Assembly: GCA_045538685.1 (NCBI GenBank) | Contig: JAZSRX010000034.1 | Coordinates: 11,111 to 75,110, forward strand | Source of the DNA: Eubacteriales bacterium | GTDB lineage: Bacteria; Bacillota; Clostridia; Oscillospirales; CAG-272 | Length of the DNA: 64,000 bases | Direction: 5' to 3' | Part shown: positions 1 through 64,000 of the stretch, piece by piece | Numbering within the stretch: the first letter of the stretch is position 1 | Layout: every line of letters starts with the position of its first letter | Translations under genes and position numbers: made by a program | The notes under the pieces: generated by a model | Database searches by the model: none | What the model was told of the DNA's origin: nothing | Seen by the model: only the letters and a program-made list of their open reading frames with translations

Positions 1-995
1 ATCAGGCGGAACACTCCGACCGTGCATGGCTTGTCCTCTCCGCAAAGCTCGGAAAGCTTTTCTAATATCCTGTCTGCAATATATGCCTTTCTTGTGTCAT
101 TGCTGTCAACTATTGCACCGATAAGATTCTGCGGCACACCGTCGAAGTTTGCAAGGCACTGCTTTGTGTCCTTTGGCAGACAGTATCCACCGTAGCCAAA
201 GCTTGGGTTGTTATAATAAAAACCTATTCGCTCGTCAAGAGAGACACCCTTGATTATGTGAGATGTGTCAAGCCCGTGGCTCTCTGCATATGTATCAAGC
301 TCGTTGAAAAATGCCACTCTCATAGCAAGATATGTGTTGGAGAAGAGCTTTATCGCCTCTGCCTCGGCATATCCTGTAATCATTATGGGAACATCCTTCT
401 TAATTGCCGAGCTGCTCAGCATTTCGGCAAAGCACTCTGCCGCAGAATACATTTCACCGTCGCCCTTTGGCACACCCACGATAATTCTGGAAGGGTAAAG
501 GTTGTCGTAAAGTGCCTTTGACTCACGAAGGAACTCGGGCGAGAACAAAAGCTTTTTATGTCGACTTTTCTCGCTTAACTCCTCCATAAAGCCGATGGGA
601 ATTGTGCTTTTGATAACAACAACCGCCAGAGGATTATATTCTGCAATGCGGGAGACGGTATTCTCAACTATCGAAGTGTCGAATTTTTTGTTATTTTCAT
701 CATAGCTGGTAGGAACGGCAATAACAACAAAATCCGCCTTTTCCACAGCCCCCTTCATATCCTGAGTTGCAAAAAGGTTAAGCTCTTCTTCTGCAAAATA
801 CCTTTCAATATACTCGTCTTTTATAGGCGACTTTCTTCTGTTTATCTGATCTGTTTTCTCTTTTACTATATCAACGGCATACACTTTATGCCTTCTTGAA
901 AGAAGAGTGGCTATGGACAGTCCCACATATCCCATACCCACAACGGCGACGGTAATATCTCCGCCGTTAAAGCATTGCTTTTCACTGTGTAGCAT
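1..995 (-). CDS. ugd: UDP-glucose 6-dehydrogenase, N-terminal ~331 codons (gene runs off the left edge)
   Basis: Absent from the ORF track because it is open at the window edge. My minus-strand translation from ATG 995-993 gives MLHSEKQCFNGGDITVAVVGMGYVGLS (Rossmann GxGxxG) ... NPSFGYGGYCLPKDTKQ (catalytic-Cys motif of UDP-glucose/GDP-mannose dehydrogenases). No stop down to position 1. Confidence 0.85.
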   Translation of the reverse strand, partial: MLHSEKQCFNGGDITVAVVGMGYVGLSIATLLSRRHKVYAVDIVKEKTDQINRRKSPIKDEYIERYFAEEELNLFATQDMKGAVEKADFVVIAVPTSYDENNKKFDTSIVENTVSRIAEYNPLAVVVIKSTIPIGFMEELSEKSRHKKLLFSPEFLRESKALYDNLYPSRIIVGVPKGDGEMYSAAECFAEMLSSSAIKKDVPIMITGYAEAEAIKLFSNTYLAMRVAFFNELDTYAESHGLDTSHIIKGVSLDERIGFYYNNPSFGYGGYCLPKDTKQCLANFDGVPQNLIGAIVDSNDTRKAYIADRILEKLSELCGEDKPCTVGVFRL

Positions 996-1011
996 TTCTA
1001 TATCCTTTTCC

Positions 1012-2352
1012 TTACTTTTTGTTTACGTAAAATCCGTCGCCAATGTCAACCGACAGATGCTTTAAGCCGCCGTTCATTATGAAAAGGCAGTTGCGACAGA
1101 ATTCGGGAAGCTTGCCTTTTTCAAGGAACATTTTGCGAAGATTTACATACTGCTCGCCGTTCCAGATCTGCATAAAATCCTTGTCAAGCATATCAATATG
1201 GTGCAAAACGTCAATACAGCAAACGATAATCTGTCCCTTGGCGGTAATCATCATATTGTTCCATACCAGGTCACAGATTCCCTGACAGTTAAATTTCGAC
1301 TCAACAAGATTAACCTTGTCATAGTACAGCTCGCCTCGCTTTGAGGTCTTTGCCACCCGTTCTCTCAAAGAGCAAAGCTCCTCTTCGGATATGGTGGTGG
1401 GATAGGAGGAAATGATCTTTGCCTCCTCCTTTTCGTCTCCGCCCTCGCCCTCAAGGAATACATCGGGATAAACTATCTCTATTCCCTTTTCCTTGGCATA
1501 GGCAATTGCCTCGCTCATACAGCGGCGAAGGGTTGCGGGATAGCACATAACGTCATCATAGTAATTGTTGATATATCCGTTTATGCCGAGACGGGAGAAC
1601 ATAATTCTGTTAAAGCCGTGCTCTACGGCATATTCCACAAGCATCTTTGCGTCGTAAATATTCTGTCGCATTGATACAACGGCAAGTGTCATATGAGTGT
1701 CGGGACAGTTCTTACGGAATTTATCTATATTTGCAGTCACCTTGTCAAAATCAAGGTTTCTTCTTATCTTGTCGTATATTTCCTTTCTCGGTGAGTCGAA
1801 GGAAACGGTTATAGAGTTGAAAATATCCGCATTTTTCAGCACTCCCTCGGGAAGCACCGACATATTTGTATTTGTGGAAACACGAATACCAAACTCCTTA
1901 TAGGTTTCAAGAACACTTACTATATTGGGAAGCAGGAAGGGCTCGCCGTTGCCGTGTAAAACGATTTCTTCAACGTAAGGAAAAATGGGAAGAAGCTTTG
2001 AAAAAATGTCATCCGACAGATTTACCGCATCCTGATTTCTCTTGTAATAGTGAAGACACATAATACACTCGGCATTGCAAATCGAGGTATGCTCAAGCTG
2101 AAGCACCATAGGAAAATGCCTGTAAACCGTTCTTTTGTTCACAAGCTCGTATGCGGCTAAAATACGATTGTACTCCTTTGCAAGAGCATAATTTTTCTCT
2201 TCTCTTGCAAGCTCTCTCAGCCGATATGCACTTTCCTCGTCTTTTATGTAAACGGAATTTGCTCCCGAAGGTGAGGTGTAGATAATCTCCCTCTCCTCGC
2301 CCGAAAGCATTTCCCAAAGTTTCTTTATATTGTCTTTTGTCAATTCAATCAT
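1012..2352 (-). CDS. Radical SAM/SPASM-type enzyme, long form (446 aa)
   Basis: CxxxCxxC triad in HTSICNAECIMCLH; LHGNGEPF; C-terminal Cys block CQGICD...IVCCID...EFCRNCLF; ~85 aa N-terminal extension. Confidence 0.85.
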   Translation of the reverse strand: MIELTKDNIKKLWEMLSGEEREIIYTSPSGANSVYIKDEESAYRLRELAREEKNYALAKEYNRILAAYELVNKRTVYRHFPMVLQLEHTSICNAECIMCLHYYKRNQDAVNLSDDIFSKLLPIFPYVEEIVLHGNGEPFLLPNIVSVLETYKEFGIRVSTNTNMSVLPEGVLKNADIFNSITVSFDSPRKEIYDKIRRNLDFDKVTANIDKFRKNCPDTHMTLAVVSMRQNIYDAKMLVEYAVEHGFNRIMFSRLGINGYINNYYDDVMCYPATLRRCMSEAIAYAKEKGIEIVYPDVFLEGEGGDEKEEAKIISSYPTTISEEELCSLRERVAKTSKRGELYYDKVNLVESKFNCQGICDLVWNNMMITAKGQIIVCCIDVLHHIDMLDKDFMQIWNGEQYVNLRKMFLEKGKLPEFCRNCLFIMNGGLKHLSVDIGDGFYVNKK

Positions 2353-2370
2353 TGTTTTTTCCTCGGTTTA

Positions 2371-3186
2371 TTATTTCTGATCCTGCCGTTTTATCGGCTT
2401 ATCAACAGTCCAATCGGACAAAGTGGCCTTTTTGCTGACCGACCACGTTACAGTTTCGGGCACTCCGCAATAGGAACAGCAGGAGTGAGGTGAGGATAAA
2501 AATTCAATTACCCTCGCACCGTCTAAATCTGCGTCAAAAATATTAAGCTTTGACTCGCTCATATCCATTTTAAAATCAAAGTATTCTTCCGCCGCGTCCT
2601 GAAGCTGAGCAAGACAGCAATAGCTTATGTATTCTCCGCACAGGATATAGCAGTTTTTTGAGCCGCAGCTCTCCCAGGCGGTTTTTGCATCAGACAACGG
2701 CTCTGAAAGAAGTCTTTTTCGAAACTCGGTTATTGGCTCTGAAAGGTAAAACAGTGCCTTGTTCTGCCGAAGCTTCGAGATAAGCTTGTCCTTTATTTTT
2801 GAGGTTGGGGCATACTGTGATATATCGAAAATTGCCCCCTCGCCTGCCAGGGAAAGAATCACAGAATCATCAAGATTAATAATCGGCAGACCGTTTGTAA
2901 CCAGCTTTATTTCTGATTTCGGGAAGGTTTTTCTCGTAAGCTTTACAAAGCTTACTATCTCGGGGTGCAAAAGCGGCTCGCCACCGAGAAGTCTGATAAC
3001 CTCTATGTTTTCGAAAAGAGAGGAGAGACGCAAAATACCCTTTTCAAACTCGCCAATGTCTAAAAAGCACTCTCGCTCTACGTTGGAAAGATGAGAACAG
3101 CATTTGCATTTCAGATTACAGTGCTTTACAATCGGTATTTCAATATAGGGCAAAATCGGTTTTATTTTTTCTTTCACTATTCTCAT
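2371..3186 (-). CDS. Radical SAM enzyme, short form (271 aa)
   Basis: IVKHCNLKCKCCSH triad, LLGGEPLLHPE, C-terminal Cys cluster (CGSKNCYILC...YCC...HSCCSYCG). Confidence 0.8.
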   Translation of the reverse strand: MRIVKEKIKPILPYIEIPIVKHCNLKCKCCSHLSNVERECFLDIGEFEKGILRLSSLFENIEVIRLLGGEPLLHPEIVSFVKLTRKTFPKSEIKLVTNGLPIINLDDSVILSLAGEGAIFDISQYAPTSKIKDKLISKLRQNKALFYLSEPITEFRKRLLSEPLSDAKTAWESCGSKNCYILCGEYISYCCLAQLQDAAEEYFDFKMDMSESKLNIFDADLDGARVIEFLSSPHSCCSYCGVPETVTWSVSKKATLSDWTVDKPIKRQDQK

Positions 3187-3203
3187 CTCCTTTCTTCAAT
3201 AAA

Positions 3204-4673
3204 TCAATTTCCGGGTTTGATTTTCAAAAACTGCAGCTGCCCGGTCTCTGCCAGAACGCAACCGAGACAGCACTCGGGAAGATAGCCCGAATAAAAGATT
3301 TCACGCATTTTTCGGGATATTTCTCCGTTCCATATTTCTTTAAAATCTGTATTTTGATTAATTTGTCCGGTTTTATATATTCTGCGGCTGCAACAAACAC
3401 TTGCACTTCCGTCAAGGGCAATGTATGCCTGATTTAACAGCCAATCGCAAATTCCGAGACATCTAACCTTTGAGGGCTTTATTTCAAGCTTTTTGTCGGT
3501 ATTCTGACCAAGCTTTTTATACAGCTCTTTTTCTTCCTCATACATAATTTTTTCTTTTCCGTCGGGACTTTCGGCGGTTATGCTGTTCATTAAAAGAAAC
3601 TCTTTTTCTACCGCCTCATTCCACTCTCCTGCCCCCTCTGCAAAGGGTACGGGGCAGATAACCTCAATGCCGATTTCCCGTCCTCGTTTATATGCCAGCT
3701 GACAGAAATAATTTAAAACCAAGGGATAGTTTGACATTGCGTCTCTTTCGTTTCTTAACACACTATTGGGTGTCATATTGTGGAATATCACCTGATTTAC
3801 ATTAACCGACCTTGCAAAATCCACTATTTTTTCAAGCTCTGTTATGTTCTGTCGCATCAGCACAACGGTTATTTCTTTATACAAATCGGGACAGCGACGG
3901 GACAAAAGCTCTATATTGGAGCATACATCTTCAAACTTTAAGCCACGCCTTATGTATTCAAAGGTCTCTTTTGTTCCACCGTCAAGGGAAATCTGAATAT
4001 TGGAAAAATGTCTGTCTATCAGGTCAAGACGCTTCCCGTCAAGCAGGGACAAATTTGTTGTGGCGGATATTTTCACACCGTACATAGCATATCTTTCAAT
4101 CACGTTTGAAATTTCGGGGTGCAAAAGCGGCTCGCCCATTCCCTGAAGCCCCACAACATTACAGAACCTTAATGTCGGCTCAATATTTGATATCATATCA
4201 AAATCCAGATGTCTTGCGTCTTTATTGTGCGTATAAAAATGACTGCACATAACGCATCTTGCATTGCAAAAGCTTGTGGTTTCCATCTGGATATAGGAGG
4301 GCATTCCGCATTGAACCGCCCTGTGCTTTACAAAGTCAAAGAATATAAGCGACTCATTGCAGAGCTTTACCCCTTTTAAGTTGCCGTTAAGAGAAAATCT
4401 TTTAATATCGGATATTATCTCATCTTCAAGGGCAAGAAAAAACAGCTTTGACTCTGTGAGAAAATACAGATTTTTGTCGGGGATGTCAGAAAGCAATGCT
4501 TGGTCATAGACAACACGTGACAAATAGCTTTTGTCAAAAATCATTGATGAGTTTTTTCTGTCATTTTCATTTATCTCGGCTAAGCTTTTTGCGATTTTTA
4601 TGTCCTCGCTTCCGAAAAGCTCTTTTGCTGTGTCAAGCCGTTTATCATCAAGTGTGAATAAATAACTTTGCAT
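3204..4673 (-). CDS. Radical SAM/SPASM-type enzyme, long form (489 aa)
   Basis: The ORF-track start at 4679 is GTG; ATG at 4673 follows AAGAGGTG. TSFCNARCVMCSH, LQGMGEPLLHP, C-terminal CLGICDW...SVCCS...ECCLGCVL; ~130 aa N-terminal extension. Confidence 0.85.
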   Translation of the reverse strand: MQSYLFTLDDKRLDTAKELFGSEDIKIAKSLAEINENDRKNSSMIFDKSYLSRVVYDQALLSDIPDKNLYFLTESKLFFLALEDEIISDIKRFSLNGNLKGVKLCNESLIFFDFVKHRAVQCGMPSYIQMETTSFCNARCVMCSHFYTHNKDARHLDFDMISNIEPTLRFCNVVGLQGMGEPLLHPEISNVIERYAMYGVKISATTNLSLLDGKRLDLIDRHFSNIQISLDGGTKETFEYIRRGLKFEDVCSNIELLSRRCPDLYKEITVVLMRQNITELEKIVDFARSVNVNQVIFHNMTPNSVLRNERDAMSNYPLVLNYFCQLAYKRGREIGIEVICPVPFAEGAGEWNEAVEKEFLLMNSITAESPDGKEKIMYEEEKELYKKLGQNTDKKLEIKPSKVRCLGICDWLLNQAYIALDGSASVCCSRRIYKTGQINQNTDFKEIWNGEISRKMREIFYSGYLPECCLGCVLAETGQLQFLKIKPGN

Positions 4674-4684
4674 ATCCACCTCTT

Positions 4685-6136
4685 TTAGTCAAGGATATCT
4701 TCCATTCTCACAGAGCACACCGAGTCTTCCGACAAAGACGGCTCGCAAGAGCAGAAAATTTTCTCAAACAGCATAAGATAAATGATTTTAAGACAGTTAT
4801 CCATTTCAACCTCGCTGCCCGAATCTCTGTCGGGCTGACCCGTCAGCATAGGATAAAATCTGCTTGTTTTTGCCGCACGAAACAGCTTTTCTTTATTGCT
4901 TTCATCAAAGAGAGAGGAAAGGTTTGTAGAGCCGGGTTGTTTTACCAACCTTTCGGCAACAGTCGGCGACACAAGATTTAATATATAATCCTTATAGTGC
5001 TTTTTGTCTGTGCCGTTAAGCTCTCTGTATGCCGAGACACCGAGAATAAATTTCGCACTGATAAAGGGATATTTCGCTTTTATATCACGGTTTCTTAAGA
5101 AGATACCGTTTTTCTTTAATATGATATAGGTCAGCATCTCATAGGGAAAATAAACCCAAGGATAGTGCTGTTCTATACCCACATAATAATAGGGATCTGC
5201 GTAAAATCTGAGCTGGGAGGACAGAAGCTGGTCTGCTCCCTCACCGAAGAAGGTGGGGTTTTCCTTATAATCAACCATTGCCTCGCTTAGCATATATTGT
5301 AGGAATATTCCTCTCTCGAACACACTGTCTTCAAGCTCACAAACCATTTTGGGAAAGGATTTCAGTATGTCGGGAGTAACCTTTTGTACGGTAAGGTTTA
5401 CATTTGGGTATTCCTTGCATATGGCTTTTACGGCTTCGGTCTCGTCAGAGCCAACCTGAGAGCCAATGCAAAAGCAGTTGATTTTACACTTCGGCTTTAG
5501 CGAGGTGATAATATGCAAAATAAGATTTGAGTCAAAGCCCGAGGAAAGTGCCATATTTATCTCGTCTGTATTGCAAAGCTCCTTTTCAATTTGGCAAGAC
5601 AAAAGCTCGCAGTAATCACCGCCCAAGCCCGTCTCGCGGAACTGACGTTTTTTTACATAATTCCACTCGCCCGACAAGAAATCCCACTTCAAATTATGGA
5701 GTGCCGGAAGCTTTCTGATGCCCGAAATAAGACATCTGTCATCTGTTAGAAAGCCGTTGTAAAGGAACTCGGGAATATAGGAATCATTGATTTTTGGGGT
5801 TATATTTGCCTTTTTTATCAGCTCACGCATACCGAGTGAAAGAACTAAACCGCCCTCGGTTTCGGCAAAATAGAGCGGATGAAAATAGGAAAAGGCATCC
5901 TGAGTGGCAAAGAGACGTTCTGTCTCCTTTTCATACATTACAAGACAGAAAAGGCCGTCAAGCGACTCTACTCTACCGCCGCCCAAAAGATAGGAACAAA
6001 GCTCCTCTGCGGTGAGAATTTCGTTCTCATAATACACTTCTCCCTCATAGACCAGAACACAGCTTTCGTTCTCATAGGTATACTGTCCGTCATAAAATAT
6101 TCGGTTTTTCTGCTTTTCGAAGAATAAATTTTTCAT
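4685..6136 (-). CDS. Asparagine synthase-like (AsnB family) amidotransferase/adenylating enzyme lacking the N-terminal Cys nucleophile
   Basis: 483 aa. PP-loop-like ALSSGFDSNLI (SGGxDS variant) mid-protein, and AsnB-like length and organisation. The N-terminus MKNLFF has no Cys2. Confidence 0.65.
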   Translation of the reverse strand: MKNLFFEKQKNRIFYDGQYTYENESCVLVYEGEVYYENEILTAEELCSYLLGGGRVESLDGLFCLVMYEKETERLFATQDAFSYFHPLYFAETEGGLVLSLGMRELIKKANITPKINDSYIPEFLYNGFLTDDRCLISGIRKLPALHNLKWDFLSGEWNYVKKRQFRETGLGGDYCELLSCQIEKELCNTDEINMALSSGFDSNLILHIITSLKPKCKINCFCIGSQVGSDETEAVKAICKEYPNVNLTVQKVTPDILKSFPKMVCELEDSVFERGIFLQYMLSEAMVDYKENPTFFGEGADQLLSSQLRFYADPYYYVGIEQHYPWVYFPYEMLTYIILKKNGIFLRNRDIKAKYPFISAKFILGVSAYRELNGTDKKHYKDYILNLVSPTVAERLVKQPGSTNLSSLFDESNKEKLFRAAKTSRFYPMLTGQPDRDSGSEVEMDNCLKIIYLMLFEKIFCSCEPSLSEDSVCSVRMEDILD

Positions 6137-6307
6137 AAATAAAGCTTCGGACAGTCCTTTCTTAAAATTTGAAGCAAGGTTTTTAATCTGCCATTTGGGT
6201 GTTGTGGATTTTTGCTTTTGTGATGTTATTGGCTTTTTCCTTTTGGTGTTGTGGGGTATGCTTTTTGTATTGTGGGTTTTGCTTTTTGGTTTTATGGTTT
6301 TGCCGTT
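6137..6307 (-). repeat. C/A-rich (on mRNA strand) intra-operon spacer with 3-4 degenerate ~22-nt direct repeats (AAAAGCA-N4-CCACAA-N-AC)
   Basis: Plus strand reads GGTGTTGTGGATTTTTGCTTTTG / GGTGTTGTGGGGTATGCTTTTTG / TATTGTGGGTTTTGCTTTTTG. This is the only gap longer than 21 nt in the 17-gene operon. Confidence 0.7.
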
Positions 6308-7531
6308 TTATCTTGTAACCAGATAAAATTCCCCCTTGTCCTCGATACAAAAATCCTGATAGGAGTCGGCAAACAAATAAATTTTATAGTAGCAGAAAAT
6401 GTGCATAAACTTTTCTTCTATGCCGGCCCAATTCACAGAACGGGGCGGCACTTTTTTTATTTTCACCTGCCCCGATACGCGAAGAAGCTCCTGCAATATT
6501 CTTGCAGCCAGTGGCTCGGGGTAGTCAAACAGCTCTGTTGTGGCAGAAACACTGTCAAAATATCCGTCATCAAAAGGAAGGGCAAGACCGATAAAGCTCT
6601 CGGATATTAACCCACCGACATCATCAAAACGGACAATATTTCCCTCGGGATGACTTTTGGATATGCTGTTAAAGACAAGCTCACCCTTGGTCTCGGGAGT
6701 GCTTATGCTTTCGCCTTCAAGCTGAGAAAGTGTTTTTATAACGCGAGAGAGTGCCTCGCTTGCACTTTCCTTTAAGGCAAAACTAAGCAGTTCTTCCATA
6801 TCCCGATTGCGATATTTTTTCAGCATAGCATACATATTTGTACGTCCGCTTATTTCCTCGTTTAAAATATTTCTCTTGTGAGGAATATGAATGGCTCTGA
6901 TATGGGGTGCGGTTTTCAGCTTTCCAAGCTTTGACAGGCGGTAGCCGATATCAACATCCTCTGCTCCCCAGCCCTCAAAACTCTCATCAAATCCGCCCGC
7001 CTGTAAGTATTTTTCTCTCGGCACTACGGCGAGGGCGGTGTAAAATCTGTTCCAGGGCAGATTTTCGCTCTTCTCTCTTGCGTCGGGAAAGGCGGTGTGC
7101 CATAAATCAAAATCGGGGTGGCTTGATTTTTTATCAAAATAGCTCTTAAAATAAATATCCACCGTCTCGGGAAGCATTCTCATCGCCGCCACAGAGCCGC
7201 AAATACCCGACACCGAGCCAAAATCATATTCTCTTATTTTTTCCAAAGCACCCGTCTCAATTAGAACGTCTCCGTCTAAGAAAAGAAGCAGCTCGCCCCT
7301 TGACATTCCTGCGGCAAGGTTTCTGTTGGCAGAGCGATTGCCCCTCTTTTGCGAGTGAACAACCAGAACTCCTCTGTCCTTCATCTTATCAAGGGTTTTC
7401 TTGGTTTTTTCGTCAGAATAATCGTCAACAACAATTATCTCGTCTTCACTTCCGAGCTGGGAAATAACCGAGTCAAGAACATTTTCAATATGACTGTTGT
7501 TGTGACAGGGTACAATTACACTTATTTTCAT
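6308..7531 (-). CDS. Family 2 (GT-A) glycosyltransferase with C-terminal extension (407 aa)
   Basis: KISVIVPCHNN...IIVVDDYSDE...FLDGDVLI (DxD); ~150 aa unassigned C-terminal region. Confidence 0.8.
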   Translation of the reverse strand: MKISVIVPCHNNSHIENVLDSVISQLGSEDEIIVVDDYSDEKTKKTLDKMKDRGVLVVHSQKRGNRSANRNLAAGMSRGELLLFLDGDVLIETGALEKIREYDFGSVSGICGSVAAMRMLPETVDIYFKSYFDKKSSHPDFDLWHTAFPDAREKSENLPWNRFYTALAVVPREKYLQAGGFDESFEGWGAEDVDIGYRLSKLGKLKTAPHIRAIHIPHKRNILNEEISGRTNMYAMLKKYRNRDMEELLSFALKESASEALSRVIKTLSQLEGESISTPETKGELVFNSISKSHPEGNIVRFDDVGGLISESFIGLALPFDDGYFDSVSATTELFDYPEPLAARILQELLRVSGQVKIKKVPPRSVNWAGIEEKFMHIFCYYKIYLFADSYQDFCIEDKGEFYLVTR

Positions 7532-8322
7532 ACATCAAACCTTTTTCCGTCAGAATCTATAACCGCATAATCCGAGGGAGAGATTTCGCCGATGTTTCTC
7601 CACTCTATAAACTCGGGATCGGTGCAATAGGAGCAATACTCGTGAGGACGGCTGATAAAGTCACATATATCCTCATAGGTCAGGGTTGGATCGTATATAT
7701 CAATCACCTCGCCGTCAAAGTTGTACTCTGTGCCAAAGAGGCGGTTAAACTCCTTAATAACCACAGGCAAAGGACACATCATAAACCTTCCGTCACGCAG
7801 TCCGTTGCACTTTTTCCACTGGCATTCCTCCCAGATTCTCACATAATCCGAGTCGCCCGCCATATTCATTCTCTTCCAGAACTTATCAACGTAGTTAAGT
7901 GTATGGCCAAGCTTATGCTTTTCTAAAACCTCCATTATCTCTGTAAGTTTTTTCTTCGTCGGCTCGTACACCGATATATCAAGGTGAACGCAACAGCTTT
8001 TTATCGCCTCGATAAGAGTGTCCGACATTTTGTCTAAAAGAAGTCCGTTTGTAACAATATCAATCTCCGAGTCGGGATAAAGCTCGCGTGTTATGTAAAT
8101 AAACTTATGAAGCTCGGGGTGCAAAAGCGGTTCTCCACCAAAAAGGCGGAACATCTCTATATGCTCTACCAGCTCCTTGAAGCGTGTCATATCTCTTCTG
8201 AAAACCTCTACATCGGCAAGATGCTTTTCCTGGCCCGAATTGCAAAATCTGCAGCATCCGCGACAGTTCAGATTACAGTGGTCTGCTACCGGATAGGCCA
8301 CGTTGTTTATAGATTTCATCAT
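7528..8322 (-). CDS. Radical SAM enzyme, short form (264 aa)
   Basis: The ORF-track start at 8331 is a TTG inside GGAGG; ATG ATG lie at 8322/8319. VADHCNLNCRGCCRFC, LFGGEPLLHPEL, C-terminal HEYCSYCT. Its 3' end (7528) overlaps the start of the next operon gene, GT2 6308..7531, by 4 nt. Confidence 0.8.
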   Translation of the reverse strand: MMKSINNVAYPVADHCNLNCRGCCRFCNSGQEKHLADVEVFRRDMTRFKELVEHIEMFRLFGGEPLLHPELHKFIYITRELYPDSEIDIVTNGLLLDKMSDTLIEAIKSCCVHLDISVYEPTKKKLTEIMEVLEKHKLGHTLNYVDKFWKRMNMAGDSDYVRIWEECQWKKCNGLRDGRFMMCPLPVVIKEFNRLFGTEYNFDGEVIDIYDPTLTYEDICDFISRPHEYCSYCTDPEFIEWRNIGEISPSDYAVIDSDGKRFDV

Positions 8323-8334
8323 TACCTCCAAAGA

Positions 8335-9099
8335 TTAAATCTCCCAGTCGGAAGAGGGCGGATTTATTCCACCGATCTCCCAATCAAACTCTACCGTATT
8401 ACCGCAATATCTGCAAGAGTCGTGTGCTCTGCTGCTGAATTCGATAATATCCTCATAGCCCACATCTTCCGAATGGATATTAAGTATATCCTCGTCAAAT
8501 CTGTAATCAGCACCGAAAAGCTGATTATATCTTCTGATAAATATGGGAAGCGGACACATTACGAACTCGCCGTTCTGAAGATAATGGCATATTTTCATAT
8601 CGCAGTCGCCATATACCGATGCAATGTCCGAATCTCCCTTTTTGTTGAACCGCTTTCCGAACCTTTCAATATGCGAAATATTGCTTCTCAAACCGTTCTC
8701 GGTCAAAAAGTCGGTGATTTTTTCAAGCTGCCCCTCAACCGCAGGGTAAACGGTAATATCAACCTTAACATCTGCCTCGCGAAGAACTCTCACACTTTCG
8801 GGCGAGAGACGGGGGACAAGTATACCGTTTGTCATAAGGCATATCTCGGCATAAGGATAGTATTTTCTCACCGCAAGAACAAAATCGTTAAGGCGGGGAT
8901 GCAGAAGCGGTTCTCCGCCGTAAAGCTTTATCCAATCTATATGGTCTACAAGCTCTTTAAACCTCTTAAGATCGCGAATAAAGCTGTCGTAGGAAACAAA
9001 GCTTTCCTCCTGGCCCCGAGTACAAAAATGATAACATCCCTTGCAATTCAGGTTACAGTGGTCAACTATGGGAAGCCCTAAAACGTCAAGCTTGTTCAT
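8335..9099 (-). CDS. Radical SAM enzyme, short form (254 aa), tandem paralogue of 7528..8322
   Basis: IVDHCNLNCKGCYHFC, LYGGEPLLHPRL, HDSCRYCG; shares RFKELV[DE]HI...GGEPLLHP with its neighbour. Confidence 0.8.
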   Translation of the reverse strand: MNKLDVLGLPIVDHCNLNCKGCYHFCTRGQEESFVSYDSFIRDLKRFKELVDHIDWIKLYGGEPLLHPRLNDFVLAVRKYYPYAEICLMTNGILVPRLSPESVRVLREADVKVDITVYPAVEGQLEKITDFLTENGLRSNISHIERFGKRFNKKGDSDIASVYGDCDMKICHYLQNGEFVMCPLPIFIRRYNQLFGADYRFDEDILNIHSEDVGYEDIIEFSSRAHDSCRYCGNTVEFDWEIGGINPPSSDWEI

Positions 9100-9120
9100 T
9101 TTGCACTCTCCTTTCGAAAA

Positions 9121-10038
9121 TTATGTAAACATATATTGACAATTTCGGCAATATTCGTTTGTTGGCTGCTGTTTTTTGAATAATTCAAACTTCTGTGATG
9201 ACATTATTTCATCAATGGAACTGTGGTACACATTACCGATCTCGGTGGGATTAAACATTCCGCAGGGTGTTACCGTTCCGTCATAATTTATGCATATATC
9301 CTGTCCTACGTTGGGGCAGGAGGCATAGTTTGCACAGGTGGGTGTGGTGTTTTCGGTCTCAAAAGATACACCCGAAATCTGAGAAGGCAGACGAAGCATC
9401 AGGTTTGTTCCCTCGAAAAGCTCCTTCATCTTCTTATACAAATCGGCAAGATACTCAGATTCAAGATTAACCATACGGTTAAACTCGCTTTCCATATCGT
9501 AATTACGAACTGCGTTGCAGAAGAAGTGGCAATTATGCTCTCTGGCAAACCTTGCAACCTCATACGTCTCGTAAAAATTGGCGGGCTGAAGGGTGTACAC
9601 AATGGCTGTGGTGGAGGACACAGAGCAAAGCTCCTCTATATTCTTCATCACTCTTTCAAAATTGCAACCTGCTCTTATTTTTTCAAGATTTTCCTTCTTC
9701 ACACTGTCAAGAGAAATCATTACCTCGCAGGAGCAGTCTGCAAGTGCCTTTGTAATTCCTTCGTCATTATAGTTCATATTGGTGAACAGACGTATTCTGT
9801 TTTTCGGGAATTTCTCTCTTGCGTAATAAATGAATTTTGAAAATTCGGGGTGGATTGTGCTCTCTCCGCGTCCGTTTAACCTTAGTACACTGTACCGTCC
9901 GTCAAGCTCGGTAAGAATTTTGGTATAAAGCCCAAAATCCATAAAATAACCCGGCTTGTTATATCTTGCACCGTATCCGCACATCACGCAATTAAGATTG
10001 CAGTTACGGCTTACTTCAACAATTATTTCTTTATACAT
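9121..10038 (-). CDS. Radical SAM/SPASM-type enzyme (305 aa)
   Basis: VSRNCNLNCVMCGYG, LNGRGESTIHPEF, C-terminal CANYASCPNVGQDICINYDGTVTPCG...YCRNCQY. Confidence 0.85.
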   Translation of the reverse strand: MYKEIIVEVSRNCNLNCVMCGYGARYNKPGYFMDFGLYTKILTELDGRYSVLRLNGRGESTIHPEFSKFIYYAREKFPKNRIRLFTNMNYNDEGITKALADCSCEVMISLDSVKKENLEKIRAGCNFERVMKNIEELCSVSSTTAIVYTLQPANFYETYEVARFAREHNCHFFCNAVRNYDMESEFNRMVNLESEYLADLYKKMKELFEGTNLMLRLPSQISGVSFETENTTPTCANYASCPNVGQDICINYDGTVTPCGMFNPTEIGNVYHSSIDEIMSSQKFELFKKQQPTNEYCRNCQYMFT

Positions 10039-10849
10039 TTTTGTCCATTAATTTTGATAATCTGTCAACGGCTCTCAGCATATCGTCATCATCGACATAG
10101 AAATCGTTGATAATAATATCCTTGCCCTTGAATTTTTCAATAACCCATCTTTTCACTACGCAATAAATCGCAGAGTGAAGCTCCATATGTGTTTCGGCAA
10201 TAACCGCCCTCACCGCAGAAAGAAGCTCTGAGTCGTCCTTATCGTACTCCTCGTCGTGATAGTAAAGCTCCTTATTCCACTGCATAGTGTTATCCGAATA
10301 CTCCATATGAGTGCGAATGGATTTGCTGTCCCTCTCCTCTTTTACGGCAGGGGAAAGAGGTCTTCCAAGGCCGCTGACGTGGTTTTCACATTCAAGAAGG
10401 AAAAGTCCCTCGAACATTTTGTGCACAAGATCCTCTACGTCATCCCAATAGTATTTATATTTGCAAACAATATTGTCCTTGAATGCCTGCTGCTTTTCTC
10501 TGTGCTCGGGCGGCTGCTTTTTCCAATAGCCAAACCTGCGATGATCCTTTTGCACAAGGGCGATTATGGGCTTTCCAATCTCAGCGGCATACTCACATTC
10601 AAGCTCGGTATAGCTGTAATTATCCCAGGTTACCGAGCCGTATCTGTCGCCAAGAATAGCAACGTAAAAATCGCATTCGTCTATGGTTCTTTTTATGTTT
10701 TTCCACTGTTCCAGAGGAGGAAGAACAAAGAATGTTTCCATTCCCGAAAATATGTAATGATTTTTTATTATTTCTTTTATCGCCTTGGGACGCTCGTCCT
10801 TCAGATCATAATAAGTGGAGCTTAAAAAAACCACTATTTTTTTATCCAT
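10031..10849 (-). CDS. DUF4062-like domain protein (272 aa)
   Basis: The N-terminal ~100 aa fit the DUF4062 pattern as I remember it (VVFLSSTYYDLKDER...GMETF...CDFYVAILGDRYGS). The acidic C-terminal ~150 aa are unassigned. It overlaps both neighbours by 8 nt. Confidence 0.6.
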   Translation of the reverse strand: MDKKIVVFLSSTYYDLKDERPKAIKEIIKNHYIFSGMETFFVLPPLEQWKNIKRTIDECDFYVAILGDRYGSVTWDNYSYTELECEYAAEIGKPIIALVQKDHRRFGYWKKQPPEHREKQQAFKDNIVCKYKYYWDDVEDLVHKMFEGLFLLECENHVSGLGRPLSPAVKEERDSKSIRTHMEYSDNTMQWNKELYYHDEEYDKDDSELLSAVRAVIAETHMELHSAIYCVVKRWVIEKFKGKDIIINDFYVDDDDMLRAVDRLSKLMDKNV

Positions 10850-12035
10850 TTTGCATTTCCGCCTTTTTAAGAAGAAAGTTTTCTATTTTTTTAAATGCTT
10901 CCACAATATAACCTGTATCCTTATCGCTGACAAGCAGTAATTCGTGGGGAATCAGCACCACTCTGCCCGCCATACTGTGACACACCGAGAGATCGTCTGC
11001 ACATCTTCCGCCCGAGGTACGAAATGCCTCCTGCATATCGCAGCTTTTCTCATAGGAAGGAATAATCGGTATTCCCTCGCTGCGAATAAGACGTACAAAA
11101 TCCTCTGCACAGCCGTATTTCTCGTTGCAATATATAGCCAGGGTGTGATAAATTCTGCGTCTTGTATCGGTCTCGGTCTTTTGCGTGGTGAAAATTTTAC
11201 TGTCCTTTAATGCGTCGGCAATTCGACGGGCATTTTTCGCCCTTTTCTCTGCCTCGGAGTCGAATTTAGAAAGCTGAGATACGGCAAAGCAGGCACAAAG
11301 CTCGCTAAGACGGATATTTGTGCCGTTATATTTATGCTCATACCACTTACAGCCCTCACCTCGTCCGCAGTTGTGCAGGGCATACATATATTTATATAGC
11401 TTCTCGTCGTCGGTTGCCACTGCTCCGCCCTCTCCGCAGGTAAGGTTTTTGCTCTTCTGGAAGGAATAAACACTGATATCCGCATACTGACAGTCGCCAT
11501 ATCCCACACTGCCAAAGGACTGAGCACTGTCCGCAATTATCTTTATATCCCGATTGCCGATAAGCTTTCGGATTCTTGAAATATCCACCGCATTTCCTGC
11601 CCAGTCAACCGCCATAACTCCTCGGGTTTTCTCGGTTATAAGCTTTGCAAAGCTGTCGGCAATGTTAAATGTATCGGGATTTATATCGCAGATAACAGGA
11701 ACAGCTCCAACAGCAACAATAGAGGATATGCTGGAATAAAAGGTATATCCGGGAACGATAACCTCGTCACCCGCACCGATACCAAGTCCCCGAAGGGCAA
11801 GTTCAAGTCCAACCGTTGCATTGGCTACGGTTATTGCATATTTTCTTCCGTTGCGAAGGGCGGTTTCCTTTTCCAGCCGTGTATTATATTCTCCGCCGGC
11901 TTTGGCAATTTTACCCGACTTAATCAGTCGGCCAATAAGCTTTATATCCTGTTTTGAGGTTATTGGCCAGGGAGCACAAATCTCTTTACAAACCGGCTTT
12001 CCTCCGTGAAAAGCGGGCAAATCATTTTTTATCAT
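10842..12035 (-). CDS. DegT/DnrJ/EryC1/StrS-family PLP-dependent sugar aminotransferase (397 aa)
   Basis: The ORF-track start at 12110 lies inside the upstream gene; ATG at 12035 gives MIKNDLPAFHGGKPV. PLP-lysine motif YSFQKSKNLTCGEGG. Confidence 0.85.
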   Translation of the reverse strand: MIKNDLPAFHGGKPVCKEICAPWPITSKQDIKLIGRLIKSGKIAKAGGEYNTRLEKETALRNGRKYAITVANATVGLELALRGLGIGAGDEVIVPGYTFYSSISSIVAVGAVPVICDINPDTFNIADSFAKLITEKTRGVMAVDWAGNAVDISRIRKLIGNRDIKIIADSAQSFGSVGYGDCQYADISVYSFQKSKNLTCGEGGAVATDDEKLYKYMYALHNCGRGEGCKWYEHKYNGTNIRLSELCACFAVSQLSKFDSEAEKRAKNARRIADALKDSKIFTTQKTETDTRRRIYHTLAIYCNEKYGCAEDFVRLIRSEGIPIIPSYEKSCDMQEAFRTSGGRCADDLSVCHSMAGRVVLIPHELLLVSDKDTGYIVEAFKKIENFLLKKAEMQNG

Positions 12036-13506
12036 ATACTTTAAGTCTTTCAAGTGTGCCGTTCTGCACGAACTGACAGTGTCCGCAGTGCATAGGCATT
12101 TTGTTGTCATAGAATGCCTGTCTCCAGGTCTTATATACAGGCGAGTTGATTATTTCCTTGATAGGTGTTTCAAAAACGTTGCCTACAATTACGTTCTTGT
12201 TAAAGCAACATATAGCCACGTTTCCGTCAATATCAATATAGGGCTTTTCTGCAAGCCAATCGCAAATTCCCTGACAGTTGTAAAGAGCAGACTGCTTTTC
12301 GTAAACCTGGGGAATTTCGGTAAGCTCCATATCCTTGTTCTTCTCGGAAAGCTCCTCCTGCATATTTACGGAAACACTTGAAGCCACCGAGTTCATTTTC
12401 TCGATTTCTATTGCTATCTGCTCATCATTCTCGCAGTCAAGAAGCATATCCTCGGGAACAAGCACCTCGATGCCAATCTCTCTGCCAACCTTCAGGCACT
12501 CCTTAAATGAGCGAGAGGAAACATTGGGATAATTGATAAGCTCGTCGTCATAATTTCCGATTTCCTTATATGCTTTAAGACAGTTAAAGGCAATTCTCTT
12601 AAAGCCGTATTTTTTGGCAAACAGAACAAGGTCGGTAAGATGAAGAATGTTCTGTCTCATAGCCACACTTGCCATACAAAGCAGAACCTTATCGCTTACG
12701 GTATTAAGCAGGGCAAGATTCTTTTCAAAGGTCTCAAAGGAAATGTTCTTTCTGATTTCCTCAAAGATTTCCTTGTTCGCACCGTCGCAGGATACATTAA
12801 GCTGTCTGAAAATTCTTGAAACATATCCGAAAAGCTCGGGGCTGAGGTAAGAAAGGTTTGTATTTGTAACAATCTGTACACCGTACTTTTCGCAGGCGGC
12901 AAGAGTTTTCAGGATGCTTTTATCCATAAAGGGCTCGCCTGTTCCGTGGAGAGTAAGAATCTCTGCATAAGGAAGAAGCTCATCAAACTTTTCAAGCATT
13001 CTCTCGTCAAGGTGCTTTGCGTGCTTGTTCTTTAAGAAGTAGTGGGTGCACATAATACACTGTGCATTACAGAAATTGGTGTGGGATATATGCAGATATC
13101 TTGGCATATAATCCGCAACGGTGTTCTTTGTGGCAACAGCCACGTCGATTTTAAGCTTGTTAAACATTTTAAGCTGTTTATAAAGCTTGTTGTCAAAGAG
13201 AAATTTTTCCACCTCGGCAAGGAAGAAGGAGTCGTCTATCGAGAATATCTGTGAGAAATAATAGATATACTGCGAAGGAGTGTTCTCCAAAAGTCGGGGC
13301 TGATTGTTATCGTCCATTATATGTATGATTGCGTCAAAATTCTCTTCACCCATACAGCAGAAAACACCGAGAGGTGACATTCTCTCTGCCTCTGTCTCGG
13401 ATACAAAAATCTTAATCTGATCCTTCAAAATGTGGGAAATCTGCTTTGCGGAGCATATACACTTGAACACTCCGTCTCCGCTTCCCTTGATGTATATATT
13501 TTTCAT
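12022..13506 (-). CDS. Radical SAM/SPASM-type enzyme, long form (494 aa)
   Basis: HTNFCNAQCIMCTH, LHGTGEPFMD, C-terminal CQGICDW...AICCF...HCGHCQF; ~145 aa N-terminal extension. Confidence 0.85.
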   Translation of the reverse strand: MKNIYIKGSGDGVFKCICSAKQISHILKDQIKIFVSETEAERMSPLGVFCCMGEENFDAIIHIMDDNNQPRLLENTPSQYIYYFSQIFSIDDSFFLAEVEKFLFDNKLYKQLKMFNKLKIDVAVATKNTVADYMPRYLHISHTNFCNAQCIMCTHYFLKNKHAKHLDERMLEKFDELLPYAEILTLHGTGEPFMDKSILKTLAACEKYGVQIVTNTNLSYLSPELFGYVSRIFRQLNVSCDGANKEIFEEIRKNISFETFEKNLALLNTVSDKVLLCMASVAMRQNILHLTDLVLFAKKYGFKRIAFNCLKAYKEIGNYDDELINYPNVSSRSFKECLKVGREIGIEVLVPEDMLLDCENDEQIAIEIEKMNSVASSVSVNMQEELSEKNKDMELTEIPQVYEKQSALYNCQGICDWLAEKPYIDIDGNVAICCFNKNVIVGNVFETPIKEIINSPVYKTWRQAFYDNKMPMHCGHCQFVQNGTLERLKVYDKK

Positions 13507-13525
13507 TTTCGATTCCTCGCTTATT

Positions 13526-14389
13526 TTACAAATTTCTATATCCGAATTTTATACTCGATATCCATTTTCCCATAATGTGATAGAAAAGCTCGCCCGTCAG
13601 CAAATGTGCGTTTTTACGGAACAGAAGTGTTGGGCCGATGCTCTTCCAGAACATCTTGTGAAGCCGTCCGTCAAAGCTGCCCTTTTTCGGGCCGTACCTC
13701 TTCTGAAGCTTAGTTGACGAAACACCGTCGCGATAGCTCTTTTTCAGCATTTGCTTACGTTTTGTGGGAGAGTGTGCATAGACAATCGGCTTCGGTGTGT
13801 ATTTAAGAGTTGCACCAGAATCAAGTGCTCGCCACATAAGATCCACGTCCTCGGCATTATTGCCAAACCACTCGTCAAAGCCGGAAAGCTTTGTGAGCAA
13901 TTCCTTTTTATAGGCACAGTTTGCGGTGATAAAAGAGGTTCTCAGATTCCTCTCTTTTACATAAAACTCCTCGTCGGGAAAAACCATAATGTTTTTAAGC
14001 CAAAGCTCCGACCAGAATTTTTCAACCTCGGTCTCGGGAGGAGCACCAACTACCTTTCCGCCGATGGCATCAATATTACCGTCCGACTCAAATGCCGCCC
14101 TTATAGATGCAATCCACTCGGGATGAACATAATTATCGCCATCTGTAAAAGCGATAATATCCCCCTTGGCATGCATAATTCCCACGTTTCTACCCGAGGC
14201 GGCAGTTCTGTTTGGATTGTCATATACGGTTGCTCCCGTAGCGGTGGCAAGTTCTTTTGTCCTGTCACAAGACATTCCGTCTGCCACTATAATTTCACAG
14301 GGCAGCTCGGTATTAGCGAGAATACTCTCTATACATTTTGCAATTCCCTTTTCCTCGTTATAGGTCGGGATTACAACAGATATCGTCAT
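13526..14389 (-). CDS. Family 2 (GT-A) glycosyltransferase (287 aa)
   Basis: TISVVIPTYNEE...IIVADGMSCDRT...FTDGDNYV; its start overlaps the upstream stop as TAATG. Confidence 0.85.
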   Translation of the reverse strand: MTISVVIPTYNEEKGIAKCIESILANTELPCEIIVADGMSCDRTKELATATGATVYDNPNRTAASGRNVGIMHAKGDIIAFTDGDNYVHPEWIASIRAAFESDGNIDAIGGKVVGAPPETEVEKFWSELWLKNIMVFPDEEFYVKERNLRTSFITANCAYKKELLTKLSGFDEWFGNNAEDVDLMWRALDSGATLKYTPKPIVYAHSPTKRKQMLKKSYRDGVSSTKLQKRYGPKKGSFDGRLHKMFWKSIGPTLLFRKNAHLLTGELFYHIMGKWISSIKFGYRNL

Positions 14390-15483
14390 TATCTTTTCTC
14401 CAATAAATTTTCTTTGCGAGTAATGTTAAACTCGGCAGTACAAAGCAACCAACAGCCCTCACAGCGACATTCTGCCATTGCTCTTCTCTGTTCGGAATAG
14501 CTCTCCGACATCCATATATCCGGAAGCGATTTTTCCTTCAAGTCGCCCACCGTAGGAAGCGAGGTGCTCCAACAGCTTCTCACCGTAAGGTTGGGCCAAA
14601 TGTAAACCGCCTCGTATCCGCAAAGGCACTGATACTGCCCTCTCGGAATTCGCTTTCCCGTTCTGAAAAAGTCCGAAAAATACTCTAAATACTCTCTCGA
14701 ATTAAGAATTAAGTATCCCTCGTCCTTCATTTCAAGAATCCGCCTGATAACACGCTCGGTCTCACAGGCATCTGTCACAGTAAGCGAGTTCTCGCCGTTA
14801 ATAAAATTGTGATAGGGTGTAAGCTGAACATTTACACCGTCTTTGGTGCATTTTTCTATCAGCTCTATAACGTCTTTTTGATTGTTCTCGGAGAGAACCG
14901 CCGTTACATTAAAAACAAGATCGGGGTGAATTTCTCTGAAACGAAGAACATACTCGTATGACTTCATAACCGACTCAAAATCAATGCCTCGGTTTTCCTT
15001 ATAATGCTCTCTGTCAAAAGAGTCAATGGACATAATTATATATCTCTGTCCCGCCTTATAAACCGACTCTAATTTTTTAGGCAAAAGAATACCGTTGGTA
15101 AGCAAAATCGGCTCTATTTTCCGAGCGACCATACCGCCGATAACCGCCTCTATATCCTTATAAATCAGGGGCTCACCGCCGCTTACCGAGCAGGCCTTAA
15201 CTCCCATTTTTTCAAGTCCGTCAAGAACCGGGAGAATTTCCTCGATGCTTCGCTCTGTAAGCTTGCCCTGATTTCTCGAATAGGCATGCTCACAATAGGC
15301 ACAGTCTGAATTACAACGCATCGTTATTTTGAAAAAGGCATAGCGGATTTTTTCGGGTATGGCTCCGCACCTGTGGCACTTTTCCACCTCGTGTGCGTGA
15401 TTAATAAGCTCACCCGGATATTCCTGTCCGAAATGAGACGCACAAAGACGTTCAATTTCGGTTATAAAGTTTTTATCCTTCAT
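14389..15483 (-). CDS. Radical SAM enzyme with C-terminal Cys-rich (SPASM/twitch-like) region (364 aa)
   Basis: TMRCNSDCAYCEH, VSGGEPLIYKD, C-terminal YQCLCG...RSCW...CRCEGCWLLC. Confidence 0.8.
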   Translation of the reverse strand: MKDKNFITEIERLCASHFGQEYPGELINHAHEVEKCHRCGAIPEKIRYAFFKITMRCNSDCAYCEHAYSRNQGKLTERSIEEILPVLDGLEKMGVKACSVSGGEPLIYKDIEAVIGGMVARKIEPILLTNGILLPKKLESVYKAGQRYIIMSIDSFDREHYKENRGIDFESVMKSYEYVLRFREIHPDLVFNVTAVLSENNQKDVIELIEKCTKDGVNVQLTPYHNFINGENSLTVTDACETERVIRRILEMKDEGYLILNSREYLEYFSDFFRTGKRIPRGQYQCLCGYEAVYIWPNLTVRSCWSTSLPTVGDLKEKSLPDIWMSESYSEQRRAMAECRCEGCWLLCTAEFNITRKENLLEKR

Positions 15484-15493
15484 AAAATGAAAA

Positions 15494-16828
15494 TCACTTT
15501 CTGAGTATATCGTATGTGTTGGTGCTGATGTCCTTTAATGTATCCGCAAGCTTCTTTCCGTCATCCATATTTCCCTCTAAGCAGAGGCAGAAGACCTTCC
15601 ACCAAAGCATTTTTTCATTCTTTGACAGGGGGAAATACTCTTTTTCAAGGAAACGGCAGAAGTTTACATAACGAAGCTCGCCGAAATACTCGCAAACACC
15701 GTCTGTCTCTTCAACCGCAACCGTTCTGCGATTTCTGATGGCATCAAGAATTCCCTCTCTTGTATTCTCCTTGCAGAAGGCAATAGTGTAATGAGTAGGG
15801 AATATACAGCTTTCGTCATCGGCATTTACAATATGGCTGTCCGACTGACCGAGGAAGGCATAGGGACGGTCGATATTTCGCATACATTCAAGGGCGAGAA
15901 GATGCTGCTGCTGGGAAATTATACTGCTTCCCTTAGGCGAACCGCCCACGACCTCAAATGCGTCAACCTTTCCGCTTTCTATATAGCTCTTGATAAGCGA
16001 ATGAGGAGCATCAAGACGTGTCCAATCAAAAATGGGCTTCCAATAGGGATGACAGAGAACGGTAAGACCGCCAAGCTGATGCACCTTGTCCGAAAGCTTG
16101 CAAAGCCGTTCTGTAATCCAACGAAGCTTTTCCTCCCGGGAATTGAACTCGGGAATACTGTCAAGACGATAAAGCTCCTTCGGAACCGGCTCTTCTGCAC
16201 CGAGAGAAATAATATGCATCGGCTGATAATTGCAGGAGAACTCCTCTCCGTTAAGAACGGTAAGCTGTCTGTCAATATAAACCTCCGACAGCATTTCCAG
16301 ATATTTTTTCGCCTGAACAGAGCCCTCATAGTTATTGTGGTCGGTCAGGGCGATATAGTCAAATCCGCTTTTAAGAGCCATACCGATGTGCTGAGAGGGC
16401 TCTTCAAGTCCGTCGGAATATGTGCTGTGCAAATGGGTGTTACCCTTCAAGGGCAGGAGAGGATACATATCCTCTTCAAGTGCGTACACAAAGGTGGTGA
16501 GTATCATTTCCTTATCGCCGCTTTCGTGTCTTTTCCAAATTGCTATCATATAGTCCTGTTCCTCGTTAAATTCGTAGGAGAAGGAAAGCACACCGTCTTT
16601 TGCCGTTACAACAAAGGGATTCTGCTCGGTTGCACTGTTTGCGGCAACCTCATATTCAAGCAGAGGACTTACGAGAACAAAATAATCGCCCTCTAAAACA
16701 AAGTGGGGATATGCGGTAACATACCTGCTTCTTACGGTGATAACCGCCTCTTCGTGTGCCTTTACAATACGGGGACTCAAAACAAAATAATTTTTCTTGT
16801 TTGTCTGGTAATAGGTAGGAATAGACAT
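15494..16828 (-). CDS. PHP-domain metal-dependent phosphoesterase (444 aa)
   Basis: GNTHLHSTYSDG...IALTDHNNYEG (PHP HxH...SDG signature) after a ~125 aa N-terminal domain. Confidence 0.65.
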   Translation of the reverse strand: MSIPTYYQTNKKNYFVLSPRIVKAHEEAVITVRSRYVTAYPHFVLEGDYFVLVSPLLEYEVAANSATEQNPFVVTAKDGVLSFSYEFNEEQDYMIAIWKRHESGDKEMILTTFVYALEEDMYPLLPLKGNTHLHSTYSDGLEEPSQHIGMALKSGFDYIALTDHNNYEGSVQAKKYLEMLSEVYIDRQLTVLNGEEFSCNYQPMHIISLGAEEPVPKELYRLDSIPEFNSREEKLRWITERLCKLSDKVHQLGGLTVLCHPYWKPIFDWTRLDAPHSLIKSYIESGKVDAFEVVGGSPKGSSIISQQQHLLALECMRNIDRPYAFLGQSDSHIVNADDESCIFPTHYTIAFCKENTREGILDAIRNRRTVAVEETDGVCEYFGELRYVNFCRFLEKEYFPLSKNEKMLWWKVFCLCLEGNMDDGKKLADTLKDISTNTYDILRK

Positions 16829-16842
16829 AATTTTTCCTTTCT

Positions 16843-17940
16843 TTAAACGAGAATCAGCAATACCGCGAAGGAAATACTGACACTTAACAGTAAAATCAAG
16901 TATTTAATTTGGTTTCCCGGGAATGTGCCGTGCTCCTGATATTTTGAATACATAACCTGTCTATACAGGGGCTTTACGGTTTTATACTTTATGCAGCCCG
17001 AGATTGTTCCAAGCTTTTCGAACACCGAAAGAAGCTCTATTAAAATCGCCTTAAAAAATCCGATTTTTTCCTTGACAGATGAGTAAACTCCGCCTATCAA
17101 AAGGTGCGAGAGGAACATAATCGGTGACATAAGCAATGCCCAACATCCCACAAAGCAGGTGCAAAGCAGGGAAAGTGCGGTTATCATTATCCAAACCGCT
17201 ATCCAGTTTACGTCGGCAATCAGTCTTTTGGGGTTCGACTTGGCAACAAGAACATTCGACCGTCCGTAGCTTATAAGTCGGGTTGCAACGTCCTTAAAAT
17301 TAAGCCAGGTTTCGTTGCTGTGATAAACAACCGCATCGGGTGCGGACTTAATCACATAACCTGCGTCGCAGATGCGAAAACCGATGTCAACATCCTCTCC
17401 GCCCGGCTTGTTGGGAAAATCGGGGTTAAATCCGCCCGATTTGTCAAATGCCTCTCGCAGAAGAGAAAAGTTGGCGGTTACACCCCAGGAAAGCTCCTCC
17501 TGCTCTAACGGCTGAACAAATGCCGCACACCAAGAGGTTTTTGATATCGCCTTTATAAAGGAATTTTCCCCTCCTTCAAGGATAACAGGGCCACATACCG
17601 CACCGATCTTTTCATCGGTGTATTTTTTTAGATGTTCGTTCAGAATATTGGGTGTTACAACACAGTCGGAGTCGCAATAGAACAGCAGATTGTACTTTGC
17701 ATAAGAGACGCATTTGTTGCGTTTTATCGCCACCGATGAGGGCTCGTAATAATATCTTGCATTATGCTTCTCACAAAGAATCTCAATTGCCGAGGCATCC
17801 TCCTTACCCGAATTGTCAAGCACCACAAGCTCGCTTGGCAAAGGGCAATTTTTCCTTGCCTCATCAAGACTGCAAAACAGACGTTCAAGCAGCTTTACCC
17901 TGCCGTAGCAGACAATCAGAATACTTATTCCGTCAATCAT
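16843..17940 (-). CDS. Membrane-anchored GT2 glycosyltransferase (polyprenyl-phosphate glycosyltransferase-like architecture, 365 aa)
   Basis: ISILIVCYGR...VVLDNSGKED...YCDSDCVV, followed by hydrophobic C-terminal segments (WIAVWIMITALSLLCTCFVGCWALLM, YLILLLSVSISFAVLLILV). Confidence 0.75.
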   Translation of the reverse strand: MIDGISILIVCYGRVKLLERLFCSLDEARKNCPLPSELVVLDNSGKEDASAIEILCEKHNARYYYEPSSVAIKRNKCVSYAKYNLLFYCDSDCVVTPNILNEHLKKYTDEKIGAVCGPVILEGGENSFIKAISKTSWCAAFVQPLEQEELSWGVTANFSLLREAFDKSGGFNPDFPNKPGGEDVDIGFRICDAGYVIKSAPDAVVYHSNETWLNFKDVATRLISYGRSNVLVAKSNPKRLIADVNWIAVWIMITALSLLCTCFVGCWALLMSPIMFLSHLLIGGVYSSVKEKIGFFKAILIELLSVFEKLGTISGCIKYKTVKPLYRQVMYSKYQEHGTFPGNQIKYLILLLSVSISFAVLLILV

Positions 17941-19808
17941 TTTACACCTCCCAGAAGAGCAAAAGCTATGGCGATGCCAAATGAAATCACAAGAGAAATA
18001 AGAGCTGCTTCAAAAACAATTCTGTTTGTATTTGCCCGAGCGACGATTTTGTCAGAATATATGCCGTAGACCATATTTCTCGGCACCCTTTTAATGCCTA
18101 GCGAGGCGGTACGCATTGTCAGCTTGTAGGAAAGACGGCTTCCCAGCTCCACACCCGAGGAACCCGACCGCACAAGGCGGATTACCGCCGAGAAAATAAG
18201 GTTCAAAATGATAAACGAAGCGGCAAAAACGAATAACTTTGGCTCAAGGAAATAACCAACCGCGGCGAGTATCAGGAACAAGAATGTCATCAATGACTGA
18301 ACAGGCAAAAGCTTCATAAAGCAGTCGCTTCGTCTGTGATAAAGCTCGGTTACCGACAGGGCGGAAAACCTGGTATATTCCTTCTTCAATGCCGATTTGT
18401 CCTCTATCTCAACCGATAGCTTGCTGTCTGTAACGGTTTTCACCTCGGAGCAGTGTGCCAGGGCGGAGATAAGAGTTTTCGAAACGGTGGATTTATGGTA
18501 TCTTCCGAAATCCGCCTTGTTGAAAATATAAACCGAGAAAAAGCCACGCATAGAGCGATTTTTTGTCTGGAAATAATCACAAAGAGAAGATATCCTTTCT
18601 TGCGTATCCGAAGAGACGGGATATCTTACCTCCACACACTCTTCCTCATCAAAATAGGGCAACAGCCACTTTACATCAAGCTTTATCTTAATGGGAGAAA
18701 CTATGACGAAGGCACTTCCCTTTTCACCTTCGGGAAGCTGATTTTCGGGGGTGATGTTTATGTATCTGATTCCCTTTTCCCTGAATGCCCGCTTTGCGAT
18801 TTTTTTGCAGTTTATCTTGAAAATAACCGCCCCGATAAGATGAATGATATACTCTATGTGGAATTTCAGTGTGATGTAAAATGCATACAGCAGAGATATG
18901 ACATAAACCGAGAAGGAAAGAAGATTTTCGCTTTCCGACGGCACAAGTGTGATACAGCACAAAACGGGAATCAAAAGCAGGTAAATAAAGTCAAAGGGTA
19001 CGTAGAAATAGGATGTAAAAATGTCCTTTTGCTTATTGAGCTTCATCATTCCCCAGAAAAGAATTTCAAACAGATAGCCGATAAAAAGCACAAGGGAAAT
19101 GGTGGGATTTACTTTCAGGAAAATCGCCGAAAAGGCAAAGAGCGAAAGCACACCCTCCACCGCCGCACAGCAGTAAATCAGGCCACGGGTTACCGACTTT
19201 GCCGATCTTACAAAGGTTTTTGTTTCGCTTACTATGTCATTTTCGTAGTCCATATACTGATGAATGAGAATATATCTGATTCCGTAAACGAAGACGAAAA
19301 CATTAATGAGGGCGAACAGCAAAAGGTCAACTTCAAAGATAAACGGAATTACCAAAAGCTGAACATTTCTCTGGCAGAAGGATGCGGTTATAAGCCCCAA
19401 TACACCCCTTTCCTTAAAGCGAAGCGGTTTAAAGGAATAGAAAATGCCGAAAAGGTATGCAACAAGGGCAAAAATCATAAATTCGGGAGTGAATTTAATG
19501 AATGCCGCCGATAAAAAATGAATAATTGTAACAACGACAAAAGCCGCAACACCCACACCGATACCGGTGGAATTAAAAGCGTTGCGTTTGCCTGCTATTT
19601 TATCCTGCTCTACGTCGCTTAAATCATTGGCAAGATAGCCGAGAGCAAGATAGGTTACTGTGTACAAAAGGAAGAAGCAGAAAAGAGGAAGAGCCGATGC
19701 GGCACTTCTGCCGTTAAGCAGAGAAAAGAGTATAAAAACAGCTATGGACAAAGGCAGCTTGGAACCAAACCACTCTGTAACTCTGAAAATGCTTTTCAAT
19801 ATCCTCAT
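17937..19808 (-). CDS. UbiA-family prenyltransferase fused to an unassigned C-terminal soluble-plus-TM region (623 aa)
   Basis: The ORF track starts at GTG 19814; ATG at 19808 lies 6 nt after AAGGAGA. The N-terminal half is multi-TM and carries both Asp-rich motifs (NDLSDVEQD, DYEND). The C-terminal ~300 aa have no motif I recognise. Confidence 0.7.
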   Translation of the reverse strand: MRILKSIFRVTEWFGSKLPLSIAVFILFSLLNGRSAASALPLFCFFLLYTVTYLALGYLANDLSDVEQDKIAGKRNAFNSTGIGVGVAAFVVVTIIHFLSAAFIKFTPEFMIFALVAYLFGIFYSFKPLRFKERGVLGLITASFCQRNVQLLVIPFIFEVDLLLFALINVFVFVYGIRYILIHQYMDYENDIVSETKTFVRSAKSVTRGLIYCCAAVEGVLSLFAFSAIFLKVNPTISLVLFIGYLFEILFWGMMKLNKQKDIFTSYFYVPFDFIYLLLIPVLCCITLVPSESENLLSFSVYVISLLYAFYITLKFHIEYIIHLIGAVIFKINCKKIAKRAFREKGIRYINITPENQLPEGEKGSAFVIVSPIKIKLDVKWLLPYFDEEECVEVRYPVSSDTQERISSLCDYFQTKNRSMRGFFSVYIFNKADFGRYHKSTVSKTLISALAHCSEVKTVTDSKLSVEIEDKSALKKEYTRFSALSVTELYHRRSDCFMKLLPVQSLMTFLFLILAAVGYFLEPKLFVFAASFIILNLIFSAVIRLVRSGSSGVELGSRLSYKLTMRTASLGIKRVPRNMVYGIYSDKIVARANTNRIVFEAALISLVISFGIAIAFALLGGVK

Positions 19809-19884
19809 AGCCACTCTCCTTTCCCGAAAATCAAAGTGAATAATAAAAATTTTAATTTAAAAAATTTTCAAGATGCTTTTTTAA

Positions 19885-19912
19885 AGATAAATTTATTTTA
19901 AAATAAATATCT
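19885..19912. promoter_or_regulatory. 28-nt AT-rich near-perfect palindrome overlapping the predicted transcription start of the rSAM operon (candidate operator)
   Basis: AGATAAATTTATTTT|AAAATAAATATCT, immediately downstream (minus strand) of the -10 box. Confidence 0.3.
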
Positions 19913-19917
19913 ATAAA

Positions 19918-19946
19918 AGTATAGCACGAATAAGTCGAATTGTCAA
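19918..19946 (-). promoter_or_regulatory. Sigma-A-type promoter of the 17-gene operon
   Basis: Minus strand reads TTGACA (19946-19941), a 17-nt spacer, then TATACT (19923-19918). An AT-rich leader of ~95 nt runs to the AAGGAGA RBS. Confidence 0.65.
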
Positions 19947-20113
19947 TATATTTGTCGTAATATGGAGAAAGGAAATGTTCGCCCTGTCGGTTTGTAATTT
20001 TGACATATTTTTTCATCTCGAAAATTCATAAAAATGGTTTATTTTTGTGCTTTTTGGTGTTTTATGTACTCTATAGTTTACATTTTATGACATTTTACGC
20101 AAGAAACAAAACA

Positions 20114-20176
20114 TAAAAAAGAGAACAGCAAAAAAATAGTTGAGCAAAAACTCGTGTCGCGTGTTCTCTTTTTAAT
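20114..20176. terminator. Weak bidirectional hairpin (8-bp stem AGAGAACA/TGTTCTCT, ~34-nt loop) flanked by A- and T-runs
   Basis: AAAAAAGAGAACA...TGTTCTCTTTTTAATTTT; the large loop makes its function uncertain. Confidence 0.3.
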
Positions 20177-20312
20177 TTTGTCAATATTTTCTTTTTTCTC
20201 TTATTTGCCAAAAGACAAATGCTTTTTTTGTTATACAATACCGAGTGGGTGTTTTTGTTAAGCAATACCGAGTCGATATTCACACCGCCCGACTTTTCTG
20301 CAAACGGTTTTG

Positions 20313-20354
20313 ACAAAAAAAGAGAGGACTTAAAGGTTTCCCCATCCTCTCTTT
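20313..20354 (-). terminator. Rho-independent terminator downstream of dpaB
   Basis: Minus strand: AAGAGAGGA-TGGGGAAACCTTTAAG-TCCTCTCTT followed by TTTTTTG. Confidence 0.7.
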
Positions 20355-20428
20355 ATCATTTTGCTTTTTTCTTAGATTTTGCTTCTTTATTAAAATATTA
20401 AAATGAAGCTGCTTTGTGTAACGAGTTT

Positions 20429-20989
20429 TTAAACAAACAGCGGTCTGAGCTGCCTTCCCTCACGCATAGCCGAAAGTCCCTCATAAAGTCGGGAAAAATC
20501 AGCCACAAGCGAATATGGTTTGCCTGTCGGATCATCCTGCCTCATCGGCAGAAAATAGACCGAGCGACGAGTAAGAATTCTTCCTATGTTAGAAAGATTT
20601 TGCGACATTCCGTCATTTGTCGCAAGAGCGATAAGCAAAGGTCTGTCGCATCGCAGATGTGCCTTTGCCGCCATTGTCACCGCCGAGTCGGTTATTCCAC
20701 CTGCAAGCTTAGCAAGTGTGTTTCCTGTGCAGGGCGAGATTATCAGTGCTTCAAGCGGTCTTTTCGGGCCAAGCGGCTCGGCATCCGCTATGGTGTGAAT
20801 TACCTCTCTTTTGCAAAGCGACTCCACCCGACCTACAAATTCACCCGAAAGCCAGAACCTTGTGTCTGTGGAATAGGCACGTTCACTTATTATGGGCTGA
20901 ACCTCCTCACCCGACAAAACAAGCTTTTCCAGGGCTGAAAGCGATGAGGAAAAGGAGCAAAAGGATCCGCAAATTGCATAGCCAATCAT
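20429..20989 (-). CDS. dpaB: Dipicolinate synthase subunit B (SpoVFB, flavoprotein)
   Basis: 186 aa; MIGYAICGSFCSF...ISPCTGNTLAKLAGGITDS; 4-nt overlap with dpaA. Confidence 0.8.
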   Translation of the reverse strand: MIGYAICGSFCSFSSSLSALEKLVLSGEEVQPIISERAYSTDTRFWLSGEFVGRVESLCKREVIHTIADAEPLGPKRPLEALIISPCTGNTLAKLAGGITDSAVTMAAKAHLRCDRPLLIALATNDGMSQNLSNIGRILTRRSVYFLPMRQDDPTGKPYSLVADFSRLYEGLSAMREGRQLRPLFV

Positions 20990-21732
20990 AATTCTCCTCC
21001 AAAAAGTGCTTTATATGCCGCTTTGGCATAAACCTTACCTGCCGAAACGGGATAATATTTTGTGGGCACGGAAGACAGCTTTACAACCCCCTCTTTCCTG
21101 TCAAAAACATTGCCCGAGGCAAGATCAATTATAAGTGTCTCTTTGTCAAGCTTTTCCTCGTCAATCTGCCTTGCAGGTGCGGTGTTAATAAGAATATCAA
21201 GTCCCGAAAAATCGCAATTTTCGTCTATTACACAGGCAGGAACTCCTGTCTGACACATTGAAAGAGCAACCTCTTTTCGCGTAGTGTAAAGCATAATTTT
21301 TGCACCAAGGAAAAGAAGCAAACGAAGAAGCCGTTTACCTATTCTTCCATAGCCCACAATGCCGATTTTCATATCCGAAGCATCAAGCTTGCTGTTTGTC
21401 AGAATGTATCCCACAGTTCCCCTTGCGGTGAGTTCGGCATTTTCCAAAAGAAAGCCCTCGTCAAGCGAAGCATCAAAAAGCTTTGCACCAACCTTCTCCC
21501 CTCTTTGAGTTATCTCACCCGGAATATCATATCCGATAACTGCGGTGTTTTCATCTGTCAAAGCAGCGATTTCACCGAGAGAAACATCTGTTCCTTTTAT
21601 ATTTTTTTCGTCAACCGAGGTGGGAATGGGCAGAACGATAAGCCGCCCGACTCTGCCTTCACCAAGAGCTTCTTTAAGCAACCCGGCACACACCAAAGTC
21701 CTCTCCTCGTTGCCGAATGTTCGAATTTCCAT
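20986..21732 (-). CDS. dpaA: Dipicolinate synthase subunit A (SpoVFA)
   Basis: 248 aa; NAD-binding GIVGYGRIGK; sits directly upstream of dpaB, as in spoVF operons. Confidence 0.7.
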   Translation of the reverse strand: MEIRTFGNEERTLVCAGLLKEALGEGRVGRLIVLPIPTSVDEKNIKGTDVSLGEIAALTDENTAVIGYDIPGEITQRGEKVGAKLFDASLDEGFLLENAELTARGTVGYILTNSKLDASDMKIGIVGYGRIGKRLLRLLLFLGAKIMLYTTRKEVALSMCQTGVPACVIDENCDFSGLDILINTAPARQIDEEKLDKETLIIDLASGNVFDRKEGVVKLSSVPTKYYPVSAGKVYAKAAYKALFGGEL

Positions 21733-21760
21733 ATATAATTTGTCCTTTGTAAATCCGAAT

Positions 21761-21777
21761 TGTGCAATCCTTGCACA
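21761..21777. promoter_or_regulatory. Perfect 7-3-7 palindrome TGTGCAA-TCC-TTGCACA upstream of dpaA (candidate operator)
   Basis: Read directly; centred ~37 nt upstream of the dpaA ATG (21732). Confidence 0.3.
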
Positions 21778-21852
21778 TTACATATTATGAAAATAAAAAA
21801 TCTTGTGTGAATTTTATTTTTTTGTTTTTTAGGTTTTAAGTTTCGTGTTTAG

Positions 21853-21882
21853 CAAAAAAGACCGCCGAAGCGGTCTTTTTTG
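21853..21882 (-). terminator. Rho-independent (bidirectional) terminator after pheT
   Basis: AAAAAAGACCGC-CGAA-GCGGTCTTTTTTG. Confidence 0.8.
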
Positions 21883-21895
21883 TAATGTTTAGTTG

Positions 21896-24265
21896 TCATT
21901 TAACTGCAATTCCCTGCTCTGCGAAGGCAGAAGTGATGTTTTCTACAATTGCAGAAAGCTCCTGCTTTGTAAGTGTTCTCTCGCGGGAGAGGAAGGAGAA
22001 GCGAAGGGTTACGGCATAAGAGCCGTCATCGCCTGTGTAGATATCCTTTACCCACATATCAGAGAGAATCTCGCCTGCGGTGTTCTTTGCGGTTTCAAGG
22101 AGCTTGCCAAATTCGATAGCAGCGGGATCGGTTGCAAAGGTAACGTCGATCTCAACTGCAGGGAACTTAGAGGGTTCGCTGTACTTAACGGGAGCAACCT
22201 TGTGGGATGCTAAGCTTTCGGTCTTGATCTCGAAGAAGCTTACAGCACACTTCTTATCAATATTCTCACAAACGGTGGGGTGAGGAACGGCGATAAAGCC
22301 GATCTTTTCACCGTCAACCTTGATGTCAAAGGAGTTTACGGGATGCTCAAAGTCATAGTCGGGCTCGGATGAAACAAACTCGGGCTCTTTGTGAAGGATA
22401 TCGCCAACAAGAGCACGAACAGCATCAACAGCACGAAGGAACATCTGCTCCTCGCCGCGTGTCTTGGAGTAAAGAACTACACCAAGCTTATCCTGCTCGT
22501 CGCACTCGCCGTTTTCACGAAGGCCTTCAACGGTGTGGCCGATCTCGAAGATGCCGAAATCGTCGGCATAGCCCTTATTCTCCTTTGCAAAAGCAAGAAG
22601 AGTGGGAATCATAGAACGGCGGATAATTGCGTGGTCGGGAGTCTGTGCATTGATAATTCTTACGTTTTCGGGAGTCTTGATGCCAAGCTCCTCGTTTTTC
22701 TTGATGTCGGACCAGATGTAAGAATGTACCTCGTGAAGATTAAAGCTCTTTACAAGAAGATCCTTCATTCTGTCCTCCTCGGACTTCAGAACTTCCTTGC
22801 GTACAGGAAGAATGGGGCTTTCTGCGGTGAAGATATCAAAGTTATCGTAGCCGTAAATTCGGGTAATTTCCTCGATAATGTCCGCCTTGATTGTAACGTC
22901 CTTTGTCGCTCTCCAGGAGGGAACGGTGGCTGTGTAATTCTCGCCTCTTACCTTCAAGCCAAAGCCGAGAGAGGTGAGAGTCTTTTTAATGGTTTCCGCA
23001 GGAATATCAATTCCTGTATATCTGTCAATATAGTGCTTGTCGAATTTAAGGGTAATTGTGGGATACTTCTTCGCATACACGTCGGTGAAGGAGGAAATAA
23101 CTCTTGCGTCGGGATCAAGGTCAAGGATAAGCTTCAGAACTCGCTCTGTTGCCAGACGGCAAAGCTCGGGGTCGAGCATCTTTTCATATCTCTGAGAAGC
23201 ATCGGTACGAAGACCGAGACGTGTAGTTGTCTTACGAACAGAAACACCGTCAAAGGTAGCCGACTCAAGAAGGAGAGATGTGGTTGTATCCTCGATCTTA
23301 GATGCGTCACCGCCCATAACACCTGCAACCGCAACGGGTGCGTCGCCCGAGGTGATCATAAGCATATTTTCGCCAATATTTCTCTCTACACCGTCAAGAG
23401 TGGAGAACTTGAAGGGCTCGGGGAAGGTCTGCACCTCGATTCTGTCAACCTTTGCGTTGTCAAATGCGTGCATTGGCTGACCAAGCTCCATCATAACATA
23501 GTTTGTAAGGTCGGCAAGGAAGTTGATAGCACGGCTTCCGCAGTAGTAAAGACGGATTCTCATATTAACAGGGCTTACCTTGCGTGTAACATTCTCAACC
23601 TTGATAGCCGAGTAGCGATAGCAAAGCTCGGTTGCCTTTACGTCAACAAGAACGGGAGGCAGGTTATCAAACTGAGATGCATCAAGAAGATCGGGGCATT
23701 TCAGCTCTCTGCCTGTAATGGTAGCGAACTCTCTTGCAATACCGTAGTGACTCCAAAGGTCGGGGCGGTTGGTAAGCGACTTGTTATCAACCTCAAAAAT
23801 AATATCGTCAATGTCGTAAACCGACTTGATATCTGTGCCGAGAGGAATATCGTCTGTAATCTCCCAAAGACCTGAGTTGTCGTCGGAAATACCAAGCTCC
23901 GCCTCGGAACAGCACATACCGTAGGATGTGTAGCCGGCAAGCTTTCTGGGAGCGATAGTAATGTCGCCGATCTGACCGCCGAGAGTTGCAAGAGCAACCT
24001 TCATTCCCTCTCTTACATTGGGAGCACCGCAAACGATGTCAACAACCTCGTCGCCCTTGTCCACCTTGAGAAGATGAAGCTTCTTTGATTCGGGATGATT
24101 TTCTACCGAGAGAATTTTTGCAACAACAACACCCGATAAATTATTTCCCTTTTCGATTATATCCTCTACCTCTGCGGTAGAAAGTGTGAAATTCTTAATA
24201 AGTGATTTCTTGTCAAGACCGGAAAGGTCAACGAAATCGCCTATCCAATTCATAGATAAAAACAT
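21896..24265 (-). CDS. pheT: Phenylalanine--tRNA ligase beta subunit
   Basis: 789 aa; N-terminal tRNA-binding domain (GVVVAKILSVENHPESKKLHLLKVD); typical PheT length and position after pheS. Confidence 0.95.
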   Translation of the reverse strand: MFLSMNWIGDFVDLSGLDKKSLIKNFTLSTAEVEDIIEKGNNLSGVVVAKILSVENHPESKKLHLLKVDKGDEVVDIVCGAPNVREGMKVALATLGGQIGDITIAPRKLAGYTSYGMCCSEAELGISDDNSGLWEITDDIPLGTDIKSVYDIDDIIFEVDNKSLTNRPDLWSHYGIAREFATITGRELKCPDLLDASQFDNLPPVLVDVKATELCYRYSAIKVENVTRKVSPVNMRIRLYYCGSRAINFLADLTNYVMMELGQPMHAFDNAKVDRIEVQTFPEPFKFSTLDGVERNIGENMLMITSGDAPVAVAGVMGGDASKIEDTTTSLLLESATFDGVSVRKTTTRLGLRTDASQRYEKMLDPELCRLATERVLKLILDLDPDARVISSFTDVYAKKYPTITLKFDKHYIDRYTGIDIPAETIKKTLTSLGFGLKVRGENYTATVPSWRATKDVTIKADIIEEITRIYGYDNFDIFTAESPILPVRKEVLKSEEDRMKDLLVKSFNLHEVHSYIWSDIKKNEELGIKTPENVRIINAQTPDHAIIRRSMIPTLLAFAKENKGYADDFGIFEIGHTVEGLRENGECDEQDKLGVVLYSKTRGEEQMFLRAVDAVRALVGDILHKEPEFVSSEPDYDFEHPVNSFDIKVDGEKIGFIAVPHPTVCENIDKKCAVSFFEIKTESLASHKVAPVKYSEPSKFPAVEIDVTFATDPAAIEFGKLLETAKNTAGEILSDMWVKDIYTGDDGSYAVTLRFSFLSRERTLTKQELSAIVENITSAFAEQGIAVK

Positions 24266-24284
24266 ACTCTAACCTCTCCTTTCC

Positions 24285-25307
24285 TTAGATAGATTTGAAC
24301 TGCGAAAGTGCTTTAAGATTGCCCGAGTTAAAGTCACGAATGTCCTTAACACCATACTTCATCATAGCAAGTCTTGTAAGGCCGAGACCGAAGGCAAAAC
24401 CGGAATACTTCTCTGTGTCAATTCCGCCCTCACGAAGCACGTTGGGATGAATCATACCGCAGGGACAAAGCTCAAGCCAGCCCGAGTTCTTGCAGGAGGG
24501 GCAGCCCTCGCCGCCGCATATCTCACAGCTAATATCAAGCTCAAAGCCGGGTTCCACGAAGGGGAAGAAGCCGGGGCGAAGTCTTACCTTAACATCGCGA
24601 CGGAACACCTCGGAGAGCATTGTCTTCATAAAGTAAATAAGGTTACTGATAGAGATATTCTCGTCTATCATCATACCTTCAAGCTGGAAGAAGGTGTTTT
24701 CGTGGCAGGCATCGGTGGACTCGTTACGGAAGCAACGTCCGGGGAAGATTGCACGAAGGGGAGCACCGTACTTCTTCATAATATAGTTCTGTGCGGCAGA
24801 TGTGTGTGTTTTAAGAAGCTGACCGTTGTCAAGATAATAGGTATCCTGCATATCTCTTGCAGGGTGATGCTTGGGAATATTAAGTGCCTCAAAGCACTTG
24901 TAATCGTCAACTATCTCGTCGTAGTTCTCGATGGTAAAGCCCATAGAAATAAACACCTCTTCAACCTCACGTGTGGCAAGAGTGATGGGGTGATAGGAGC
25001 CCTGCTCCTCGGCAAAGCGAAGGGTGGGGTTGTACTTCTTTGCAGAGCGAACCTTTGCAGCGATTGCAGCCGCACGGATCTCTTCATTTGCCTTTTCAAT
25101 TTTCTCCTCAACGTAAACCTTGAGTCCGTTGATAAGCTGGCCTGCCGCCTTCTTGTCCTCAGCAAAGCGAAGTTGCTGCATCAGCTCGGCAACATAGCCC
25201 TTTTTGCCAAGATACTCAACACGAAGTGCCTCAAGCGACTCGGCAGAATTTGCCAAAGCAAGTGCCTCGGCAAAGCTCAGTTTAAGCTCTTCAATTCTAA
25301 CTTGCAT
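24285..25307 (-). CDS. pheS: Phenylalanine--tRNA ligase alpha subunit
   Basis: The ORF-track start at 25379 overlaps the promoter; ATG at 25307 (MQVRIEELK) follows AAAGGAAC. Class II motifs FPGRCFRNE and GFAFGLGLTRL. Confidence 0.95.
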   Translation of the reverse strand: MQVRIEELKLSFAEALALANSAESLEALRVEYLGKKGYVAELMQQLRFAEDKKAAGQLINGLKVYVEEKIEKANEEIRAAAIAAKVRSAKKYNPTLRFAEEQGSYHPITLATREVEEVFISMGFTIENYDEIVDDYKCFEALNIPKHHPARDMQDTYYLDNGQLLKTHTSAAQNYIMKKYGAPLRAIFPGRCFRNESTDACHENTFFQLEGMMIDENISISNLIYFMKTMLSEVFRRDVKVRLRPGFFPFVEPGFELDISCEICGGEGCPSCKNSGWLELCPCGMIHPNVLREGGIDTEKYSGFAFGLGLTRLAMMKYGVKDIRDFNSGNLKALSQFKSI

Positions 25308-25350
25308 TTTTATGTTCCTTTCGGTATCCGAAAAATTTTCTAACTTATTA

Positions 25351-25379
25351 ATTATATAATAAATAACTCCCTTTGTCAA
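25351..25379 (-). promoter_or_regulatory. Consensus sigma-A promoter of pheST
   Basis: Minus strand reads TTGACA (25379-25374), 17 nt, then TATAAT (25356-25351). Confidence 0.7.
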
Positions 25380-25391
25380 GATTATTTAATT

Positions 25392-25425
25392 AAAAATAGA
25401 AAAGCGGCTGCCCGAAGGCAACCGC
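25392..25425 (-). terminator. Rho-independent terminator after 25459..26814
   Basis: Minus strand: GCGGTTGCC-TTCG-GGCAGCCGC followed by TTTTCTATTTTT. Confidence 0.8.
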
Positions 25426-25458
25426 AAATCTTAATATTTTTTGTTTTTGAAAGGTTGA

Positions 25459-26814
25459 TTAGTCAACGTCAGGTCTTTCAACAACGGTACTTCCGTAGTT
25501 GGTACACTTTGTAATAGCGGTAACACCCTCTTTCATAGTAGCAGTGCTGCCGTCTACACTGAGAGAAAGGTTGATGTCTGCATCAACTCTCATACCGGAG
25601 AGAGTTCCCTTGTTTACATAGTACTTAGCATACATACTAAGATCCATATCGTCGCCTGCGGTAGCTCCAACACCCTGAAGTGCCTGGCCGAGAGCATCTT
25701 CAAGATACTTCTCTGCGTTCTCCTCTGCAAGCTCGAAGCCGAAGGATGACTTTGTGAAGTAGGTGTAGTCAAGATACTGGTCATAGAAAGGTCTGAGCTC
25801 TTCAACACTGCTGAAACCGATCTGGAAGAGATATGCCTTGTTCCATCTGCCTGTGTTGTTATCCTTTACATAGCAAACGGTGCCGTCGTTTGTCTCTTCT
25901 ATGTAAACAATAATGGTCTCGCTTTCTTCTTCATTCATGAGATACTCGCCGGTTCTGTCGTCCTTAACCTTCTGCATAACATACATCGTCTGTTCCATAT
26001 AAATGCGGTTGTCGGCATACTTGATAAGCTGGGTGGTTTTGATCTCCATCTCCATGCTCTGTCCCTCTTCCTTTGCTTCTGCGGAAGCGGTTACTGTCAT
26101 CTCGGTCTCCATAGTGCAGTTGCTGTAGCTTTCAGAATTGAAAACAGAGTCATAGTAGCTCTTGTTAATGGTATTGCCGTTCTCGGGAAGGGGAGCGAAA
26201 TACTTCCAATCGGGACCGCACTTGATAACGTAAACGACCGCAGTCTTTTCGTTGCTCTTCTTTGCAATACCCGAAACACCGCTGCTGAGAGCATAAGGAT
26301 CGTCGATCTCGTATGTTACCTCAAACTTTTCAACCTCGTCACACTCATCAAGAATGTACTCGGGAAGATTAAGTGCTTCGATTTCGCTGTCGCTAAGCTC
26401 GCCCTTGGACTCAACCTTGTCAACAAGTGCAATGCCGTTACCAGAAAGTTCATTGGTTACAAATGCCTCGGCTGCCTCTTCAGAGCTGTCAAAGCTTCTG
26501 TTAGAAAGAACACCCTCAAAGGTCTCGGAAACACCGCCGAGTTCGTCGATGAATTTTACGTCCTCAGAATCTAATGCAGTGCCGGGGGCACCCGATTCAG
26601 GTCTGGGAATGTAGGGAGCTGTCACACCGATGTTGCCGAGAATCATAAGGGCAGAAGCAATAATTGCCGCTACACCAACTACGATAATCAGAACAGAGCC
26701 GATAATCGAGGGCTTTTTCGGGGACTTGGGACTAACCGGCTCGGAGACGGGCTGTTCTACAGCATATTCTTCGGGCTGTGCCTGATTGCTAACGTTCATG
26801 TTTTCTTCGTTCAT
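25459..26814 (-). CDS. N-terminally anchored extracytoplasmic protein, unknown function (451 aa)
   Basis: MNEENMN acidic N-terminus, a single TM (IIGSVLIIVVGVAAIIASALMILG), and no domain I recognise. Confidence 0.5.
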   Translation of the reverse strand: MNEENMNVSNQAQPEEYAVEQPVSEPVSPKSPKKPSIIGSVLIIVVGVAAIIASALMILGNIGVTAPYIPRPESGAPGTALDSEDVKFIDELGGVSETFEGVLSNRSFDSSEEAAEAFVTNELSGNGIALVDKVESKGELSDSEIEALNLPEYILDECDEVEKFEVTYEIDDPYALSSGVSGIAKKSNEKTAVVYVIKCGPDWKYFAPLPENGNTINKSYYDSVFNSESYSNCTMETEMTVTASAEAKEEGQSMEMEIKTTQLIKYADNRIYMEQTMYVMQKVKDDRTGEYLMNEEESETIIVYIEETNDGTVCYVKDNNTGRWNKAYLFQIGFSSVEELRPFYDQYLDYTYFTKSSFGFELAEENAEKYLEDALGQALQGVGATAGDDMDLSMYAKYYVNKGTLSGMRVDADINLSLSVDGSTATMKEGVTAITKCTNYGSTVVERPDVD

Positions 26815-26887
26815 TTTGGTTTTCTCCTTGTTGTTTTATTTTTTTATATTAATATATGAATTTCATATAAATATAATCGCTACTAAA

Positions 26888-27778
26888 TCAGCCAAACTGC
26901 TTAATGGGCTTTATTGCCCTGCCCTCTTCATACTCGCGTACCTCGCCGAGTGCAAAGAAGCCGTTTTCGTCATAAAGACGCACCCTTTCGTCTAATGGAA
27001 GGTCAAGGTTGATCTTTTTAAGATAAATTTCAAGCCCCGAATGTGCGAGCTTTGCAAAAAAGGGCGGAAGATTCACCTTTTTCAGATCGCGGAAGATATA
27101 TTCCACAGGAAATATACATTCTTCCCTCTCGGTGTCGGTCATTTCTTCAAGCTCCGATAGGGTGTGTGCATCAGAAAGGTTAAAGCCGGATGCCGATGCC
27201 CGACAAAGTGTTTTCATCGTTCCCCCGCAGGACAGCTTTTTTCCGATATCTGCACAAAGTGTGCGGATATATGTTCCCTTTGAACAATGCACGTCAAGGG
27301 TGTACTCCCTCTCGTTGATTTTTTCGGCGGTAAGCGAGTGAATTACAACCTGTCTCGGCTCACGTTCAACAGTAATGCCCTCTCTTGCCAGGTCGCAAAG
27401 CTTTTTTCCGCCCACCTTCAGTGCCGAGTACATCGGCGGAGTCTGCAAATACTCGCCCACAAAGCTCTCTGTGACAGACAAAACCTCTTCCTCGGTGGGA
27501 TAACTGTCACACTCGGTGAGAATGTTTCCCGTCACGTCCTCGGTGTCGGTGGTAACTCCCAGCAAAAGAGTTGCTTTGTAATGCTTATCCTGCGACAGCA
27601 TAAACTCGCTCGCCTTCACCCCGCGTTCAAGCAGCACAGGCAAAACTCCCGTCGCCATAGGATCAAGTGTGCCGGTATGCCCCGCCTTTGATGCCGAGAA
27701 AATTCTTTTCACTCGGTTAACCACACCCTGCGAGGTTGGGCCAATCTCTTTGTTTATAATAACTATTCCGTTTTTCAT
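26888..27778 (-). CDS. truB: tRNA pseudouridine(55) synthase
   Basis: 296 aa; GHTGTLDPMATGVLPV catalytic motif. Confidence 0.9.
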   Translation of the reverse strand: MKNGIVIINKEIGPTSQGVVNRVKRIFSASKAGHTGTLDPMATGVLPVLLERGVKASEFMLSQDKHYKATLLLGVTTDTEDVTGNILTECDSYPTEEEVLSVTESFVGEYLQTPPMYSALKVGGKKLCDLAREGITVEREPRQVVIHSLTAEKINEREYTLDVHCSKGTYIRTLCADIGKKLSCGGTMKTLCRASASGFNLSDAHTLSELEEMTDTEREECIFPVEYIFRDLKKVNLPPFFAKLAHSGLEIYLKKINLDLPLDERVRLYDENGFFALGEVREYEEGRAIKPIKQFG

Positions 27779-27784
27779 ATTGGG

Positions 27785-29818
27785 TTATTTGTTCAGATCA
27801 AACACACTCTTCATTTCAAGAACGTCCTTCAGATGATAGGCGGTTTCCATTCCTCCCGTAACGGTAAAGTTGATTTTGACAGGTGCTTCTGAGGTCAGAT
27901 CAAAATAGTTGTCGTCAAACACCGCGTCAACTCCGTCAAAGCTGATTTCCATATCCTTTACAAAAGCATCGGATGATACGGTAATTCCAAACCTTCTGTC
28001 CTGACCGCTGATAACCGTTTTAATCTTGGGCTTTTTGAAAATGAAATGCTTTTCGGGAACGAAAAGAAGTGTTTTCTTCGAAAGAGTGGAAGATGCCTCT
28101 TTTATGTAATATTCAAGATAGTATTCCCTCTCGTGACCTGCAATATAACTGCCGATACTTGCACTGTGAAGCTTAACCGACGACATTGCTTCGATCTCAC
28201 AGGGAACAGATTCTTTATAAATTGTATAGTTTGATGCGTCTGCAATACGGTATTCAAGAGTGCCGATACAGTCGATTTTTCGCTGATTTGATACAGAGAA
28301 GCCAACTATTCCCTCTTTAAAATCCGCATAGACGGTTATTGGTGCAAAATAGCGAGATGCATAATACTGCAAGGGCTTCCACCTTGCTCTTGAATCTATG
28401 GCAGAGGCAGAGATCGCCATTTCGGGATCGCTGAGTCTGTAAAATACTGCTCGCCAGAACTGGTCGGGATAAAGACGTGCATCCTTAACCATTTCGCCAA
28501 CCTGATGTGCGGCCGCAAGTGCCGAAGCATAGGCAAAGCCCGAAAGGTTTGAGGGATAAGGATATCTGTCGGCAACCGACATAAGCATATCGCGGATAGC
28601 TCCATCCTCGGCAATTGTCTCAATAGAGTGGGAGAAGAGATTTCTCTCGCTCTCGGGAATTACACCGCAGATTGTTTTCATTGAAGGAAGTGCAGGCAGA
28701 CCTATATATTCGGGCTGGGCGGAAATAAGCTCTACCGCCATTCCGGGTATTTGCTCGTTTAATTTTTCAAGCTCATCGCTGTGGTCTCCCTCACCGATAA
28801 GGTCGATAAGGCAGAGAGACGGATGATTTGATCTATGGCGAAGCGACTCTATGACAGCAGAATCAAGAGAGGTGTGCTCCTCGATAACCATAATGCCGTG
28901 AATATCGCAAAGCTCATAGAACTTTTCCGAAGGAGTTGGTGCATCGTAAGGAATAACAAGACAGTTGTAGTTTGCCATAGATGCAGAGGTAACGTATGCC
29001 TCGGTGCGTCTGTCGGCAGACGTTGTGTCAGGATCGCCCTCGGGAATATACACCGCACCCATAGGCAGAACATTTATGCCGTTAACAATAATTTTGCCCA
29101 TATTTCCGGCACAGCAGGTACGCAGACCAAGGCGGATCTCGGCGGTGTCCTCAACGTCACTATCGCCGTAAAGATTAACCGTAAGGCGATAAAGATTTTG
29201 CACACCCTGTCCCTTTGGCCACCAGAAAAGAGGATCTTTTACGGTGATAGTACCCTCGCCCTTTGTAAGTCCGCCATAGTAAATCTGACCTGTGGAGGAA
29301 ACAAGGGTTGCAATGGCACGAACCGATGCCGAGTCTCCGATAAGATCAAGCTTTATGCCAAGCTCAACATCCTTGCCCGTATGATTTTGCAAAAGCGAAA
29401 CCCGATCTATTATAGCACAGGAGAAGCGAAGAATTTCAACCGCGTGGCTGATTCCCGCATAAAGAATATCTCCGTCGGATGAAGAGAATTTTATGGAAAG
29501 AACATTGTCGCCGTGGCTCATAATGCCCGAAGCATCAATGTTATAGAACGGAGTTACACCGTCCGCCTCAAGAACAAGCTTGTCACCGATATAAACCTTG
29601 GCAGGCATAGAGAGTCCCTTGATGCGAAGATAGAAATTCTTCATAGCAAGAGCAACGTCGTCAACGTGAATTACACTCTCAAATTTTACAGCGTCGCCTA
29701 TACAGTCAAGCTCCGCACCGGCGGAAGTAAGCACCGATTTTACCGAAAAGGGTATAGTGCACTCGTATCTTTCGCCATTTGTAACAAGCTCAAATCTTTT
29801 AATTTCTCGTCTGATCAT
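27785..29818 (-). CDS. Glycoside hydrolase family 2-like protein (beta-mannosidase-like), tentative
   Basis: 677 aa. The length and segment pattern (NYNCLVIPYDAPTPSEKFYELCDIHGIMVIEEH) are reminiscent of GH2. This assignment is from memory only. Confidence 0.45.
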   Translation of the reverse strand: MIRREIKRFELVTNGERYECTIPFSVKSVLTSAGAELDCIGDAVKFESVIHVDDVALAMKNFYLRIKGLSMPAKVYIGDKLVLEADGVTPFYNIDASGIMSHGDNVLSIKFSSSDGDILYAGISHAVEILRFSCAIIDRVSLLQNHTGKDVELGIKLDLIGDSASVRAIATLVSSTGQIYYGGLTKGEGTITVKDPLFWWPKGQGVQNLYRLTVNLYGDSDVEDTAEIRLGLRTCCAGNMGKIIVNGINVLPMGAVYIPEGDPDTTSADRRTEAYVTSASMANYNCLVIPYDAPTPSEKFYELCDIHGIMVIEEHTSLDSAVIESLRHRSNHPSLCLIDLIGEGDHSDELEKLNEQIPGMAVELISAQPEYIGLPALPSMKTICGVIPESERNLFSHSIETIAEDGAIRDMLMSVADRYPYPSNLSGFAYASALAAAHQVGEMVKDARLYPDQFWRAVFYRLSDPEMAISASAIDSRARWKPLQYYASRYFAPITVYADFKEGIVGFSVSNQRKIDCIGTLEYRIADASNYTIYKESVPCEIEAMSSVKLHSASIGSYIAGHEREYYLEYYIKEASSTLSKKTLLFVPEKHFIFKKPKIKTVISGQDRRFGITVSSDAFVKDMEISFDGVDAVFDDNYFDLTSEAPVKINFTVTGGMETAYHLKDVLEMKSVFDLNK

Positions 29819-29962
29819 TTATTTTCTCCCTCTCGCCCATAGGACGTAAGAAAAAGTTTTTAGTAAAAGGTTTTTGTAAAGAAAAATTTCAACAAAAAAG
29901 CTTATGCAAGAAAATTTTGAATCAATTTTTGAAAACCGAAGTTATCGTTTATTCTCCAAATA

Positions 29963-31990
29963 TCAGCGTCTGCCCACCCTGCGAACCCGCTTTGGCAGAG
30001 CCACACCGTCTTTGTGACAGCGAAGAATGTTGGTTATCTCCTCGCCACCCTCAACCGTAAAAATCAGGTGATGTGAATACAGGCGGTGAGAGGAAAGCTC
30101 CTCGCCTCTGTCACCCATATAGGTTGGAACAGAATTTAAAATCAGATTTCTGTGATCCCTCTCACGCATCAGGGGGAATTTTTCTCCCTTTCTGTCAACA
30201 AGTGAGCAGGAATTACACTTCTCGCAGCCGAAATTCTCCTTGATAAAGCATCTTTCGGTAATCATAAGCGGTATTCTTCCGTAGGTGATAAGCCCACCGC
30301 CAATGTCTCTCGCCTTCGGCAGAGTAAGCTCGGGTGAGAGAACAAGATGCTCTATGCCCATTTTGCGATAAACCTCTCGGCTCTCGCCGTTTGTAACATT
30401 AAGCCGAAAATCGCCAAAAGGAATAAATCCAAGCTCCTTTACAAGAGAAATTTGTCCGATATTGCTAACCAAAGCGTACATTACACCCTTTTTTCGAGCA
30501 TTTTTCAGCTTTTCGGTCAGCAAATCCATCTCACTGTCAAACACAACCGCGGGCAGATAAACACCGCCGGCAAGAACAAGCGACTCAACACTTGCACTGC
30601 TTGGCAGGAAGGAAATGTCTATTGAAGAAATGACATTCTCGCTTTTTGAAAGGGTGGAAAGATAGTTCTCCTCGGACAAAAACTGTGCCGTAGTAATGGG
30701 GGATTTTTCATCTTTATTATAATTTACAAATTTATATTCAAATTGGGGAAGCTCTCTTTCGCAGGACTCAAACATCTCGGCGGCACTGCGTCGAATAGCA
30801 TTAATCGCAGAGGGAGAAAGGTTAATTCCCTCCTCTAAATCAAGCGACAGACCGTCGGGAGACAGGGTGAGATTTGTGTTTCCCATTTTGCAAAGACGTG
30901 CCTTCACACCTTCATCGGTGAGAGGAGCATTTTCCGCCTTTACAGGTATATCTCCTGTGGCAGTCACACTTCGTGTGCCGTCGGTAATTGTCATTTTGGA
31001 AGGAATACCAAGCTTGAACTCGGCTGTGGCAGAAACCTTCGCCTTTTGGGGCGAAAAGACACCTGTGCCAAGAGCCAGTGTATCCTGTTTATCAGCATCG
31101 GAACGGATGCCCGTCATTCCCTTTTCGGTTTTGCCAACAAAATATCCGTCGGTAAATCCGCCGCGTGAGAAGGCACGTCGCAAAAGCTGATTTTCGGCAG
31201 GAGTTGCCGCCCTTCCCTCATCAAGCAGACGGCGGTAAACCGAGGTCACCGTATATACATAATCGGGGGATTTCATTCGCCCCTCAATTTTTAAGGATGC
31301 CACGCCCGACTTAATAAGCTCGGGAATGTGATCGGCAAGAGACAGGTCTTTTAATGACAAAGGATACTTGCCGTTGTTATAGGGCAGACGGCAGGGCTGA
31401 GCACATTCGCCTCGGTTTCCGCTTCGCCCACCAACCATAGAGGAAAACAGGCATTGTCCCGAGTAGCAAACGCAGAGAGCACCATGAAGGAACACCTCAA
31501 TCTCACAGGGCGAGCTGTCCACAACCGAGCATATTTCAGAAAGCGAAAGCTCGCGTGCCAGAACGACACGGCTTGCACCAAGACCGTATGCCTCGGCAGC
31601 ACCGAGGGTGTTATGCACCGACATCTGTGTTGATGCGTGAAGCTCAAGATCGGGCACATATCTGCGTATCGCCGCCATAACACCAAGGTCGCAGACAATA
31701 AGTGCGTCAATACCTATTCTGTAAAGCTCTGCGGCATATTCCACCGCATCCGCCATTTCCTTATCTTCGATAAGAGTGTTCAGAGTTACATAGAGCTTTA
31801 CACCGTGAAGGTGGCAGTATCTCACCGCCGAAGAAAGCTCGTTTATTTCAAAATTTTTCGCAAAGGCACGAGCACCAAAGCGTTTTCCGCCAACATAAAT
31901 TGCATCTGCCCCACCTGCAACCGCAGCATAAAGACAGGACATATCTCCCGCAGGAGCAAGAAGCTCTGGAAGAGCGGTTTTTCTTTTCAT
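29963..31990 (-). CDS. U32-family peptidase (collagenase-like / RNA hydroxylation family)
   Basis: 675 aa; LLAPAGD...GGADAIYVGG and EVFLHGALCVCYSGQC U32 signature. Confidence 0.85.
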   Translation of the reverse strand: MKRKTALPELLAPAGDMSCLYAAVAGGADAIYVGGKRFGARAFAKNFEINELSSAVRYCHLHGVKLYVTLNTLIEDKEMADAVEYAAELYRIGIDALIVCDLGVMAAIRRYVPDLELHASTQMSVHNTLGAAEAYGLGASRVVLARELSLSEICSVVDSSPCEIEVFLHGALCVCYSGQCLFSSMVGGRSGNRGECAQPCRLPYNNGKYPLSLKDLSLADHIPELIKSGVASLKIEGRMKSPDYVYTVTSVYRRLLDEGRAATPAENQLLRRAFSRGGFTDGYFVGKTEKGMTGIRSDADKQDTLALGTGVFSPQKAKVSATAEFKLGIPSKMTITDGTRSVTATGDIPVKAENAPLTDEGVKARLCKMGNTNLTLSPDGLSLDLEEGINLSPSAINAIRRSAAEMFESCERELPQFEYKFVNYNKDEKSPITTAQFLSEENYLSTLSKSENVISSIDISFLPSSASVESLVLAGGVYLPAVVFDSEMDLLTEKLKNARKKGVMYALVSNIGQISLVKELGFIPFGDFRLNVTNGESREVYRKMGIEHLVLSPELTLPKARDIGGGLITYGRIPLMITERCFIKENFGCEKCNSCSLVDRKGEKFPLMRERDHRNLILNSVPTYMGDRGEELSSHRLYSHHLIFTVEGGEEITNILRCHKDGVALPKRVRRVGRR

Positions 31991-32008
31991 ATTCTTACTC
32001 CTTTCTTT

Positions 32009-32260
32009 TGAGTGCAGAGTTTCTTTATTAAATCACTCGCACTAATCTGTCATCCCGAGCGGTAGGAACATCACTCGAAGACGAAACCTCTCATCGAGGG
32101 ATCTCCGTGTAGGATCCTTTTTCCTTTTAGACTTTGGCAAGTGAGAATTTAGAAAAAATCATCCTTGTCAGCGTCTGAACTTGCGTGAGGTTCGAAAAAG
32201 GAGATCCCTCGCACAGAGCCCTTAGTCTCCTCCCCGGGTTTGTGCCGCTCGGGATGACAA
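32009..32260 (-). mobile_element. MITE/REP-like nested-palindrome element, inverted relative to the 56-kb and 58.6-kb copies (core 32047-32259)
   Basis: TIRs CTGTCATCCCGAGCGGTAG ... GCCGCTCGGGATGACAA. The reverse complement of the core aligns along its whole length with 56077-56293. Confidence 0.8.
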
Positions 32261-32272
32261 ATAAGAGTGGGA

Positions 32273-32693
32273 GAGAACGCGGATTATAGCCAAAGCATCA
32301 AAGCCGCATCCGACGAAGAGATTTTGAGATAAAATTCGTGGCTCTCAATCCGAAGCTGTAGTTACCTACTGCGAGTGATTGAAAACGCGGATTATAGCCA
32401 AAGCATCAAAGCCGCATCTGACGAAGAGATTTTGAGGATAGATTGTCGAATGTGACCCGAAGGCGTAGTTACCTACTGCGAGTGATTGAGAACACGGATT
32501 ATAGCCAAAGCATCAAAGCCGCATCCGACGAAGAGATTTTGAGATAGAATTCATGGCTCTCAATCCGAAGCTGTAATTTTACCTACTGCGAGTGATTGAG
32601 AACGCGGATTATAGTCAAAGCATCAAAGCCGCATCTGACGAAGAGATTTTGAGGATAGATTGTCGAATGTGACCCGAAGGCGTAGTTACCTAC
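32273..32693. repeat. Tandem array of four ~108-nt units in A-B-A-B order (higher-order period ~215 nt), plus a degenerate fifth partial unit to ~32742
   Basis: Units start at 32273, 32381, 32488 and 32598. Shared core GAGAACGCGGATTATAGCCAAAGCATCAAAGCCGCATCYGACGAAGAGATTTTGAG...GTAGTTACCTACTGCGAGTGATT. No ORF of 60 aa or more. Confidence 0.9.
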
Positions 32694-32742
32694 GTCGAGC
32701 TAGGTCACAATCGGCAATATAGACCAAAATATCAAAGTCAGA

Positions 32743-34287
32743 TCATTTTTTCCAGTATTTGCGGTCCAAACTCCTATACATTATCGCTTCTGCAATATGG
32801 TCTTCGGTTATCTGTGCCGAGCCGTCAAGGTCGGCTATTGTTCTGGCGACGCGAAGAACTCTGTCGTGGCCGCGTGCCGACAGACCGAGGGTTTCAAATG
32901 CCTGACGCATCAGCTCGCTGCCCTCCTCGGTGGGAGTGCAATATTTACGAAGCTGTTCGGTGGACATTCTTGCGTTCAGAACACCCGGCTTGTCACCACC
33001 CCGGCGGAGTCTTTCATCGGTGAATTTACGGGATTTGTTCACTCGCTCGCGAATCTGAGCAGAGCTTTCACCGGGTGCGGTTTTGCCCGAAATTTCATTA
33101 TAGCTTACCGCAGGAAGCTCGATTTCTATATCAATACGGTCAAGAAGCGGACCGCTTACACGTTCAAGATACTTTGTTATTGCTCCGGGAGCACATCTGC
33201 AGGTGTGGGTGGGATCGCCGAAATATCCGCACTTGCAGGGATTCATTGCACAAACAAGCATAAACGAGGATGGGAAGGACAGCTTTGCAGCGGCTCTGGT
33301 AACGGTAACAACACCGTCTTCAAGGGGCTGACGAAGCGACTCTGTAACCGTCTTTGGAAATTCGGGAAGCTCGTCTAAGAAAAGCACACCGTTGTGTGCA
33401 AGAGAGATCTCGCCGGGGCGAGGATTTGCACCGCCGCCAATCATACCCACAGGGCTTACCGTATGGTGAGGAGAACGGAAAGGACGCTCGGTAACAAGAT
33501 TTCCCCTCAGTATTCCCGTAACCGAATGAATTTTGGTGGTTTCAACCGCCTCGTCAAAGCTCATATCGGGCAAAATTGTGGCAAGTCGCTTTGCAAGCAT
33601 TGATTTGCCTGCACCGGGAGGGCCGATCATAAGCACGTTATGTCCGCCTGCGGCTGCGATTTCAAGGGCACGTTTTGCCTTTAGCTGACCTCGAACATCG
33701 GCAAAATCAACACCGCGGGATTGATTTGCAAAATCAAAGGCGGAGCCGTCAAACCGTATTGGAACAATGGGCTCGATGCCTTTCAGGTGACTGATAAGCT
33801 GACGAAGGTTTTTAACGGGATAAACATCAATTCCCTCTACCACCGCCGCCTCGCCTGCATTATCGCAAGGAACATAAATCTCACGTCTGCCGATATCTCT
33901 TGCAGAAACGGTCATTGGCAGTATGCCGCCCACAGAGCGAAGCTCGCCCGACAGCGAAAGCTCGCCGATAAAGCATTTGTCCGACAGGTCAAGTGAACGC
34001 GGAATTGTGCCGTCGCATTGAAGCAGGGCAACGGTTATTGCAAGGTCGAAGGAAGAACCTTCTTTTTTAATATTAGCAGGTGCGAGATTAAGCATTATTT
34101 CAAGCGAAGGAAAACGAAAACCGCTGTTTTCGCAGGCAGAACGGACTCTGCCCTTCGCCTCTTTAACGGCGGCATCGGGAAGACCGACAAGATCAAATTT
34201 CGGAAGTCTGTCCCAAGTGGAACATTCAACCGTAACCTCAAAGCCCTCTATACCGAGAACCCCTGCTGTAAAAATCTTAGATAGCAT
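32743..34287 (-). CDS. comM: Mg-chelatase-like AAA+ protein YifB/ComM
   Basis: 514 aa; Walker A GPPGAGKS; ChlI/MCM-like core; typical N- and C-terminal domains. Confidence 0.9.
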   Translation of the reverse strand: MLSKIFTAGVLGIEGFEVTVECSTWDRLPKFDLVGLPDAAVKEAKGRVRSACENSGFRFPSLEIMLNLAPANIKKEGSSFDLAITVALLQCDGTIPRSLDLSDKCFIGELSLSGELRSVGGILPMTVSARDIGRREIYVPCDNAGEAAVVEGIDVYPVKNLRQLISHLKGIEPIVPIRFDGSAFDFANQSRGVDFADVRGQLKAKRALEIAAAGGHNVLMIGPPGAGKSMLAKRLATILPDMSFDEAVETTKIHSVTGILRGNLVTERPFRSPHHTVSPVGMIGGGANPRPGEISLAHNGVLFLDELPEFPKTVTESLRQPLEDGVVTVTRAAAKLSFPSSFMLVCAMNPCKCGYFGDPTHTCRCAPGAITKYLERVSGPLLDRIDIEIELPAVSYNEISGKTAPGESSAQIRERVNKSRKFTDERLRRGGDKPGVLNARMSTEQLRKYCTPTEEGSELMRQAFETLGLSARGHDRVLRVARTIADLDGSAQITEDHIAEAIMYRSLDRKYWKK

Positions 34288-34303
34288 ACCTAACCTCGTA
34301 AAG

Positions 34304-34828
34304 TTATTTCTTTTTACCTTTAATTTTAACTCCCTTTTCTTTAAGAAAAACGATAAATTCCTCTGCGTTACCTACGGTAAAGCCGTCATTTTTCAGAAGA
34401 TACATAAGTTTTGCGTTGGTAACGACTACAATATAGCTCTTGGTCTGAAAAGCATATTTCAGGTTTTCCAGAGATACAGAATTTTTTCCGTCTAAAGCAG
34501 AAAATGTAATTTCCCCATCAGTAACCGTCACATTGCAAACAAGCTCTCTTCCGTTTGCCATCTCCCTGTCGCGTTTAACCATCATTTTTACCTGGGAGCG
34601 ATAGGAAATTATCATCATCACAGGAAGAAACACAGCGAGAACACAGGGCAGCATAAATTCTTCGGCATTTTCAAAGTCGAAGCAGAGTCCTACTATACAA
34701 GCCAGAGAATAAAATGCAAGAATTGCGTACATAGCAACCATAGTTGGCTTCTTAAAAAACCAGTAGTGATATATTTCCTTCGCTGTATCTTCGTCACGGA
34801 CGAAGCTGTTTTCAAAGCGTGCTTGCAT
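34304..34828 (-). CDS. YcxB-like membrane protein (tentative)
   Basis: 174 aa; two central TM helices followed by a small C-terminal domain. The pattern is recalled, not searched. Confidence 0.4.
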   Translation of the reverse strand: MQARFENSFVRDEDTAKEIYHYWFFKKPTMVAMYAILAFYSLACIVGLCFDFENAEEFMLPCVLAVFLPVMMIISYRSQVKMMVKRDREMANGRELVCNVTVTDGEITFSALDGKNSVSLENLKYAFQTKSYIVVVTNAKLMYLLKNDGFTVGNAEEFIVFLKEKGVKIKGKKK

Positions 34829-35005
34829 AAAAATCCCCTAAAAATATATTTTTACGAATATATTATAGCACACACATACGCGTAAAATCAATAGCAATTA
34901 ACAGTTTTTGAACAAACTTTGGTGTTTTTTGACAAATATGGAGTATATTTATTTACAAATTGGACAATATTTTGTAATTGTTTTGTAAAAATCTCGTTAA
35001 AGCGG

Positions 35006-35034
35006 TTGAAAAAGAGGTCTCTATATGGTAAAAT
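35006..35034 (+). promoter_or_regulatory. Sigma-A promoter with extended -10
   Basis: TTGAAA, 17 nt, then TGgTAAAAT. Confidence 0.6.
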
Positions 35035-35049
35035 GAGATAGTTGTACGA

Positions 35050-36366
35050 ATGAAATTTCTCTACGAGGATTTTTTAATGAAAACTAAAGTTATCAGTAAA
35101 AGCTATGATAAAGTAATGGCGATGCCGAAAAGAAAACATAAAAAGCCGATAAAGCCGAATATGCTTTTCCGCACCCTTCTCAAATTAGTTTCTCTGCCCG
35201 ATATCTGGGCAACAAAGTTTAAGTGCAACAAGATTGGAATGGAAAAGCTGGGCAAAAAAGAACCCGCATTTTTCCTTATGAACCACTCCTGTTTCCTTGA
35301 CCTTGAAATAGTTCCCACCGTACTTTATCCCCGTCCTTTCAATATCGTTGCAACCACAGATGCATTTATCGGCAAGGAGTGGCTGATGCGACAGATAGGA
35401 TGTATATCCACAAACAAATTTGTCACCGAGATGAGTCTTATCAGAGATATGATGTACTCGGTTAAAACCCTGAAATCATCTGTTGTGATGTTCCCCGAGG
35501 CAGGTTATTGCTTTGACGGACGTTCACTTCCCCTGCCCGACACCCTTGGCAAGATGGTTAAGATGATGGGTGTGCCTCTTTGCACAATAATTACAAAGGG
35601 TGCTTTCCACCGCGATCCCCTTTACAACAACCTGCAAAAGCGTCGTGTTCAGGTAAGTGCCGATATGAAATATCTACTTTCCGCAGAACAAATTAAAGAA
35701 ATGTCTGCCGAAGAAATTCAAGAAATTATCCTGAAAGAGTTTAGTTTTGACAACTTTGGTTGGCAAAAAGAGAACAAAATCAAGGTTTCTGAGCCATTCA
35801 GAGCAGATTATCTTAACCGACTTTTGTACAAGTGCCCTGCCTGCGGAGCAGAGGGCAGAATGGTTGGTAAAGGAACAGAAATCTCCTGTCCCAACTGTGG
35901 CAAGAGCTATCATATGGACGAATACGGTGTGCTTACGGCTAAGGAAGGCAAAACCGAATTTTCTCACATTCCCGACTGGTTTGCTTGGCAGAGAGAGTGC
36001 GTAAAGGAAGAAATTGTTGCAGGAAAATATTCTGTTGACCTGCCCTGCGACATAGTGATGACTCTTACCGACTATAAGTTCTATCGGGTTGGCGAGGGAC
36101 GGCTTCGCCATGGCTTTGACGGCTTTGTGCTTGACGGTTGCGAGGACAAGCTTCACTATGAGCATAAGCCACTTTGCTCTCACTCTATAAATTCAGACTT
36201 CTATTTCTATCAGATAGGTGACGTAATTTCCTTTGGAAATCACAACCACTTATTCTACTGCTTCCCCAAGACAAAAGAGGATATTGTATGCAAGGTGCGT
36301 CTTGCCGCCGAGGAAATTTACAAGCTTCGCCGACACGACAAGTCCGCCGCGTGTAATTGTAAATAA
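35050..36366 (+). CDS. Lysophospholipid/glycerol-phosphate acyltransferase-family protein with central zinc ribbon
   Basis: NHSCFLD (HX4D-type block), FPEAG, CPACG...CPNCG. The true start may be ATG 35077, behind GAGGA. Confidence 0.6.
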   Translation: MKFLYEDFLMKTKVISKSYDKVMAMPKRKHKKPIKPNMLFRTLLKLVSLPDIWATKFKCNKIGMEKLGKKEPAFFLMNHSCFLDLEIVPTVLYPRPFNIVATTDAFIGKEWLMRQIGCISTNKFVTEMSLIRDMMYSVKTLKSSVVMFPEAGYCFDGRSLPLPDTLGKMVKMMGVPLCTIITKGAFHRDPLYNNLQKRRVQVSADMKYLLSAEQIKEMSAEEIQEIILKEFSFDNFGWQKENKIKVSEPFRADYLNRLLYKCPACGAEGRMVGKGTEISCPNCGKSYHMDEYGVLTAKEGKTEFSHIPDWFAWQRECVKEEIVAGKYSVDLPCDIVMTLTDYKFYRVGEGRLRHGFDGFVLDGCEDKLHYEHKPLCSHSINSDFYFYQIGDVISFGNHNHLFYCFPKTKEDIVCKVRLAAEEIYKLRRHDKSAACNCK

Positions 36367-36377
36367 AGCGACCATAT

Positions 36378-37580
36378 ATGGAGAAAAACATGAGCGAAAA
36401 CAACGAGTGCAACCAAAGTATTCCTATTGACGATTCCCTTCCAGGAAACCTTGTACTTGTTAGCCCCGAGGAGCTTCTTGAGCTTGCTAAGAGCTACTAT
36501 ACAGGCAAGGGCATAGCAAAAAACTATGAATGGGCGGTGCGAATTTTCCGTTATCTCTCTAACAGAGGGAACGCAGAAGCACAGCGAAATCTGGGGAATT
36601 GCTATTACGACGGTTTTGGTGTTCCAAAGGACTACGAAAAGGCTGTGGAATTATATCAAAAGGCAGCCGACCTGGGTAATGCCTGTGCACAAGACAATCT
36701 TGGCGACTGTTATTACTTTGGAAAAGGCACAAACCAAAGCTACGAAAAGGCTGTGATATGGTACCAAAAGGCAGCCGAGCAAAATTATGCAAAAGCACAA
36801 AACAACATTGGGTATTGTTTTGAAAAAGGACTGGGCGTACCGCAGAACTATGCGAAAGCAGCAGAGTGGTACCAAAAAGCGGCCGAGCAAGGCTATGTAA
36901 AGGCACAGTACATACTTGGATGTTATTATGAAAACGGCATCGGTGTTCCAAGAGACTACAGAAAGGCTGTAGAATTATATCAAAAGGCAGCCAATCGTGG
37001 TGATCCCAAATCATTGTGCAATCTCGGAAGTTGCTATGGAAATGGCCTAGGTGTTCCAAAAGATTATGCAAAAGCTGCAGAGCTTTTCCAACAAGCAGCT
37101 GACCTGGGTAATGCCTGTGCACAAGACAATCTTGGCGACTGTTATTACTTTGGAAAAGGCACCAACCAGAGCTACGAAAAGGCTGTGATATGGTACCAAA
37201 AGGCAGCCGAGCAGAATTATGCAAAAGCGCAAAACAACATTGGGTATTGTTTTGAAAAAGGACTGGGCGTACCGCAGAACTATGCGAAAGCAGCGGAGTG
37301 GTACCAAAAAGCGGCCGAGCAAGGTGATGCAAAAGCACAATTCAACCTTGGAATTTGCTATAAACACGGGCAAGGCGTTCCGCAGAATTACGCAAAGGCT
37401 GTAGAGTGGTATCAAAAAGCCGCCAATCAAGGTGACGCAAAGGCACAATTCAACCTTGGTGTTTGCTATTACAACGGACAGGGCGTTTCAAAAAATACTG
37501 CTACAGCAAAAATGTGGTTTGAAAAGGCAGCCGTACAAGGAGACCAACGTGCAATAGAAAACCTGAAAAAACTGTATTAA
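36378..37580 (+). CDS. Sel1-like (SLR/TPR-type) repeat protein
   Basis: About ten copies of the ~36-aa unit AxxWYxKAAEQGxAxAQxNLGxCYxxGxGVPxxYxKA. An alternative start is ATG 36390, behind GGAGA. Confidence 0.85.
   Translation: MEKNMSENNECNQSIPIDDSLPGNLVLVSPEELLELAKSYYTGKGIAKNYEWAVRIFRYLSNRGNAEAQRNLGNCYYDGFGVPKDYEKAVELYQKAADLGNACAQDNLGDCYYFGKGTNQSYEKAVIWYQKAAEQNYAKAQNNIGYCFEKGLGVPQNYAKAAEWYQKAAEQGYVKAQYILGCYYENGIGVPRDYRKAVELYQKAANRGDPKSLCNLGSCYGNGLGVPKDYAKAAELFQQAADLGNACAQDNLGDCYYFGKGTNQSYEKAVIWYQKAAEQNYAKAQNNIGYCFEKGLGVPQNYAKAAEWYQKAAEQGDAKAQFNLGICYKHGQGVPQNYAKAVEWYQKAANQGDAKAQFNLGVCYYNGQGVSKNTATAKMWFEKAAVQGDQRAIENLKKLY
36669..36892 (+). repeat. 224-nt intragenic duplication, copy 1 (copy 2 at 37101-37324; offset 432 nt = 4 Sel1 units)
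   Basis: I counted 5 mismatches in 224 nt by eye. Confidence 0.85.
37101..37324 (+). repeat. 224-nt intragenic duplication, copy 2
   Basis: See copy 1. Confidence 0.85.
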
Positions 37581-37595
37581 GATTTATTATAAAAA

Positions 37596-37632
37596 CAAAA
37601 ATCCCGAAGGACATTCCTTCGGGATTTTCTCT
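37596..37632. terminator. Bidirectional rho-independent terminator between the convergent Sel1 and LRR genes
   Basis: AAAAACAAAAATCCCGAAGG-ACATT-CCTTCGGGATTTTCT. Confidence 0.8.
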
Positions 37633-37707
37633 TAGGGCGGGTTTCTTATTTCGCCCGGGTTTTATGTATTATTAGTTTGTTTTGTTATATTTTTATGCGA
37701 TCTTGTC

Positions 37708-39165
37708 TTAGGGAACGTAGTTGTAGTGAATGGTTGCGGATGTCAAATTGTCGTTATAATCGCCGATAGATATTTCATTCCATTCTACTTTACTACCTGT
37801 GTAGTACACGTCTGTAAGCGAGTCGCAATTATAGAACGCAAATTCGCAAATGGATGTAACACTGTCAGGAATGTTAATGTTTGTCAGCGAGATGCAATAA
37901 TCGAACGCATAACTTCCAATGGATGTAACACTGTCCGAGATAGTAATGCTTGTCAGCGATGTGCACCAATAGAACGCACCGGGTCCAATGGATGTAACAC
38001 CCTCGGGTATTACAAACTCAGCATCCTGCTTTCCAAGTGTATAATGTATCAATGTTTTGCCGTCTTTTGAATAAAGGTTTCCGTCTATGGATTTGAATGC
38101 AGTATTATTTTCATCAACCTTGATGTTTGTCAGCGATGCGCACCAATGGAACGCACCAGAGCCAATAGATGTAACACCCTCGGGGATTGTAATGCTTGTA
38201 AGCGAGAGGCAATAAGAGAACGCACCAGAGCCAATAGATGTAACACTGTTAGGAATGTTAATGTTTGTCAGCGAGTCGCAATTATAGAACGCCCACTTGC
38301 CAATGGATGTAACACTGTCAGGAATGTTAATGTTTGTCAGCGATGTGCAATCTAAGAACGCATCATCTCCAATGGATGTAACACCCTCGGGGATTGTAAT
38401 GCTTGTCAGCGAGCGGCAACCATCGAACACATAATCTCCAATGGATGTAACACTGCCGGGAATTTCTATGCTTGTAAGCGAGGAGCAACCCCGGAACGCA
38501 AAATCTTCAACCCTGTCACCGCTGTTTATTACAACCTTAGTTAAAGACTCAGGAATATCCGAATTGCTGGTGCCAAAAAGCTTTGAAAGTCCGCTTACAT
38601 AATCGCCGTACTCATTATTAAACCACCGCTCTCCTCTGGCAATATAAGGAATTGTCAGACTTTCAAGAGATGAACAACCTGCAAAAATGGGAGCATCAAT
38701 AACCTTCACACTGTCGGGAATTACGACAGTCTTGACTGTAGTGTTGTTTTTGAAGGCATCTGCGGCAATAGCGGTTACCAATCCTTTTTTGTGGGTCTTG
38801 GGAACGACAATCATCTTTTCCTTGCCGGCACTGCCAAGCGACATTAGAGTGTATGTTCCGTCATAGTTGATAGCGAATTCAAGTCCTTCTGTTACCACAA
38901 GATCATCGTCATCATCCTTATCATTCTTCTTGTCAGAGTCCGAGGTCTTTTCGTCATCATCTCTGTCGTCATCATTATTACCGCCCAAAATGGCCACCAA
39001 TGCAACCGCAATTATAGCAACAATTAAAACCGCTGCAATTGCAATTATCAAAACGTTTTTGTTGATGCCGTTCTGAGCCGTCGGCTTTTCTTCGGGCTGT
39101 ATTACTTCCTTCACTTCGGGAGCTTCATTCATCTGATTTTCATTCAAATTCTTGTTTTCTTCCAT
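37708..39165 (-). CDS. BspA-like leucine-rich-repeat surface protein, N-terminal signal anchor (485 aa)
   Basis: ~23-aa repeats CxSLTSITIPEGVTSIGxxAF; N-terminal MEENKN...TM...LGG; D/K-rich linker; C-terminus ATIHYNYVP. Confidence 0.8.
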   Translation of the reverse strand: MEENKNLNENQMNEAPEVKEVIQPEEKPTAQNGINKNVLIIAIAAVLIVAIIAVALVAILGGNNDDDRDDDEKTSDSDKKNDKDDDDDLVVTEGLEFAINYDGTYTLMSLGSAGKEKMIVVPKTHKKGLVTAIAADAFKNNTTVKTVVIPDSVKVIDAPIFAGCSSLESLTIPYIARGERWFNNEYGDYVSGLSKLFGTSNSDIPESLTKVVINSGDRVEDFAFRGCSSLTSIEIPGSVTSIGDYVFDGCRSLTSITIPEGVTSIGDDAFLDCTSLTNINIPDSVTSIGKWAFYNCDSLTNINIPNSVTSIGSGAFSYCLSLTSITIPEGVTSIGSGAFHWCASLTNIKVDENNTAFKSIDGNLYSKDGKTLIHYTLGKQDAEFVIPEGVTSIGPGAFYWCTSLTSITISDSVTSIGSYAFDYCISLTNINIPDSVTSICEFAFYNCDSLTDVYYTGSKVEWNEISIGDYNDNLTSATIHYNYVP

Positions 39166-39177
39166 TGTTTTGTCCTC

Positions 39178-42100
39178 TTAATTGTTTGATGCTTTGAAAT
39201 AGTCTCTTAAAATATCTCTGCCTGCTCTTGTGGGCTCGCTGTCACGCACCTTGTAGATAACCCTGTCGCCTGTGGGAGCAAAACGTATGCCCCGATACTT
39301 GCCAGACAGAGTCGCCCAGGCATCAAAGTTGGGTTTTCCTATATGAATAATAAGATTTTCGTCTTTATACTCCACCCTGGAGAAGCCAAGCTCCTCGCAA
39401 ATTGCCTTCATAAGAGCAACTTCAAGCAATCGCTCTGCACTTCTTGGCGGATTGCCGTAGCGGTCGATCATCTCGTCAAACACATCGTCTGCGTCCTCGG
39501 CAGAGGAGATAAGCGAGATTTTTTTATACATTTCCATTCTGCCTGCTTGGGCGGGAATGTAGCTTTCGGGAATGTAGGCACTGACCTTCATATCAATAAG
39601 GGTTTGTGCTCTTTCCTTTTTGGTTTCGCCACGTTCTTCAAGAACCGCCTCGTTCAGCAGTTTAACATACAAATCGTAACCAACACTGTCGATATATCCG
39701 TGCTGTTCTGCACCGAGAAGGTTTCCTGCTCCGCGGATTTCCAGGTCGCAAAGGGCAATCTTGAAGCCGGCACCGAACTCGGCATATTCCTTGATAGCCG
39801 AGAGACGTTTTTCAGCCACCTCGGACAGTGCCTTTCCGGGACGGTAGGTAAAGTATGCATATGCCTGTCTTTCGCTTCTGCCAACTCTGCCCCTGATCTG
39901 ATGAAGCTGAGAAAGGCCGAAACGGTCGGCATTTTCAATAATAAGAGTGTTTGCGGTAGGCAGGTCGATGCCTGTCTCGATTATGGTTGTGCAGACAAGA
40001 ATGTCAATATCTCCAGCCACAAGCATTCGCCAGATGTCCTCCAGCTCGTCTTTATCCATTCTGCCGTGAGCAACCGCCACACGTGCGGTGGGCATATCGT
40101 GGGCAATTCTGTCTGCGATAAGGTCAATTGATTCGATTTTATTGTAAAGATAAAGCACCTGGCCGCCTCGGGCAAGCTCGCGTCTTATTGCGTCATAAAT
40201 AATTCCGTCGTCGTGCTCCAAAACGTAGGTCTGAACGGGACGGCGATCCTCGGGTGCCTCGTCAAGTATGGAGATGTCGCTGATTCCGTTCATCGCCATA
40301 TTAAGAGTTCTGGGAATTGGAGTTGCGGTCAGTGTAAGCACGTCGACGTTTTTCGCCATTTCCTTCAGCTTTTCCTTTTGGGATACACCGAAACGCTGTT
40401 CCTCGTCTACGATCAGCAAACCAAGATCGCGGAATTCAATGTTTTTAGAAAGCAGCTTGTGTGTGCCGATAAGAATATCCACCTCGCCGCGTTTCACCTT
40501 GCGAATAATCTGTGCCTGCTCTTTGGGCTTTTTAAATCGGGTGAGCATTTCAACGGTTATGGGATATCCTCTCATTCGGGAGAGCACAGTCTGATAGTGC
40601 TGCATTGCAAGAATTGTTGTGGGAACAAGGAATGCCACCTGTTTTCCGCCCATAATTGCCTTGAAGGCGGCCCTCAAAGCAACCTCGGTTTTGCCAAATC
40701 CAACGTCACCGCAAAGCAGTCTGTTCATCGGAATGGGCTTCATCATATCCGCCTTTATCTCGGAAATTGCCACCGTCTGTGACTCGGTTTCCTCGTGCTC
40801 GAAGGCATCGGCAAAACCAAGCTCAAGGTCGCAGTCCTCAGGGAAGGCAAAGCCGGGTTTTCTCTGTCTCTCGGCATAAAGGGCGATAAGTCCTTTTGCA
40901 ATATCCTTGGCGGCCGCCTTGGCACGTGACTTTGTGCGTTGCCACTCCGAACCGCCCATTTTTGACAGCTTAACACCGCCGTCTTTATCTCTTTCGCCGA
41001 TATATTTGCCGATCATTTCCAGACGATCGCAGGGAACGAAAAGCTTATCCGTACCGGCATATTTTATGGTAATATAGTCCTTTGTAACACCCATTGCGGT
41101 TACGGTTTCAATTCCCTCAAAGAGACCGATACCGTAATTTGCGTGAACAACATAATCGCCTTCCGAAAGGTCGGCATAGCTCATCAGTCGCTGTCCCGCA
41201 CCCCCGGATTTACGAAGAATACGCTGACGGCGACGGTGTGCCATAACCGCCTTGCCACCTTCCTCTGCCATTGAGAGAACGGCGATCTTTGGGTTTATAA
41301 GGTCAAAACCCTCGTGGGTTGCCTCGGTTATGAAAATTCTGCCCGCTTCTGCCCCGGAAAGCTGAAAATCTCCCTCGGGAAGTCTTGATGCCGAGATGTC
41401 AACATCGGCAAAGGCATTTATAAGCGATGCAGTTCCGCCCGGGTTGTCGGTGAGAAGCAGAATACGGTACATAGAACGGCGAAGGGCAGAAATATCCTCA
41501 AGAAGCATATTGAAATTGCCGCCGTAATTTACGCATCTGCGAGAGCGGAAGCCAAAAAGTCCGGAAAGTGTCATAGAGCCAACACCGCCGGAAAAACTGT
41601 TTATATGAACTGCCAAATTCTCTGAAAGCTTCTCCTTGTATTCATCTTCGCCCAGGTGGAATTTGGAGTATTTTTTCTCAATTAAACCTTCGTTTTGTAA
41701 AGTTTGGTTTTCGTTTTTAAGATATTCTGCGTATTTTTTCAACTCTTCAAGGCAGTTGTTTGTGCCGAGAGTAAAGCAAATATATCTGCCGCATTTTTTA
41801 AAATAGGAGAACAAGCTCTCCTCGCTTTCATAGATAAGCGGAAGATATTTGTCGCGGAAATCAATGGCAGAGTCGGACTCAATAACCGCCTTCTCACGAA
41901 GGAGTCTTGCCCTTGCGTTTTCCTCTTTGACAGCCGACAAAAGACGGTTACAGGAGTTAAGCATTCGCCCCCTTGCCTCTTTGCTTACCGTAACCTCGGT
42001 GGCAGGAAGCAGCTTTACAGAGTCGCAAATGCCCTCTGATCGCTGAGAAATGGGGTCAAAATAGGAAAGGCGGTCAATTTCGTCGCCGAAAAATTCGATA

Positions 42101-42696
42101 CGGACGGGCCTTTCGGTCTCGCCGCCGAAGAAGTCTATTATACCGCCTCTGCGTGAGAACTGTCCTCTGCTCTCCACACTTTCCACACTTGCAAAGCCGA
42201 GGGCAACCAATCTTTTCGCCAGCTCCTCGGGGGGCAAAATATCGCCAACCTTTATGTCCACCGACATAGATTTTAATAAATCGGCAGGAATTGTAAGCAT
42301 TGAAGCGGCAGAGGGTGTGGTTACAACCACCCGACAATCGCCCGAAAGAATGAGCGAAAGCACCGAAATCCTCTCACGATCAATGTCATGAGAGGCACGA
42401 ATATTATGAAACACAAGGTCGCGTTTTTTGTAGCTGACCGCATTGATACCGACAAGGCGAAGATCCTCTGTCACCTTTACAACCTCTTGCGGTGTGGATG
42501 CAAGAATAAGAACGGGAGAGTGGGAAAGCTCCACCGCCTCACGCACCGCCTCTGCAAGAAAGGCAGATTCTGCACCGCCCGTCAGGCCATTCACCGCGAT
42601 AGGCAGGCATTGGTCGGCAAAAAACGCGTCCTTCATACAGGACAGAAAGCCGGAAAACTCGCTGTCGCATCTGATTAAACTTGTGATTTTTTTCAT
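39178..42696 (-). CDS. mfd: Transcription-repair coupling factor
   Basis: 1172 aa; VHANYGIG (CarD/RID), GDVGFGKTEVA, DEEQRFG helicase motifs. Confidence 0.95.
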   Translation of the reverse strand: MKKITSLIRCDSEFSGFLSCMKDAFFADQCLPIAVNGLTGGAESAFLAEAVREAVELSHSPVLILASTPQEVVKVTEDLRLVGINAVSYKKRDLVFHNIRASHDIDRERISVLSLILSGDCRVVVTTPSAASMLTIPADLLKSMSVDIKVGDILPPEELAKRLVALGFASVESVESRGQFSRRGGIIDFFGGETERPVRIEFFGDEIDRLSYFDPISQRSEGICDSVKLLPATEVTVSKEARGRMLNSCNRLLSAVKEENARARLLREKAVIESDSAIDFRDKYLPLIYESEESLFSYFKKCGRYICFTLGTNNCLEELKKYAEYLKNENQTLQNEGLIEKKYSKFHLGEDEYKEKLSENLAVHINSFSGGVGSMTLSGLFGFRSRRCVNYGGNFNMLLEDISALRRSMYRILLLTDNPGGTASLINAFADVDISASRLPEGDFQLSGAEAGRIFITEATHEGFDLINPKIAVLSMAEEGGKAVMAHRRRQRILRKSGGAGQRLMSYADLSEGDYVVHANYGIGLFEGIETVTAMGVTKDYITIKYAGTDKLFVPCDRLEMIGKYIGERDKDGGVKLSKMGGSEWQRTKSRAKAAAKDIAKGLIALYAERQRKPGFAFPEDCDLELGFADAFEHEETESQTVAISEIKADMMKPIPMNRLLCGDVGFGKTEVALRAAFKAIMGGKQVAFLVPTTILAMQHYQTVLSRMRGYPITVEMLTRFKKPKEQAQIIRKVKRGEVDILIGTHKLLSKNIEFRDLGLLIVDEEQRFGVSQKEKLKEMAKNVDVLTLTATPIPRTLNMAMNGISDISILDEAPEDRRPVQTYVLEHDDGIIYDAIRRELARGGQVLYLYNKIESIDLIADRIAHDMPTARVAVAHGRMDKDELEDIWRMLVAGDIDILVCTTIIETGIDLPTANTLIIENADRFGLSQLHQIRGRVGRSERQAYAYFTYRPGKALSEVAEKRLSAIKEYAEFGAGFKIALCDLEIRGAGNLLGAEQHGYIDSVGYDLYVKLLNEAVLEERGETKKERAQTLIDMKVSAYIPESYIPAQAGRMEMYKKISLISSAEDADDVFDEMIDRYGNPPRSAERLLEVALMKAICEELGFSRVEYKDENLIIHIGKPNFDAWATLSGKYRGIRFAPTGDRVIYKVRDSEPTRAGRDILRDYFKASNN

Positions 42697-42762
42697 TTTG
42701 TTTCTTCTTTATTTCATTGCAAATAATTGCTTGATTATTAGCCGAAGTGTTGTAAAATGGCT

Positions 42763-42818
42763 CTTTGAACTCTGCACTCTGAACTATGAATTCTGCACTC
42801 TGAACTCTAAATTTTACA
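42763..42818 (+). repeat. Heptamer array, 8 units of CTCTGCA/CTCTGAA type
   Basis: CTTTGAA CTCTGCA CTCTGAA CTATGAA TTCTGCA CTCTGAA CTCTAAA TTTTACA. Confidence 0.85.
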
Positions 42819-42826
42819 CTCATTTA

Positions 42827-42983
42827 CTACCGCGAGCTTGAGAGCAAACGGCGATATGAAACAAATTACGCCATAATTTAAATAAGAGTGGGAAATTTGA
42901 TTTCAAATTGTTGTTTGCGACCCGAAGCGGTAGAAAGCTACCGCAAGCTTGGGAGCAAACGGCGATATGAAACAAATTACACC
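42827..42983 (+). repeat. Two ~46-nt direct repeats (42827-42872, 42938-42983); the second is preceded by the hairpin GCGGTAG-AAAG-CTACCGC (42927-42944)
   Basis: CTACCGC[GA]AGCTTG[AG]GAGCAAACGGCGATATGAAACAAATTAC[GA]CC; related to the 108-nt units at 32.3 kb. Confidence 0.8.
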
Positions 42984-42985
42984 TC

Positions 42986-43609
42986 TTATTTAGAGTGCTT
43001 CGCCATAGCGGAGTCAATCTCTCCCTTGATAATCAACTCGGTGGCATCGGCTATATCTGCAAAGCGGTCCTGCATTTTCTTTATATCGCCTTCGGGCATT
43101 TTGCCAAGCACCCAGTCGGCAAGATCGTACTCGGGATTGGGCTTTTTGCCTATGCCGATTTTTATTCTGGGAAAGTTCTCGCCGGGAAGCGATGCAATAA
43201 TGCTTTTCAGTCCGTTATGACCGCCTGCAGATCCCTTACGGCGAATACGAATAATGCCGGGATCAAAGCTTATTTCGTCGTGAAGCACAAGCACCTGTTC
43301 GGGCGGAATTTTATAAAAAGCAGCCGCCTCGCCTACCGCCACACCCGAATTATTCATCAATGTGGTGGGCTTCATAAGCAAAACTCTTGCTCCGCCGATA
43401 TTTGCCTCTGCAACGGTTGCGTGGAACTTTACCCTGTCAATTTTCACACCGTATTTCTCGGCAATATAGTCTATGGCAAGAAAGCCCGCGTTATGACGTG
43501 TCTTTTCATACTGCTTTCCGATATTGCCAAGCCCGACCACAATAAAGCTGACAGGCGTGGTCTGGGGCTTCGACTCAATTTTCTTAAATAAATCAAAAAT
43601 ATTACTCAT
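42986..43609 (-). CDS. pth: Peptidyl-tRNA hydrolase
   Basis: ATG 43609 (MSNIFDLFKK); the ORF-track start at 43690 overlaps the upstream gene. VGLGNIGKQYEKTRHNAGF signature. Confidence 0.9.
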   Translation of the reverse strand: MSNIFDLFKKIESKPQTTPVSFIVVGLGNIGKQYEKTRHNAGFLAIDYIAEKYGVKIDRVKFHATVAEANIGGARVLLMKPTTLMNNSGVAVGEAAAFYKIPPEQVLVLHDEISFDPGIIRIRRKGSAGGHNGLKSIIASLPGENFPRIKIGIGKKPNPEYDLADWVLGKMPEGDIKKMQDRFADIADATELIIKGEIDSAMAKHSK

Positions 43610-44234
43610 CGTCAATCTCTCTAAGCATAATAAGCTCCTTGGCATAAGGAAGCTTTTCAATTTCGGCACAAAGTATTTTCCACTCGTCAAGCTTGTGATA
43701 ACGTCTCGCCTTGTAGATGCCGATAAGAACCTCGTAATTCAAAGTCACTGTACGAAGCTGGTTATATGATGTGGGAAGCATCTGAATCATATTGTGCCAG
43801 TGTGCCTTGTCCTTTGTCTCGATAAAAGCAAGACGCTCCCTCTCCATAAAGGCGATAACAGAGTCAAGAACCGAAAGGCCTTCCTCGCTCATTTTTTCGC
43901 AGGAAAAGTCCTCACGCACGAACTCTTTTGCCTGTATTTTGTGCATTGTGGAGCAGGAGTTGGCAACCGTACCAACCTTGTATGTATCAAACTCCTTCCA
44001 CCAGTAAAGAGGTGCGGTGATGTCAAGCGAAACTATAACCTGACGGAGAAATTTTCTGTGATCGCTGCCTGCCTTTGCAAGTCGTGACGCAAGAGAAAGA
44101 TCGTTGTCACCAAGCACATAATTGCCGTCGGCATCATAGTAAGAGTCCATTCTCGCCCAGCTGTTCATAGGGTTTCTTGCACCGCGAATTGCGTTGTCAA
44201 AATTCATTACACAGATATTATTTATCTTGATCAT
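43602..44234 (-). CDS. ThyX (Thy1)-like protein lacking the canonical RHR motif (210 aa), tentative
   Basis: HRKFLRQVIVSLDITAPLYWWKEFDTYKVGTVANSCSTMH aligns by eye to the ThyX block [39 protein letters not shown]. Confidence 0.4.
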   Translation of the reverse strand: MIKINNICVMNFDNAIRGARNPMNSWARMDSYYDADGNYVLGDNDLSLASRLAKAGSDHRKFLRQVIVSLDITAPLYWWKEFDTYKVGTVANSCSTMHKIQAKEFVREDFSCEKMSEEGLSVLDSVIAFMERERLAFIETKDKAHWHNMIQMLPTSYNQLRTVTLNYEVLIGIYKARRYHKLDEWKILCAEIEKLPYAKELIMLREIDDE

Positions 44235-44412
44235 TGTATTGTCCTCGTAAGTTGTTTAATTTATTTATTATATCACATTAATTAGGGTTATGTCAATAGA
44301 TGAGGGCTTAAAAGATAGGCAAATCGGTTTGCCAAAATGGCGAGTAAAAAACAATCCGACACGCAAAAAAGAGTTTGTAAAGATAATATGACACAAAAAA
44401 ACAAATACCTAT

Positions 44413-44440
44413 TGTTTTCCTTCTCCCAAAGTGCTATAAT
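44413..44440 (+). promoter_or_regulatory. Promoter with extended -10 upstream of the small LRR gene
   Basis: TTGTTT, 16 nt, then TGcTATAAT. Confidence 0.5.
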
Positions 44441-44482
44441 TGAAGTGATACAATTAGACGATACAAAAAAAGGAGAAAAAAC

Positions 44483-45211
44483 ATGGAAGAAAATACCAAC
44501 CTCACGAATAAAGAAAATCCGCATCAACCAAACTCTCTGATCAGTATAATTGCATTATCCGTTGCGGTAATCGGCATAGTTATAGCTGTAATCGCTCTTG
44601 TTCTGGGAGGCAAAGACGGAGAAACTCCCACAATCAGCATCAGCGATGACGGCTATTGGGTAATCAATGGCGAGAAAACAAACGTAAAAGCCGAAGTAAA
44701 AGAGCCCGAAATCACTAACGAAAACCCTCAGGGTCTTGACTTTTACCTTAAGGATGACGGAACATATATTGTTTCCATAGGAAAAGCAAAGTATCTCTCT
44801 AAAGTTGTTATTCCCGCTACATATTGCGGAAAGTCTGTAACCGAAATTGCTCGGTACGGCTTTTCGGGTTATCCAACAAATGAAACCTTTCCTCTTAAGG
44901 AAATTGTAATCCCCGACAGTGTTACAAGCATTGGTGGTGGTGCGTTCTATAAGTGCTCCTCGCTTACAAGTGTAGTAATCGGTAACGGCGTTACAAGCAT
45001 TGGTTATAGTGCGTTCTCTGATTGCTCCTCACTTACAAGTATAGTAATCCCCGACAGTGTTACAAGCATTGGTAATAGGGCATTCTCTCCTTGCTCCTCG
45101 CTTACCGACGTATATTACACTGGAAGTGAGAGTCAGTGGAGCTCTATTCTTATCGGCTATGTCAATTCTGCCCTCGATAACGCCACGAAGCACTACAACT
45201 ACGTTCCCTAA
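44483..45211 (+). CDS. BspA-like LRR surface protein, short (242 aa)
   Basis: MEENTN...TM...LGG; repeats SLTS[IV]VI[PG][DN][SG]VTSIG; C-terminus ATKHYNYVP. Confidence 0.8.
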   Translation: MEENTNLTNKENPHQPNSLISIIALSVAVIGIVIAVIALVLGGKDGETPTISISDDGYWVINGEKTNVKAEVKEPEITNENPQGLDFYLKDDGTYIVSIGKAKYLSKVVIPATYCGKSVTEIARYGFSGYPTNETFPLKEIVIPDSVTSIGGGAFYKCSSLTSVVIGNGVTSIGYSAFSDCSSLTSIVIPDSVTSIGNRAFSPCSSLTDVYYTGSESQWSSILIGYVNSALDNATKHYNYVP

Positions 45212-45260
45212 AATTGAATTTATTGCCACTTTTGTGGCGGTTCTCCTTGCGAGAGCTTTG

Positions 45261-45290
45261 GGCGAGTCTTAAACGGCTCGCCTTTTTGTT
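45261..45290 (+). terminator. Rho-independent terminator
   Basis: GGCGAG-TCTTAAACGG-CTCGCC followed by TTTTTG. Confidence 0.8.
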
Positions 45291-45352
45291 TTAAAAAGGA
45301 ACAACAAAGGGCATTCGAAGCAAAAAAAGAAAAACCGCATTTTTGAAGAAAA

Positions 45353-45388
45353 GCAAAAAAACAAGGGGCAAAATGCCCCTTGTTTTGG
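45353..45388 (-). terminator. Rho-independent (bidirectional) terminator after 45403..48168
   Basis: AAAAAAACAAGGGGC-AAAAT-GCCCCTTGTTTT. Confidence 0.75.
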
Positions 45389-45402
45389 GTAAAATGTAAA
45401 GT

Positions 45403-48168
45403 TTAGTTATTAATCACAACAGAAATTTCGTAAAACCGCACTATTTTTTGGTATGCATTGTTCATAATGGCAAGATAGGTTGCACCGTTCCAGTTTATAG
45501 ATACGGTGTTAAGAACAGCACTGCGTGAATCAAGTCCTTCGCCTGTGTAATCGTTAACAATAATGTCAAGGAAGAGGTTTATTCCATTCTTATTGGAAGA
45601 GAATAGACCGTTAGCACCAAGCTCTGTGAAACCGGCTATTATATTCTTCTCCTGATTAGTGGTAGGAAGAATGGTGGGTACGATGGAATACCAGGGATTT
45701 TCGGTCATATAAAGCTCGGGATGCTTTATTACACCGTACTTTATAGCATTGGAAATCTTTTTATAACCTTGCTGACCAACGGGATGTGTGCACTGATATT
45801 CAAATGCCTGACTCTTTACAAATCCAATACAAGAGCCAAGATACTGACGTGCATAGTTGATGTAGTTGCCATATGCCCTATCCCAAAGTTCATAGTAAGC
45901 AGCGTCTGCGATAACGGGCATTTCCTTACCGTTATAATCAAAGGTTACATAAGAACCGTCATCGTTCTTAGCGATGAATGCATCAGGACCGTAGGACATA
46001 AGAATCCGGCCCTTTTCGGAGTAAGCATAGTCGATAAGTGCAAGAGCCGCGTGAAGCTTGTTGGTGTCGTTGCCAACACCTGCCTTAGAGATTGCCCAAC
46101 CGTCGGTCTTAACAGATCTCCAGGACTCGGTAAATCTCATATATACACCGTTAGGATAAGTTCCGTCGAACCAACGAGCAACGGGAATCATAACCGCCAT
46201 ATATTTCTCGTCCTCATCAAGCTTAGTCTCGTTATAAACGGTCTGAGTCTGGTTGTAGTCATAGTGCATAAAGCCCCTGTCTTCCTGCAGCATTTGACCG
46301 CTGTCGGTATCTTCCTTGTTTACGAAGGAAGTGGAAATAAGACCCTCACGTACCATTGCGTTCATCTTTTCGAGAGCAATATAGGTGTCCTCCTCCATAC
46401 GTGCATCGTGGAGCAGACCGTCAGCACCTACATAGAGGTATTCCTGTCTTGATTCAAGACCGCGAACACCAAAGAGTGTTCCTGCGAAACGGAACATATC
46501 AACTCTTCTCTGGTTGTTGTCATCTTCTCTGGAGAAGAGACCCTGAACAGAATCAGTACCATTGAGAGTCTGGGGGTTAGCAACTACGCAACGAAGAAGA
46601 GCAACAAGCTCGTCTGCGTCCCAAGCGGCATTCTGACCGATGAATAGATCAGCTCGATTTGTGCCATAGTAGCCGTTATAAGCGATGTCAATATAGTCAC
46701 GAAGCATATTAACCGCCTCAACACCGCTGATGTTGCCTGCCTCGTTCATAAGAGCAACAATATTGCCTGCTGCGTCATAGTTTTTGGTAACCTTTTCTGT
46801 GCCTGTGCCGTCCGGATTAACTACGTCAATTACGATTTTACCGCTTGAAGGCATATAGGGATCATAATATCCCGAAACGATATTGTGACAGCTTTCTGCA
46901 TAAAAATCTCCCTCTCCGTTAAGAAGCTTTTCAACCCAGTCGGTTCTCATAAGAGGTACACGTTCTACGTCGCTTATACCGTCAAAGCAGGGAGTGTGAT
47001 AGAAAGCACCTGTATTGATATCCGCCACAATAGAGAGATAAACCGCAGGGTTTTCTTTAAGGAATTTCTTGAGGTTAGGCATATCGTCAAGATAGTCAGC
47101 AAGGTTGATAAGCTTGCCTGCATTGCCCGCTTCGGAAAGCTGTGCGGACGTGCCGGAAATCATATCTACCCGGTCAAGCTGATCCTGCCAGTACATCCAC
47201 TCCCTTTGAGCAGTGTTGCCCTGATATTTATCCTCAAAATGTATGCTGAGAATTTTGCTGACTTCTGCCCAGGTGGGTTTAAGGTCACCTGTGTGATAAA
47301 TTTTTCCGTCAGCCAGGGTGATACCTTCGCCTGCAACAGAGGCATTGAAGGAGAGACCGGTCATGTGGTTGTTGTAGCCGGTAGCCATACGAAGTACGGT
47401 GCCCTCAGCATATTCAAGCGTGAAGGTAAGGTCATCATCATCGTCATATACCGCAATAAGTGTTATATCGCTATATACCACATCGTTGTCAAAATCCCAG
47501 GGTGTAACACCGTCAACCGACCAGTAAAGGAAGTTCTCATTGTCGGGGTTTTTGGGACGTGGTACCGTAATGCCGGGACTTACGTACGCAGAAGGAATGT
47601 CGCCATATCCGCGTGTGTCAAAGTCAACAGAATATAAGGTGCCGACAGAAATAATACTTCCCCATTTTGCTTTAAGAGTAATATCCTTTGTAACAACGTC
47701 ATTTTCAAAGGACCATTGTTCATCACCCACATACCAGCCGAGGAACATATATCCTTCTTTCTGAGGATTGGTGGGAAAATTAAGCTTGCCACCCTTTTTA
47801 ACCTTTTGGCTTTTAACCTTAGTGCCGCCGTCGCTATCAAAGGTTACTGTGAATTTTTCCACAACCTCCTCGTCTTCCTTGTCGCTGTCACTTTTGTTAT
47901 TTCCGCCCTTGTTATTCTGTCCGCCGAGAAGAATCAAAACAACCGCAAGCACAGCCACAAGTGCAACCGCCGCAATTCCGATAATAAGCGGAAGTTTGCT
48001 TTTCTTTTTCACTTTTTCGGTCTGTAAGTTGGACTCCGAAGCAGTAGTTTGGGGCTGATAATTTGCCCCTGAATCGGAATTTTGTGCCTGATAATTCGCC
48101 CGTGTGTCGAAATTATTAACCGACTCGTTCTTCGGCTCTTCTACGGGATAGTTTTTGTTCTCGTCCAT
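45403..48168 (-). CDS. Anchored surface protein: N-terminal TM, two Listeria-Bacteroides (Flg_new) repeats and an LplA-type solute-binding-protein-like domain (921 aa)
   Basis: MDENKN...TM...LGG; FTVTFDSDGG...GYMFLGWY...ITLKAKW and YSVDFDTRGYG...ITLIAVY. The SBP-like stretch is MPNLKKFLKENPAVYLSIVADINTGAFYHTPCFDG...PLMRTDWVEKLL. Confidence 0.5.
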   Translation of the reverse strand: MDENKNYPVEEPKNESVNNFDTRANYQAQNSDSGANYQPQTTASESNLQTEKVKKKSKLPLIIGIAAVALVAVLAVVLILLGGQNNKGGNNKSDSDKEDEEVVEKFTVTFDSDGGTKVKSQKVKKGGKLNFPTNPQKEGYMFLGWYVGDEQWSFENDVVTKDITLKAKWGSIISVGTLYSVDFDTRGYGDIPSAYVSPGITVPRPKNPDNENFLYWSVDGVTPWDFDNDVVYSDITLIAVYDDDDDLTFTLEYAEGTVLRMATGYNNHMTGLSFNASVAGEGITLADGKIYHTGDLKPTWAEVSKILSIHFEDKYQGNTAQREWMYWQDQLDRVDMISGTSAQLSEAGNAGKLINLADYLDDMPNLKKFLKENPAVYLSIVADINTGAFYHTPCFDGISDVERVPLMRTDWVEKLLNGEGDFYAESCHNIVSGYYDPYMPSSGKIVIDVVNPDGTGTEKVTKNYDAAGNIVALMNEAGNISGVEAVNMLRDYIDIAYNGYYGTNRADLFIGQNAAWDADELVALLRCVVANPQTLNGTDSVQGLFSREDDNNQRRVDMFRFAGTLFGVRGLESRQEYLYVGADGLLHDARMEEDTYIALEKMNAMVREGLISTSFVNKEDTDSGQMLQEDRGFMHYDYNQTQTVYNETKLDEDEKYMAVMIPVARWFDGTYPNGVYMRFTESWRSVKTDGWAISKAGVGNDTNKLHAALALIDYAYSEKGRILMSYGPDAFIAKNDDGSYVTFDYNGKEMPVIADAAYYELWDRAYGNYINYARQYLGSCIGFVKSQAFEYQCTHPVGQQGYKKISNAIKYGVIKHPELYMTENPWYSIVPTILPTTNQEKNIIAGFTELGANGLFSSNKNGINLFLDIIVNDYTGEGLDSRSAVLNTVSINWNGATYLAIMNNAYQKIVRFYEISVVINN

Positions 48169-48367
48169 AGCTGTCTCCTTTGGGCTTTAGATTTAAATTA
48201 GTTTAACTAACTAAATTATATCACCCGATGAGTGCTATGTCAAGTTTTTCCGCCCCATTCCTACGGCTTTAATTTACAAAGGATTAAAAAACTGTTGCTT
48301 TTTTATACCCGCGTGTGATATACTTGTTGTAGCAAATTATTTCTTTTATGCATTTATGGAGGAAATT

Positions 48368-50863
48368 ATGGAAGACAACAAAAATTTCAAAGAAAACGAA
48401 ACAAAAAAATCTGTCGCAGATGAAGAAGTGGCAGTGGACAATTCTCCTGCAAAGTCGGGCGAAAAGAAGGACGAAAAGCCGACGAAGGCATCAGGAAAAG
48501 ACGAAAAGTCACCTGCGAAAAAGCCGGGCGACAACAAAAAAATTATAATCATAGCCGCTGTGGCAGTTGTGGTTATTGCCGCGATAATTCTTGCGGTAGT
48601 TCTTCTCGGCGGTAAGGGCAACCAGGGCGAAAACAACAACCAGGGTGCAGATAACAGCCAGGGAGAAGACGGCACAGGCAATGGTACCGGAAATGGTACA
48701 GGTGACGGCACAGGCGGTGACTCTGGCAGCGGTACGGGCGACGGCACAGGTAACGGTACAGGCGACGGCACAGGCAGTGGCTCTGGCAGCGGTACGGGCG
48801 ACGGCACAGGCAGTGGCTCCGGCAGCGGTACAGGCGACGGCACAGGCGAAGAAGAGGAGCTTGGATACACCAAGGGACTTTTCTTTAAGCTTAACGAGAA
48901 TGGCGACTACACTGTTTCGGTTGGAAATGCAAATAACGTCTCCAGCATTGTAATTCCTGAAGAATACAATGGCAAACCCGTTGTGGCTATCGACAACGAT
49001 GCATTTTATGAATGCACAAATGTGGTAAGTATAACAATTCCCGAAACAATTACAAGCATTGGAAACCGTGCATTTTCCGGTTGCGTAAGACTTGTTGAGG
49101 TTATAAACAATTCATCGCTGAAAATTACTGTTGGCAGTGCGGAAAACGGCTCTGTTGCTGAAAATGCTCTGGAAGTGCATAGCGGAGAAAGCAAGCTTGT
49201 AAAAGATAACGGAATGTTGTTCTACACCTTTAACGGTAAAAATCATCTTGTTGGTTACGACGGAGATGATGTTGATGTTACTCTTCCCGAAAAGTATAAC
49301 GGCAAAAGCTACCTGATCCGCGACTATGCATTCTACCGTAACTACACAATTAAAAATATAACTATTCCCGAGGGCATAACCTACATAGGTGCTTATGCAT
49401 TCGGTGACTGTTCATCGCTTGAGGATATTACAATTCCCGACAGTGTAACAGAGCTTGGAGCAAGTGCATTCCTGAATTGCAGATCGCTTCAATATGCAAA
49501 GCTCGGCAACAGTATTTCTGCAATTAAAAAGGATACCTTTGCTAATTGCGATTCTCTTTGGACGGTTGATATGGGCAAAAAAATAACCGACATCGGAGAT
49601 TACGCATTCAGCAACTGTCGCTCTCTTGTGAGCATCACCGTTCCCCAAGGCGTGAATAACATTGGATTTTCCGCTTTCTACTACTGCACAAAGCTGAAAG
49701 AGGTTATAAATAAATCTTCGCTTAACATTGTAGCCGGAAGCAGCGACATCTACTACGGAGGCATAGCTACATATGCATACAAGGTACACAGCGGAGAAAG
49801 CGAGATTGTTAATCAGAACGGCTTCTTGTTCTATACTTTGGGAGATATAAACTATCTTATGGGCTATACCGATAGCAACGCAAGCGAGATTGTTCTTCCC
49901 GACAGCTTTAACGGCCAGAGCTATGAAATTTTCTATAACACATTCTATTCTAACCGAAATCTCATCTCTGTGGTAATCGGAGAAAATGTAACAAAAATCG
50001 CTCCACAGGCATTCGATAATTGCAAAAGACTGGTAGAGGTAATCAATAAATCCTCTCTTACTATCGGAAAAAGCAGCAACGGCTTTGATTCTGTTCCCCA
50101 AACCGTATTAACGATACATACAGGCGAGAGCGAGCTTGTTAATCAGAACGGATTTTTGTTTATGACATACGATTACAACGGCAAAAACTATCTGGTTGGA
50201 TACAACGGCAACGAAACTAAGCTTGTTCTTCCCGAAAACTTTAACGGCGAGAGCTATGATATTTATCAGAATACCTTCTCATACTGTTACTCACTTACCG
50301 AAATAGTAATTCCCGATTGCGTAAGCTCCATCGGCAAATCTGCGTTCTCGTTCTGCTACTCGCTCAGAAGTATATCTGTGGGAAGCGGTGTAACCAATAT
50401 AGATGAGTCTGCATTCCTTGATTGTAAATCTATCAAATTTGTAAATATCGACAATCTGGAAAGCTGGTGCAACATATGGTTTGAACACGAATATTCAAAT
50501 CCTCTTTATTTAAAAAGCAACCTTTATCTTAACAATCAGCTTATAACCGACCTTGTAATTCCCGACGGTGTAACCGAGATAGGCAACTACACATTCTACG
50601 GCTTAAATTCTATTACAAGTGTTTATATTCCAAGCAGTGTAACCTGTATTTTAAAGTATGCCTTCCAGGATTGCAGAAATCTTACCGACGTTATAATTTC
50701 GGACGGTGTTACAGAAATTAGCTGGTATGCATTCAACTACTGCTATGCGATTACCGACGTCTACTACACAGGTAGCGAAGAACAGTGGAAGCAAATTAAC
50801 ATCATTATAGACGGAAATGCAACCTTGGCAGGTGCAACAATCCACTATAACTACATTCCTTAA
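48368..50863 (+). CDS. BspA-like LRR surface protein, long (831 aa)
   Basis: ATG 48368 follows GGAGGA (the ORF track starts at 48356). MEDNKN...TM...LGG; a G-T-G-[DNS] linker; many LRR units; C-terminus ATIHYNYIP. Confidence 0.8.
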   Translation: MEDNKNFKENETKKSVADEEVAVDNSPAKSGEKKDEKPTKASGKDEKSPAKKPGDNKKIIIIAAVAVVVIAAIILAVVLLGGKGNQGENNNQGADNSQGEDGTGNGTGNGTGDGTGGDSGSGTGDGTGNGTGDGTGSGSGSGTGDGTGSGSGSGTGDGTGEEEELGYTKGLFFKLNENGDYTVSVGNANNVSSIVIPEEYNGKPVVAIDNDAFYECTNVVSITIPETITSIGNRAFSGCVRLVEVINNSSLKITVGSAENGSVAENALEVHSGESKLVKDNGMLFYTFNGKNHLVGYDGDDVDVTLPEKYNGKSYLIRDYAFYRNYTIKNITIPEGITYIGAYAFGDCSSLEDITIPDSVTELGASAFLNCRSLQYAKLGNSISAIKKDTFANCDSLWTVDMGKKITDIGDYAFSNCRSLVSITVPQGVNNIGFSAFYYCTKLKEVINKSSLNIVAGSSDIYYGGIATYAYKVHSGESEIVNQNGFLFYTLGDINYLMGYTDSNASEIVLPDSFNGQSYEIFYNTFYSNRNLISVVIGENVTKIAPQAFDNCKRLVEVINKSSLTIGKSSNGFDSVPQTVLTIHTGESELVNQNGFLFMTYDYNGKNYLVGYNGNETKLVLPENFNGESYDIYQNTFSYCYSLTEIVIPDCVSSIGKSAFSFCYSLRSISVGSGVTNIDESAFLDCKSIKFVNIDNLESWCNIWFEHEYSNPLYLKSNLYLNNQLITDLVIPDGVTEIGNYTFYGLNSITSVYIPSSVTCILKYAFQDCRNLTDVIISDGVTEISWYAFNYCYAITDVYYTGSEEQWKQINIIIDGNATLAGATIHYNYIP
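48671..48847 (+). repeat. In-frame low-complexity tandem repeat encoding (GTG[DN]/GSGS)n
   Basis: GGCACAGGCNNNGGTACNGG iterations; longer units GCTCTGGCAGCGGTACGGGCGACGGCACAGG recur three times. Confidence 0.85.
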
Positions 50864-50910
50864 ATTAATCTAAAACACCTTTGGTGACGTCTTTCGAAAG
50901 AAAGGCAGAA

Positions 50911-50938
50911 GGGCGAGTCGGTTGGCTCGCCTTTTTTG
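50911..50938 (+). terminator. Rho-independent terminator (sequence-related to the one at 45261)
   Basis: GGGCGAG-TCGGTTGG-CTCGCC followed by TTTTTTG. Confidence 0.8.
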
Positions 50939-51154
50939 TGAAATTTATTAAGAATTTATTTTACATTTGTTCAATATCTTTCGCCCTTTTCTGCCAAAAT
51001 GGCTGAGGAGGGTGTTTTTTTGTGCATTGCTTACAAGATTTCACCCTCCCCCATCCCAAAAACTTTGGAAGGGCGGTATACTTACAAACAGAAAATTCTG
51101 TGATACAATCAAAATGCAATTGCAAAAAAGCACAAAGCAAGGAGAAAAAACAAA

Positions 51155-51502
51155 ATGGCAAAAAGGAGAATGCTTTCGATAGATATTGTAGAGAGTGATG
51201 AATTCTGCTTATTAAGGGCATCGGCACAAATGCTGTATTTACATCTCAATATGAATGCTGACGATGACGGAATTGTTGATAAGTGGAAAACCATTCTGCG
51301 ATACCTCAGGGCAAAGCGAGAGCATCTTGACGAACTTATTAATGCAGGGTTCATTATAGAGCTTGACAGTGGTGCGTTACTTATTTCTGACTGGCTTCTG
51401 CACAACAAGATACGTCAGGACAGATATGTTGAAAGTCGTCACAACATCGAGTTAGATACAGTCCGGCTACTGCCGACAGGTAGATATTTCAAGGACTCGT
51501 GA
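51155..51502 (+). CDS. Phage replisome-organizer N-terminal domain protein, truncated remnant (115 aa)
   Basis: MAKRRMLSIDIVESDEFCLL...MNADDDGIVD...LINAGFII...HNKIRQDRY fits the Phage_rep_org_N pattern as I recall it. Full-length family members are roughly 250-300 aa. Confidence 0.6.
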   Translation: MAKRRMLSIDIVESDEFCLLRASAQMLYLHLNMNADDDGIVDKWKTILRYLRAKREHLDELINAGFIIELDSGALLISDWLLHNKIRQDRYVESRHNIELDTVRLLPTGRYFKDS

Positions 51503-51518
51503 CACTTTTTGGTTGTCA

Positions 51519-51597
51519 CAGGTAAGGTTAGGATAGGTAAGGTCAGTATAGTATAGATCAGGCAAGTAAAGGTAAGGTAAGAAAAGCAAAGGTCAGG
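51519..51597 (+). repeat. Iteron-like short direct repeats (AGGTAAGGT x3, AAGGTCAG x2) immediately 3' of the remnant gene
   Basis: AGGTAAGGTTAGGATAGGTAAGGTCAG...CAGGCAAGTAAAGGTAAGGTAAG...AAAGGTCAGG, preceded by the inverted repeat GTGACA-N9-TGTCAC. Confidence 0.6.
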
Positions 51598-51788
51598 TTT
51601 TACTACCATAGTATTCTCTCTTACAATCATTCATTCAAAGGATGCCCTTCGGGCAGAGCTATGCTAATTAATTTTGTAAATTTTTAAAAAACTATTTATT
51701 TTTCTTTATTTTTATGTTATAATGTTATAATCCATTATTATGCGAAAGTTTGCCGTTTTTACGGCTTACATACAAGAAAGGAATTTTT

Positions 51789-53000
51789 ATGAGCAAGAAA
51801 AACGAAAACAACTCCTGCCCCTTCTCCGACAGACTTGGTAAGGTCGGCGGTCAGGCGGTGCTTGAAGGAGTAATGATGAAGGCGGGCAAACGTATGGTTA
51901 CCACCTGCCGAAAGGACGACGGAACTCTGGTTGTCAACGACGACAACTTCACGTCGGTAAGAGATAAAAATAAGATTCTCGACCTTCCCATAATTCGCGG
52001 TGTAGTCAGCTTTATTGAGTCTATGATTATGAGCTTTAAGACTTTGGGTGCATCGGCTGACGCACTTGGACTTGAGGAGGAAGAGCCCTCTAAGTTTGAA
52101 AAATGGCTTTCCGAAAAGCTTCACGTTAAGACCACTGACTTTGTAATGGTGGTTTCGCTTATACTCGGTCTTGGCCTTTCGCTGCTTTTGTTTATGTATC
52201 TGCCTATCGGCATCACCGCAGGTGTGACATATCTGCTTGAAGACGTGTTTGACCTTTATATTCCCAGAATGACAAAGGCGATTTACGAGGGTGTGCTTGA
52301 GGGTGCTGTTAAAATGGCGATATTTATCGGCTATCTTGTGGGCGTTTCATTTATGCCAGACATAAAACGCACCTTTATGTACCACGGTGCAGAGCATAAG
52401 TCTATTGCCTGCTTCGAGGCGGGCGAGGAGCTTACTCCCGAAAATGCAAAGCATCACACCAGATTCCACCCCAGATGCGGTACAAGCTTTATGTTCTTTA
52501 TGATTTTGCTTGGTGTTTTTGCAGGCCTTATCCTTAAAATATTTATTGAAACAAGATGGATTTACACCCTTGTACGTCTGCTTGTGCTTCCCATTCTTAT
52601 GGGTCTTGGCTATGAGTTTATCCGCTATGCAGGAAAGCATCCCAGTGCATTGACAAGAGCACTTTCCGCACCCGGTCTCTGGATGCAGAAGATCACCACA
52701 AAAGAGCCCACCGAGGATATGCTGGAGGTTGCAATTACTTCCTTGAAGTGTGCTTTGCGTGACGATTATCCCGAGTTTATGGAGTTCTATGAAGCGAAAC
52801 CCTGGGTGAGCGAGGAAAATCAACTGAGTGTTGATGTTTCCGAAGCGAATGTGCAGAAACAAGGAGCAGGTGATGCCGAGTGTATCGAGGCGGAAGATGC
52901 GACTATGTTTCAAAAGGCCGGCGAGGAAGAAGCCACCGCAGAGAATACAGAAGAGTCAACAGGCGAAGCTGTGACAGAAAAGGCAGAAAATGACATATAA
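51789..53000 (+). CDS. DUF1385-family membrane protein (the usual partner of prmC)
   Basis: ATG 51789 follows AAAGGA (the ORF-track TTG at 51750 is unlikely). GGQAVLEGVMMK; multiple TM segments; 11-nt overlap with prmC. Confidence 0.75.
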   Translation: MSKKNENNSCPFSDRLGKVGGQAVLEGVMMKAGKRMVTTCRKDDGTLVVNDDNFTSVRDKNKILDLPIIRGVVSFIESMIMSFKTLGASADALGLEEEEPSKFEKWLSEKLHVKTTDFVMVVSLILGLGLSLLLFMYLPIGITAGVTYLLEDVFDLYIPRMTKAIYEGVLEGAVKMAIFIGYLVGVSFMPDIKRTFMYHGAEHKSIACFEAGEELTPENAKHHTRFHPRCGTSFMFFMILLGVFAGLILKIFIETRWIYTLVRLLVLPILMGLGYEFIRYAGKHPSALTRALSAPGLWMQKITTKEPTEDMLEVAITSLKCALRDDYPEFMEFYEAKPWVSEENQLSVDVSEANVQKQGAGDAECIEAEDATMFQKAGEEEATAENTEESTGEAVTEKAENDI

Positions 53001-53805
53001 AGAAGCCGAAAGTATATTAAAAAACGCAGGTGTGGGCTCGGCGTCATATGATGCCAGAGAGCTGTTCGTTCATTTTGGCGGTTTTAACAGAAGTCATATT
53101 TTTCTTCATAATCCGAACTGCGACCTGCCCGAGCTGATCTCTGCCGTAGAACGCAGAGCAAAACGAGAGCCATTGCAGTATATAATTGGTCAGGTGGACT
53201 TTTACAGAGAAACCTACACCGTTACAGAGGACACCCTTATTCCCAGAGAGGACACCGAGATTCTGGTTGACTATGCAGTGAAAAATCTGCCCCGGGGCGA
53301 GAGTTTTATGGACCTTTGCACAGGAAGCGGATGCGTGGCTATTTCGGTGCTGAAAAACACAAAAAACACCACAGCCATAGCTGTCGACATTGACGGCGGA
53401 GCACTTGCTGTTGCCGAGCAGAACGCACACAGAAATTGTGTTTCCGACAGGATTCATCTTCGCCGTATTGATCTGATGAAAGAAGCGGTTGACGAGAGGG
53501 TTTTTGCCGTTCTCTCTAATCCGCCCTACGTCAGCGAGGAGGCATATGCCGCACTTGAAAGCGAGATTTACCACGAGCCAAAGCACGCATTTGTCGGCGG
53601 ACGTGACGGCGGAGATTTTTACCGCGTTTTGACTCCCATTTATAAAGAAAAAATAGCCGAAAATGGCTTTATTGCCTACGAAATCGGCTATGACCAGGCG
53701 AATTTACTTCGCGAAATCGCAGAAAAGTGCGATATGACCTGCGAGATTTTAAAAGACCTGTCCGGCCACGACAGAGTGGCAGTGCTGAAACACAAAGCAA
53801 AGTAA
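52990..53805 (+). CDS. prmC: Peptide chain release factor N5-glutamine methyltransferase
   Basis: 271 aa; DLCTGSGCVA (SAM site) and LSNPPYV (NPPY). Confidence 0.9.
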   Translation: MTYKEAESILKNAGVGSASYDARELFVHFGGFNRSHIFLHNPNCDLPELISAVERRAKREPLQYIIGQVDFYRETYTVTEDTLIPREDTEILVDYAVKNLPRGESFMDLCTGSGCVAISVLKNTKNTTAIAVDIDGGALAVAEQNAHRNCVSDRIHLRRIDLMKEAVDERVFAVLSNPPYVSEEAYAALESEIYHEPKHAFVGGRDGGDFYRVLTPIYKEKIAENGFIAYEIGYDQANLLREIAEKCDMTCEILKDLSGHDRVAVLKHKAK

Positions 53806-53878
53806 CCCCTTGCCTTCCATACACAATTACGAAGCGACCTTATATGCCTACCCCGTTGGGAAAGGCAACACTAAACCG

Positions 53879-53927
53879 CTCTGCACTCTGAACTCCACAT
53901 TCTGCACTCTGAACTCTGCACTCTGCA
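53879..53927 (+). repeat. Heptamer array, 7 units, ending 26 nt before the ddl start
   Basis: CTCTGCA CTCTGAA CTCCACA TTCTGCA CTCTGAA CTCTGCA CTCTGCA. Confidence 0.85.
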
Positions 53928-53952
53928 TATACTGTCCTTGGAGGTATATGCT

Positions 53953-54948
53953 ATGAAAAACAGAGAGAGAGCCAATGTTGCACTGATTTACGGTGGGCGG
54001 GGACGAGAGAGTGAGGTTTCAATCAAGGGTATGAACCACATTCTGCCCCTGATAAATACCGATACATACCGTCTGCTTCCGGTCTTTATCGACAAGGAGG
54101 GCAGATGGCTGATTGAGGGAAAAGAGGTTTTCCCATACAAAAAGGGATTTTACTGCCCCGAAAACAAGGAATTTTTCGCCACAGATGCCGCATTTCCCCT
54201 GCTTCACGGGGATTTTGGCGAGGACGGAACAGTTCAGGGAGCACTTGAATGTGCAGATATTGCTTACGTGGGTTGCGACGTTTCAGCAAGTGCGGTCTGT
54301 CGTGACAAGGCATTTGTCAAGGTTATAGCCGAAAAATTGAACATTCCCACACTTAGATTTTTGCTTCTTCTACGCGAAGAGGGCATAGACTACGCGGTAA
54401 GACGTGCCGAGGGGGAGCTTTCTTATCCTCTTTTTGTAAAGCCCACAGGTCTCGGAAGCTCCTTTGGTGTGAGCGAGGCGAAGGACCGCACCCGGCTTAT
54501 TTCCGCATTGGAAAAGGCATTTTCGCTGTCGGCAAGAGTTATAATCGAGCCCTGCCTTACAAGCAAAAGAGAGCTTGAATGTGGATATTTTTCGACAAAA
54601 TGCAAAGAATTATTTACAAACCCAGGTGAAATTCTTCACAGCGGAATGTACGGCTATGAAGAAAAGTATGTTTTGGACAGTGTAGGACTTGCCATTCGGG
54701 CGGATATTGAACCGACGGTTTGCCAGGCGATAAGAGAATATTCAAGGCGGCTTGTCCGCACACTTGGCATTCGGGATATTTCAAGAATCGACTTCTTCCT
54801 TTCGGGCGAAAACCTTTACTTCAACGAGATAAACACCCTGCCCGGTTTTACAAGCGGCAGTCTTTATGCCAAGATGATTGAGGCATCGGGCATTCCCGAA
54901 AGGGAGCTTATCTGTCGGCTGATTGACAACGCACTTAGCAGAGGTTGA
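53953..54948 (+). CDS. ddl: D-alanine--D-alanine ligase
   Basis: ATG 53953 follows GGAGG. MKNRERANVALIYGGRGRESEVS...; ATP-grasp; C-terminal NEINTLPGFT. Confidence 0.9.
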   Translation: MKNRERANVALIYGGRGRESEVSIKGMNHILPLINTDTYRLLPVFIDKEGRWLIEGKEVFPYKKGFYCPENKEFFATDAAFPLLHGDFGEDGTVQGALECADIAYVGCDVSASAVCRDKAFVKVIAEKLNIPTLRFLLLLREEGIDYAVRRAEGELSYPLFVKPTGLGSSFGVSEAKDRTRLISALEKAFSLSARVIIEPCLTSKRELECGYFSTKCKELFTNPGEILHSGMYGYEEKYVLDSVGLAIRADIEPTVCQAIREYSRRLVRTLGIRDISRIDFFLSGENLYFNEINTLPGFTSGSLYAKMIEASGIPERELICRLIDNALSRG

Positions 54949-55628
54949 TTGGCATTTTTGACAGCGGTGTCGGGGGGATTTGTGCATACAGACAGGTAAG
55001 GCGAATGCTTCCCTACGAGGACATTATCTACCTTGCCGACCGAAAAAACGCACCCTACGGCACAAAAACCAAGAAAGAAATACTGAGTTTCACAAAAAAG
55101 AACATAGAAATACTGAAAAATTACGGTGCAAGTGAAATATTAATTGCCTGTTGCACCGCATCAACTCTTTATCCGCTTTTAAGCGAGGATGAACGGGCGA
55201 TAAGCACACCGATAATAACACCGACGGCGAAGCTGGTGGCAAAAACCGGCGGAAGAATTGCCGTTATCGCAACCGAGCACACAGTAAAATGCCGAGCATT
55301 CAGCAGTGAGATTGCAAAATTTTCTGATGCTTCGGTGGTGGAAATGGCAGAACAGGAGCTTGTTTCGCTTGTGGAGGGTGGCAACAGAGACGGTGCTGTA
55401 ACTCCCGAGGGCGAGGAATATCTTTCGCTGCTCAGAGAGAGGATTTACAAAACAAAAGCCCGCACTCTGATACTTGGATGCACCCATTTTTCCCATCTGG
55501 AAGGTGAGCTTTCGCATCTGCTTCCCGATATAAAGATAGTCAGCCCCGCAAGAGAAGGGGCAAAGGAAATTGTGAAAAAAATAATCCGCAACAACGAATG
55601 CGGAAAGGATATATATGTTTCACCGTAA
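54945..55628 (+). CDS. murI: Glutamate racemase
   Basis: The only possible start is the TTG that overlaps the ddl stop (TTGA). IGIFDSGVGG, IACCTAST and LGCTHFSHL (both catalytic Cys motifs). Confidence 0.85.
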   Translation: MIGIFDSGVGGICAYRQVRRMLPYEDIIYLADRKNAPYGTKTKKEILSFTKKNIEILKNYGASEILIACCTASTLYPLLSEDERAISTPIITPTAKLVAKTGGRIAVIATEHTVKCRAFSSEIAKFSDASVVEMAEQELVSLVEGGNRDGAVTPEGEEYLSLLRERIYKTKARTLILGCTHFSHLEGELSHLLPDIKIVSPAREGAKEIVKKIIRNNECGKDIYVSP

Positions 55629-55671
55629 AACCAAGGTGAACTTGCTTATGCAAGAAAAGGAGGACTATAAA

Positions 55672-56028
55672 ATGGCAAATTACAGACGAGGAAGAATAAA
55701 CGACGCAGTGGCTGAGGAGCTTGCAATTGCATTGAGAGAGGTTCGCGAGCCCAAGGTTATAGACAATTTTGTAAGCATTACACGTGCGGAAATCGCACCC
55801 GACCTTCGCAACGGAACTATTTATTTTTCTTGTATGGGTGACTCTAAGGAGGCACTTGAAGGACTTAAAAAGTGTACGGGAATGCTTCGTCATCACCTGG
55901 CGGTAACGCTTAATCTTCGTATCACACCCGAGCTTCGTTTCATAAAAGACGGCTCTATCGAACACGGTGCAAAAATCGCCAAATTCCTTGAGGAGATTAA
56001 CTCTAAAAAAGAGGAAAATAATTTTTGA
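55672..56028 (+). CDS. rbfA: Ribosome-binding factor A
   Basis: ATG 55672 follows AAGGAGGA; MANYRRGRINDAVAEELAIALRE. Confidence 0.85.
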   Translation: MANYRRGRINDAVAEELAIALREVREPKVIDNFVSITRAEIAPDLRNGTIYFSCMGDSKEALEGLKKCTGMLRHHLAVTLNLRITPELRFIKDGSIEHGAKIAKFLEEINSKKEENNF

Positions 56029-56339
56029 GTTCAGAGTTCAGAGTGCAAGTTTCTTTATTAAATCATTCGCACAAATCTGTCATCCCGAGCGGTAGAGACC
56101 CAGGGCGAAGACTAAGAGCTTTGTGCGAGGGATCTCCTTTTTCGAACCGTTTGCAAGTTCAGACGCTGACAAGGATAGTTTCCTTTCTAAATTCTCACTT
56201 GCCAAAGCCTAAAAGGAAAGAGGCTCCCACACGGAGATCCCTCGCTCTGCAATTTGTACCTTCGAATAACGTACCTACCGCTCGGGATGACAGATAAGAG
56301 CGAACAAGGAGTGAAGTTACAACTCTGAACTCTGCTCTC
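56025..56339 (+). mobile_element. MITE/REP-like nested-palindrome element, most complete copy (core 56077-56293; outer arms carry inverted heptamer arrays)
   Basis: 19-nt TIRs CTGTCATCCCGAGCGGTAG / CTACCGCTCGGGATGACAG; internal inverted GAGGGATCTCC / GGAGATCCCTC; left arm GAGTTCAGAGTTCAGAGTGCA versus right arm CTCTGAACTCTGCTCTCC. Confidence 0.85.
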
Positions 56340-56434
56340 CAACAGTTTCTCATAAAACACAACCACACCAATCTGTAATCCCAGGCGATACAGATTTACA
56401 AAATACCCGAGTTTTAAACAGGGAGGACACGAAA

Positions 56435-57313
56435 ATGAAAAAAATTACAAAAGCAATAATTCCGGCGGCGGGGCTTGGCACAAGAATGTTGCCTGTTTCT
56501 GCGGCAGTTTGCAAGGAAATGCTGCCCATAGTTGATCTGCCTGCAATCTGTCATCTTGTAGAAGAGGCGGCAAGCTGCGGCATCACCGACATTCTTATAA
56601 TAACCAATCGCGGCAAGGATATTATGGAGGACTTTTTCGACTTTTCTCCCGAATATGAGGCCGCACTTGCAGCAAAGGGCAACCTTTCGGAGATCGAAAG
56701 ACTTCGTGAGATTGCCGATATGGCAAACATCTATTTTTTAAGGCAGAAGGAGACTCTCGGCCTTGGCCACGCGGTTGGCAGAGCCAGAAGCTTTATCGGT
56801 GACGAGCCCTTTATCGTTATGTATGGCGACGATATAATCTTCTCGGATATTCCTGTTTGCGGTCAGCTTATGGAAGTGTACGAAAAGTACGGACGTCCTG
56901 TTGTTGGTGTTAAGCCGGTAAGCTGGGATTTGGTCAGAAAATACTGCTCGCTGAAGGTTGATGCCATACCCGGCGAGGACAGGGTTACATACTGCACCGA
57001 TATGATTGAAAAACCAAAGGCGGGACAGGAGTTTTCTAACCTTTCTATCCTTGGCAGAGTGCTTTTGACACCCGATGTTTTTGATATTATAGATAATCTT
57101 GAGCCGGGAGCAGGCGGTGAATATCAGCTTACCGATGCCATTAAGAAGATGGCTCGCGACGGCGGTGTTTATGCCCTTGAATTTGAGGGCGACAGATACG
57201 ATCTCGGCTCCAAGTTTGGCTTCCTCAAGGCGAATATTGTAAAGGGGCTTGAACACCCCGAAACAAAGGACGATCTGAGAGAGTTTATAAAGGAAATTGC
57301 GAAGAAAATATAG
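56435..57313 (+). CDS. galU: UTP--glucose-1-phosphate uridylyltransferase
   Basis: 292 aa; AIIPAAGLGTRMLP... Confidence 0.9.
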   Translation: MKKITKAIIPAAGLGTRMLPVSAAVCKEMLPIVDLPAICHLVEEAASCGITDILIITNRGKDIMEDFFDFSPEYEAALAAKGNLSEIERLREIADMANIYFLRQKETLGLGHAVGRARSFIGDEPFIVMYGDDIIFSDIPVCGQLMEVYEKYGRPVVGVKPVSWDLVRKYCSLKVDAIPGEDRVTYCTDMIEKPKAGQEFSNLSILGRVLLTPDVFDIIDNLEPGAGGEYQLTDAIKKMARDGGVYALEFEGDRYDLGSKFGFLKANIVKGLEHPETKDDLREFIKEIAKKI

Positions 57314-57318
57314 ATTAT

Positions 57319-57531
57319 TGAGTTCAGAGTTCAGGTGCAGAGTTCAGAGTGCAAAGTTAATAGCTGTGAATGTGCTTACTTAAAAGAATCGAATTTGCCG
57401 TAGACTTTCACGCGGAAATTATGCTCTATAATCCGTACTTCGAACAATGCACCTACCGCTCGGAACAACAAATCTGTGCGAACAAGGAGTGAGGTTGCAA
57501 CTCTGCACTCTGCACTCTGCATTCTGCACTC
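57319..57531 (+). mobile_element. Degenerate copy of the same element (both heptamer arms and the right TIR region retained, left core lost)
   Basis: 57323-57356 TTCAGAG-type units; 57440-57500 aligns with 56258-56322 (CTTCGAA.AA.G.ACCTACCGCTCGG...GCGAACAAGGAGTGA.GTT.CAACTCTG); 57501-57531 is CTCTGCA x4. Confidence 0.7.
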
Positions 57532-57545
57532 AAAAGAGGTTTATT

Positions 57546-57992
57546 ATGGAAATCAGACGGACTATACCTGACGACGTGTCGGCGATTGTCGAAATGGAAA
57601 ATAATATTTTTGGAATTCCCTTTACCGAGAGAGACGTTCTCTCCTGCGTATGCTCTGACACGGGAATGTGCTTTACCGCACTTGATGAGGGACGGCCCAT
57701 AGCATATATTCTTGGCAAAAAAATTCTGCCCGAAGCAGAGATTTACCGCATTGCCGTCAGGGAGGACAAGCGTCAAAGAGGCATTGGCTATCGCCTGCTT
57801 TCCTATGCCCTGAAAACCGAGGGAGGCAACGGTGTGGAGACGGTGTTTCTTGAAGTGCGTTCAAAAAACGCAGCCGCCAGAGCACTTTACAATGGCTATG
57901 GCTTTGAGGAAATCGGCATACGAAAAAATTACTATCAAAAGCCGAATGACGACGCAATTGTTATGATTAAGGACAACGGCTCTTCCGTATAA
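57546..57992 (+). CDS. rimI: Ribosomal-protein-alanine N-acetyltransferase (GNAT)
   Basis: ATG 57546 follows AAAGAGG (the ORF-track start at 57447 lies inside the repeat element). RQRGIGYRLL acetyl-CoA motif; sits upstream of tsaD. Confidence 0.75.
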   Translation: MEIRRTIPDDVSAIVEMENNIFGIPFTERDVLSCVCSDTGMCFTALDEGRPIAYILGKKILPEAEIYRIAVREDKRQRGIGYRLLSYALKTEGGNGVETVFLEVRSKNAAARALYNGYGFEEIGIRKNYYQKPNDDAIVMIKDNGSSV

Positions 57993-58045
57993 CCAAAACA
58001 TCTTCAATTCACAACGGTTTTGCCGAGGGACGAAGATCACCCTTA

Positions 58046-58168
58046 CCAAAATCTAAAAGGCAAGAGCCACCCACACGGAGATCCCTCGACGAGAGGTTTC
58101 GTCTTCGAACAATGTGCCTGTCGCTCGGGATGACAGATTGGGCTGAACTGATTGTCTGAAATTTTATA
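58046..58168 (+). repeat. 123-nt direct repeat, left copy (right half of the MITE-like element plus ~30 nt of flank)
   Basis: Identical to 58865-58987 except for 2 mismatches, by my count. Confidence 0.9.
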
Positions 58169-58214
58169 GCAATGTATCATTATTAAGAATTGATTGATGT
58201 TCAAGAGGTAGATT

Positions 58215-58496
58215 ATGTATTACGTATATATTTTGACAAATAAAAGCAACAAAGTAATGTACGTAGGTGTGACGAACGATCTTTCTCGAAGAATGTGGGA
58301 ACATAAAAGTAAGATTTTTGACGGCTTTACCAAGTATTATCAAGTACATAAACTTGTTTATTTCGAGGAATTTTTCGAAATAAATGATGCCATTGCACGA
58401 GAAAAACAGATTAAAGGATGGTCGAGAGAAAAGAAAAACAATCTTGTTAAGTCAAAAAATCCCGATTTCTCTGATTGGAGCGACTCCTTAATATAA
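58215..58496 (+). CDS. GIY-YIG nuclease-family protein (93 aa)
   Basis: MYYVYILTNKSNKVMYVGVTNDLSRRMWEHK...REKQIKGWSREKK. Confidence 0.85.
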   Translation: MYYVYILTNKSNKVMYVGVTNDLSRRMWEHKSKIFDGFTKYYQVHKLVYFEEFFEINDAIAREKQIKGWSREKKNNLVKSKNPDFSDWSDSLI

Positions 58497-58572
58497 ATTG
58501 CTTTTACTCTTGACGATTTGTATTTAGTAATCAGTACAATTCTTTCATACCAAAAAAATTGTTTGCTCTTAT

Positions 58573-58788
58573 CTGTCATCCCGAGCGGTAGAGGCCCGGG
58601 ACGGAGACTGAGAGCGTTGTGCGAGGGATCTCCTTTTTCGAACCTCACGCAAATTCAGACTCTGACAAAGATAGTTTCCTTTCTAAAATCACCTTTGCCG
58701 AAGACTAAAAGATAAAAGGCACCCACACGGAGATCCCTCGACGAGAGGTTTCGTCTTCGAGCAACGTGCCTATCGCTCGGGATGACAG
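58573..58788 (+). mobile_element. MITE/REP-like element core, full copy
   Basis: TIRs CTGTCATCCCGAGCGGTAG / CTATCGCTCGGGATGACAG; collinear with 56077-56293. Confidence 0.85.
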
Positions 58789-58864
58789 ATAAGAGCTAAC
58801 ATAAATAAAAAGCTTATTTCCAGAGAGAGCTGCCACCACGGGTGGCTGAGGTATTGCTTAGTTG

Positions 58865-58987
58865 CCAAAATCTAAAAGGCAAGAGCCACCCACACGGAGA
58901 TCCCTCGACGAGAGGTTTCGTCTTCGAACAATGTGGCTATCGCTCGGGATGACAGATTGGGCTGAACTGATTGTCTGAAATTTTATA
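58865..58987 (+). repeat. 123-nt direct repeat, right copy
   Basis: See 58046-58168. Confidence 0.9.
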
Positions 58988-59049
58988 AATAACATTTTAA
59001 TAACGCAAATTTATACTCTAAATTCTTGCACCTATTTTTTGGAGGAAAA

Positions 59050-60141
59050 ATGAATATTCTTGCTTTTGAAAGCTCTTGTGACGAGACAAGTGCGGCGGTT
59101 GTGGTCGCAGGTCGGGGCTTTAAGGTAAAATCAAATATAATCGCATCCCAGGTTGACACCCACCGACTTTACGGCGGAGTTGTGCCCGAGATAGCAAGTC
59201 GAGCACACACAGAGGCAATCTCTCGCATTACATACGAGGCACTTGAACAGGCGAATATGACCCTTAGTGACATAGATCTTGTTGCCGTTACCGCAAATCC
59301 CGGACTTATCGGTGCTTTGCTTGTGGGAGTTAATTTTGCAAAGGCATTGGCGGCGGCAAACAACATTCCTCTTGTGGCGGTTGACCACATAAAAGGACAT
59401 ATTGCCTCCTGCTACTTAGGCGGCAAGGGAAACGTGGCAAAGCCACCCTTTATCGCACTTGCGGCATCGGGCGGACACACCGCGATATACCGTGTTGAAA
59501 GCCACACCGAGCTTTACATAATCGGCACCACACGTGATGATGCCATCGGCGAGTCCTTTGACAAGATAGGAAGAATTATCGGTATTCCCTACCCTGCGGG
59601 ACGCGGATTTGATGCCCTTTCGAAAGAGGGCTTTATTAAGGCGACGGGCGACGAAGAAAACTTCTATTCAAAATACAAAAAGAGCCCCGCTTACAAGGAC
59701 AGAGAAATGGCTCTTCCCTCTCCTGCACTGAATGACGGAACGCTTGATTTCTCCTTCTCGGGACTGAAAACGGCGGCTATAAACCTGCTTCACCGATATG
59801 AGCAGACGGGACGTGAGTTTGACAGGTCGCTTTTCGCCGCAAGATACACCTTTGAGGCGGTTGAGGCAGTGGCAAAAAAGCTTTCGGCGGCACTTGACCG
59901 TTATCCGGGCCACGATCTTTGTATTGCAGGCGGAGTGGCGGCAAACTCTCATCTGAGACGTCGTGCTTTGGAGGTGGCGAAGGAGCACGGAGTTAATCTG
60001 TTTATTCCCACACCCGATCTTTGCGGTGACAACGCGGCTATGATCGGAGCCCAGGCATACTATGAATACAAGAAGGGCAATCTTGCAAGCTCATCGCTGA
60101 ATGCAAGTGCTCTTGACACAATAAAACAGGAAAAGGTATAA
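59050..60141 (+). CDS. tsaD: tRNA N6-adenosine threonylcarbamoyltransferase
   Basis: ATG 59050 follows GGAGGA; MNILAFESSCDETSAAVV...GVAANSHLR. Confidence 0.95.
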   Translation: MNILAFESSCDETSAAVVVAGRGFKVKSNIIASQVDTHRLYGGVVPEIASRAHTEAISRITYEALEQANMTLSDIDLVAVTANPGLIGALLVGVNFAKALAAANNIPLVAVDHIKGHIASCYLGGKGNVAKPPFIALAASGGHTAIYRVESHTELYIIGTTRDDAIGESFDKIGRIIGIPYPAGRGFDALSKEGFIKATGDEENFYSKYKKSPAYKDREMALPSPALNDGTLDFSFSGLKTAAINLLHRYEQTGREFDRSLFAARYTFEAVEAVAKKLSAALDRYPGHDLCIAGGVAANSHLRRRALEVAKEHGVNLFIPTPDLCGDNAAMIGAQAYYEYKKGNLASSSLNASALDTIKQEKV

Positions 60142-60145
60142 AAAT

Positions 60146-60853
60146 ATGGAAAGCATTGATAAAGTAAAAGGCACTTTTGAACTGAAAAACCGCGACAACA
60201 CAAAGCCCACCGTATCCGACGCGGTTATAAAAAGACTTCCCCGTTACCACAGATATCTTGGCGATCTGCTTGCAGACGGACGCCTTCGCATATCCTCGGC
60301 AGAGCTTTCCAAGATTATGAATGTTACCGCGTCCCAGATCAGACAGGATCTTAACTGCTTTGGCGGTTTCGGTCAGCAGGGCTACGGCTACAACATCAAA
60401 TATCTTTACGGCAAGATAAGCGAGCTTCTCGGTGTTACACAGGGCTACACCGCAGTTATTGCAGGTGCGGGAAATCTGGGTAAGGCACTTGCCTCTACAA
60501 GAATGTTTGCAAGACGCGGTGTAACAAAGCTTGCACTTTTCGACATTGACGAAAATATTGTGGACACCGAAATTTACGGCATAAAGGTTTATCACATAGA
60601 CGAGCTTTATGACTTCTGCCTTCGTGAGAAGGTTGACATCGGTGTTCTCACCGTTCCCAAGGATGCGGCATACAAGGTTGCAATGACTATGGCAAGAGCA
60701 GGTGTCAAGGGTATCTGGAACTTTGCAAACACCGAGCTTGAGCTTGACTGCGACTCGGTCAGAGTAGAAAATATCCATCTCGGCGACTCGCTTATGCGAC
60801 TTTGCTATGAGATTAAGACAAATCACGAGGTATCAGAAGATGCCGATGATTAA
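60146..60853 (+). CDS. rex: Redox-sensing transcriptional repressor Rex
   Basis: VIKRLPRYHRYL...TASQIRQDLNCFGGFGQQGYGYN...IAGAGNLGKAL. Confidence 0.9.
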   Translation: MESIDKVKGTFELKNRDNTKPTVSDAVIKRLPRYHRYLGDLLADGRLRISSAELSKIMNVTASQIRQDLNCFGGFGQQGYGYNIKYLYGKISELLGVTQGYTAVIAGAGNLGKALASTRMFARRGVTKLALFDIDENIVDTEIYGIKVYHIDELYDFCLREKVDIGVLTVPKDAAYKVAMTMARAGVKGIWNFANTELELDCDSVRVENIHLGDSLMRLCYEIKTNHEVSEDADD

Positions 60854-61829
60854 ATACAGAACAAACAGGATAAGGGTTATCGGAAACGGAGCATTCGCCG
60901 AGGCATCCAAAGAGGAGCTTCGTGCCCTGCTTGCACTTATCGAGCTTCAGGGCGAGATAGACGGGGTTGAGGAGCTTTCTGAGGCGGCGAAAATCTCTCC
61001 TGCAAGATGCAAGGCGGCTCTTGCCTTTTGGGAGGAGTCGGGTGTTATTTCGCTTGACGACGGAAATCCCGACATTATAGAGGAGTTTGAAGAACGGCTG
61101 ACGCAGGGTGAAATTGACGAAGTTCCTGCGACAAAGGTGGCAGAGAGCATCCGCGACGAAAGTCTCGCCTCTATGATTAATGAATGTGCTATGTTTATGA
61201 AGCAGCCCTGCCTTTCCAACACCGACATAAAGAACATAACCGCCCTTCATACCCAGTATTCATTAAGCCCCGATTATATCGCTACTCTGGCGGCAAATCT
61301 GGCAGGTCGCGGCGAGCTTACCACAAGACGTCTCTGCAACGAAGCAATCCGCCTTTCAAGCAAGGGCTGTGACAATTCAGAGGCACTTGATGCATACTTA
61401 AAGAATCTGGAAGAATCCAGCGGTGCTGAGTGGGAATTTCGCAGAATTCTGGGCATTTACGGCAGAAATCTGTCCACCAGCGAACGCAGATATTTCAAGA
61501 AATGGTCGGAGGAATTCGGCTACTCTGTGGGTGTGGTGAACGAGGCATACGATATTGCCGTTCTCAACACAAAGACCGGACGCGGCGACCTTCGCTATAT
61601 GGACAGTATTCTTACCTCCTGGCACGAGGCAGGATGCAGAACTGTTAATGAGTGTCTTGCCAAGGTAGAGGCAGACAAGCTGAAGCGTCAGGGCGAAAAA
61701 ACAAGCAAAGAACGCAAAAAGTCTGTTCCCGAAACACCAAGATACGGCAATTTTGACATCAACGAGGCATTCAACAATGCAATAGCACGAAGCTTTGGAG
61801 AGACCGACAAGGAAGGAGATGTGGACTAA
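60840..61829 (+). CDS. DnaD/DnaB_2-domain replication protein
   Basis: ATG 60840 (MPMIKYR). C-terminal LSTSERRYFKKWSEEFGYSVGVVNEAYDIAV...YMDSILTSWHEAGCRT. Overlaps rex by 14 nt. Confidence 0.7.
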   Translation: MPMIKYRTNRIRVIGNGAFAEASKEELRALLALIELQGEIDGVEELSEAAKISPARCKAALAFWEESGVISLDDGNPDIIEEFEERLTQGEIDEVPATKVAESIRDESLASMINECAMFMKQPCLSNTDIKNITALHTQYSLSPDYIATLAANLAGRGELTTRRLCNEAIRLSSKGCDNSEALDAYLKNLEESSGAEWEFRRILGIYGRNLSTSERRYFKKWSEEFGYSVGVVNEAYDIAVLNTKTGRGDLRYMDSILTSWHEAGCRTVNECLAKVEADKLKRQGEKTSKERKKSVPETPRYGNFDINEAFNNAIARSFGETDKEGDVD

Positions 61830-62774
61830 ATGTCTAATTATTCTATATACGAAAAGGCAAAGGCAGAGATTGAGGCGAGAAGAAACTCAGCACGTGCCGA
61901 TGCCGATATGAGAAATGAAATTGTTCGCTCGGAGTGCGAGGAAATTGCAAAAATCGACAGAGAGCTTACCAAAACAGGCCTGCTTATCTTCAAGACAGCC
62001 CTTGACGGCGGTGATCTTGCCCCTGTAAGAGAGCGAAACAGAGAGCTTCAAAAGAAGAGAAAAGAGCTTCTTATAGGGCTTGGTTACAGTGAGGATTACA
62101 CCGATATCAAGTACACCTGCAACGAATGTTCTGACACCGGCTATGTTGGAACAAGGGTTTGCAACTGCTTAAAGGAGATCATTGTCAGAGAGCGAATTAC
62201 CGCCTCTGCTATGGGAAAGCTTATTGAAAAGCAGTCTTTTGACAACTTTGATTTACAAAAATACTCATATGATCCGAAAATCCAGGAGAAAATGACAATG
62301 GTTCTTGCTTTGGCAAAGAACTTTGTCCGCGACTTTGACAAGAGAAAAGACAACCTTTTGCTTATCGGCCCGACAGGCACAGGCAAGACGCACATTTCCA
62401 CATCTATTGCAAGAGAGCTTATGCATAAGGGTTATGACGTTATATACGACTCCACCCAGAACATACTCTCCGACTTTGAGAGCGACCGTTTCAGAAACAA
62501 CTTTGGCAGAGAGGAAAATCGCTCGGATAAGTATCTTGACTGCACACTTCTTATTATTGACGACCTCGGAACAGAGTTCTCTAACCAGTTTACAATTTCC
62601 ACCCTTTACAATCTTTTAAACACCAGACAAAACAAGGGGCTTGCCACTGTAATTTCCACAAACCTTTCTCCCGAAGAGCTTGCGAGAAAGTATGAGGACA
62701 GAATTTATTCCAGAATTATCGGCTGTGCAAAGGTGCTTCCCTTTGAGGGCAGAGACATCAGGGTGATGAGGTAA
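61830..62774 (+). CDS. DnaC/DnaI-like helicase-loader ATPase
   Basis: Zn-binding CNECSDTGYVGTRVCNC, Walker A GPTGTGKTH, Walker B LLIIDDLG. Confidence 0.8.
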   Translation: MSNYSIYEKAKAEIEARRNSARADADMRNEIVRSECEEIAKIDRELTKTGLLIFKTALDGGDLAPVRERNRELQKKRKELLIGLGYSEDYTDIKYTCNECSDTGYVGTRVCNCLKEIIVRERITASAMGKLIEKQSFDNFDLQKYSYDPKIQEKMTMVLALAKNFVRDFDKRKDNLLLIGPTGTGKTHISTSIARELMHKGYDVIYDSTQNILSDFESDRFRNNFGREENRSDKYLDCTLLIIDDLGTEFSNQFTISTLYNLLNTRQNKGLATVISTNLSPEELARKYEDRIYSRIIGCAKVLPFEGRDIRVMR

Positions 62775-62880
62775 ATTATCCCCGGGTTTCACTTTTGTGT
62801 TAATTCCCCCATATTTCTGGTTTAAACATTTTTCTTAGTAATAATTAATTATTAAATAAATTTTCAAAAGGAGAACTGTT

Positions 62881-64000
62881 ATGAAGAAAAAGGTTTTAAG
62901 AATTATCTCGCTTATACTTTGTCTTTCGATTATCGGCGGTATGCTTGCAGGATGCAGCATTATTAATCCCGATAATGAAAAGGGAGATGATGAGAGCAAC
63001 GATAAGCCCTGTCCCCACAAGTACGGCGAATGGTACTGCGAAGACGAAGACGAAGAATGTCAGAGCAGAAAGTACTACAAAGAGTGCGAAAAGTGCGGCG
63101 ACGTTCTCACTAAGAAGGGCTCTTCCAACGATCACAAGTTTGGCAAAGAAACAATCCTTTCTTCCTGTGAACACGTAGAATACACATACAGAGAATGTGA
63201 AAACTGCGGTAAAGAAGACATCGGCGAGCCCACATACAATAATCTCTCTTTTTCAGATAAGAATTTAGAGATTGCTTATGACGACGAGAAGCACTGGATA
63301 GAATGTACCGTTTGTCATAAAACCAGCGAAAAGTACGAACACGATATGTACGCAGAATATGAAAATGACGGTCATAGATTCGAGTGTCCTTGCGGCTTCG
63401 AGGGCGAAAAGGTTGCCCACGTTTTAGACGAAAATGGCAATTGCACAGTATGTGATTATATTAATCCCGATAATTTAAGCCCTCTTGCAGGTACATATGA
63501 CATCGCTCTTTGGGTATCCGAGATGGAAAATTTCAACACCGGATACAGTGTTGTAAAGCAGACAGAGGAACAGATTGAAGAATTTATGGCGGCTAACCCC
63601 GGTGTTATTATCAATGCAACAGTTTTAGGTGTTACCGAGGCAGATGCCGGCTATCAGGTTATAAACGACATTTTCTCTGCCCCCGACATTTACTGTTTCC
63701 CACAGGACCAGTTTAGCCGTCTTGTTATGGCAGGTGCTCTTTCCTGTCCCGCAGACTATATAGCAGAGCAAATTGTAGCTAATAACGATACAAGTTCTCT
63801 TTCTGCCGTTACGGTTGGTGGTAAAGTATATGCTTATCCTATGACCTCGGACACCGGATATTATCTCTACTATGATAAGTCTGTCATTACAAATCCCGAC
63901 TCGCTTGAGGATATTATTGCCGACTGCACCGCAGCATACAACACAGGAAGAGACAACTATCTCTTCCGCTACGGCCTTGAAAACGGCTGGTACGCCGCAT
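62881..64000 (+). CDS. Lipoprotein: sugar-type solute-binding protein with an inserted Cys-rich module (3' end beyond the window)
   Basis: Not in the ORF track because it is open at the right edge. AAAGGAGA RBS; signal peptide plus lipobox LAGC; CxxC-rich residues 44-191; then an SBP-like stretch YDIALWVSEMEN...PDIYCFPQDQ. I translated to position 64000 without hitting a stop. Confidence 0.6.
   Translation, partial: MKKKVLRIISLILCLSIIGGMLAGCSIINPDNEKGDDESNDKPCPHKYGEWYCEDEDEECQSRKYYKECEKCGDVLTKKGSSNDHKFGKETILSSCEHVEYTYRECENCGKEDIGEPTYNNLSFSDKNLEIAYDDEKHWIECTVCHKTSEKYEHDMYAEYENDGHRFECPCGFEGEKVAHVLDENGNCTVCDYINPDNLSPLAGTYDIALWVSEMENFNTGYSVVKQTEEQIEEFMAANPGVIINATVLGVTEADAGYQVINDIFSAPDIYCFPQDQFSRLVMAGALSCPADYIAEQIVANNDTSSLSAVTVGGKVYAYPMTSDTGYYLYYDKSVITNPDSLEDIIADCTAAYNTGRDNYLFRYGLENGWYAA

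What the first reader, a model, noticed from the sequence alone, without database searches (positions are those of the whole stretch)
1..19946. Seventeen-gene single-promoter operon in which eight genes are radical-SAM enzymes embedded in glycan/polyprenyl chemistry
Seen: 17 consecutive minus-strand genes run from 19808 down to 1 and continue past the edge. They are separated by 21 nt or less or overlap by 1-14 nt; the single exception is the 171-nt spacer at 6137-6307. One consensus promoter lies upstream (TTGACA-17-TATACT, 19918-19946). Eight products carry an N-terminal CxxxCxxC triad plus a GGEP-like motif: CNAECIMC, CNLKCKCC, CNARCVMC, CNLNCRGC, CNLNCKGC, CNLNCVMC, CNAQCIMC and CNSDCAYC. 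Five of them have SPASM-type C-terminal Cys blocks. Interleaved with these are three GT-A/GT2 transferases (DxD motifs seen), a DegT-type PLP aminotransferase, an AsnB-like enzyme, a PHP phosphoesterase, a UbiA-type prenyltransferase fusion, a DUF4062 protein and UDP-glucose dehydrogenase. Established: single rSAM enzymes tailor sugars (BtrN, DesII, AprD4-type chemistry), and multiple rSAMs occur in RiPP pathways. Here, however, 8 of 17 genes are rSAMs in a nucleotide-sugar/glycosyltransferase context. No B12 domain, precursor-peptide ORF, Wzx/Wzy or ABC exporter is in view. I cannot name a characterised pathway that matches. Inference: the operon builds a polyprenyl-linked glycoconjugate whose sugars undergo repeated radical-mediated tailoring; product and function are unknown.
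Basis: partly seen in the sequence, partly recalled or inferred. Interest (0 to 1): 0.9.

Follow-up and report, generated by a model that had tools for sequence, protein, structure and literature searches.

The report
Eight-radical-SAM prenyl-glycoconjugate operon
This is a real operon of at least 24 genes from an uncharacterised gene-cluster family of gut and sediment anaerobes that most likely builds a membrane-anchored, isoprenoid-linked xylose/glucuronate glycoconjugate, and its unusually many radical-SAM enzymes are coupled to a divergent UbiA prenyltransferase, which points to oxygen-free chemistry nobody has described.

Summary
Seventeen tightly packed minus-strand genes lie behind the best promoter-like site in the region.

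A near-identical contig continues it with Ugd, two GT2s, UDP-xylose synthase, a PaaK-like ligase, an A-PCP protein, DUF2798 and an FAD reductase. Relatives end with a polyprenyl synthase.

It belongs to a recurrent but uncharacterised cluster family found in Lachnospiraceae, Eubacterium, Olsenella, Fibrobacterales, a Methanomethylophilaceae archaeon and metagenomes. The family is defined by a divergent UbiA clade, a PaaK-like ligase, membrane GT2s and 3-7 rSAMs. The window's eight is the most seen.

In other members UbiA is fused in one polypeptide to orthologues of two of the window's rSAM types, and also to a geranylgeranyl-reductase-like domain, to glycosyltransferases and to DUF2798.

No curated NCBIfam model, PADLOC defence model or paper I could search matches. 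No precursor peptide and no Wzx/Wzy/ABC exporter appears.

Best reading: a dedicated isoprenoid-anchored Xyl/GlcA glycoconjugate tailored anaerobically by twitch/SPASM rSAMs. The UbiA acceptor and the rSAM substrates (sugar, head group or lipid) remain unresolved.

The parts
19918..19946 (-). Promoter-like site TTGACA-17-TATACT with a TG extension, about 110 nt upstream of the UbiA start.
   Evidence: best of 54 hits in 1-20000, 11 of 12 matches. Function not tested.
17937..19808 (-). Long-form UbiA-family prenyltransferase (623 aa). It has a UbiA core of about 320 aa, then a soluble alpha/beta domain of about 160 aa, then 3 extra transmembrane helices.
   Evidence: PF01040 scores 38.1 bits. 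The motifs NDxxDxxxD, RFKERG and HQxxDxxND are invariant. The AF2 model has pLDDT 84.5, and its core is closest to AfUbiA 4tq4 (TMt 0.70) and DGGGP synthase. Only 21 homologues of the long form were found.
16843..17940 (-). GT2 glycosyltransferase with C-terminal transmembrane helices (GT2tm type, 365 aa).
   Evidence: PF00535, PF13632 and PF13506. Transmembrane segments at about 240-287 and 343-365. Paralogue of the two GT2s to the left of the window.
15494..16828 (-). PHP-domain phosphoesterase (444 aa) with an N-terminal domain of about 125 aa and unknown function.
   Evidence: PF02811 scores 33.9 bits. The CehA/McbA domain scores 62.5 bits, below its cut-off of 80.
14389..15483 (-). Radical-SAM/SPASM enzyme rSPASM364 (CNSDCAYC, GGEP). 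Orthologues are found fused to UbiA.
   Evidence: PF04055 scores 84.5 bits and PF13186 scores 30.9 bits. Best PDB match is BlsE at E 1e-13, then MoaA. The fusion protein P0222 is 33% identical over 356 aa.
13526..14389 (-). Soluble GT2 glycosyltransferase (287 aa), conserved across the cluster family.
   Evidence: PF00535 scores 99.4 bits. It is 48-69% identical in L003 and L006-L013.
12022..13506 (-). Group-A radical-SAM/twitch enzyme rSPASM494 (CNAQCIMC). It is inserted as a pair with DegT compared with relatives.
   Evidence: PF04055 and PF13186. It is 30-32% identical to the paralogues at 3204-4679 and 1012-2352. It is absent from L003/L006.
10842..12035 (-). DegT/DnrJ/EryC1-type PLP sugar aminotransferase.
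   Evidence: PF01041 scores 275 bits. Best NCBIfam match is PseC at 169 bits, below its cut-off. The start at 12035 follows the gene call on L001.
10031..10849 (-). DUF4062-domain protein (272 aa).
   Evidence: PF13271 scores 79.5 bits. It is conserved in the long-UbiA relatives L003/L006 at 50% identity. There are no NCBIfam or PADLOC hits.
9121..10038 (-). Radical-SAM/SPASM enzyme rSPASM305 (CNLNCVMC).
   Evidence: PF04055 scores 55 bits and PF13186 scores 47.3 bits. An orthologue is present in the archaeal locus L007 at 37% identity.
8335..9099 (-). Group-B short radical-SAM enzyme rS254 (CNLNCKGC, GGEP).
   Evidence: PF04055 and PF13353. It is 40% identical to rS267 and 32% identical to rS271.
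7528..8331 (-). Group-B short radical-SAM enzyme rS267 (CNLNCRGC, GGEP).
   Evidence: PF04055 and PF13353. Best PDB match is 7wzv, deposited only as a '4Fe-4S cluster-binding' protein, at E 1.4e-8.
6308..7531 (-). GT2 glycosyltransferase with a C-terminal extension (407 aa).
   Evidence: PF00535 scores 75 bits. Orthologues occur in L003/L006 and L007.
6137..6307 (-). 171-nt A/C-rich intergenic spacer. Relatives carry a 480-aa GLUG-motif lipoprotein gene at this position.
4685..6136 (-). AsnB-like ATP-dependent amide-forming enzyme (483 aa) without a Cys2 nucleophile.
   Evidence: PF00733 scores 38 bits and PF13537 scores 25.8 bits. The N-terminus reads MKNLFF. The block AsnB-rSPASM-short rSAM-rSPASM is conserved in L006.
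3204..4679 (-). Group-A radical-SAM/twitch enzyme rSPASM491 (CNARCVMC). Orthologues are found fused to UbiA.
   Evidence: PF04055 scores 59.5 bits and PF13186 scores 31.3 bits. The fusion protein P0220 is 36% identical over 438 aa, E 3e-94.
2371..3186 (-). Group-B short radical-SAM enzyme rS271 (CNLKCKCC, GGEP).
   Evidence: PF04055 and PF13353. Paralogy is shown.
1012..2352 (-). Group-A radical-SAM/twitch enzyme rSPASM446 (CNAECIMC).
   Evidence: PF04055 and PF13186. The AF2 model has pLDDT 71 and a confident N-terminal domain. The profile aligns to the BtrN twitch region at E 8e-5. Twelve close homologues were found.
1..995 (-). N-terminal 331 codons of UDP-glucose 6-dehydrogenase. The gene runs off the window edge.
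   Evidence: Sequence. The full 416-aa copy on L005 scores 318.5 bits for TIGR03026, above its cut-off of 189.8.

Best explanation
The region is the promoter-proximal two-thirds of an operon of at least 24 genes. The operon belongs to an uncharacterised, horizontally shared cluster family of strict anaerobes. It most likely makes a membrane-anchored, isoprenoid-linked glycoconjugate at the cytoplasmic face of the membrane.

**Proposed steps.** Steps 1-3 rest on family assignments shown here. Steps 4-6 are inferred.
1. A cluster-encoded polyprenyl synthase makes a dedicated isoprenoid, and a geranylgeranyl-reductase-like flavoprotein partly saturates it. Both genes were seen only in relatives or just beyond the window edge.
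2. A highly divergent UbiA-family enzyme joins the isoprenoid to a still unknown small acceptor, giving a lipid-anchored primer. The PHP phosphoesterase removes a phosphate.
3. Ugd and a UXS-type UDP-glucuronate decarboxylase supply UDP-GlcA and UDP-Xyl. Three membrane-anchored GT2s and two soluble GT2s build the glycan on the anchored primer.
4. Twitch/SPASM rSAM enzymes work in physical association with UbiA and carry out O2-independent tailoring:
   - carbinol oxidation or deamination coupled to the DegT aminotransferase (BtrN/BtrS or DesI/DesII logic);
   - uronate decarboxylation (BlsE logic);
   - possibly epimerisation or deoxygenation.

   The paralogue sets (three long, three short) would act at different positions.
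5. The Cys2-less AsnB-like enzyme, the PaaK-like ligase and the PPTase-A-PCP protein add amide- or ester-linked acyl or aminoacyl groups.
6. The four-helix DUF2798 protein, which is fused to UbiA elsewhere, may help move the product across the membrane.
For: **Gene content of the window.** Pfam assignments are.

**Leftward extension.** A 99.5-100% identical contig (L005) continues with Ugd, GT2, GT2, a 314-aa SDR, a 396-aa protein, A-PCP (1194 aa), DUF2798 and an FAD oxidoreductase.
- The SDR is a UXS. It scores 275 bits (E 9e-81) to human UXS1, against 130 bits or less for other SDRs.
- The 396-aa protein is PaaK-like.
- The A domain scores 343 bits, above its cut-off of 317.

**Isoprenoid genes.** Relatives end with polyprenyl_synt and carry geranylgeranyl-reductase-family genes (129 bits).

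**Recurrent family.** 22 of 27 loci of at least 12 kb that hold this UbiA clade contain at least one rSAM, and 13 contain at least three.

**Gene fusions within the clade.**
- UbiA with an orthologue of rSPASM491 (P0220).
- UbiA with an orthologue of rSPASM364 (P0222).
- A geranylgeranyl-reductase-like FAD domain with UbiA (P0253).
- UbiA with GT4/GT1 (P0259).
- UbiA with DUF2798 (P0185, P0228).

These are shown. The two rSAM fusion genes sit in typical clusters.

**Support for sugar-directed rSAMs.**
- rSPASM494 and DegT are inserted as a unit.
- The best PDB relatives are BlsE, BtrN (twitch region), viperin and MoaA; DesII appears by fold comparison. All act on small molecules.
- Homologues of the group-A core, about 335 aa long, lie in AglB/STT3, DegT and Ugd glycan clusters.

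**Other.** The GT2tm proteins have C-terminal transmembrane helices. The UbiA core is structurally nearest to the archaeal lipid-type enzymes AfUbiA and DGGGP synthase.
Against: - The UbiA acceptor is unknown. No curated UbiA subfamily model hits, and the PDB profile matches are weak (AfUbiA E 2e-3, Rv3806c E 7e-3).
- No rSAM reaches any NCBIfam equivalog cut-off, so the reaction types are analogies only.
- UbiA-rSAM fusions fit rSAM action on the head group or the prenyl chain as well as on sugars.
- Many relatives pair UbiA with a PaaK-like ligase, NUDIX and a U32 (UbiU/TrhP-like) pair. One relative also has a catechol-type O-methyltransferase. This hints at an aromatic or nucleobase head group rather than a plain sugar phosphate.
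- No flippase, polymerase, ligase or GT-C gene is seen.
- The polyprenyl synthase has not been seen in this organism, because the contig view ends.
- Everything here is computational.
Confidence: 0.55

Rival explanations
1. The family makes a prenylated aromatic, quinone-like lipid that is then glycosylated. A PaaK-like ligase activates an aryl acid and UbiA prenylates the ring. U32 enzymes hydroxylate it without O2, and an O-methyltransferase may follow. rSAMs build, decarboxylate or otherwise modify the head group. The GT2s then add Xyl/GlcA.
For: - The block PaaK-like-NUDIX-UbiA-U32a-U32b-rSAM-rSAM recurs in L008, L013, L034, L035, L037, L039, L043 and L049.
- U32a matches TrhP (89.8 bits) and UbiU (76.1 bits).
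- L098 adds a Methyltransf_3 O-methyltransferase next to the U32 pair and a UbiA-rSAM fusion.
- The PaaK-like gene is present in nearly every cluster, including this organism's.
Against: - The window's own cluster has no U32 pair, NUDIX or O-methyltransferase.
- No UbiA/MenA/COQ2-type NCBIfam model hits.
- The UbiA core is structurally closest to lipid-acceptor enzymes.
- No ring-forming or UbiD/UbiX-type genes are present.
- U32 and PaaK-like scores are far below their equivalog cut-offs.
Confidence: 0.2
2. The rSAMs tailor the isoprenoid chain itself by cyclisation, C-C coupling, adenosylation or methylation. This would parallel GrsA/GrsB, Tes/GDGT-MAS and HpnH. The product would be a modified isoprenoid lipid whose head group is glycosylated by HpnI-like lipid GT2s.
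For: - UbiA-rSAM and reductase-UbiA fusions exist.
- Geranylgeranyl-reductase and polyprenyl synthase genes lie in the clusters.
- Several paralogues could act on repeated isoprene units.
- There are weak hits to Tes (58 bits), HpnH (55 bits) and HpnI.
- GDGT-MAS appears among the fold matches.
Against: - Tes and HpnH scores are far below their cut-offs of 450 and 225, and are no better than generic MoaA hits.
- Core homologues of the group-A rSAMs occur in glycan clusters that have no UbiA.
- The rSAM-DegT pairing points to a sugar or cyclitol substrate.
Confidence: 0.15
3. This is an ordinary surface-polysaccharide locus (capsule, teichuronic acid or S-layer glycan) on the housekeeping undecaprenyl-phosphate carrier, with unusually many tailoring enzymes.
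For: - Ugd, UXS, DegT, AsnB-like and five GT2s are typical polysaccharide-locus content.
- The cluster is shared across phyla in the gut, as surface-glycan loci often are.
Against: - No initiating phosphoglycosyltransferase, Wzx/Wzy, ABC transporter, ligase or LCP gene appears in the window, its extension or relatives.
- The cluster carries its own UbiA, polyprenyl synthase and reductase.
- UbiA is fused to rSAMs and GTs.
- No EPS or teichuronic NCBIfam model reaches its cut-off.
Confidence: 0.07
4. It is a RiPP or glycopeptide pathway. The multiple rSAM/SPASM maturases would modify a ribosomal or PCP-bound peptide that is then glycosylated and prenylated.
For: - Multiple rSAM/SPASM enzymes are typical of RiPP pathways.
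- The top full-length fold match of rSPASM446 is SuiB, then SkfB.
- An A-PCP protein and an AsnB-like (lasso-cyclase-like) enzyme are present.
Against: - No conserved small ORF was found in 21 loci.
- There are no PqqD/RRE, protease or transporter hits.
- The SuiB match has a TM-score of only 0.43.
- Sequence-level PDB hits are all small-molecule rSAMs.
- The N-terminal domain has a beta-alpha-beta-beta-alpha-alpha order, unlike the RRE order as I recall it.
Confidence: 0.03
5. It is an anti-phage or nucleotide-modifying conflict system, with viperin-like rSAMs, DUF4062, PHP and NUDIX.
For: Generic pVip hits of 24-66 bits for eight of the ten proteins scanned. DUF4062 and NUDIX occur in conflict systems (my own knowledge).
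Against: - The viperin NCBIfam score is 54 bits or less against a cut-off of 180.
- DUF4062 and PHP have no PADLOC hit.
- The bulk of the operon is glycosyltransferases and sugar-nucleotide enzymes.
Confidence: 0.02

Closest known systems
Bacteriohopanepolyol side-chain pathway (HpnH rSAM, HpnG, HpnI GT2, HpnK, HpnJ rSAM)
   Same: An isoprenoid lipid is elaborated at the membrane by radical-SAM enzymes together with a lipid-directed GT2. Weak HpnH and HpnI hits occur.
   Different: - There is no squalene-hopene cyclase.
- HpnH scores 55 bits against a cut-off of 225, and HpnI scores 19.6 against 310.
- This cluster has UbiA, UXS/Ugd, 5 GT2s and 8 rSAMs, whereas the hopanoid pathway has 2 rSAMs.
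Mycobacterial decaprenyl-phospho-arabinose / arabinogalactan module (UbiA-family Rv3806c, phosphatase Rv3807c, DprE1/E2, GT2 GlfT2)
   Same: A UbiA-family enzyme, a phosphoesterase and a GT2 lie adjacent. Rv3806c is one of only two PDB sequences that the UbiA profile detects below E 0.01.
   Different: - The match is weak (E 7e-3).
- The phosphatase is PHP, not PAP2.
- There are no DprE1/E2 genes and no GT-C arabinosyltransferases.
- rSAMs are present here instead.
- The fold match is better to AfUbiA and DGGGP synthase.
Radical-SAM sugar and aminocyclitol tailoring enzymes (BtrN with BtrS; DesI with DesII; BlsE; AprD4)
   Same: - Twitch-type auxiliary-cluster region (BtrN alignment).
- An rSAM sits next to a DegT aminotransferase.
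- A UDP-GlcA supply is present, as for BlsE's substrate.
- BlsE is the best PDB hit for rSPASM364 and rSPASM446 and effectively the best for rSPASM494.
   Different: - Those pathways use one rSAM each, on soluble NDP-sugar or cyclitol substrates in antibiotic clusters.
- Here there are eight, some of whose orthologues are fused to a membrane prenyltransferase.
- All scores are far below the equivalog cut-offs (BlsE 61 bits against 400).
Archaeal ether-lipid synthesis and GDGT tailoring (GGPP synthase, DGGGP synthase of the UbiA family, geranylgeranyl reductase, Tes, GrsA/B rSAMs)
   Same: The clusters combine a polyprenyl synthase, a UbiA enzyme, a geranylgeranyl-reductase-family gene and several rSAMs. 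The UbiA core resembles DGGGP synthase in fold (TMt about 0.6). One member lies in a Methanomethylophilaceae genome.
   Different: - There are no GGGP synthase or CarS genes.
- Tes scores 58 bits against a cut-off of 450.
- The clusters are rich in GT2, UXS and Ugd.
- They are found mostly in Bacteria.
O2-independent ubiquinone pathway (UbiA, UbiU/UbiV U32 hydroxylases, UbiT)
   Same: In many relatives UbiA is followed directly by a pair of U32-family genes.
   Different: - The window's cluster lacks the U32 pair.
- There are no UbiD/X, UbiE/G or UbiT genes.
- UbiU scores 76 bits against a cut-off of 440.
Arn (L-Ara4N lipid A modification) pathway
   Same: It shares the logic of Ugd, then a UDP-GlcA decarboxylase, then a DegT aminotransferase, then a membrane GT2.
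   Different: - The decarboxylase is UXS-type, not ArnA.
- The ArnC model scores 21.5 bits against a cut-off of 529.
- There are no ArnT, ArnD or ArnE/F genes.

Membership tests
Radical SAM superfamily (PF04055) | An N-terminal CxxxCxxC cluster motif and a Pfam score above the gathering threshold. | tested here: met
   All eight ORFs score 37.5-84.5 bits against a cut-off of 29.5. The motifs were located.
SPASM / twitch subgroup | A C-terminal auxiliary Fe-S domain: PF13186, with a 7-Cys pattern for full SPASM and fewer Cys for twitch. | tested here: inconclusive
   PF13186 is above its cut-off in five proteins. The three long paralogues have only a 6-Cys pattern, C-x3-C...CC...C-x2-C, and align to the BtrN twitch region at E 8e-5. 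The number of clusters is not testable here.
NCBIfam NF033640 twitch domain-containing rSAM (N_Twi_rSAM) | A whole-protein score of at least 170 bits. | tested here: not met
   The three long paralogues score 96-106 bits.
BlsE cytosylglucuronate decarboxylase (TIGR04466) | A score of at least 400 bits. | tested here: not met
   The best score is 61 bits, for rSPASM364. The PDB match covers only the N-terminal rSAM core.
Prokaryotic viperin (NF038283; PADLOC pVip) | A score of at least 180 bits across the full-length viperin core. | tested here: not met
   NCBIfam scores are 54 bits or less. PADLOC gives partial matches of 24-66 bits.
Lipid-tailoring rSAMs: Tes (NF045702) and HpnH (TIGR03470) | Scores of at least 450 bits (Tes) and 225 bits (HpnH). 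| tested here: not met
   Scores are 58.5 and 55.3 bits for rSPASM364.
UbiA prenyltransferase superfamily (PF01040) | A Pfam score above 34.2 bits, two Asp-rich motifs and a fold of about 9 transmembrane helices. | tested here: met
   The score is 38.1 bits. NDxxDxxxD and DxxND are invariant in 17 sequences. The AF2 core matches AfUbiA with TMt 0.70.
Decaprenyl-phosphate phosphoribosyltransferase (Rv3806c type) | Sequence membership in that UbiA subfamily and use of PRPP as donor. | tested here: inconclusive
   The profile-to-PDB match has E 7e-3 over 122 residues only. No NCBIfam model hit. Donor use is not testable here.
RiPP biosynthetic cluster | A co-located precursor-peptide gene and an RRE/PqqD-like recognition domain. 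| tested here: not met
   No conserved small ORF was found in 21 loci. There was no PqqD Pfam hit. The N-terminal domain fold is uninformative.
Wzx/Wzy- or ABC-dependent polysaccharide locus | An initiating phosphoglycosyltransferase plus a flippase and polymerase, or an ABC exporter. | tested here: not met
   None was found in the window, in the L005 extension or up to the cluster ends of relatives. Genes further left in this genome were not seen.
O2-independent ubiquinone pathway | A UbiU/UbiV U32 pair, UbiT and ring-tailoring methyltransferases alongside UbiA. | tested here: not met
   These are absent from the window's cluster. A U32 pair is present only in relatives, at 76 bits against a cut-off of 440.
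UDP-glucuronate decarboxylase (UXS), 314-aa gene left of the window | Full-length similarity to characterised UXS that is clearly higher than to other SDR sugar enzymes. | tested here: met
   It scores 275 bits (E 9e-81) to human UXS1, against 130 bits or less for others. Activity was not tested.
Anti-phage defence systems (PADLOC-DB 2.0) | A match to a defence-system model beyond a generic domain hit. | tested here: not met
   Only generic pVip hits were found. DUF4062 and PHP gave none.

The most novel reading that the evidence does not exclude
The cluster family encodes a previously unknown class of membrane lipid or cofactor. A divergent UbiA would work as one machine with radical-SAM enzymes (fused into a single polypeptide in some organisms). 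Together they would create, without oxygen, a new prenylated head group, possibly aromatic, nucleoside-derived or a high-carbon sugar. That head group would then be xylosylated or glucuronylated and aminoacylated. Gut Clostridia and methanogenic archaea would exchange the system. The window's eight rSAMs would then include several reaction types new to the superfamily.
Probability: 0.3. Interest if true: 0.88.

Novelty: new variant of a known kind. Interest (0 to 1): 0.72.

Why it matters
Radical-SAM tailoring of sugars and lipids is known almost entirely from pathways with one or two such enzymes. This operon holds eight rSAMs in three paralogue sets. Orthologues of two of its rSAM types are fused to a membrane prenyltransferase elsewhere.

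That combination gives a concrete, cloneable system for finding new anaerobic C-H functionalisation chemistry on membrane-bound substrates. It also gives a route to an uncharacterised envelope glycolipid, or lipid cofactor, of gut anaerobes.

The family is present in Lachnospiraceae, Eubacterium, Olsenella, Fibrobacterales and a gut methanogen. Its product could therefore matter for host or phage recognition and for the membrane biology of organisms that are hard to study.

Tried and rejected
**Curated protein families.** NCBIfam scans of all cluster proteins found no model at its cut-off, apart from generic NDP-sugar dehydrogenase and amino-acid adenylation domains.

**Defence systems.** PADLOC gave only generic viperin-like hits, so the defence reading was rejected.

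**Literature.** Nine full-text searches found nothing relevant. The terms combined UbiA, radical SAM, SPASM, U32, NUDIX, geranylgeranyl reductase and the PDB codes 7WZV and 7X0B.

**Precursor peptides.** A search of 21 loci found only an XRE-type HTH regulator and fragments.

**RNA elements.** Rfam on the whole window gave no hit at gathering scores.

**Exact look-ups.** Look-ups of the window's rSPASM446 and of P0057 (A-PCP) found nothing on record. The left boundary in this genome therefore remains unseen beyond the FAD-oxidoreductase gene.

**Organism name.** No source name was available. The GTDB representative scan did not recover the source genome itself.

**Structure.**
- Fold search of the long UbiA model gave UbiA-fold hits only. 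The soluble domain at residues 340-500 had no significant match.
- Fold search of rSPASM446 did not separate peptide-type from sugar-type rSAMs. SuiB, SkfB, DesII and BlsE all gave TM-scores of 0.35-0.43.

**GT2 motif.** A (Q/R)xxRW synthase motif is present only in one GT2 to the left of the window, which is uninformative.

Full report

Yes. The ORF scan gives 16 complete minus-strand ORFs between 19808 and 1012, plus one that runs off the left edge.

Neighbours are 21 nt or less apart, or overlap by 1-14 nt. The 14-nt overlap uses the DegT start at 12035 called on the near-identical contig L001. The one exception is the 171-nt spacer at 6137-6307, which is A/C-rich and carries no ORF.
- Pfam places all eight candidate proteins in PF04055 above the gathering score. 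Five also have PF13186 SPASM and three have PF13353.
- The interleaved genes are three GT2s, a DegT aminotransferase (275 bits), a weak Asn_synthase, a PHP phosphoesterase, a UbiA protein, a DUF4062 protein and the N-terminus of a UDP-glucose dehydrogenase.
- TTGACA-17-TATACT at 19946-19918 is the best promoter-like match in the 20 kb, with 11 of 12 matches and a TG extension. No convincing minus-strand terminator lies inside the row. That the row is a single transcript cannot be shown from sequence.
- Upstream lie a terminator-like hairpin, spoVFA/B-like genes and pheST. The rest of the window is ordinary Clostridia-type chromosome.

**2. The operon is larger than the window shows.**

A metagenomic contig whose proteins are 99.5-100% identical (L005) continues past the edge. 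It carries, in order:

1. Ugd (416 aa)
2. two more membrane GT2s
3. a 314-aa SDR
4. a 396-aa protein
5. a 1194-aa protein
6. DUF2798
7. the start of an FAD oxidoreductase

These are shown.

- The SDR is a UDP-glucuronate decarboxylase. It scores 275 bits (E 9e-81) to human UXS1, against 130 bits or less for any other SDR.
- The 396-aa protein is a PaaK-like adenylating enzyme.
- The 1194-aa protein has an amino-acid adenylation domain (343 bits, above its cut-off of 317) and a PCP. It also has a possible N-terminal PPTase region and an unassigned C-terminal region of about 420 aa.
- In two relatives the cluster ends A-PCP, then polyprenyl synthase, then a TetR regulator or unrelated genes.

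The unit therefore has at least 24 genes. It supplies UDP-GlcA and UDP-Xyl, and very probably its own isoprenoid.

**3. It belongs to a recurrent, uncharacterised cluster family.**

*The long form is rare.* The 623-aa long UbiA has only 21 homologues among 5.8 billion clustered proteins. A profile search of 1.84 billion representatives found 84 at E of 1e-30 or better and 1086 at 1e-10 or better. Nearly all are a short form of about 330 aa.

*Loci recovered.* They came from species-representative genomes and metagenomes. Named sources are Lachnospira, Eubacterium, Schaedlerella, Olsenella, Lachnospiraceae, Bacillota, Fibrobacterales and a Methanomethylophilaceae archaeon.

*Shared gene set.* Most of these loci share a recognisable set:

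- UbiA
- the PaaK-like ligase
- two or three membrane GT2s
- the 287-aa soluble GT2
- often UXS and Ugd
- several rSAM/SPASM genes

*Two architectures.*

- Long-UbiA type: the window, L003/L006 and the archaeal L007. It carries PHP, DUF4062, the 407-aa GT2 and the A-PCP protein.
- Commoner type: [HTH]-GT2-GT2-PaaK-NUDIX-UbiA-U32-U32-rSAM-rSAM. It often adds an APH-type kinase, a geranylgeranyl-reductase-family gene (129 bits) and an AsnB-like gene.

*rSAM counts.* Of 27 loci of at least 12 kb with this UbiA clade, 22 hold at least one rSAM and 13 hold at least three. These are lower bounds, because each view is limited to +/-10 kb. The next-richest locus, L040, has seven, counting a B12-rSAM. 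The window has eight. The nearest sequenced relative of the long type (47% UbiA identity) has four. The window gained rSPASM494 plus DegT as one insert and rSPASM305 plus rS254 plus rS267 as another. It lost a GLUG-motif lipoprotein gene at the site of the 171-nt spacer.

**4. What the rSAMs are.**

They fall into four groups:

- Three long paralogues of 446, 491 and 494 aa, 30-33% identical. Each has an N-terminal extension of 80-135 aa and a 6-Cys tail.
- Three short paralogues of 254, 267 and 271 aa, 32-40% identical.
- rSPASM364.
- rSPASM305.

None reaches any NCBIfam cut-off. The best is the twitch subfamily NF033640, at 96-106 bits against 170.

At sequence level their closest solved relatives all act on small molecules:

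- BlsE, E 1e-13 for rSPASM364.
- BtrN. The profile of rSPASM446 orthologues aligns specifically to its twitch region, E 8e-5.
- Viperin.
- MoaA.

The AF2 model of rSPASM446 (pLDDT 71) matches SuiB, SkfB, DesII and BlsE with TM-scores of only 0.35-0.43. This does not discriminate between enzyme types.

Homologues of the long-paralogue core, about 335 aa, lie in glycan clusters without UbiA:

- AglB/STT3 N-glycosylation loci of Woesearchaeota.
- DegT, B12-rSAM and split-transketolase loci of Magnetococcales.
- A DegT-rich locus of a Planctomycetales MAG.

This context, together with the rSPASM494-DegT pair, favours sugar-directed chemistry of the BtrN/BtrS or DesI/DesII kind for at least that group. 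This is inference.

**5. The key new evidence: coupling to UbiA.**

Within the same UbiA clade there are natural fusion proteins:

- UbiA with an orthologue of rSPASM491: P0220, 847 aa, 36% identity over 438 aa.
- UbiA with an orthologue of rSPASM364: P0222, 726 aa, 33% over 356 aa.
- A geranylgeranyl-reductase-like FAD domain with UbiA: P0253.
- UbiA with GT4/GT1 and GDSL: P0259.
- UbiA with TPR repeats and GT41: P0322.
- UbiA with DUF2798: P0185 and P0228.

The two rSAM fusion genes sit in typical clusters:

- L097: PHP, HTH, GT2, GT2, PaaK, GT2, rSAM, APH, the fusion, three rSAMs, UXS.
- L098/L099: PaaK, rSAM, U32, U32b, O-methyltransferase, rSAM, the fusion, three GT2s.

At least two of the window's rSAM types therefore act on the substrate or the product of the prenyl-transfer step. 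The reductase, glycosyltransferases and DUF2798 belong to the same membrane process.

**6. What UbiA does remains open.**

- The Asp-rich motifs are intact.
- No curated subfamily model hits.
- The profile detects only AfUbiA (E 2e-3) and the phosphoribosyltransferase Rv3806c (E 7e-3) in the PDB.
- The AF2 core (pLDDT 84.5) is nearest to AfUbiA and DGGGP synthase.
- The extra soluble domain at residues 340-500 has no detectable relative.

The neighbours point in different directions:

- PHP, DUF4062, NUDIX, an APH kinase and, in L040, a Vut_1 transporter hint at a phosphorylated or nucleotide-derived acceptor.
- PaaK-like, the U32 pair and an O-methyltransferase hint at an aromatic one.

**7. 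Rivals considered.**

- RiPP pathway: no conserved small ORF and no RRE hit. I rate it unlikely.
- Defence system: only generic hits. Unlikely.
- Conventional polysaccharide locus: no initiating transferase, flippase, polymerase or exporter anywhere in view. The cluster carries its own isoprenoid genes. Unlikely.
- rSAM tailoring of the isoprenoid chain, or a prenylated aryl/quinone-like head group: neither is excluded.

**8. Verdict.**

It is a dedicated isoprenoid-linked Xyl/GlcA glycoconjugate pathway with radical tailoring, but the rSAM substrates and the UbiA acceptor are unknown. I found no characterised counterpart in the curated libraries or in the literature I could search. I rate it a new variant of a known kind (a lipid-linked glycoconjugate biosynthetic cluster). 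There is a real chance, about 0.3, that the product class and several rSAM reactions are new.

Noticed in passing
window 6137-6307: The 171-nt spacer is strongly A/C-rich and G/T-poor, with repeated 'CAAAAAGC'-like units and no ORF. It sits exactly where relatives L003/L006 carry a 480-aa Cys-repeat/GLUG lipoprotein gene, so it may be a deletion scar or an unstructured RNA linker.
   Followed up: partly
L007 (CALUHR010000013.1, Methanomethylophilaceae archaeon) 1-14064: A gut methanogen MAG carries the rare long-UbiA type of the cluster. It has GT2c, rSPASM305, GT2b, UXS, PaaK-like, two GT2s, Ugd, rSPASM446 (48% identity), long UbiA and GT2a. This implies exchange between Bacteria and Archaea.
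   Followed up: partly
L040 1639-13527: An environmental relative has NUDIX, a Vut_1 (YhhQ-type) transporter, an rSAM, UbiA, then five more rSAMs including a B12-binding one, and a GT8-esterase fusion. That makes seven rSAMs in 12 kb with no GT2, UXS or PaaK genes.
   Followed up: partly
L098 2501-4778 and L008 3319-4922: A pair of U32-family genes (best matches TrhP and UbiU, prephenate-dependent hydroxylases) directly follows or neighbours UbiA in many relatives. In L098 a Methyltransf_3 catechol-type O-methyltransferase follows the pair. Neither is present in the window's cluster.
   Followed up: partly
L003 6499-9340: Two phage-type integrase genes and a MazE-like antitoxin gene lie immediately upstream of the NUDIX-UbiA start of the related cluster. 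This suggests the cluster can sit on a mobile island.
   Followed up: no
window 1-64000 (for example upstream of pheS at about 25380-25460): No Rfam family reaches its gathering score anywhere in the 64 kb, not even a T-box leader ahead of pheST.
   Followed up: no
window 37708-39165, 45403-48168, 48356-50863: Two BspA-type leucine-rich-repeat proteins and a Listeria-Bacteroides-repeat protein (921 aa) are encoded here. These are probably surface proteins and are unrelated to the operon.
   Followed up: no
window 7528-8331 (rS267): Its best solved relative is PDB 7wzv/7wzx/7x0b (E 1.4e-8, nearly full length). The entry is deposited only as a '4Fe-4S cluster-binding domain-containing protein'. 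I could not find what that enzyme does, and it may hold the best clue to the short rSAM group.
   Followed up: partly
L013 1373-1597, L035 5683-5976, L034 4212-4397: A small XRE-type HTH regulator gene is conserved just upstream of the GT2-GT2-PaaK-NUDIX-UbiA block in the common cluster type. The window has no equivalent in its roughly 600-nt AT-rich leader at 19809-20428.
   Followed up: no

Follow-up and report, generated by a model that had tools for sequence, protein, structure and literature searches.

Organization of the operon

The window, that is, the whole 64,000-nucleotide stretch of DNA that was analyzed, carries on its minus strand, from 19808 to 15494, three close-packed genes preceded by a promoter-like site:

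19918-19946, minus strand: promoter-like site, TTGACA, 17-nt spacer, TG-n-TATACT (11 of 12 consensus matches, extended -10 TG)
17937-19808, minus strand: gene 1, UbiA-fusion gene, 623 aa (Pfam UbiA)
16843-17940, minus strand: gene 2, membrane GT2, 365 aa (Pfam Glycos_transf_2, 46.5 bits)
15494-16828, minus strand: gene 3, PHP-family metal-dependent hydrolase, 444 aa (Pfam PHP, 33.9 bits, cut-off 26.4)

The positions and strand given for these open reading frames in a prior sequence-only reading were correct, and judged by conservation the three are genuine genes and not chance open reading frames, because the UbiA fusion (34-48% identity) and the PHP protein (50-73% identity) both have full-length homologues. 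As that reading had also proposed, they stand at the head of an operon, which comprises 17 genes over ~20 kb. The opening junctions measure -4, +14, +10, and -1 nt, and those of the operon as a whole range from -14 to +21 nt with a single 171-nt gap, spacings that indicate one transcription unit. The site at 19946-19918, a putative promoter by consensus match only, lies ~110 nt upstream of the UbiA-fusion gene, within a ~600-bp AT-rich gap past dpaB. The remaining 14 genes are as follows:

14389-15483, minus strand: core radical SAM/SPASM enzyme, 364 aa (Pfam Radical_SAM, 84.5 bits, plus SPASM)
13526-14389, minus strand: soluble GT2, 287 aa, MftF-like (Pfam 99.4 bits; MftF model 111.5 bits, cut-off 280)
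12022-13506, minus strand: N-terminally extended radical SAM/SPASM enzyme, 494 aa, first of three paralogues
10842-12035, minus strand: DegT/DnrJ/EryC1 sugar aminotransferase (Pfam 275 bits)
10031-10849, minus strand: DUF4062/TIR-like protein, 272 aa (Pfam DUF4062, 79.5 bits)
9121-10038, minus strand: radical SAM/SPASM enzyme, 305 aa (domain match)
8335-9099, minus strand: small radical SAM paralogue 1, 254 aa (Radical_SAM and Fer4_12)
7528-8331, minus strand: small radical SAM paralogue 2, 267 aa (Radical_SAM and Fer4_12)
6308-7531, minus strand: GT2, 407 aa (counterparts in loci L001 and L005 ~52% identical)
4685-6136, minus strand: asparagine-synthase-like amidotransferase, 483 aa (asn_synth_AEB 76 bits, cut-off 267)
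3204-4679, minus strand: radical SAM enzyme with SPASM, 491 aa (domain match)
2371-3186, minus strand: radical SAM enzyme, 271 aa (domain match)
1012-2352, minus strand: radical SAM enzyme with SPASM, 446 aa (domain match)
1-995, minus strand: UDP-glucose/GDP-mannose dehydrogenase-family gene (58% identical over 311 aa to UDPG_MGDP_dh of L011)

The operon thus encodes eight radical SAM enzymes. The 494-aa enzyme scored 106 bits against a twitch-domain radical SAM model (cut-off 170). For the DegT gene, the longest open reading frame extends to 12110, and the start at 12035 (397 aa) is the gene call on the identical contig L007; the PseC and LegC models scored under their cut-offs against its product. 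The dehydrogenase-family gene, last in the operon, follows the final radical SAM gene by 16 nt and runs past the window edge. Domain and family model searches found neither a flippase nor a GT-C enzyme among the operon genes.

Gene 1 fuses a UbiA domain to a family-specific C-terminal half

Gene 1 starts with the ATG at 19808, downstream of a GGAGAG ribosome-binding site; a GTG at 19814 was rejected as the start, being too near this site and at odds with homologues, which begin MxxLK. Residues 26-264 match Pfam UbiA with 38.1 bits (cut-off 34.2), and topology prediction divides the protein into ~10 transmembrane (TM) helices in residues 1-335, a soluble alpha/beta domain at 341-495, and then three TM helices:

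18804-19808, minus strand: UbiA prenyltransferase domain, residues 1-335, 10-TM (Pfam UbiA, AF2, Foldseek)
18324-18788, minus strand: family-specific soluble alpha/beta domain, residues 341-495 (AF2, Foldseek)
17937-18323, minus strand: three extra TM helices, residues 496-623, then the stop codon (topology, AF2, conserved loop)

Stand-alone relatives of ~330 aa span the same region as residues 1-335, for which the AF2 model (pLDDT 85) had 4tq4 as top Foldseek match (E 8.5e-6, TM 0.70). The two Asp-rich motifs quoted earlier, YLANDLSDVEQD and HQYMDYEND, are present exactly, with motif 1 formed by N61, D62, D65, and D69 (NDxxDxxxD) and motif 2 by D187 and D191 (DxxxD). Both are invariant in 20 fused proteins and 98 stand-alone relatives.

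The C-terminal half was modeled with a pLDDT of 88.5. The structure search suggested for it in the sequence-only reading, run with Foldseek, yielded weak GT-A-like matches to the soluble domain and nothing strong, namely, GpgS (4y6n; probability 0.94, E 0.05, 144 columns), ArnC, and GtrB. Domain 341-495 has no Pfam match and no DxD motif, and E393 is its sole invariant acidic residue in the fused-family alignment; the domain is weakly GT-A-like. Residues 496-623 carry a conserved loop, VPxxxVYGIYxxxIVxxAN, and no homologue of this segment was found beyond the fused family. By sequence comparison, the extra half is family-specific; this decayed GT-A-like domain with its three TM helices is probably non-catalytic and perhaps serves as a docking or substrate-holding module.

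The UbiA domain resembles prenyl-diphosphate users more than DPPR synthase

The sequence-only reading had likened the trio to mycobacterial ribose-carrier synthesis, in which a DPPR-synthase/PPPRS-like UbiA enzyme would charge polyprenyl phosphate with ribose-5-phosphate taken from PRPP, the PHP protein would remove the 5-phosphate, and the GT2 would act as a GtrB/ArnC-type synthase. Parts of the gene 1 sequence fit this proposal: motif 1, Y58 (three residues before N61), and an N-terminal R..(E/Q)W..K segment align with R22/W26, Y70, N73, and D77 of Rv3806c. The HAD-UbiA model PRK08238, which we take to represent the PPPRS fusion type, also gave the best single NCBIfam E-value in the fused family (1.6e-8; 10 of 20 members), and a co-conserved phosphoesterase is encoded two genes downstream of the UbiA gene. 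However, Rv3806c uses one Mg2+ and a K/R cluster, whereas canonical UbiA enzymes require a second Mg2+ (PMC10994848), and the invariance of both Asp-rich motifs, the second included, matches the two-Mg2+ mode of prenyl-diphosphate users rather than a basic pocket of the Rv3806c kind. In PPPRS, R366 and E369 are named conserved loop IV residues, and their alanine mutants are still active (PMC11127046).

Profile and model searches pointed the same way. Against PDB chains, a profile of the stand-alone relatives matched chlorophyll synthase best (3.1e-15), followed by AfUbiA (3.5e-9), DGGGPS (1e-7), and Rv3806c (2.2e-5), the last being aligned over its N-terminal half only (27 bits versus 59 bits for chlorophyll synthase), and the Foldseek ranking agreed. 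Among the 20 fused proteins, the NCBIfam DPPRS models matched 1 and ChlG matched 19; among the 98 stand-alone relatives, the DPPRS models matched 2, and ChlG or BchG models matched 86 and 77, respectively. On this sequence evidence, the gene 1 product belongs to an unnamed subfamily of the UbiA superfamily and is closest, among characterized enzymes, to chlorophyll synthase, AfUbiA, and DGGGPS.

Classical UbiA/MenA chemistry was also considered, in which an aromatic or quinone-like acceptor would be prenylated to give a glycosylated prenyl-aromatic metabolite and no lipid-anchored glycan. UbiU and TrhP are O2-independent hydroxylases, and a U32 protein related to them occurs in sister clusters L011, L013, L019, and L025; a PaaK-like aryl-acid ligase is found in L013 and L019, and the homogentisate phytyltransferase and MenA models weakly match 18 and 12 of the 98 stand-alone relatives, respectively. 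Yet the window's operon lacks a U32 protein, an aryl-acid ligase, and any aromatic-precursor gene; the window's single U32 is a distant 675-aa gene (29963-31990). Few or no relatives are matched by the UbiA, MenA, and haem O synthase models, and far more weakly than by the ChlG/DGGGPS models. Clustering with quinone or haem prenyltransferases, a placement that the sequence-only reading had set against its own proposal, was not observed, and we regard an aromatic acceptor as improbable.

Gene 2 and sister loci argue against carrier loading

Gene 2, which overlaps the UbiA-fusion gene by 4 nt, encodes a GT-A domain with its DxD (CDSDC) and GGEDVD motifs intact by direct reading, followed by three C-terminal TM segments (~244-262, 264-286, and 343-365). 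Its sequence is that of a membrane-anchored enzyme retaining its catalytic motifs, and this broad layout is shared with GtrB, as the ribose-carrier proposal would have it. However, gene 2 is not matched by any NCBIfam model for ArnC, GtrB, or a dolichyl-phosphate transferase, the best matches being EpsD and MftF, both well under cut-off. Counterparts in L001, L003, and L005 are 57-62% identical. The paralogous ~370-aa GT2 proteins adjoining stand-alone UbiAs are 30-44% identical to gene 2 and form runs led by the UbiA gene, with up to four GT2s in tandem plus a GT9 in L012, an arrangement better suited to sequential glycan assembly than to carrier loading.

In every fused-type locus examined, the core order UbiA-GT2-PHP-rSAM/SPASM-GT2 was kept, and the trio is co-conserved across four fused-family lineages. 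The core radical SAM enzyme directly follows PHP in these loci and has sister-cluster counterparts of 34-41% identity, and the soluble 287-aa GT2 is 68-71% identical among fused loci and 48-52% identical in L009, L019, and L025. The asparagine-synthase-like amidotransferase is conserved across sister clusters. PHP is missing from sister clusters L012, L013, and L019 and is therefore not obligatory for the UbiA-GT2 chemistry.

Five lineages carry a type-1 IPP isomerase gene immediately upstream of UbiA, two copies scoring above the curated cut-off of 127 (149.9 and 153); the active-site Cys and Glu, placed by what we take to be the type-1 IDI motifs, appear retained. GGR-family flavoproteins were found in L009 and L019, and fusions among the UbiA relatives include GGR-UbiA, UbiA-rSAM/SPASM, and UbiA-GT4. 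These partners suggest a prenyl diphosphate donor, a support that comes from sister loci only, since the window's own cluster has neither an IPP isomerase nor a GGR gene. With motifs, profiles, neighbors, the GT2, and the lack of a flippase or GT-C enzyme to consume such a donor all against it, phosphoribose transfer from PRPP followed by 5-dephosphorylation was left unsupported, and we consider it quite unlikely.

The PHP protein and ADP-ribose-related domains

Gene 3 contains both quoted motifs, HLHSTYSDG and TDHNNYEG, and consists of an N-terminal domain of ~125 aa, a PHP core (~128-376), and a C-terminal tail, with no predicted TM segment. All nine PHP metal ligands (H132, H134, D139, H164, E196, H205, H260, D330, and H332) are conserved without exception across 18 homologues, indicating by sequence a complete metal site. 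The earlier distinction from CpsB-type proteins was upheld: these are ~245 aa long, whereas the 444-aa gene 3 product has the additional N-terminal domain and finds its best matches in 3e38 (E 1.3e-7) and the CehA/McbA metallohydrolase domain model (62.5 bits, cut-off 80). Since this best family match is to a generic metallohydrolase domain and under cut-off, gene 3 could be a diesterase or other hydrolase instead of a monophosphatase.

PHP models for nucleotide-directed phosphoesterases also match gene 3, weakly (~39 bits), in line with a possible NAD+/ADP-ribose pathway. The polar unit to be lipidated or assembled would then derive from NAD+ through the TIR-like DUF4062 protein, or arise by radical SAM addition of a 5'-deoxyadenosyl group to a prenyl double bond with subsequent base removal, as in HpnH/HpnG, and the PHP enzyme would trim the ribose phosphate or pyrophosphate linkage so formed. 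The DUF4062 protein, kept at 50-64% identity in all fused-type loci examined, matches the KpSwz TIR-like NADase (PDB 10wc; E 4.7e-20), the catalytic Glu of which aligns with E82; a PARG-like TIGR02452 protein occurs in L005 (151 bits, cut-off 50) and a Macro-domain protein in L017 and L019. However, these domains are accessory, none occurring in every cluster, DUF4062 proteins are otherwise known in defence systems, and no direct tie to the UbiA step was found. The core radical SAM enzyme is no HpnH orthologue (55 bits, cut-off 225), and the NUDIX neighbor considered as an ADP-ribose pyrophosphatase was rejected as such, being the IPP isomerase. Such an NAD+/ADP-ribose-centred pathway is, in our estimate, unlikely. 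The recurrence of three types of ADP-ribose-related domain (DUF4062 NADase-like, Macro, and PARG-like) in the cluster family is left unexplained by the reading that we favor.

Proposed pathway

We favor, with moderate confidence, a reading in which the trio opens an operon whose product is a glycoconjugate with an isoprenoid anchor and heavy tailoring, built on the cytoplasmic side of the membrane. The most likely role of the trio is to equip a sugar-bearing molecule with an isoprenoid tail as the first stage of a large uncharacterized pathway in gut Clostridia. The lipid-linked sugar product envisaged earlier is plausible, although the mycobacterial ribose-carrier mechanism is not supported, and a cell-surface destination is unsupported because the operon lacks genes for export or flipping. 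The UbiA domain would use a prenyl diphosphate donor, as the invariant Asp-rich motifs and the IPP isomerase and GGR-like partners of sister loci suggest, to O-prenylate a polar, probably phosphorylated acceptor, giving a membrane-bound primer from which the PHP enzyme would take off the phosphate and expose a hydroxyl; we infer both the acceptor and the sequence of reactions. Sugars would be added first by the TM-anchored GT2 and afterwards by its soluble counterparts, including a uronic acid made via the operon's UDP-sugar dehydrogenase. The eight radical SAM enzymes would remodel the head group together with the DegT aminotransferase and the asparagine-synthase-like amidotransferase, and the candidate reactions are oxidation then amination, either decarboxylation or ring contraction, and amidation. 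In the PDB, the core radical SAM enzyme is closest to BlsE cytosylglucuronate decarboxylase (E 9.5e-14), over its N-terminal 114 residues only.

A co-conserved UbiA-GT2-PHP module heads a radical-SAM-rich operon

Three closely packed ORFs of 623, 365 and 444 aa occupy the minus strand from 19808 to 15494. They carry the motifs quoted in the sequence-only reading, and the Pfam families UbiA, GT2 and PHP were all matched, which bears out that description of the three genes. Gene 1 starts with an ATG at 19808 preceded by a GGAGAG ribosome-binding site, and the equivalent Met starts all homologues. A consensus match to a sigma-70-like site (TTGACA-17-TG-n-TATACT) lies ~110 nt upstream; this predicted promoter falls within a ~600-bp AT-rich gap, 3' of dpaB and its stem-loop. 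From gene 1, 17 genes extend to the window edge with junctions of -14 to +21 nt, a single 171-nt gap excepted. Rfam searches of window 1-22000 at gathering score matched no riboswitch or leader RNA, and no exporter gene is encoded in the operon.

Genes of the operon (minus strand), from gene 1 to the window edge
Gene 1: 17937-19808 (-), UbiA fusion, 623 aa
Gene 2: 16843-17940 (-), TM-anchored GT2, 365 aa
Gene 3: 15494-16828 (-), PHP protein, 444 aa
Gene 4: radical SAM (rSAM)/SPASM, 364 aa
Gene 5: GT2, 287 aa
Gene 6: rSAM/SPASM, 494 aa
Gene 7: DegT aminotransferase
Gene 8: 10031-10849 (-), DUF4062 protein
Gene 9: rSAM/SPASM, 305 aa
Gene 10: small rSAM, 254 aa
Gene 11: small rSAM, 267 aa
Gene 12: GT2, 407 aa
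Gene 13: AsnSyn-like amidotransferase
Gene 14: rSAM/SPASM, 491 aa
Gene 15: small rSAM, 271 aa
Gene 16: rSAM/SPASM, 446 aa
Gene 17: UDP-glucose/GDP-mannose dehydrogenase family, continues past the window edge

Between 1012 and 13506 (-), rSAM genes form two paralogue sets, namely, three SPASM proteins of 446-494 aa that are N-terminally extended by ~130 residues and three small proteins (254-271 aa) that lack SPASM, suggesting repeated duplication inside the operon. The 171-nt interval (6137-6307) is the sole sizeable intergenic gap, and the homologous locus L001 holds an additional 480-aa gene at this position, without Pfam or NCBIfam match.

Full-length homologues of the fused UbiA protein are few: a search of 5.8 billion proteins gave ~20 (~618 aa, 34-48% identity), all from Clostridia metagenome assemblies. 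Gene 3 has 17 close homologues (50-73% identity), a matching count. In a gene-context comparison of about 12 loci, the order UbiA-GT2-PHP-rSAM/SPASM-GT2 was identical in four lineages (L001/2, L003/4, L005/6 and L007/8, the last from the window's own organism) and was followed by DUF4062, more GT2, AsnSyn-like and radical SAM genes. Shared gene order and matching homologue counts thus indicate that the trio is co-conserved, within a five-gene core, so that its co-occurrence holds beyond this genome. Flanking genes differ at every fused locus and include integrases and T4SS-like genes (L001, L003). A link to sporulation was set aside on these differing flanks: dpaAB adjoins the window operon and spoVAC adjoins L011, which looks like coincidence or mobility.

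The cluster family extends to unfused forms. Similar clusters rich in radical SAM genes also encode PHP homologues of lower identity (28-36%); one such cluster, L011, has a stand-alone UbiA of ~331 aa, and L009 carries GT2, kinase-like and geranylgeranyl reductase (GGR)-like genes. Searched exhaustively as a profile, the UbiA domain by itself retrieved 1,993 representative proteins, mostly of ~330 aa and spanning all ten TM helices; 1,244 have E below 1e-10, counted as clusters at 50% identity. Within GTDB, the fused form is confined to one representative genome, a Clostridia MAG from roe-deer caecum. Unfused versions are carried by two cultured strains, Dorea sp. YH-dor226 and Faecalicatena contorta ET51, as well as by an Oscillospiraceae MAG. 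Common to the clusters by tblastn are UbiA, the TM-anchored GT2 (30-44% identity), the 364-aa rSAM (34-41%), the 287-aa GT2 (48-52%), the large rSAM paralogues and the AsnSyn-like protein; the PHP protein was found in three of them (33-35%).

Gene order in unfused clusters
L012: UbiA, then four GT2 of ~370 aa, then GT9
L013: two GT2, AMP-ligase, NUDIX, UbiA, U32, five rSAM/SPASM, AsnSyn-like, kinase
L017 (Dorea sp. YH-dor226) and L019 (F. contorta ET51), 4873-20111: NTP-transferase, epimerase, UGDH, rSAM/SPASM, isopentenyl-diphosphate isomerase (IDI), UbiA, rSAM/SPASM, two GT2, PaaK-like ligase, U32, unknown protein, GT2, GGR-like, Macro-domain protein

The last two, both from cultured Lachnospiraceae, have identical ORF layouts, and the proteins compared are 97-100% identical. 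The window has a sole U32-family protein (29963-31990, minus strand, 675 aa), 10 kb from the operon; it shares 30% identity over 239 aa with the short U32 of the sister clusters and is probably a housekeeping paralogue.

Gene 1 belongs to the UbiA superfamily

Pfam UbiA (PF01040) matched gene 1 at 38.1 bits (cut-off 34.2, residues 26-264) and the stand-alone relatives at 35-66 bits. A hydropathy scan placed ~10 TM helices in residues 1-335 and three more past 495, and the AF2 model (pLDDT 85) has a UbiA fold. Residues N61, D62, D65, D69, D187 and D191 are invariant in all 20 fused proteins, the last two forming the DxxxD motif of loop IV, after TM6, and the equivalent N, D, D and D..D positions are invariant in 98/98 relatives. 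Family HMM, both Asp-rich motifs and the nine-TM UbiA fold make gene 1 a member of the UbiA prenyltransferase superfamily. Foldseek ranked AfUbiA first (4tq4, E 8.5e-6, TM 0.70), followed by DGGGPS, ApUbiA, Rv3806c (3.5e-3, TM 0.57) and UBIAD1; the PDB entries matched include 7bpu, 4od5 and 8j8k.

No NCBIfam model came near its cut-off for the gene 1 family. Among the 20 fused proteins, ChlG matched 19 and the DPPR synthase (DPPRS) model one (E 3.4e-4); the lowest single E-value (1.6e-8) came from PRK08238, which we take to be a HAD-UbiA fusion type and which matched 10 members. The 98 stand-alone relatives matched ChlG (86), BchG (77), archaeal 'prenyltransferase' models (48-74), DGGGPS (13-14), MenA (12) and DPPRS (2, best 6.9e-5). 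Searches of PDB sequences with the fused protein, as a single sequence or a family profile, gave no match, and only the broader profile from the 98 relatives reached PDB chains. Chlorophyll synthase came first (3.1e-15, both motifs aligned), then AfUbiA (3.5e-9) and DGGGPS (1e-7); Rv3806c was weakest (2.2e-5), aligned over its N-terminal half only (chain residues 17-138).

Judged by these profiles, the chlorophyll synthase/DGGGPS clade is the nearest neighbour of gene 1, which is not itself a member, the equivalog cut-offs being missed by far (ChlG 20.3 bits versus 313; best E among relatives 5.8e-17). With the O-prenylating enzymes ChlG/BchG and archaeal DGGGPS/AfUbiA, its best profile and structure matches, the gene 1 subfamily has in common the 9-TM UbiA fold, NDxxDxxxD, DxxxD and an alignable YSxPPxRxK segment. 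Unlike them, gene 1 has a tenth TM helix and a ~290-aa family-specific extension, scores far below the family cut-offs (e.g., 20-30 bits versus 313 for ChlG), and sits among glycosyltransferases and radical SAM genes of anaerobic Clostridia, a context unrelated to pigments or archaeal lipids. GGR-like reductases partner the gene 1 subfamily; enzymes of the GGR family likewise serve the routes of ChlG (ChlP) and of DGGGPS (archaeal GGR).

Donor substrate: prenyl diphosphate is favoured over PRPP

The sequence-only reading had suggested for the trio a logic analogous to that of DPPR synthase, in which phosphoribose is transferred from PRPP to polyprenyl phosphate and the 5-phosphate is then removed. 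There are points of likeness to Rv3806c and to the enterobacterial PPPRS (PMC10994848, PMC11127046), including the UbiA fold, motif 1, a phosphoesterase nearby or fused, and the logic of a lipid-linked phospho-intermediate that is subsequently dephosphorylated. In the cryo-EM structure of Rv3806c, however, PRPP is bound via one Mg2+ (N73, D77) and a K/R cluster that includes K143 and K208 on helical bundle 2, whereas canonical UbiA enzymes have an acidic pocket requiring a second Mg2+ (PMC10994848). The conserved residues named in PPPRS loop IV are R366 and E369, whose alanine mutants stayed active (PMC11127046). The gene 1 family departs from this one-Mg2+ arrangement, where helical bundle 2 supplies basic residues in place of the second Mg2+ site of canonical UbiA enzymes; it keeps the second Asp-rich motif, aligns over the N-terminal half only and, like its relatives, is not at or near the cut-offs of the DPPRS models NF008976 and NF008978. 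The phosphatase is of PHP type here and PAP2 or HAD there. Finally, the flippase and GT-C partners of DPPRS-type systems are absent from the 17 operon genes, and none was seen elsewhere in the window by eye.

Genomic partners point instead to isoprenoid metabolism. A type-1 IDI gene, annotated 'NUDIX', lies directly upstream of UbiA in five lineages.

IDI genes directly upstream of UbiA
L001, 9472-9996: 120.7 bits, just under the cut-off of 127
L003, 9443-9976: 122.4 bits, just under the cut-off of 127
L013, 6927-7448: 149.9 and 117.6 bits (cut-offs 127 and 105.8)
L019, 9447-9983: 153 and 118.3 bits (cut-offs 127 and 105.8)
L025, about 9489-10001

TNACCSH and E-x-E, presumably the type-1 IDI active-site motifs (Cys/Glu), are conserved in these sister-locus proteins. 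An assignment of the NUDIX neighbour as an ADP-ribose pyrophosphatase was rejected, NCBIfam identifying it as IPP isomerase. GGR-family flavoproteins are encoded in L009 and L019, and single-chain fusions join GGR to UbiA, UbiA to rSAM/SPASM, and UbiA to GT4 and GDSL. In Rosetta-stone fashion, such fusions tie prenyl transfer to rSAM/SPASM, GGR-like flavoprotein, and GT4 and GDSL hydrolase activities. Fusion proteins of the subfamily are P0120 (847 aa), P0130 (726 aa), P0155 (742 aa) and P0154 (1070 aa). IDI and GGR genes are absent from the window's own cluster, and the window as a whole has no IDI gene, so part of the evidence on the donor comes from sister loci, where these partners indicate a prenyl diphosphate. 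Taken together, structure, sequence, the invariant loop IV motif and genomic partners favour prenyl diphosphate as the donor of gene 1 and argue against PRPP. The DPPR-synthase logic was therefore not borne out, given the invariant D187/D191, the unmatched DPPRS models and the IDI and GGR partners.

The C-terminal half of gene 1 is a family-specific extension

Residues 341-495 of gene 1 form a soluble alpha/beta domain followed by three TM helices; by helix parity, the tenth TM helix would bring the chain back to the active-site side of the membrane. The sequence-only reading had left this half unassigned, and a structure search with the half modelled alone (pLDDT 88.5) gave weak GT-A matches only: GpgS (probability 0.94, E 0.05, 144 columns), ArnC 9asc and GtrB 5eke (E 0.06-0.15). 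No Pfam family was matched even at E 10, hhalign detected no similarity with the neighbouring GT2 or with a 253-aa protein of L019, and homologues outside the fused family were found neither in 30 loci nor in the 5.8-billion-protein search, which returned two fragments only. The domain has no DxD, and its sole invariant acidic residue is E393. This half may be a decayed GT-A-like module, probably non-catalytic; because the Foldseek matches are weak, 'GT-A-like' is used here as a lead only.

Gene 2 encodes a membrane-anchored GT2

Gene 2 matched PF00535 at 46.5 bits, and its CDSDC (DxD) and GGEDVD motifs, read directly from the sequence, are intact. HMM, DxD and catalytic-base motifs assign it to GT2, an inverting GT-A glycosyltransferase family, with a GT-A domain at residues 1-235 and TM segments at ~244-262, 264-286 and 343-365. 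This layout is also that of GtrB, ArnC and DPM1, but it is not family-specific. The NCBIfam models of ArnC, GtrB and Dol-P hexose transferases did not match, and the only matches were weak (EpsD, 70.9; MftF, 66.7; HpsN; HpnI). The top PDB match was chondroitin synthase. The layout of a GT-A-like domain preceding TM helices relates gene 2 to GtrB/ArnC/DPM1 and recurs weakly in the C-terminal half of gene 1; gene 2 matches no family-specific model, however, and the gene 1 half has no DxD, one invariant acidic residue and no GT2 sequence match. The sequence-only reading had considered the loading of a sugar onto a carrier lipid. Paralogues of gene 2 occur in tandem runs behind stand-alone UbiAs, an arrangement more in keeping with a glycan built up step by step on a membrane acceptor than with carrier loading.

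Gene 3 is likely a phosphoesterase of a distinct PHP family

The gene 3 product, devoid of TM segments in a hydropathy scan, matched Pfam PHP (PF02811) at 33.9 bits (cut-off 26.4). Nine residues, H132, H134, D139, H164, E196, H205, H260, D330 and H332, do not vary among 18 homologues with identities as low as 27% and are, from what is known of PHP motifs, presumably the trinuclear-site ligands (HxH, D, H, E, H, H, DxH). Closest to gene 3 are 3e38 and the CehA/McbA metallohydrolase domain, a generic model matched below its cut-off, and gene 3 is likely a phosphoesterase. Compared with other PHP phosphoesterases (the two-domain 3e38 protein, pAp phosphatase/RNase AM and CpsB), it keeps the fold signature and all nine ligands but adds a ~125-aa N-terminal domain and a C-terminal tail. 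The contrast drawn earlier with CpsB/Wzh, a single-domain protein of ~245 aa from capsule loci with CpsC/CpsD, proved right: gene 3 has 444 aa in three regions, the CpsB model is absent from its NCBIfam matches, and no CpsC/CpsD-like gene is present in the operon. Its family is small and almost confined to radical-SAM-rich clusters of this type.

A putative pathway to an isoprenoid-linked glycoconjugate

Of the original interpretation, the co-conserved operon head stands, and the trio probably makes a lipid-linked glycoconjugate; the DPPR-synthase logic is not supported. From the enzyme families, intact catalytic motifs, co-conservation and isoprenoid partner genes of sister loci, we infer a route in which gene 1 would transfer a prenyl group to a polar, probably phosphorylated, acceptor, the PHP protein would remove a phosphate, and the TM-anchored GT2, then the soluble GT2s, would add sugars, among them a uronic acid supplied via the operon's dehydrogenase. 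Radical SAM, DegT and AsnSyn-like enzymes would tailor the head group afterwards. Two leads concern this tailoring. For the core 364-aa rSAM the closest match is the glucuronide decarboxylase BlsE, with similarity confined to 114 residues at the N terminus. The genes for the 494-aa rSAM/SPASM and DegT proteins are adjacent and overlap by 14 nt, a pairing that recalls the BtrN-plus-aminotransferase logic of aminoglycoside pathways.

Among known systems, lipid head-group remodelling as in hopanoid (HpnI/K/J) and calditol synthesis is the closest in logic. In hopanoid HpnH-G-I-K-J and calditol synthase Cds systems, a membrane GT2 attaches a sugar to an isoprenoid lipid, and an rSAM enzyme subsequently rearranges that sugar; the calditol scheme additionally requires, ahead of glycosylation, a phosphatase that has yet to be identified (PMC13459092), which parallels the order UbiA, PHP, GT2 and rSAM proposed here. 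Orthology to the enzymes of these systems was not found (HpnI 19.6, HpnH 55 and Tes 58 bits, far below cut-off), and the present operon differs in having eight rSAM genes together with DegT, AsnSyn-like and DUF4062 genes.

The DUF4062 protein matched the recently solved KpSwz TIR-like NADase structure (10wc) at E 4.7e-20, with E82 aligned to the catalytic Glu. Its setting in a biosynthetic operon is unusual since the domain has been described so far in anti-phage defence and in the vault protein TEP1. L005 encodes a PARG-like TIGR02452 protein (18396-19241; 151 bits, cut-off 50) and L019 a 349-aa Macro-domain protein (19062-20111), bringing to three the ADP-ribose-related domain types within the cluster family. 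These domains do not fit the main model, and we therefore considered a new class of glycoconjugate anchored to an isoprenoid, with a polar core derived from NAD+ or adenosine ribose and the PHP protein trimming the ribose phosphate. The ribose might be provided by the TIR-like DUF4062 enzyme, joined in sister clusters by enzymes of Macro or PARG-like type, or by radical-SAM adenosylation of the prenyl group and subsequent base removal. We regard this version as improbable; if true, it would mean a PRPP-independent placement of ribose on lipid and a biosynthetic, non-defensive role for the DUF4062 NADase-like domain.

Two other readings of the operon were rejected. PADLOC gave generic viperin-like matches to rSAM cores only, with neither the trio nor the DUF4062 protein matched; a defence-system reading was dropped for the operon as a whole. 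A RiPP pathway was set aside on finding no conserved small ORF for a precursor, the upstream small ORFs being AT-rich and of low complexity, in a cluster full of sugar-nucleotide enzymes.

Full-text literature searches for UbiA with radical SAM/SPASM, PHP, glycosyltransferase and geranylgeranyl reductase returned no description of such a cluster. If the prenyl-transfer route is correct, gut and rumen Clostridia would have a widespread, undescribed isoprenoid-linked, radical-SAM-tailored glycoconjugate pathway, shared by the cultured Faecalicatena and Dorea strains with the unfused version. Head-group-remodelled isoprenoid glycolipids are known mainly from archaea (calditol) and hopanoid producers, and a Clostridial counterpart with eight rSAM enzymes in one operon would bring further chemistry to this class and perhaps a novel molecule that faces the host. 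A large unnamed UbiA subfamily with clear partner enzymes offers a tractable entry point, and cultured strains with simple membrane assays make the choice between prenyl diphosphate and PRPP directly testable.

Other features of the window

The other window genes are housekeeping genes (pheST, truB, mfd, pth, ddl, murI, tsaD, rex and dnaD/dnaC-like) and, together with dpaAB, indicate that the host is a spore-forming member of the Clostridia. The window also encodes repeat proteins.

37708-39165 (-), 44483-45211 (+) and 48356-50863 (+): three paralogous predicted surface proteins
36378-37580 (+): Sel1-like repeat protein, 400 aa

The three surface paralogues have an N-terminal TM anchor, 'IP(D/E)(S/G)VTSIG' leucine-rich repeats (BspA-like) and an 'ATIHYNYVP'-like C-terminal end, and one of them has a long GTG(D/N)/GSG low-complexity linker. 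The Sel1-like protein contains a near-exact internal duplication, with 'ADLGNACAQDNLGDCYYFGKGTNQSYEKAVIWYQKAAEQNYAKAQNNIGYCFEKGLGVPQNYAKAAEWYQKAAEQG' present twice.

Follow-up and report, generated by a model that had tools for sequence, protein, structure and literature searches.

Genes and repeats between rimI and tsaD

In the window (the whole stretch of DNA that was analysed, 64,000 nucleotides), rimI and tsaD are separated by a small nuclease gene and a complete palindromic element, framed by two direct repeats (Table 1). The direct repeats are 123 nt long and differ by 2 mismatches; the repeat search itself returned 58043-58168 and 58862-58987 (126 nt, 98% identity), the 3 bases beyond the 123-nt frame being TTA in one repeat copy and TTG in the other. 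Each repeat begins close to the midpoint of the palindrome, continues through the right arm of the element and ends in a 29-nt flank, GGGCTGAACTGATTGTCTGAAATTTTATA. In exact form, this flank is present twice in the window, compared with 0 expected. The intervening 696 nt (the cassette) hold a 93-aa GIY-YIG ORF, with AGAGG 7 nt 5' of its ATG, and one full copy of the element. The repeats, the gene and the complete element were all part of the original prediction, and the repeat search, Pfam and nhmmer agree with the coordinates it gave. It had also cited the usual tsaE-tsaB-rimI-tsaD operon of Firmicutes; in the window, rbfA and a nucleotidyltransferase gene precede rimI in place of tsaE-tsaB.

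The whole arrangement recurs, base for base, in independent metagenome assemblies from other samples (L003 and L004), which excludes a misassembly. Three more contigs of the same species (L001, L002 and L005) take in rimI and the left repeat as well as the gene, and L006 is limited to the gene and its immediate flanks. The arm-cassette-arm arrangement is kept in all five other same-species contigs that cover the locus (5/5) and is thus fixed in the species.

Table 1. Features of the rimI-tsaD junction and copies of the palindromic element in the window.
Feature	Position	Strand	Basis
Third full element copy, opposite orientation	32036..32271	-	Hairpin scan, nhmmer
Second full element copy, in the rbfA-nucleotidyltransferase spacer	56066..56304	+	Repeat search, hairpin scan, nhmmer
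Degenerate right-arm remnant within an invertible segment 5' of rimI	57435..57481	+	nhmmer E=1e-4; repeat search
rimI-like GNAT acetyltransferase gene, 148 aa, upstream neighbour	57546..57992	+	Pfam Acetyltransf_1 E=2.5e-15
Centre remnant of a truncated palindromic element, without left hairpin arm	58020..58045	+	nhmmer match from 58032
Left direct repeat: right arm of the element (centre to terminus 58139) and 29-nt outer flank	58046..58168	+	
Expanded SRM hairpin, GTC-ATCCC-GAGCG[34 nt]CGA-GGGAT-C	58080..58134	-	Hairpin scan; motif blocks invariant in all copies
ssn-like gene, 93-aa single-domain GIY-YIG nuclease	58215..58496	+	Pfam PF01541 E=1.3e-17
Complete palindromic MITE-like element	58560..58801	+	Repeat search, nhmmer, hairpin scan
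Spacer with small hairpin GCCACCACGGGTGGC, found at this locus alone	58802..58864	+	BLAST: same-species contigs only
Right direct repeat: right arm, SRM(-) at 58899-58953, and the same 29-nt flank	58865..58987	+	
tsaD, 363 aa, downstream neighbour	59050..60141	+	Pfam TsaD E=7e-78

The nuclease and its hairpin motif

Ssn proteins are site-specific endonucleases of single-stranded DNA (ssDNA) with a length of ~94 aa and a single GIY-YIG domain (CDD cd10448; PMC11893778). Their target is an oriented hairpin repeat, called NTS in Neisseria and SRM generally, which they bind solely as ssDNA; they cut the hairpin-bearing strand a few nucleotides 5' of the repeat, ~3-4 nt away in the case of SsnA (PMC11893778). 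The role demonstrated for the characterised enzymes is the limiting of transformation, and a nearby SRM was reported for 71% of Ssn homologues, on both sides of the gene in 42% (PMC11893778).

The GIY-YIG gene at this locus fits membership of the Ssn family, with a predicted activity of the same kind. PF01541 spans residues 1-75 of the 93-aa protein, and no second domain was found. In 15 homologues from several phyla, residues Y5, Y16, R26, H30, E63 and N82 never vary, and in a comparison of positions the spacing of Y5/Y16/E63 is the same as that of Y6, Y17 and E64, the residues mutated in SsnA (Chenal et al., 2025; PMC11893778). At E<=1e-10 the protein matches 4,249 cluster representatives (50% identity), which marks the family as large. 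In the collections searched, the exact 93-aa protein occurs at this locus only and its nearest relative has 75% identity; the scans of the genome collection and the metagenomes returned no Ssn closer than 66%, so that close paralogues are absent from those collections. Searches of the protein against PDB and NCBIfam gave nothing informative past the GIY-YIG fold: the nearest solved structure in the PDB sequence search is a distant UPF0213 protein (1ZG2, E=4e-5), and NCBIfam gave a low-scoring hit over 30 residues to TIGR01453, a model of group I intron endonucleases (25 bits vs a cut-off of 56).

A link between the nuclease and the repeat family had been proposed for this locus. It is real, and it was published in 2025 as the Ssn/SRM system (PMC11893778). 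The association was examined at 80 loci from a species-representative genome collection, with homologues 52-66% identical from many phyla, and at a second set of 80 metagenome homologue loci. The genome loci share a flank pattern, GTCATyCTGAGCGAAGCGAAGrATC upstream of the gene and its reverse complement downstream. Hairpins were scanned for as GTC-A-NNNN, a 5-50-nt loop, complementary NNNN-T and then C, in place of the published pattern. At least one hairpin lies within 150 nt of the gene at 70 of the 80 genome loci and 66 of the 80 metagenome loci (136/160), and the canonical pair, plus upstream and minus downstream, is present at 42/80 and 37/80, respectively. Hairpin density in the genome loci is 8.1 per kb near the gene vs 0.32 at >1.5 kb; in the metagenome loci it is 7.6 vs 0.20 at >0.7 kb. 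Stems vary by locus (ATTCT, ATCCT, ATTCC, ATGCT, ATCCC and others), the 3' side always matching, as the scan demands. The locus adds another case to a gene-repeat link that is already in the literature.

The window gene has hairpins 80 nt upstream and 78 nt downstream. These two are the nearest, and their orientation is reversed, with the minus hairpin upstream and the plus hairpin downstream; the pattern is present in 1 of the 160 homologous loci and counts against the Ssn reading. What may be a decayed plus-orientation motif just 5' of the gene (TGTATCATTATTAAGAATTGA, 58172-58192) is too faint to be relied on.

The published degenerate pattern, HGTCWYN(0-2)YYVSBRHN(0-5)WNVSBRGN(0-2)RNCYNB (PMC11893778), has 0 matches in the window as printed. 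In the 80 genome loci it has 9 matches, none of them within 200 nt of the gene, and it misses obvious short hairpins there. As printed, the pattern suits Neisseria-type stems with a loop of <=5 nt.

The palindromic element and its gene-carrying form

The MITE-like element consists, as read from its sequence, of two inverted copies of the cognate Ssn hairpin motif, the SRM (GTC-ATCCC...GGGAT-C). It is ~240 bp long and comprises SRM(+) at 58575-58630, a centre of ~95 nt and SRM(-) at 58732-58786, with 32-nt terminal inverted repeats (58560-58591 / 58770-58801, 94% identity) and no ORF; nhmmer bounds this full inter-repeat copy at 58563-58798. The traits of a MITE are present, namely terminal inverted repeats, small size, a gene-carrying relative, and presence/absence differences between genomes. 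An nhmmer profile of ~237 positions, built from full copies, brings the window total to three full copies, two right halves (one per direct repeat) and one decayed remnant. The right halves match profile positions 123-232 at 58032-58141 and 128-232 at 58856-58960, and both thus start at the palindrome centre (profile positions 123 and 128). No clear target-site duplication was seen beside the three full copies, as read from the window flanks.

Each arm reads GTC-ATCCC-GAGCG-[~34 nt]-CGA-GGGAT-C-TCC and keeps the recognition blocks of an SRM (GTC, the stem ATCCC/GGGAT, the tandem G.A/A.G and the post-stem C) around a loop insertion of ~34 nt. The window holds 8 copies of GTC-ATCCC...GGGAT-C, 55-56 nt each, every one of them inside copies of the element. 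Among copies from this species and from L087, L094, L095 and L103, the insert is variable, but the two blocks hardly change. At a Berkiella homologue locus (L077), the short motif GTCATCCCGAGCAATGCGAGGGATC equals the window motif minus the insert. In the arms adjacent to P0016, a 72%-identical homologue (loci L103-L112), ATTCT/AGAAT replaces ATCCC/GGGAT, a two-position change on both stem sides.

Folded as ssDNA, the full element forms a long, strong hairpin (-54.7 kcal/mol, z=-7.7). The 55-nt motif folded alone has no stability above shuffled sequences (z -1.2 to +1.1), and the basal stem is part of the minimum-energy fold in 3 of the 8 expanded copies. SsnA tolerates removal, changes and extensions of the loop, and a stem formed from two separate strands (PMC11893778). 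An Rfam search of the whole window at gathering thresholds gave no match, and at E<=1 the region 55900-59100 gave a chance-level snoRNA match only; the element is thus explained by no known RNA family.

The gene-carrying form of the palindrome is seen at L105, one of the P0016 loci. There, a left half (177-304), ssn (342-623) and a right half (691-788) follow one another in one orientation and align to the window elements, an order that puts the gene at the palindrome centre. By this alignment, the ~240-bp element has the same structure as the L105 unit minus the gene, and the relationship between the two is that expected of a gene-carrying element and its gene-less derivative. Homologue loci L094 (75%) and L095 (74%) have a full element that ends 54-70 nt 5' of the gene and nothing 3' of it. 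With the present locus included, ssn stands just outside a right end in three organisms, namely 54-80 nt outside it in this species and at the loci of these two close homologues. At the P0016 locus, ssn is enclosed by direct repeats of the right arm (111 nt, 92% identical, 654 nt apart), with more tandem arms beyond the repeats in a 157-nt period. Four observations hint at a systematic process: (i) halves that start at the centre, (ii) a right boundary 5' of a minus hairpin, (iii) ssn outside right ends, and (iv) the arm repeats of P0016.

Several known systems resemble this locus. The Ssn/NTS-SRM system, with SsnA of Neisseria meningitidis as its example, shares the small single-domain GIY-YIG protein with the same Tyr/Tyr/Glu spacing, and the oriented hairpin (GTC, stem, C), with multiple intergenic copies that cluster around the nuclease gene (PMC11893778). 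It differs in that (i) homologues typically have the plus motif upstream and the minus motif downstream, whereas the window gene is reversed, (ii) the hairpin is ~25-29 nt long, compared with 55 nt here through the ~34-nt loop insertion, (iii) the window hairpin, unlike the published Ssn repeats, is built into a ~240-bp palindromic element, (iv) the window ssn is placed between two direct copies of one arm and not within the inverted pair, unlike the published layout, and (v) the published work concerns mainly Gram-negatives, whereas the host here is an uncultured Clostridia-type bacterium and the nuclease a predicted one. REP/RAYT (REPIN) and IS200/IS605 systems, like Ssn, tie one nuclease gene to short hairpin repeats recognised as ssDNA, and they share with this locus the gene-less paired repeats across intergenic regions and a nuclease gene flanked by its own repeats. 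RAYT and TnpA, as HUH/Y1 enzymes, both cut DNA and join it again, whereas Ssn is a GIY-YIG hydrolase without known joining activity, and mobilisation is demonstrated for IS200/IS605 and hypothesised for Ssn. Membership of REP/RAYT was rejected, since the protein is GIY-YIG and not an HUH/Y1 (IS200-like) transposase, the architecture alone being similar. The neisserial dRS3/NIME mosaics and Correia-type MITEs are likewise composite intergenic repeats around a nuclease-bound hairpin and sites of recombination or rearrangement; they belong to another sequence family and host, and the gene-at-centre counterpart of the palindrome was observed directly here (L105). Solo-LTR formation and Campbell-type integration-excision give the same pattern of arm-cassette-arm vs single arm through direct-repeat recombination; the repeats here are 123 nt of hairpin element and resident flank, not retroelement ends or an att site.

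The junction in relatives and the origin of the duplication

Relatives were reached through a search for TsaD homologues. In the sister lineage L087 (TsaD 96%), the rimI-tsaD spacer is 242 nt long and contains a truncated element that has a single right arm, the 29-nt flank in diverged form, and the tsaD leader; the nuclease gene is absent. In L101 (TsaD 91%), L090 (89%), L102 (89%) and L091 (88%), the spacer measures 34, 24, 30 and 37 nt, respectively, and is without the element. The same acetyltransferase gene stands immediately 5' of tsaD in all five relatives. The three consecutive spacers rbfA-nucleotidyltransferase, nucleotidyltransferase-rimI and rimI-tsaD measure 406, 232 and 1057 nt in the window and 40-64, 1-65 and 24-37 nt in L090, L091 and L102, the first of them being the spacer that holds the second full element copy of the window.

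An insertion or duplication of ~820 bp had been predicted at this junction, with a single-copy junction in related genomes as the proposed test. The test is positive, L087 having rimI, one repeat and tsaD, without the gene. Collinearity with L087 holds on both sides, for the left repeat together with its left context and for the right repeat together with its right context, so that, in formal terms, 819 bp are inserted in the window and 123 nt are duplicated. On the left, 58020..58045 is collinear with the L087 sequence past the rimI stop codon, and the left repeat is 81% identical to L087 3815-3939 in a collinear left-hand context; this alignment identifies it as the resident copy and as the orthologue of the one copy in L087. 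On the right, the repeat runs on into the tsaD leader, which is 87% identical to the orthologous L087 leader.

The window repeats are ~98% identical to each other and only 81% to the L087 arm. Between the window lineage and L087, tsaD is 90.6% identical overall and 78% at the third positions of codons; within the species, strains share ~99.5% identity. These divergences place the duplication, or its last homogenisation, much later than the L087 split and earlier than the diversification of the species. However, the place of a CACACAG variant depends on the strain: L001/L002 have it in the left repeat, L003/L004 in the right one. The variant thus switches repeat between strains, which indicates that the copies exchange sequence; this weakens the dating and keeps a loss scenario alive.

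A gain of the cassette in the window lineage is the reading that we favour, and we hold it to be fairly likely. In the alternative, arm-cassette-arm would be the ancestral state, L087 would have dropped the cassette by recombination between the direct arms in the manner of a solo LTR, and gene conversion would account for the ~98% identity of the arms. This loss is possible, though clearly less likely. Direct-repeat recombination predicts the exact single-copy junction of L087, the sharing of left and right repeat variants among strains shows that the copies do exchange sequence, and the four outgroups are compact and hence unable to polarise the change. Nor was a donor copy of the cassette found in the collections searched: BLAST of the leader and of the 75-nt and 72-nt spacers against all sequences collected returned same-species contigs only, and as these cassette-specific parts match nothing else, no donor locus was found. 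Against a loss, the arms are ~2% apart from each other but 19% from the L087 arm, so that conversion would need to have been continuous; the same recombination should often delete the cassette, yet every other same-species contig covering the locus keeps it; and the origin of the duplication would still be unexplained.

For the locus as a whole, an account that starts from an Ssn family gene and an expanded-SRM palindrome, proceeds through invasion of spacers and ends with the addition of the 819-bp unit at rimI-tsaD is probable. Points against it are the reversed hairpins beside the gene, the 0 window matches to the printed SRM pattern, the weak fold of the 55-nt motif by itself, the lack of a close donor copy in the collections searched and of target-site duplications at the full elements, and the resident origin of the duplicated 29-nt flank. 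Elements would have invaded the formerly compact spacers of the rbfA-galU-rimI-tsaD row in this clade, and a truncated copy (right arm and flank) would have settled between rimI and tsaD in an ancestor shared with the sister lineage. The window lineage would then have gained the 819-bp unit, made up of ssn, the nested full element and a second arm with its flank, to give arm-cassette-arm. The arms may extrude hairpins that are nicked when single-stranded, and may act as break-prone or recombination-prone sites; they would duplicate locally and trade sequence through gene conversion. The cassette would have entered through one break-repair or template-switch event, not a classical transposase reaction.

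The original prediction attributed the unit to recombination at the repeat element. The arm-cassette-arm form agrees with this, but the duplicated resident 29 nt are not easily reconciled with it. Integration of a foreign circle through the arm is disfavoured, given that the duplicated 29-nt flank is resident and present in diverged form in L087; a circle would therefore have to originate from the same locus. An in-place event, either a staggered break with fill-in or replication template switching, fits better.

Possible mobility of the nuclease-repeat unit

That Ssn mobilises its repeats is a hypothesis here, as it is in the published work (PMC11893778), and literature searches returned no further paper on Ssn mobility besides Chenal et al. 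(2025). At this locus, a nick by Ssn 5' of the hairpin on the GTC...ATC strand could have seeded both the directional copying of the right arm and the insertion of the cassette. The direct repeat would then be a long fill-in target duplication, delimited at one end by a nick in the bottom strand outside the arm and at the other by a break in the middle of the palindrome. On its right, the repeat ends (58168|58169) 5' of a minus-strand SRM, which is the strand and the side that Ssn cuts; this boundary is, however, 31 nt from the motif, compared with the ~3-4 nt of SsnA, and no SRM lies beside the left boundary. The centre-start of both half-elements and the position of ssn outside right ends point the same way, as do the right-arm direct repeats and tandem arrays that surround ssn again in another organism at the P0016 locus, and a published remark notes the IS-like architecture and the parallel with RAYT/REP (PMC11893778). 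Yet an excision product, a circle or transposition has never been demonstrated for Ssn, and a lone GIY-YIG domain without joining activity cannot finish transposition alone. We therefore regard a cassette insertion driven by Ssn as unlikely, next to the in-place repair or template-switch event preferred above.

Free-standing homing genes are typically found as intergenic insertions between conserved genes, and the original prediction had allowed the nuclease a homing function. Such a gene would have landed between rimI and tsaD, with the repeats adjacent by coincidence. Besides the intergenic position, the weak TIGR01453 match is in its favour, though that match is far under the cut-off and confined to 30 residues. 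The 93-aa protein lacks a DNA-binding domain, and the motif accompanies the gene at most of the homologous loci across phyla, which leaves the coincidence very improbable. A homing function is also not supported by the characterised enzymes, which are single-domain proteins that cut ssDNA only, by a hairpin, and limit transformation.

The 2025 Ssn paper left unsettled both the mobility of repeat-ssn-repeat units and the multiplication of the repeats (PMC11893778), and the locus bears on both. It offers as natural observations (i) a filled and an empty site at a conserved operon junction, (ii) gene-at-centre and gene-less forms of one palindrome, and (iii) recurrent direct duplication of a single arm around ssn, seen in two organisms. 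A broader possibility is that Ssn-SRM units are active mobile elements, beyond domesticated restriction, whose gene-carrying copies give rise to palindromic gene-less copies. We consider this rather doubtful. If it were true, rimI-tsaD would be an insertion caught in place, filled here and empty in the sister lineage, and the mechanism would be a transposition-like one with a GIY-YIG ssDNA nuclease at its base, analogous to IS200/IS605 and RAYT without being related to them. If no mobility idea holds, this is simply one further Ssn/SRM locus, in a gut Clostridia-type genome. The persistence of the recognition blocks despite the 34-nt loop insertion is consistent with the published loop tolerance, and such tolerance is relevant to the use of Ssn enzymes as programmable ssDNA cutters.

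A probable invertible segment upstream of rimI

The ~200-bp segment that lies in front of rimI looks, from comparison of its sequence among contigs of the same species, like invertible DNA. In two of these contigs (L001 and L002), the segment is flipped and matches the window at 96.5% identity on the minus strand, and in two others (L003 and L004) it is oriented as in the window. The inverted repeats that bound the segment consist of heptamer runs (see the table below). A decayed arm of the element, the ~240-bp palindromic MITE-like repeat, was also observed inside the segment.

The heptamer runs extend beyond this segment. Inverted runs are found on both sides of the element copy at 56066-56304 as well as of the invertible segment, and one run adjoins the element copy starting at 32036. 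These runs may belong to a second family of repeats, or they may form the element's outer layer.

Repeat features of the window and of related loci
Locus	Coordinates	Feature	Description
Window	32273-32693	Tandem array	Period 107 nt, 3.9 copies, 83% matches; directly adjoins element copy 32036-32271
Window	57320-57519	~200-bp segment	Just upstream of rimI; orientation differs between same-species contigs
Window	57335-57366 / 57498-57529	Inverted repeats bounding the segment	Runs of heptamers AGAGTTC/AGAGTGC
Window	56021-56048, 56322-56342, 57314-57354, 57498-57529, 32008-32020	Short heptamer runs	AGAGTTC/AGAGTGC
L095	2290-2680	~3 tandem copies	Unit ~120 nt, containing GTGGGGCTTCTCCTTGCATTTTTGCGCC and GGCGGTCTGCTATGCAGACTTCCAAAAATGCT; upstream of element beside P0026 ssn
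L087	1842-2266 and 3146-3311	Two ~110-nt direct repeats	Containing CTCGCTGCGGCTCGGTCACGCTCGGGGTCTGACAGTCCACCGGACT
L101	792-923 and 1803-2034	Arrays	Based on AATTCATG and on GTGATAT

Tandem arrays and spacer repeats

The tandem array of the window, whose consensus begins GAGAACGCGGATTATAGCCAAAGCATCAAAGCCGCATCCGACGAAGAGATTTTGAGAT, can alternatively be read with a 217-nt period at 96%. Tandem units are also present at L095, the locus of the close ssn homologue P0026, where two copies of the unit have the element's left terminus (TCTGTCATCCCGAGCGG) as their end. In a sister lineage (L087) and a further relative (L101), the same intergenic spacers of the rbfA-nucleotidyltransferase-rimI-tsaD row contain quite different repeat families; it appears that these spacers serve generally as places where small repeats land.

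Variation and annotated length of Ssn

Four same-species contigs (L003, L004, L005 and L006) lack one nucleotide close to the stop codon of the GIY-YIG nuclease gene ssn (window 58488-58490), a deletion that shortens the encoded protein to 91 aa. This deletion aside, the 282-nt gene has zero substitutions across six contigs. Many of the representative database homologues (P0241-P0390) are annotated at 110-170 aa, compared with a matched domain of ~90 aa. The surplus length probably comes from open reading frame calls that extend into flanking hairpin repeats, with the tails …DPSLRSG and …CHPEHSKGS as examples.
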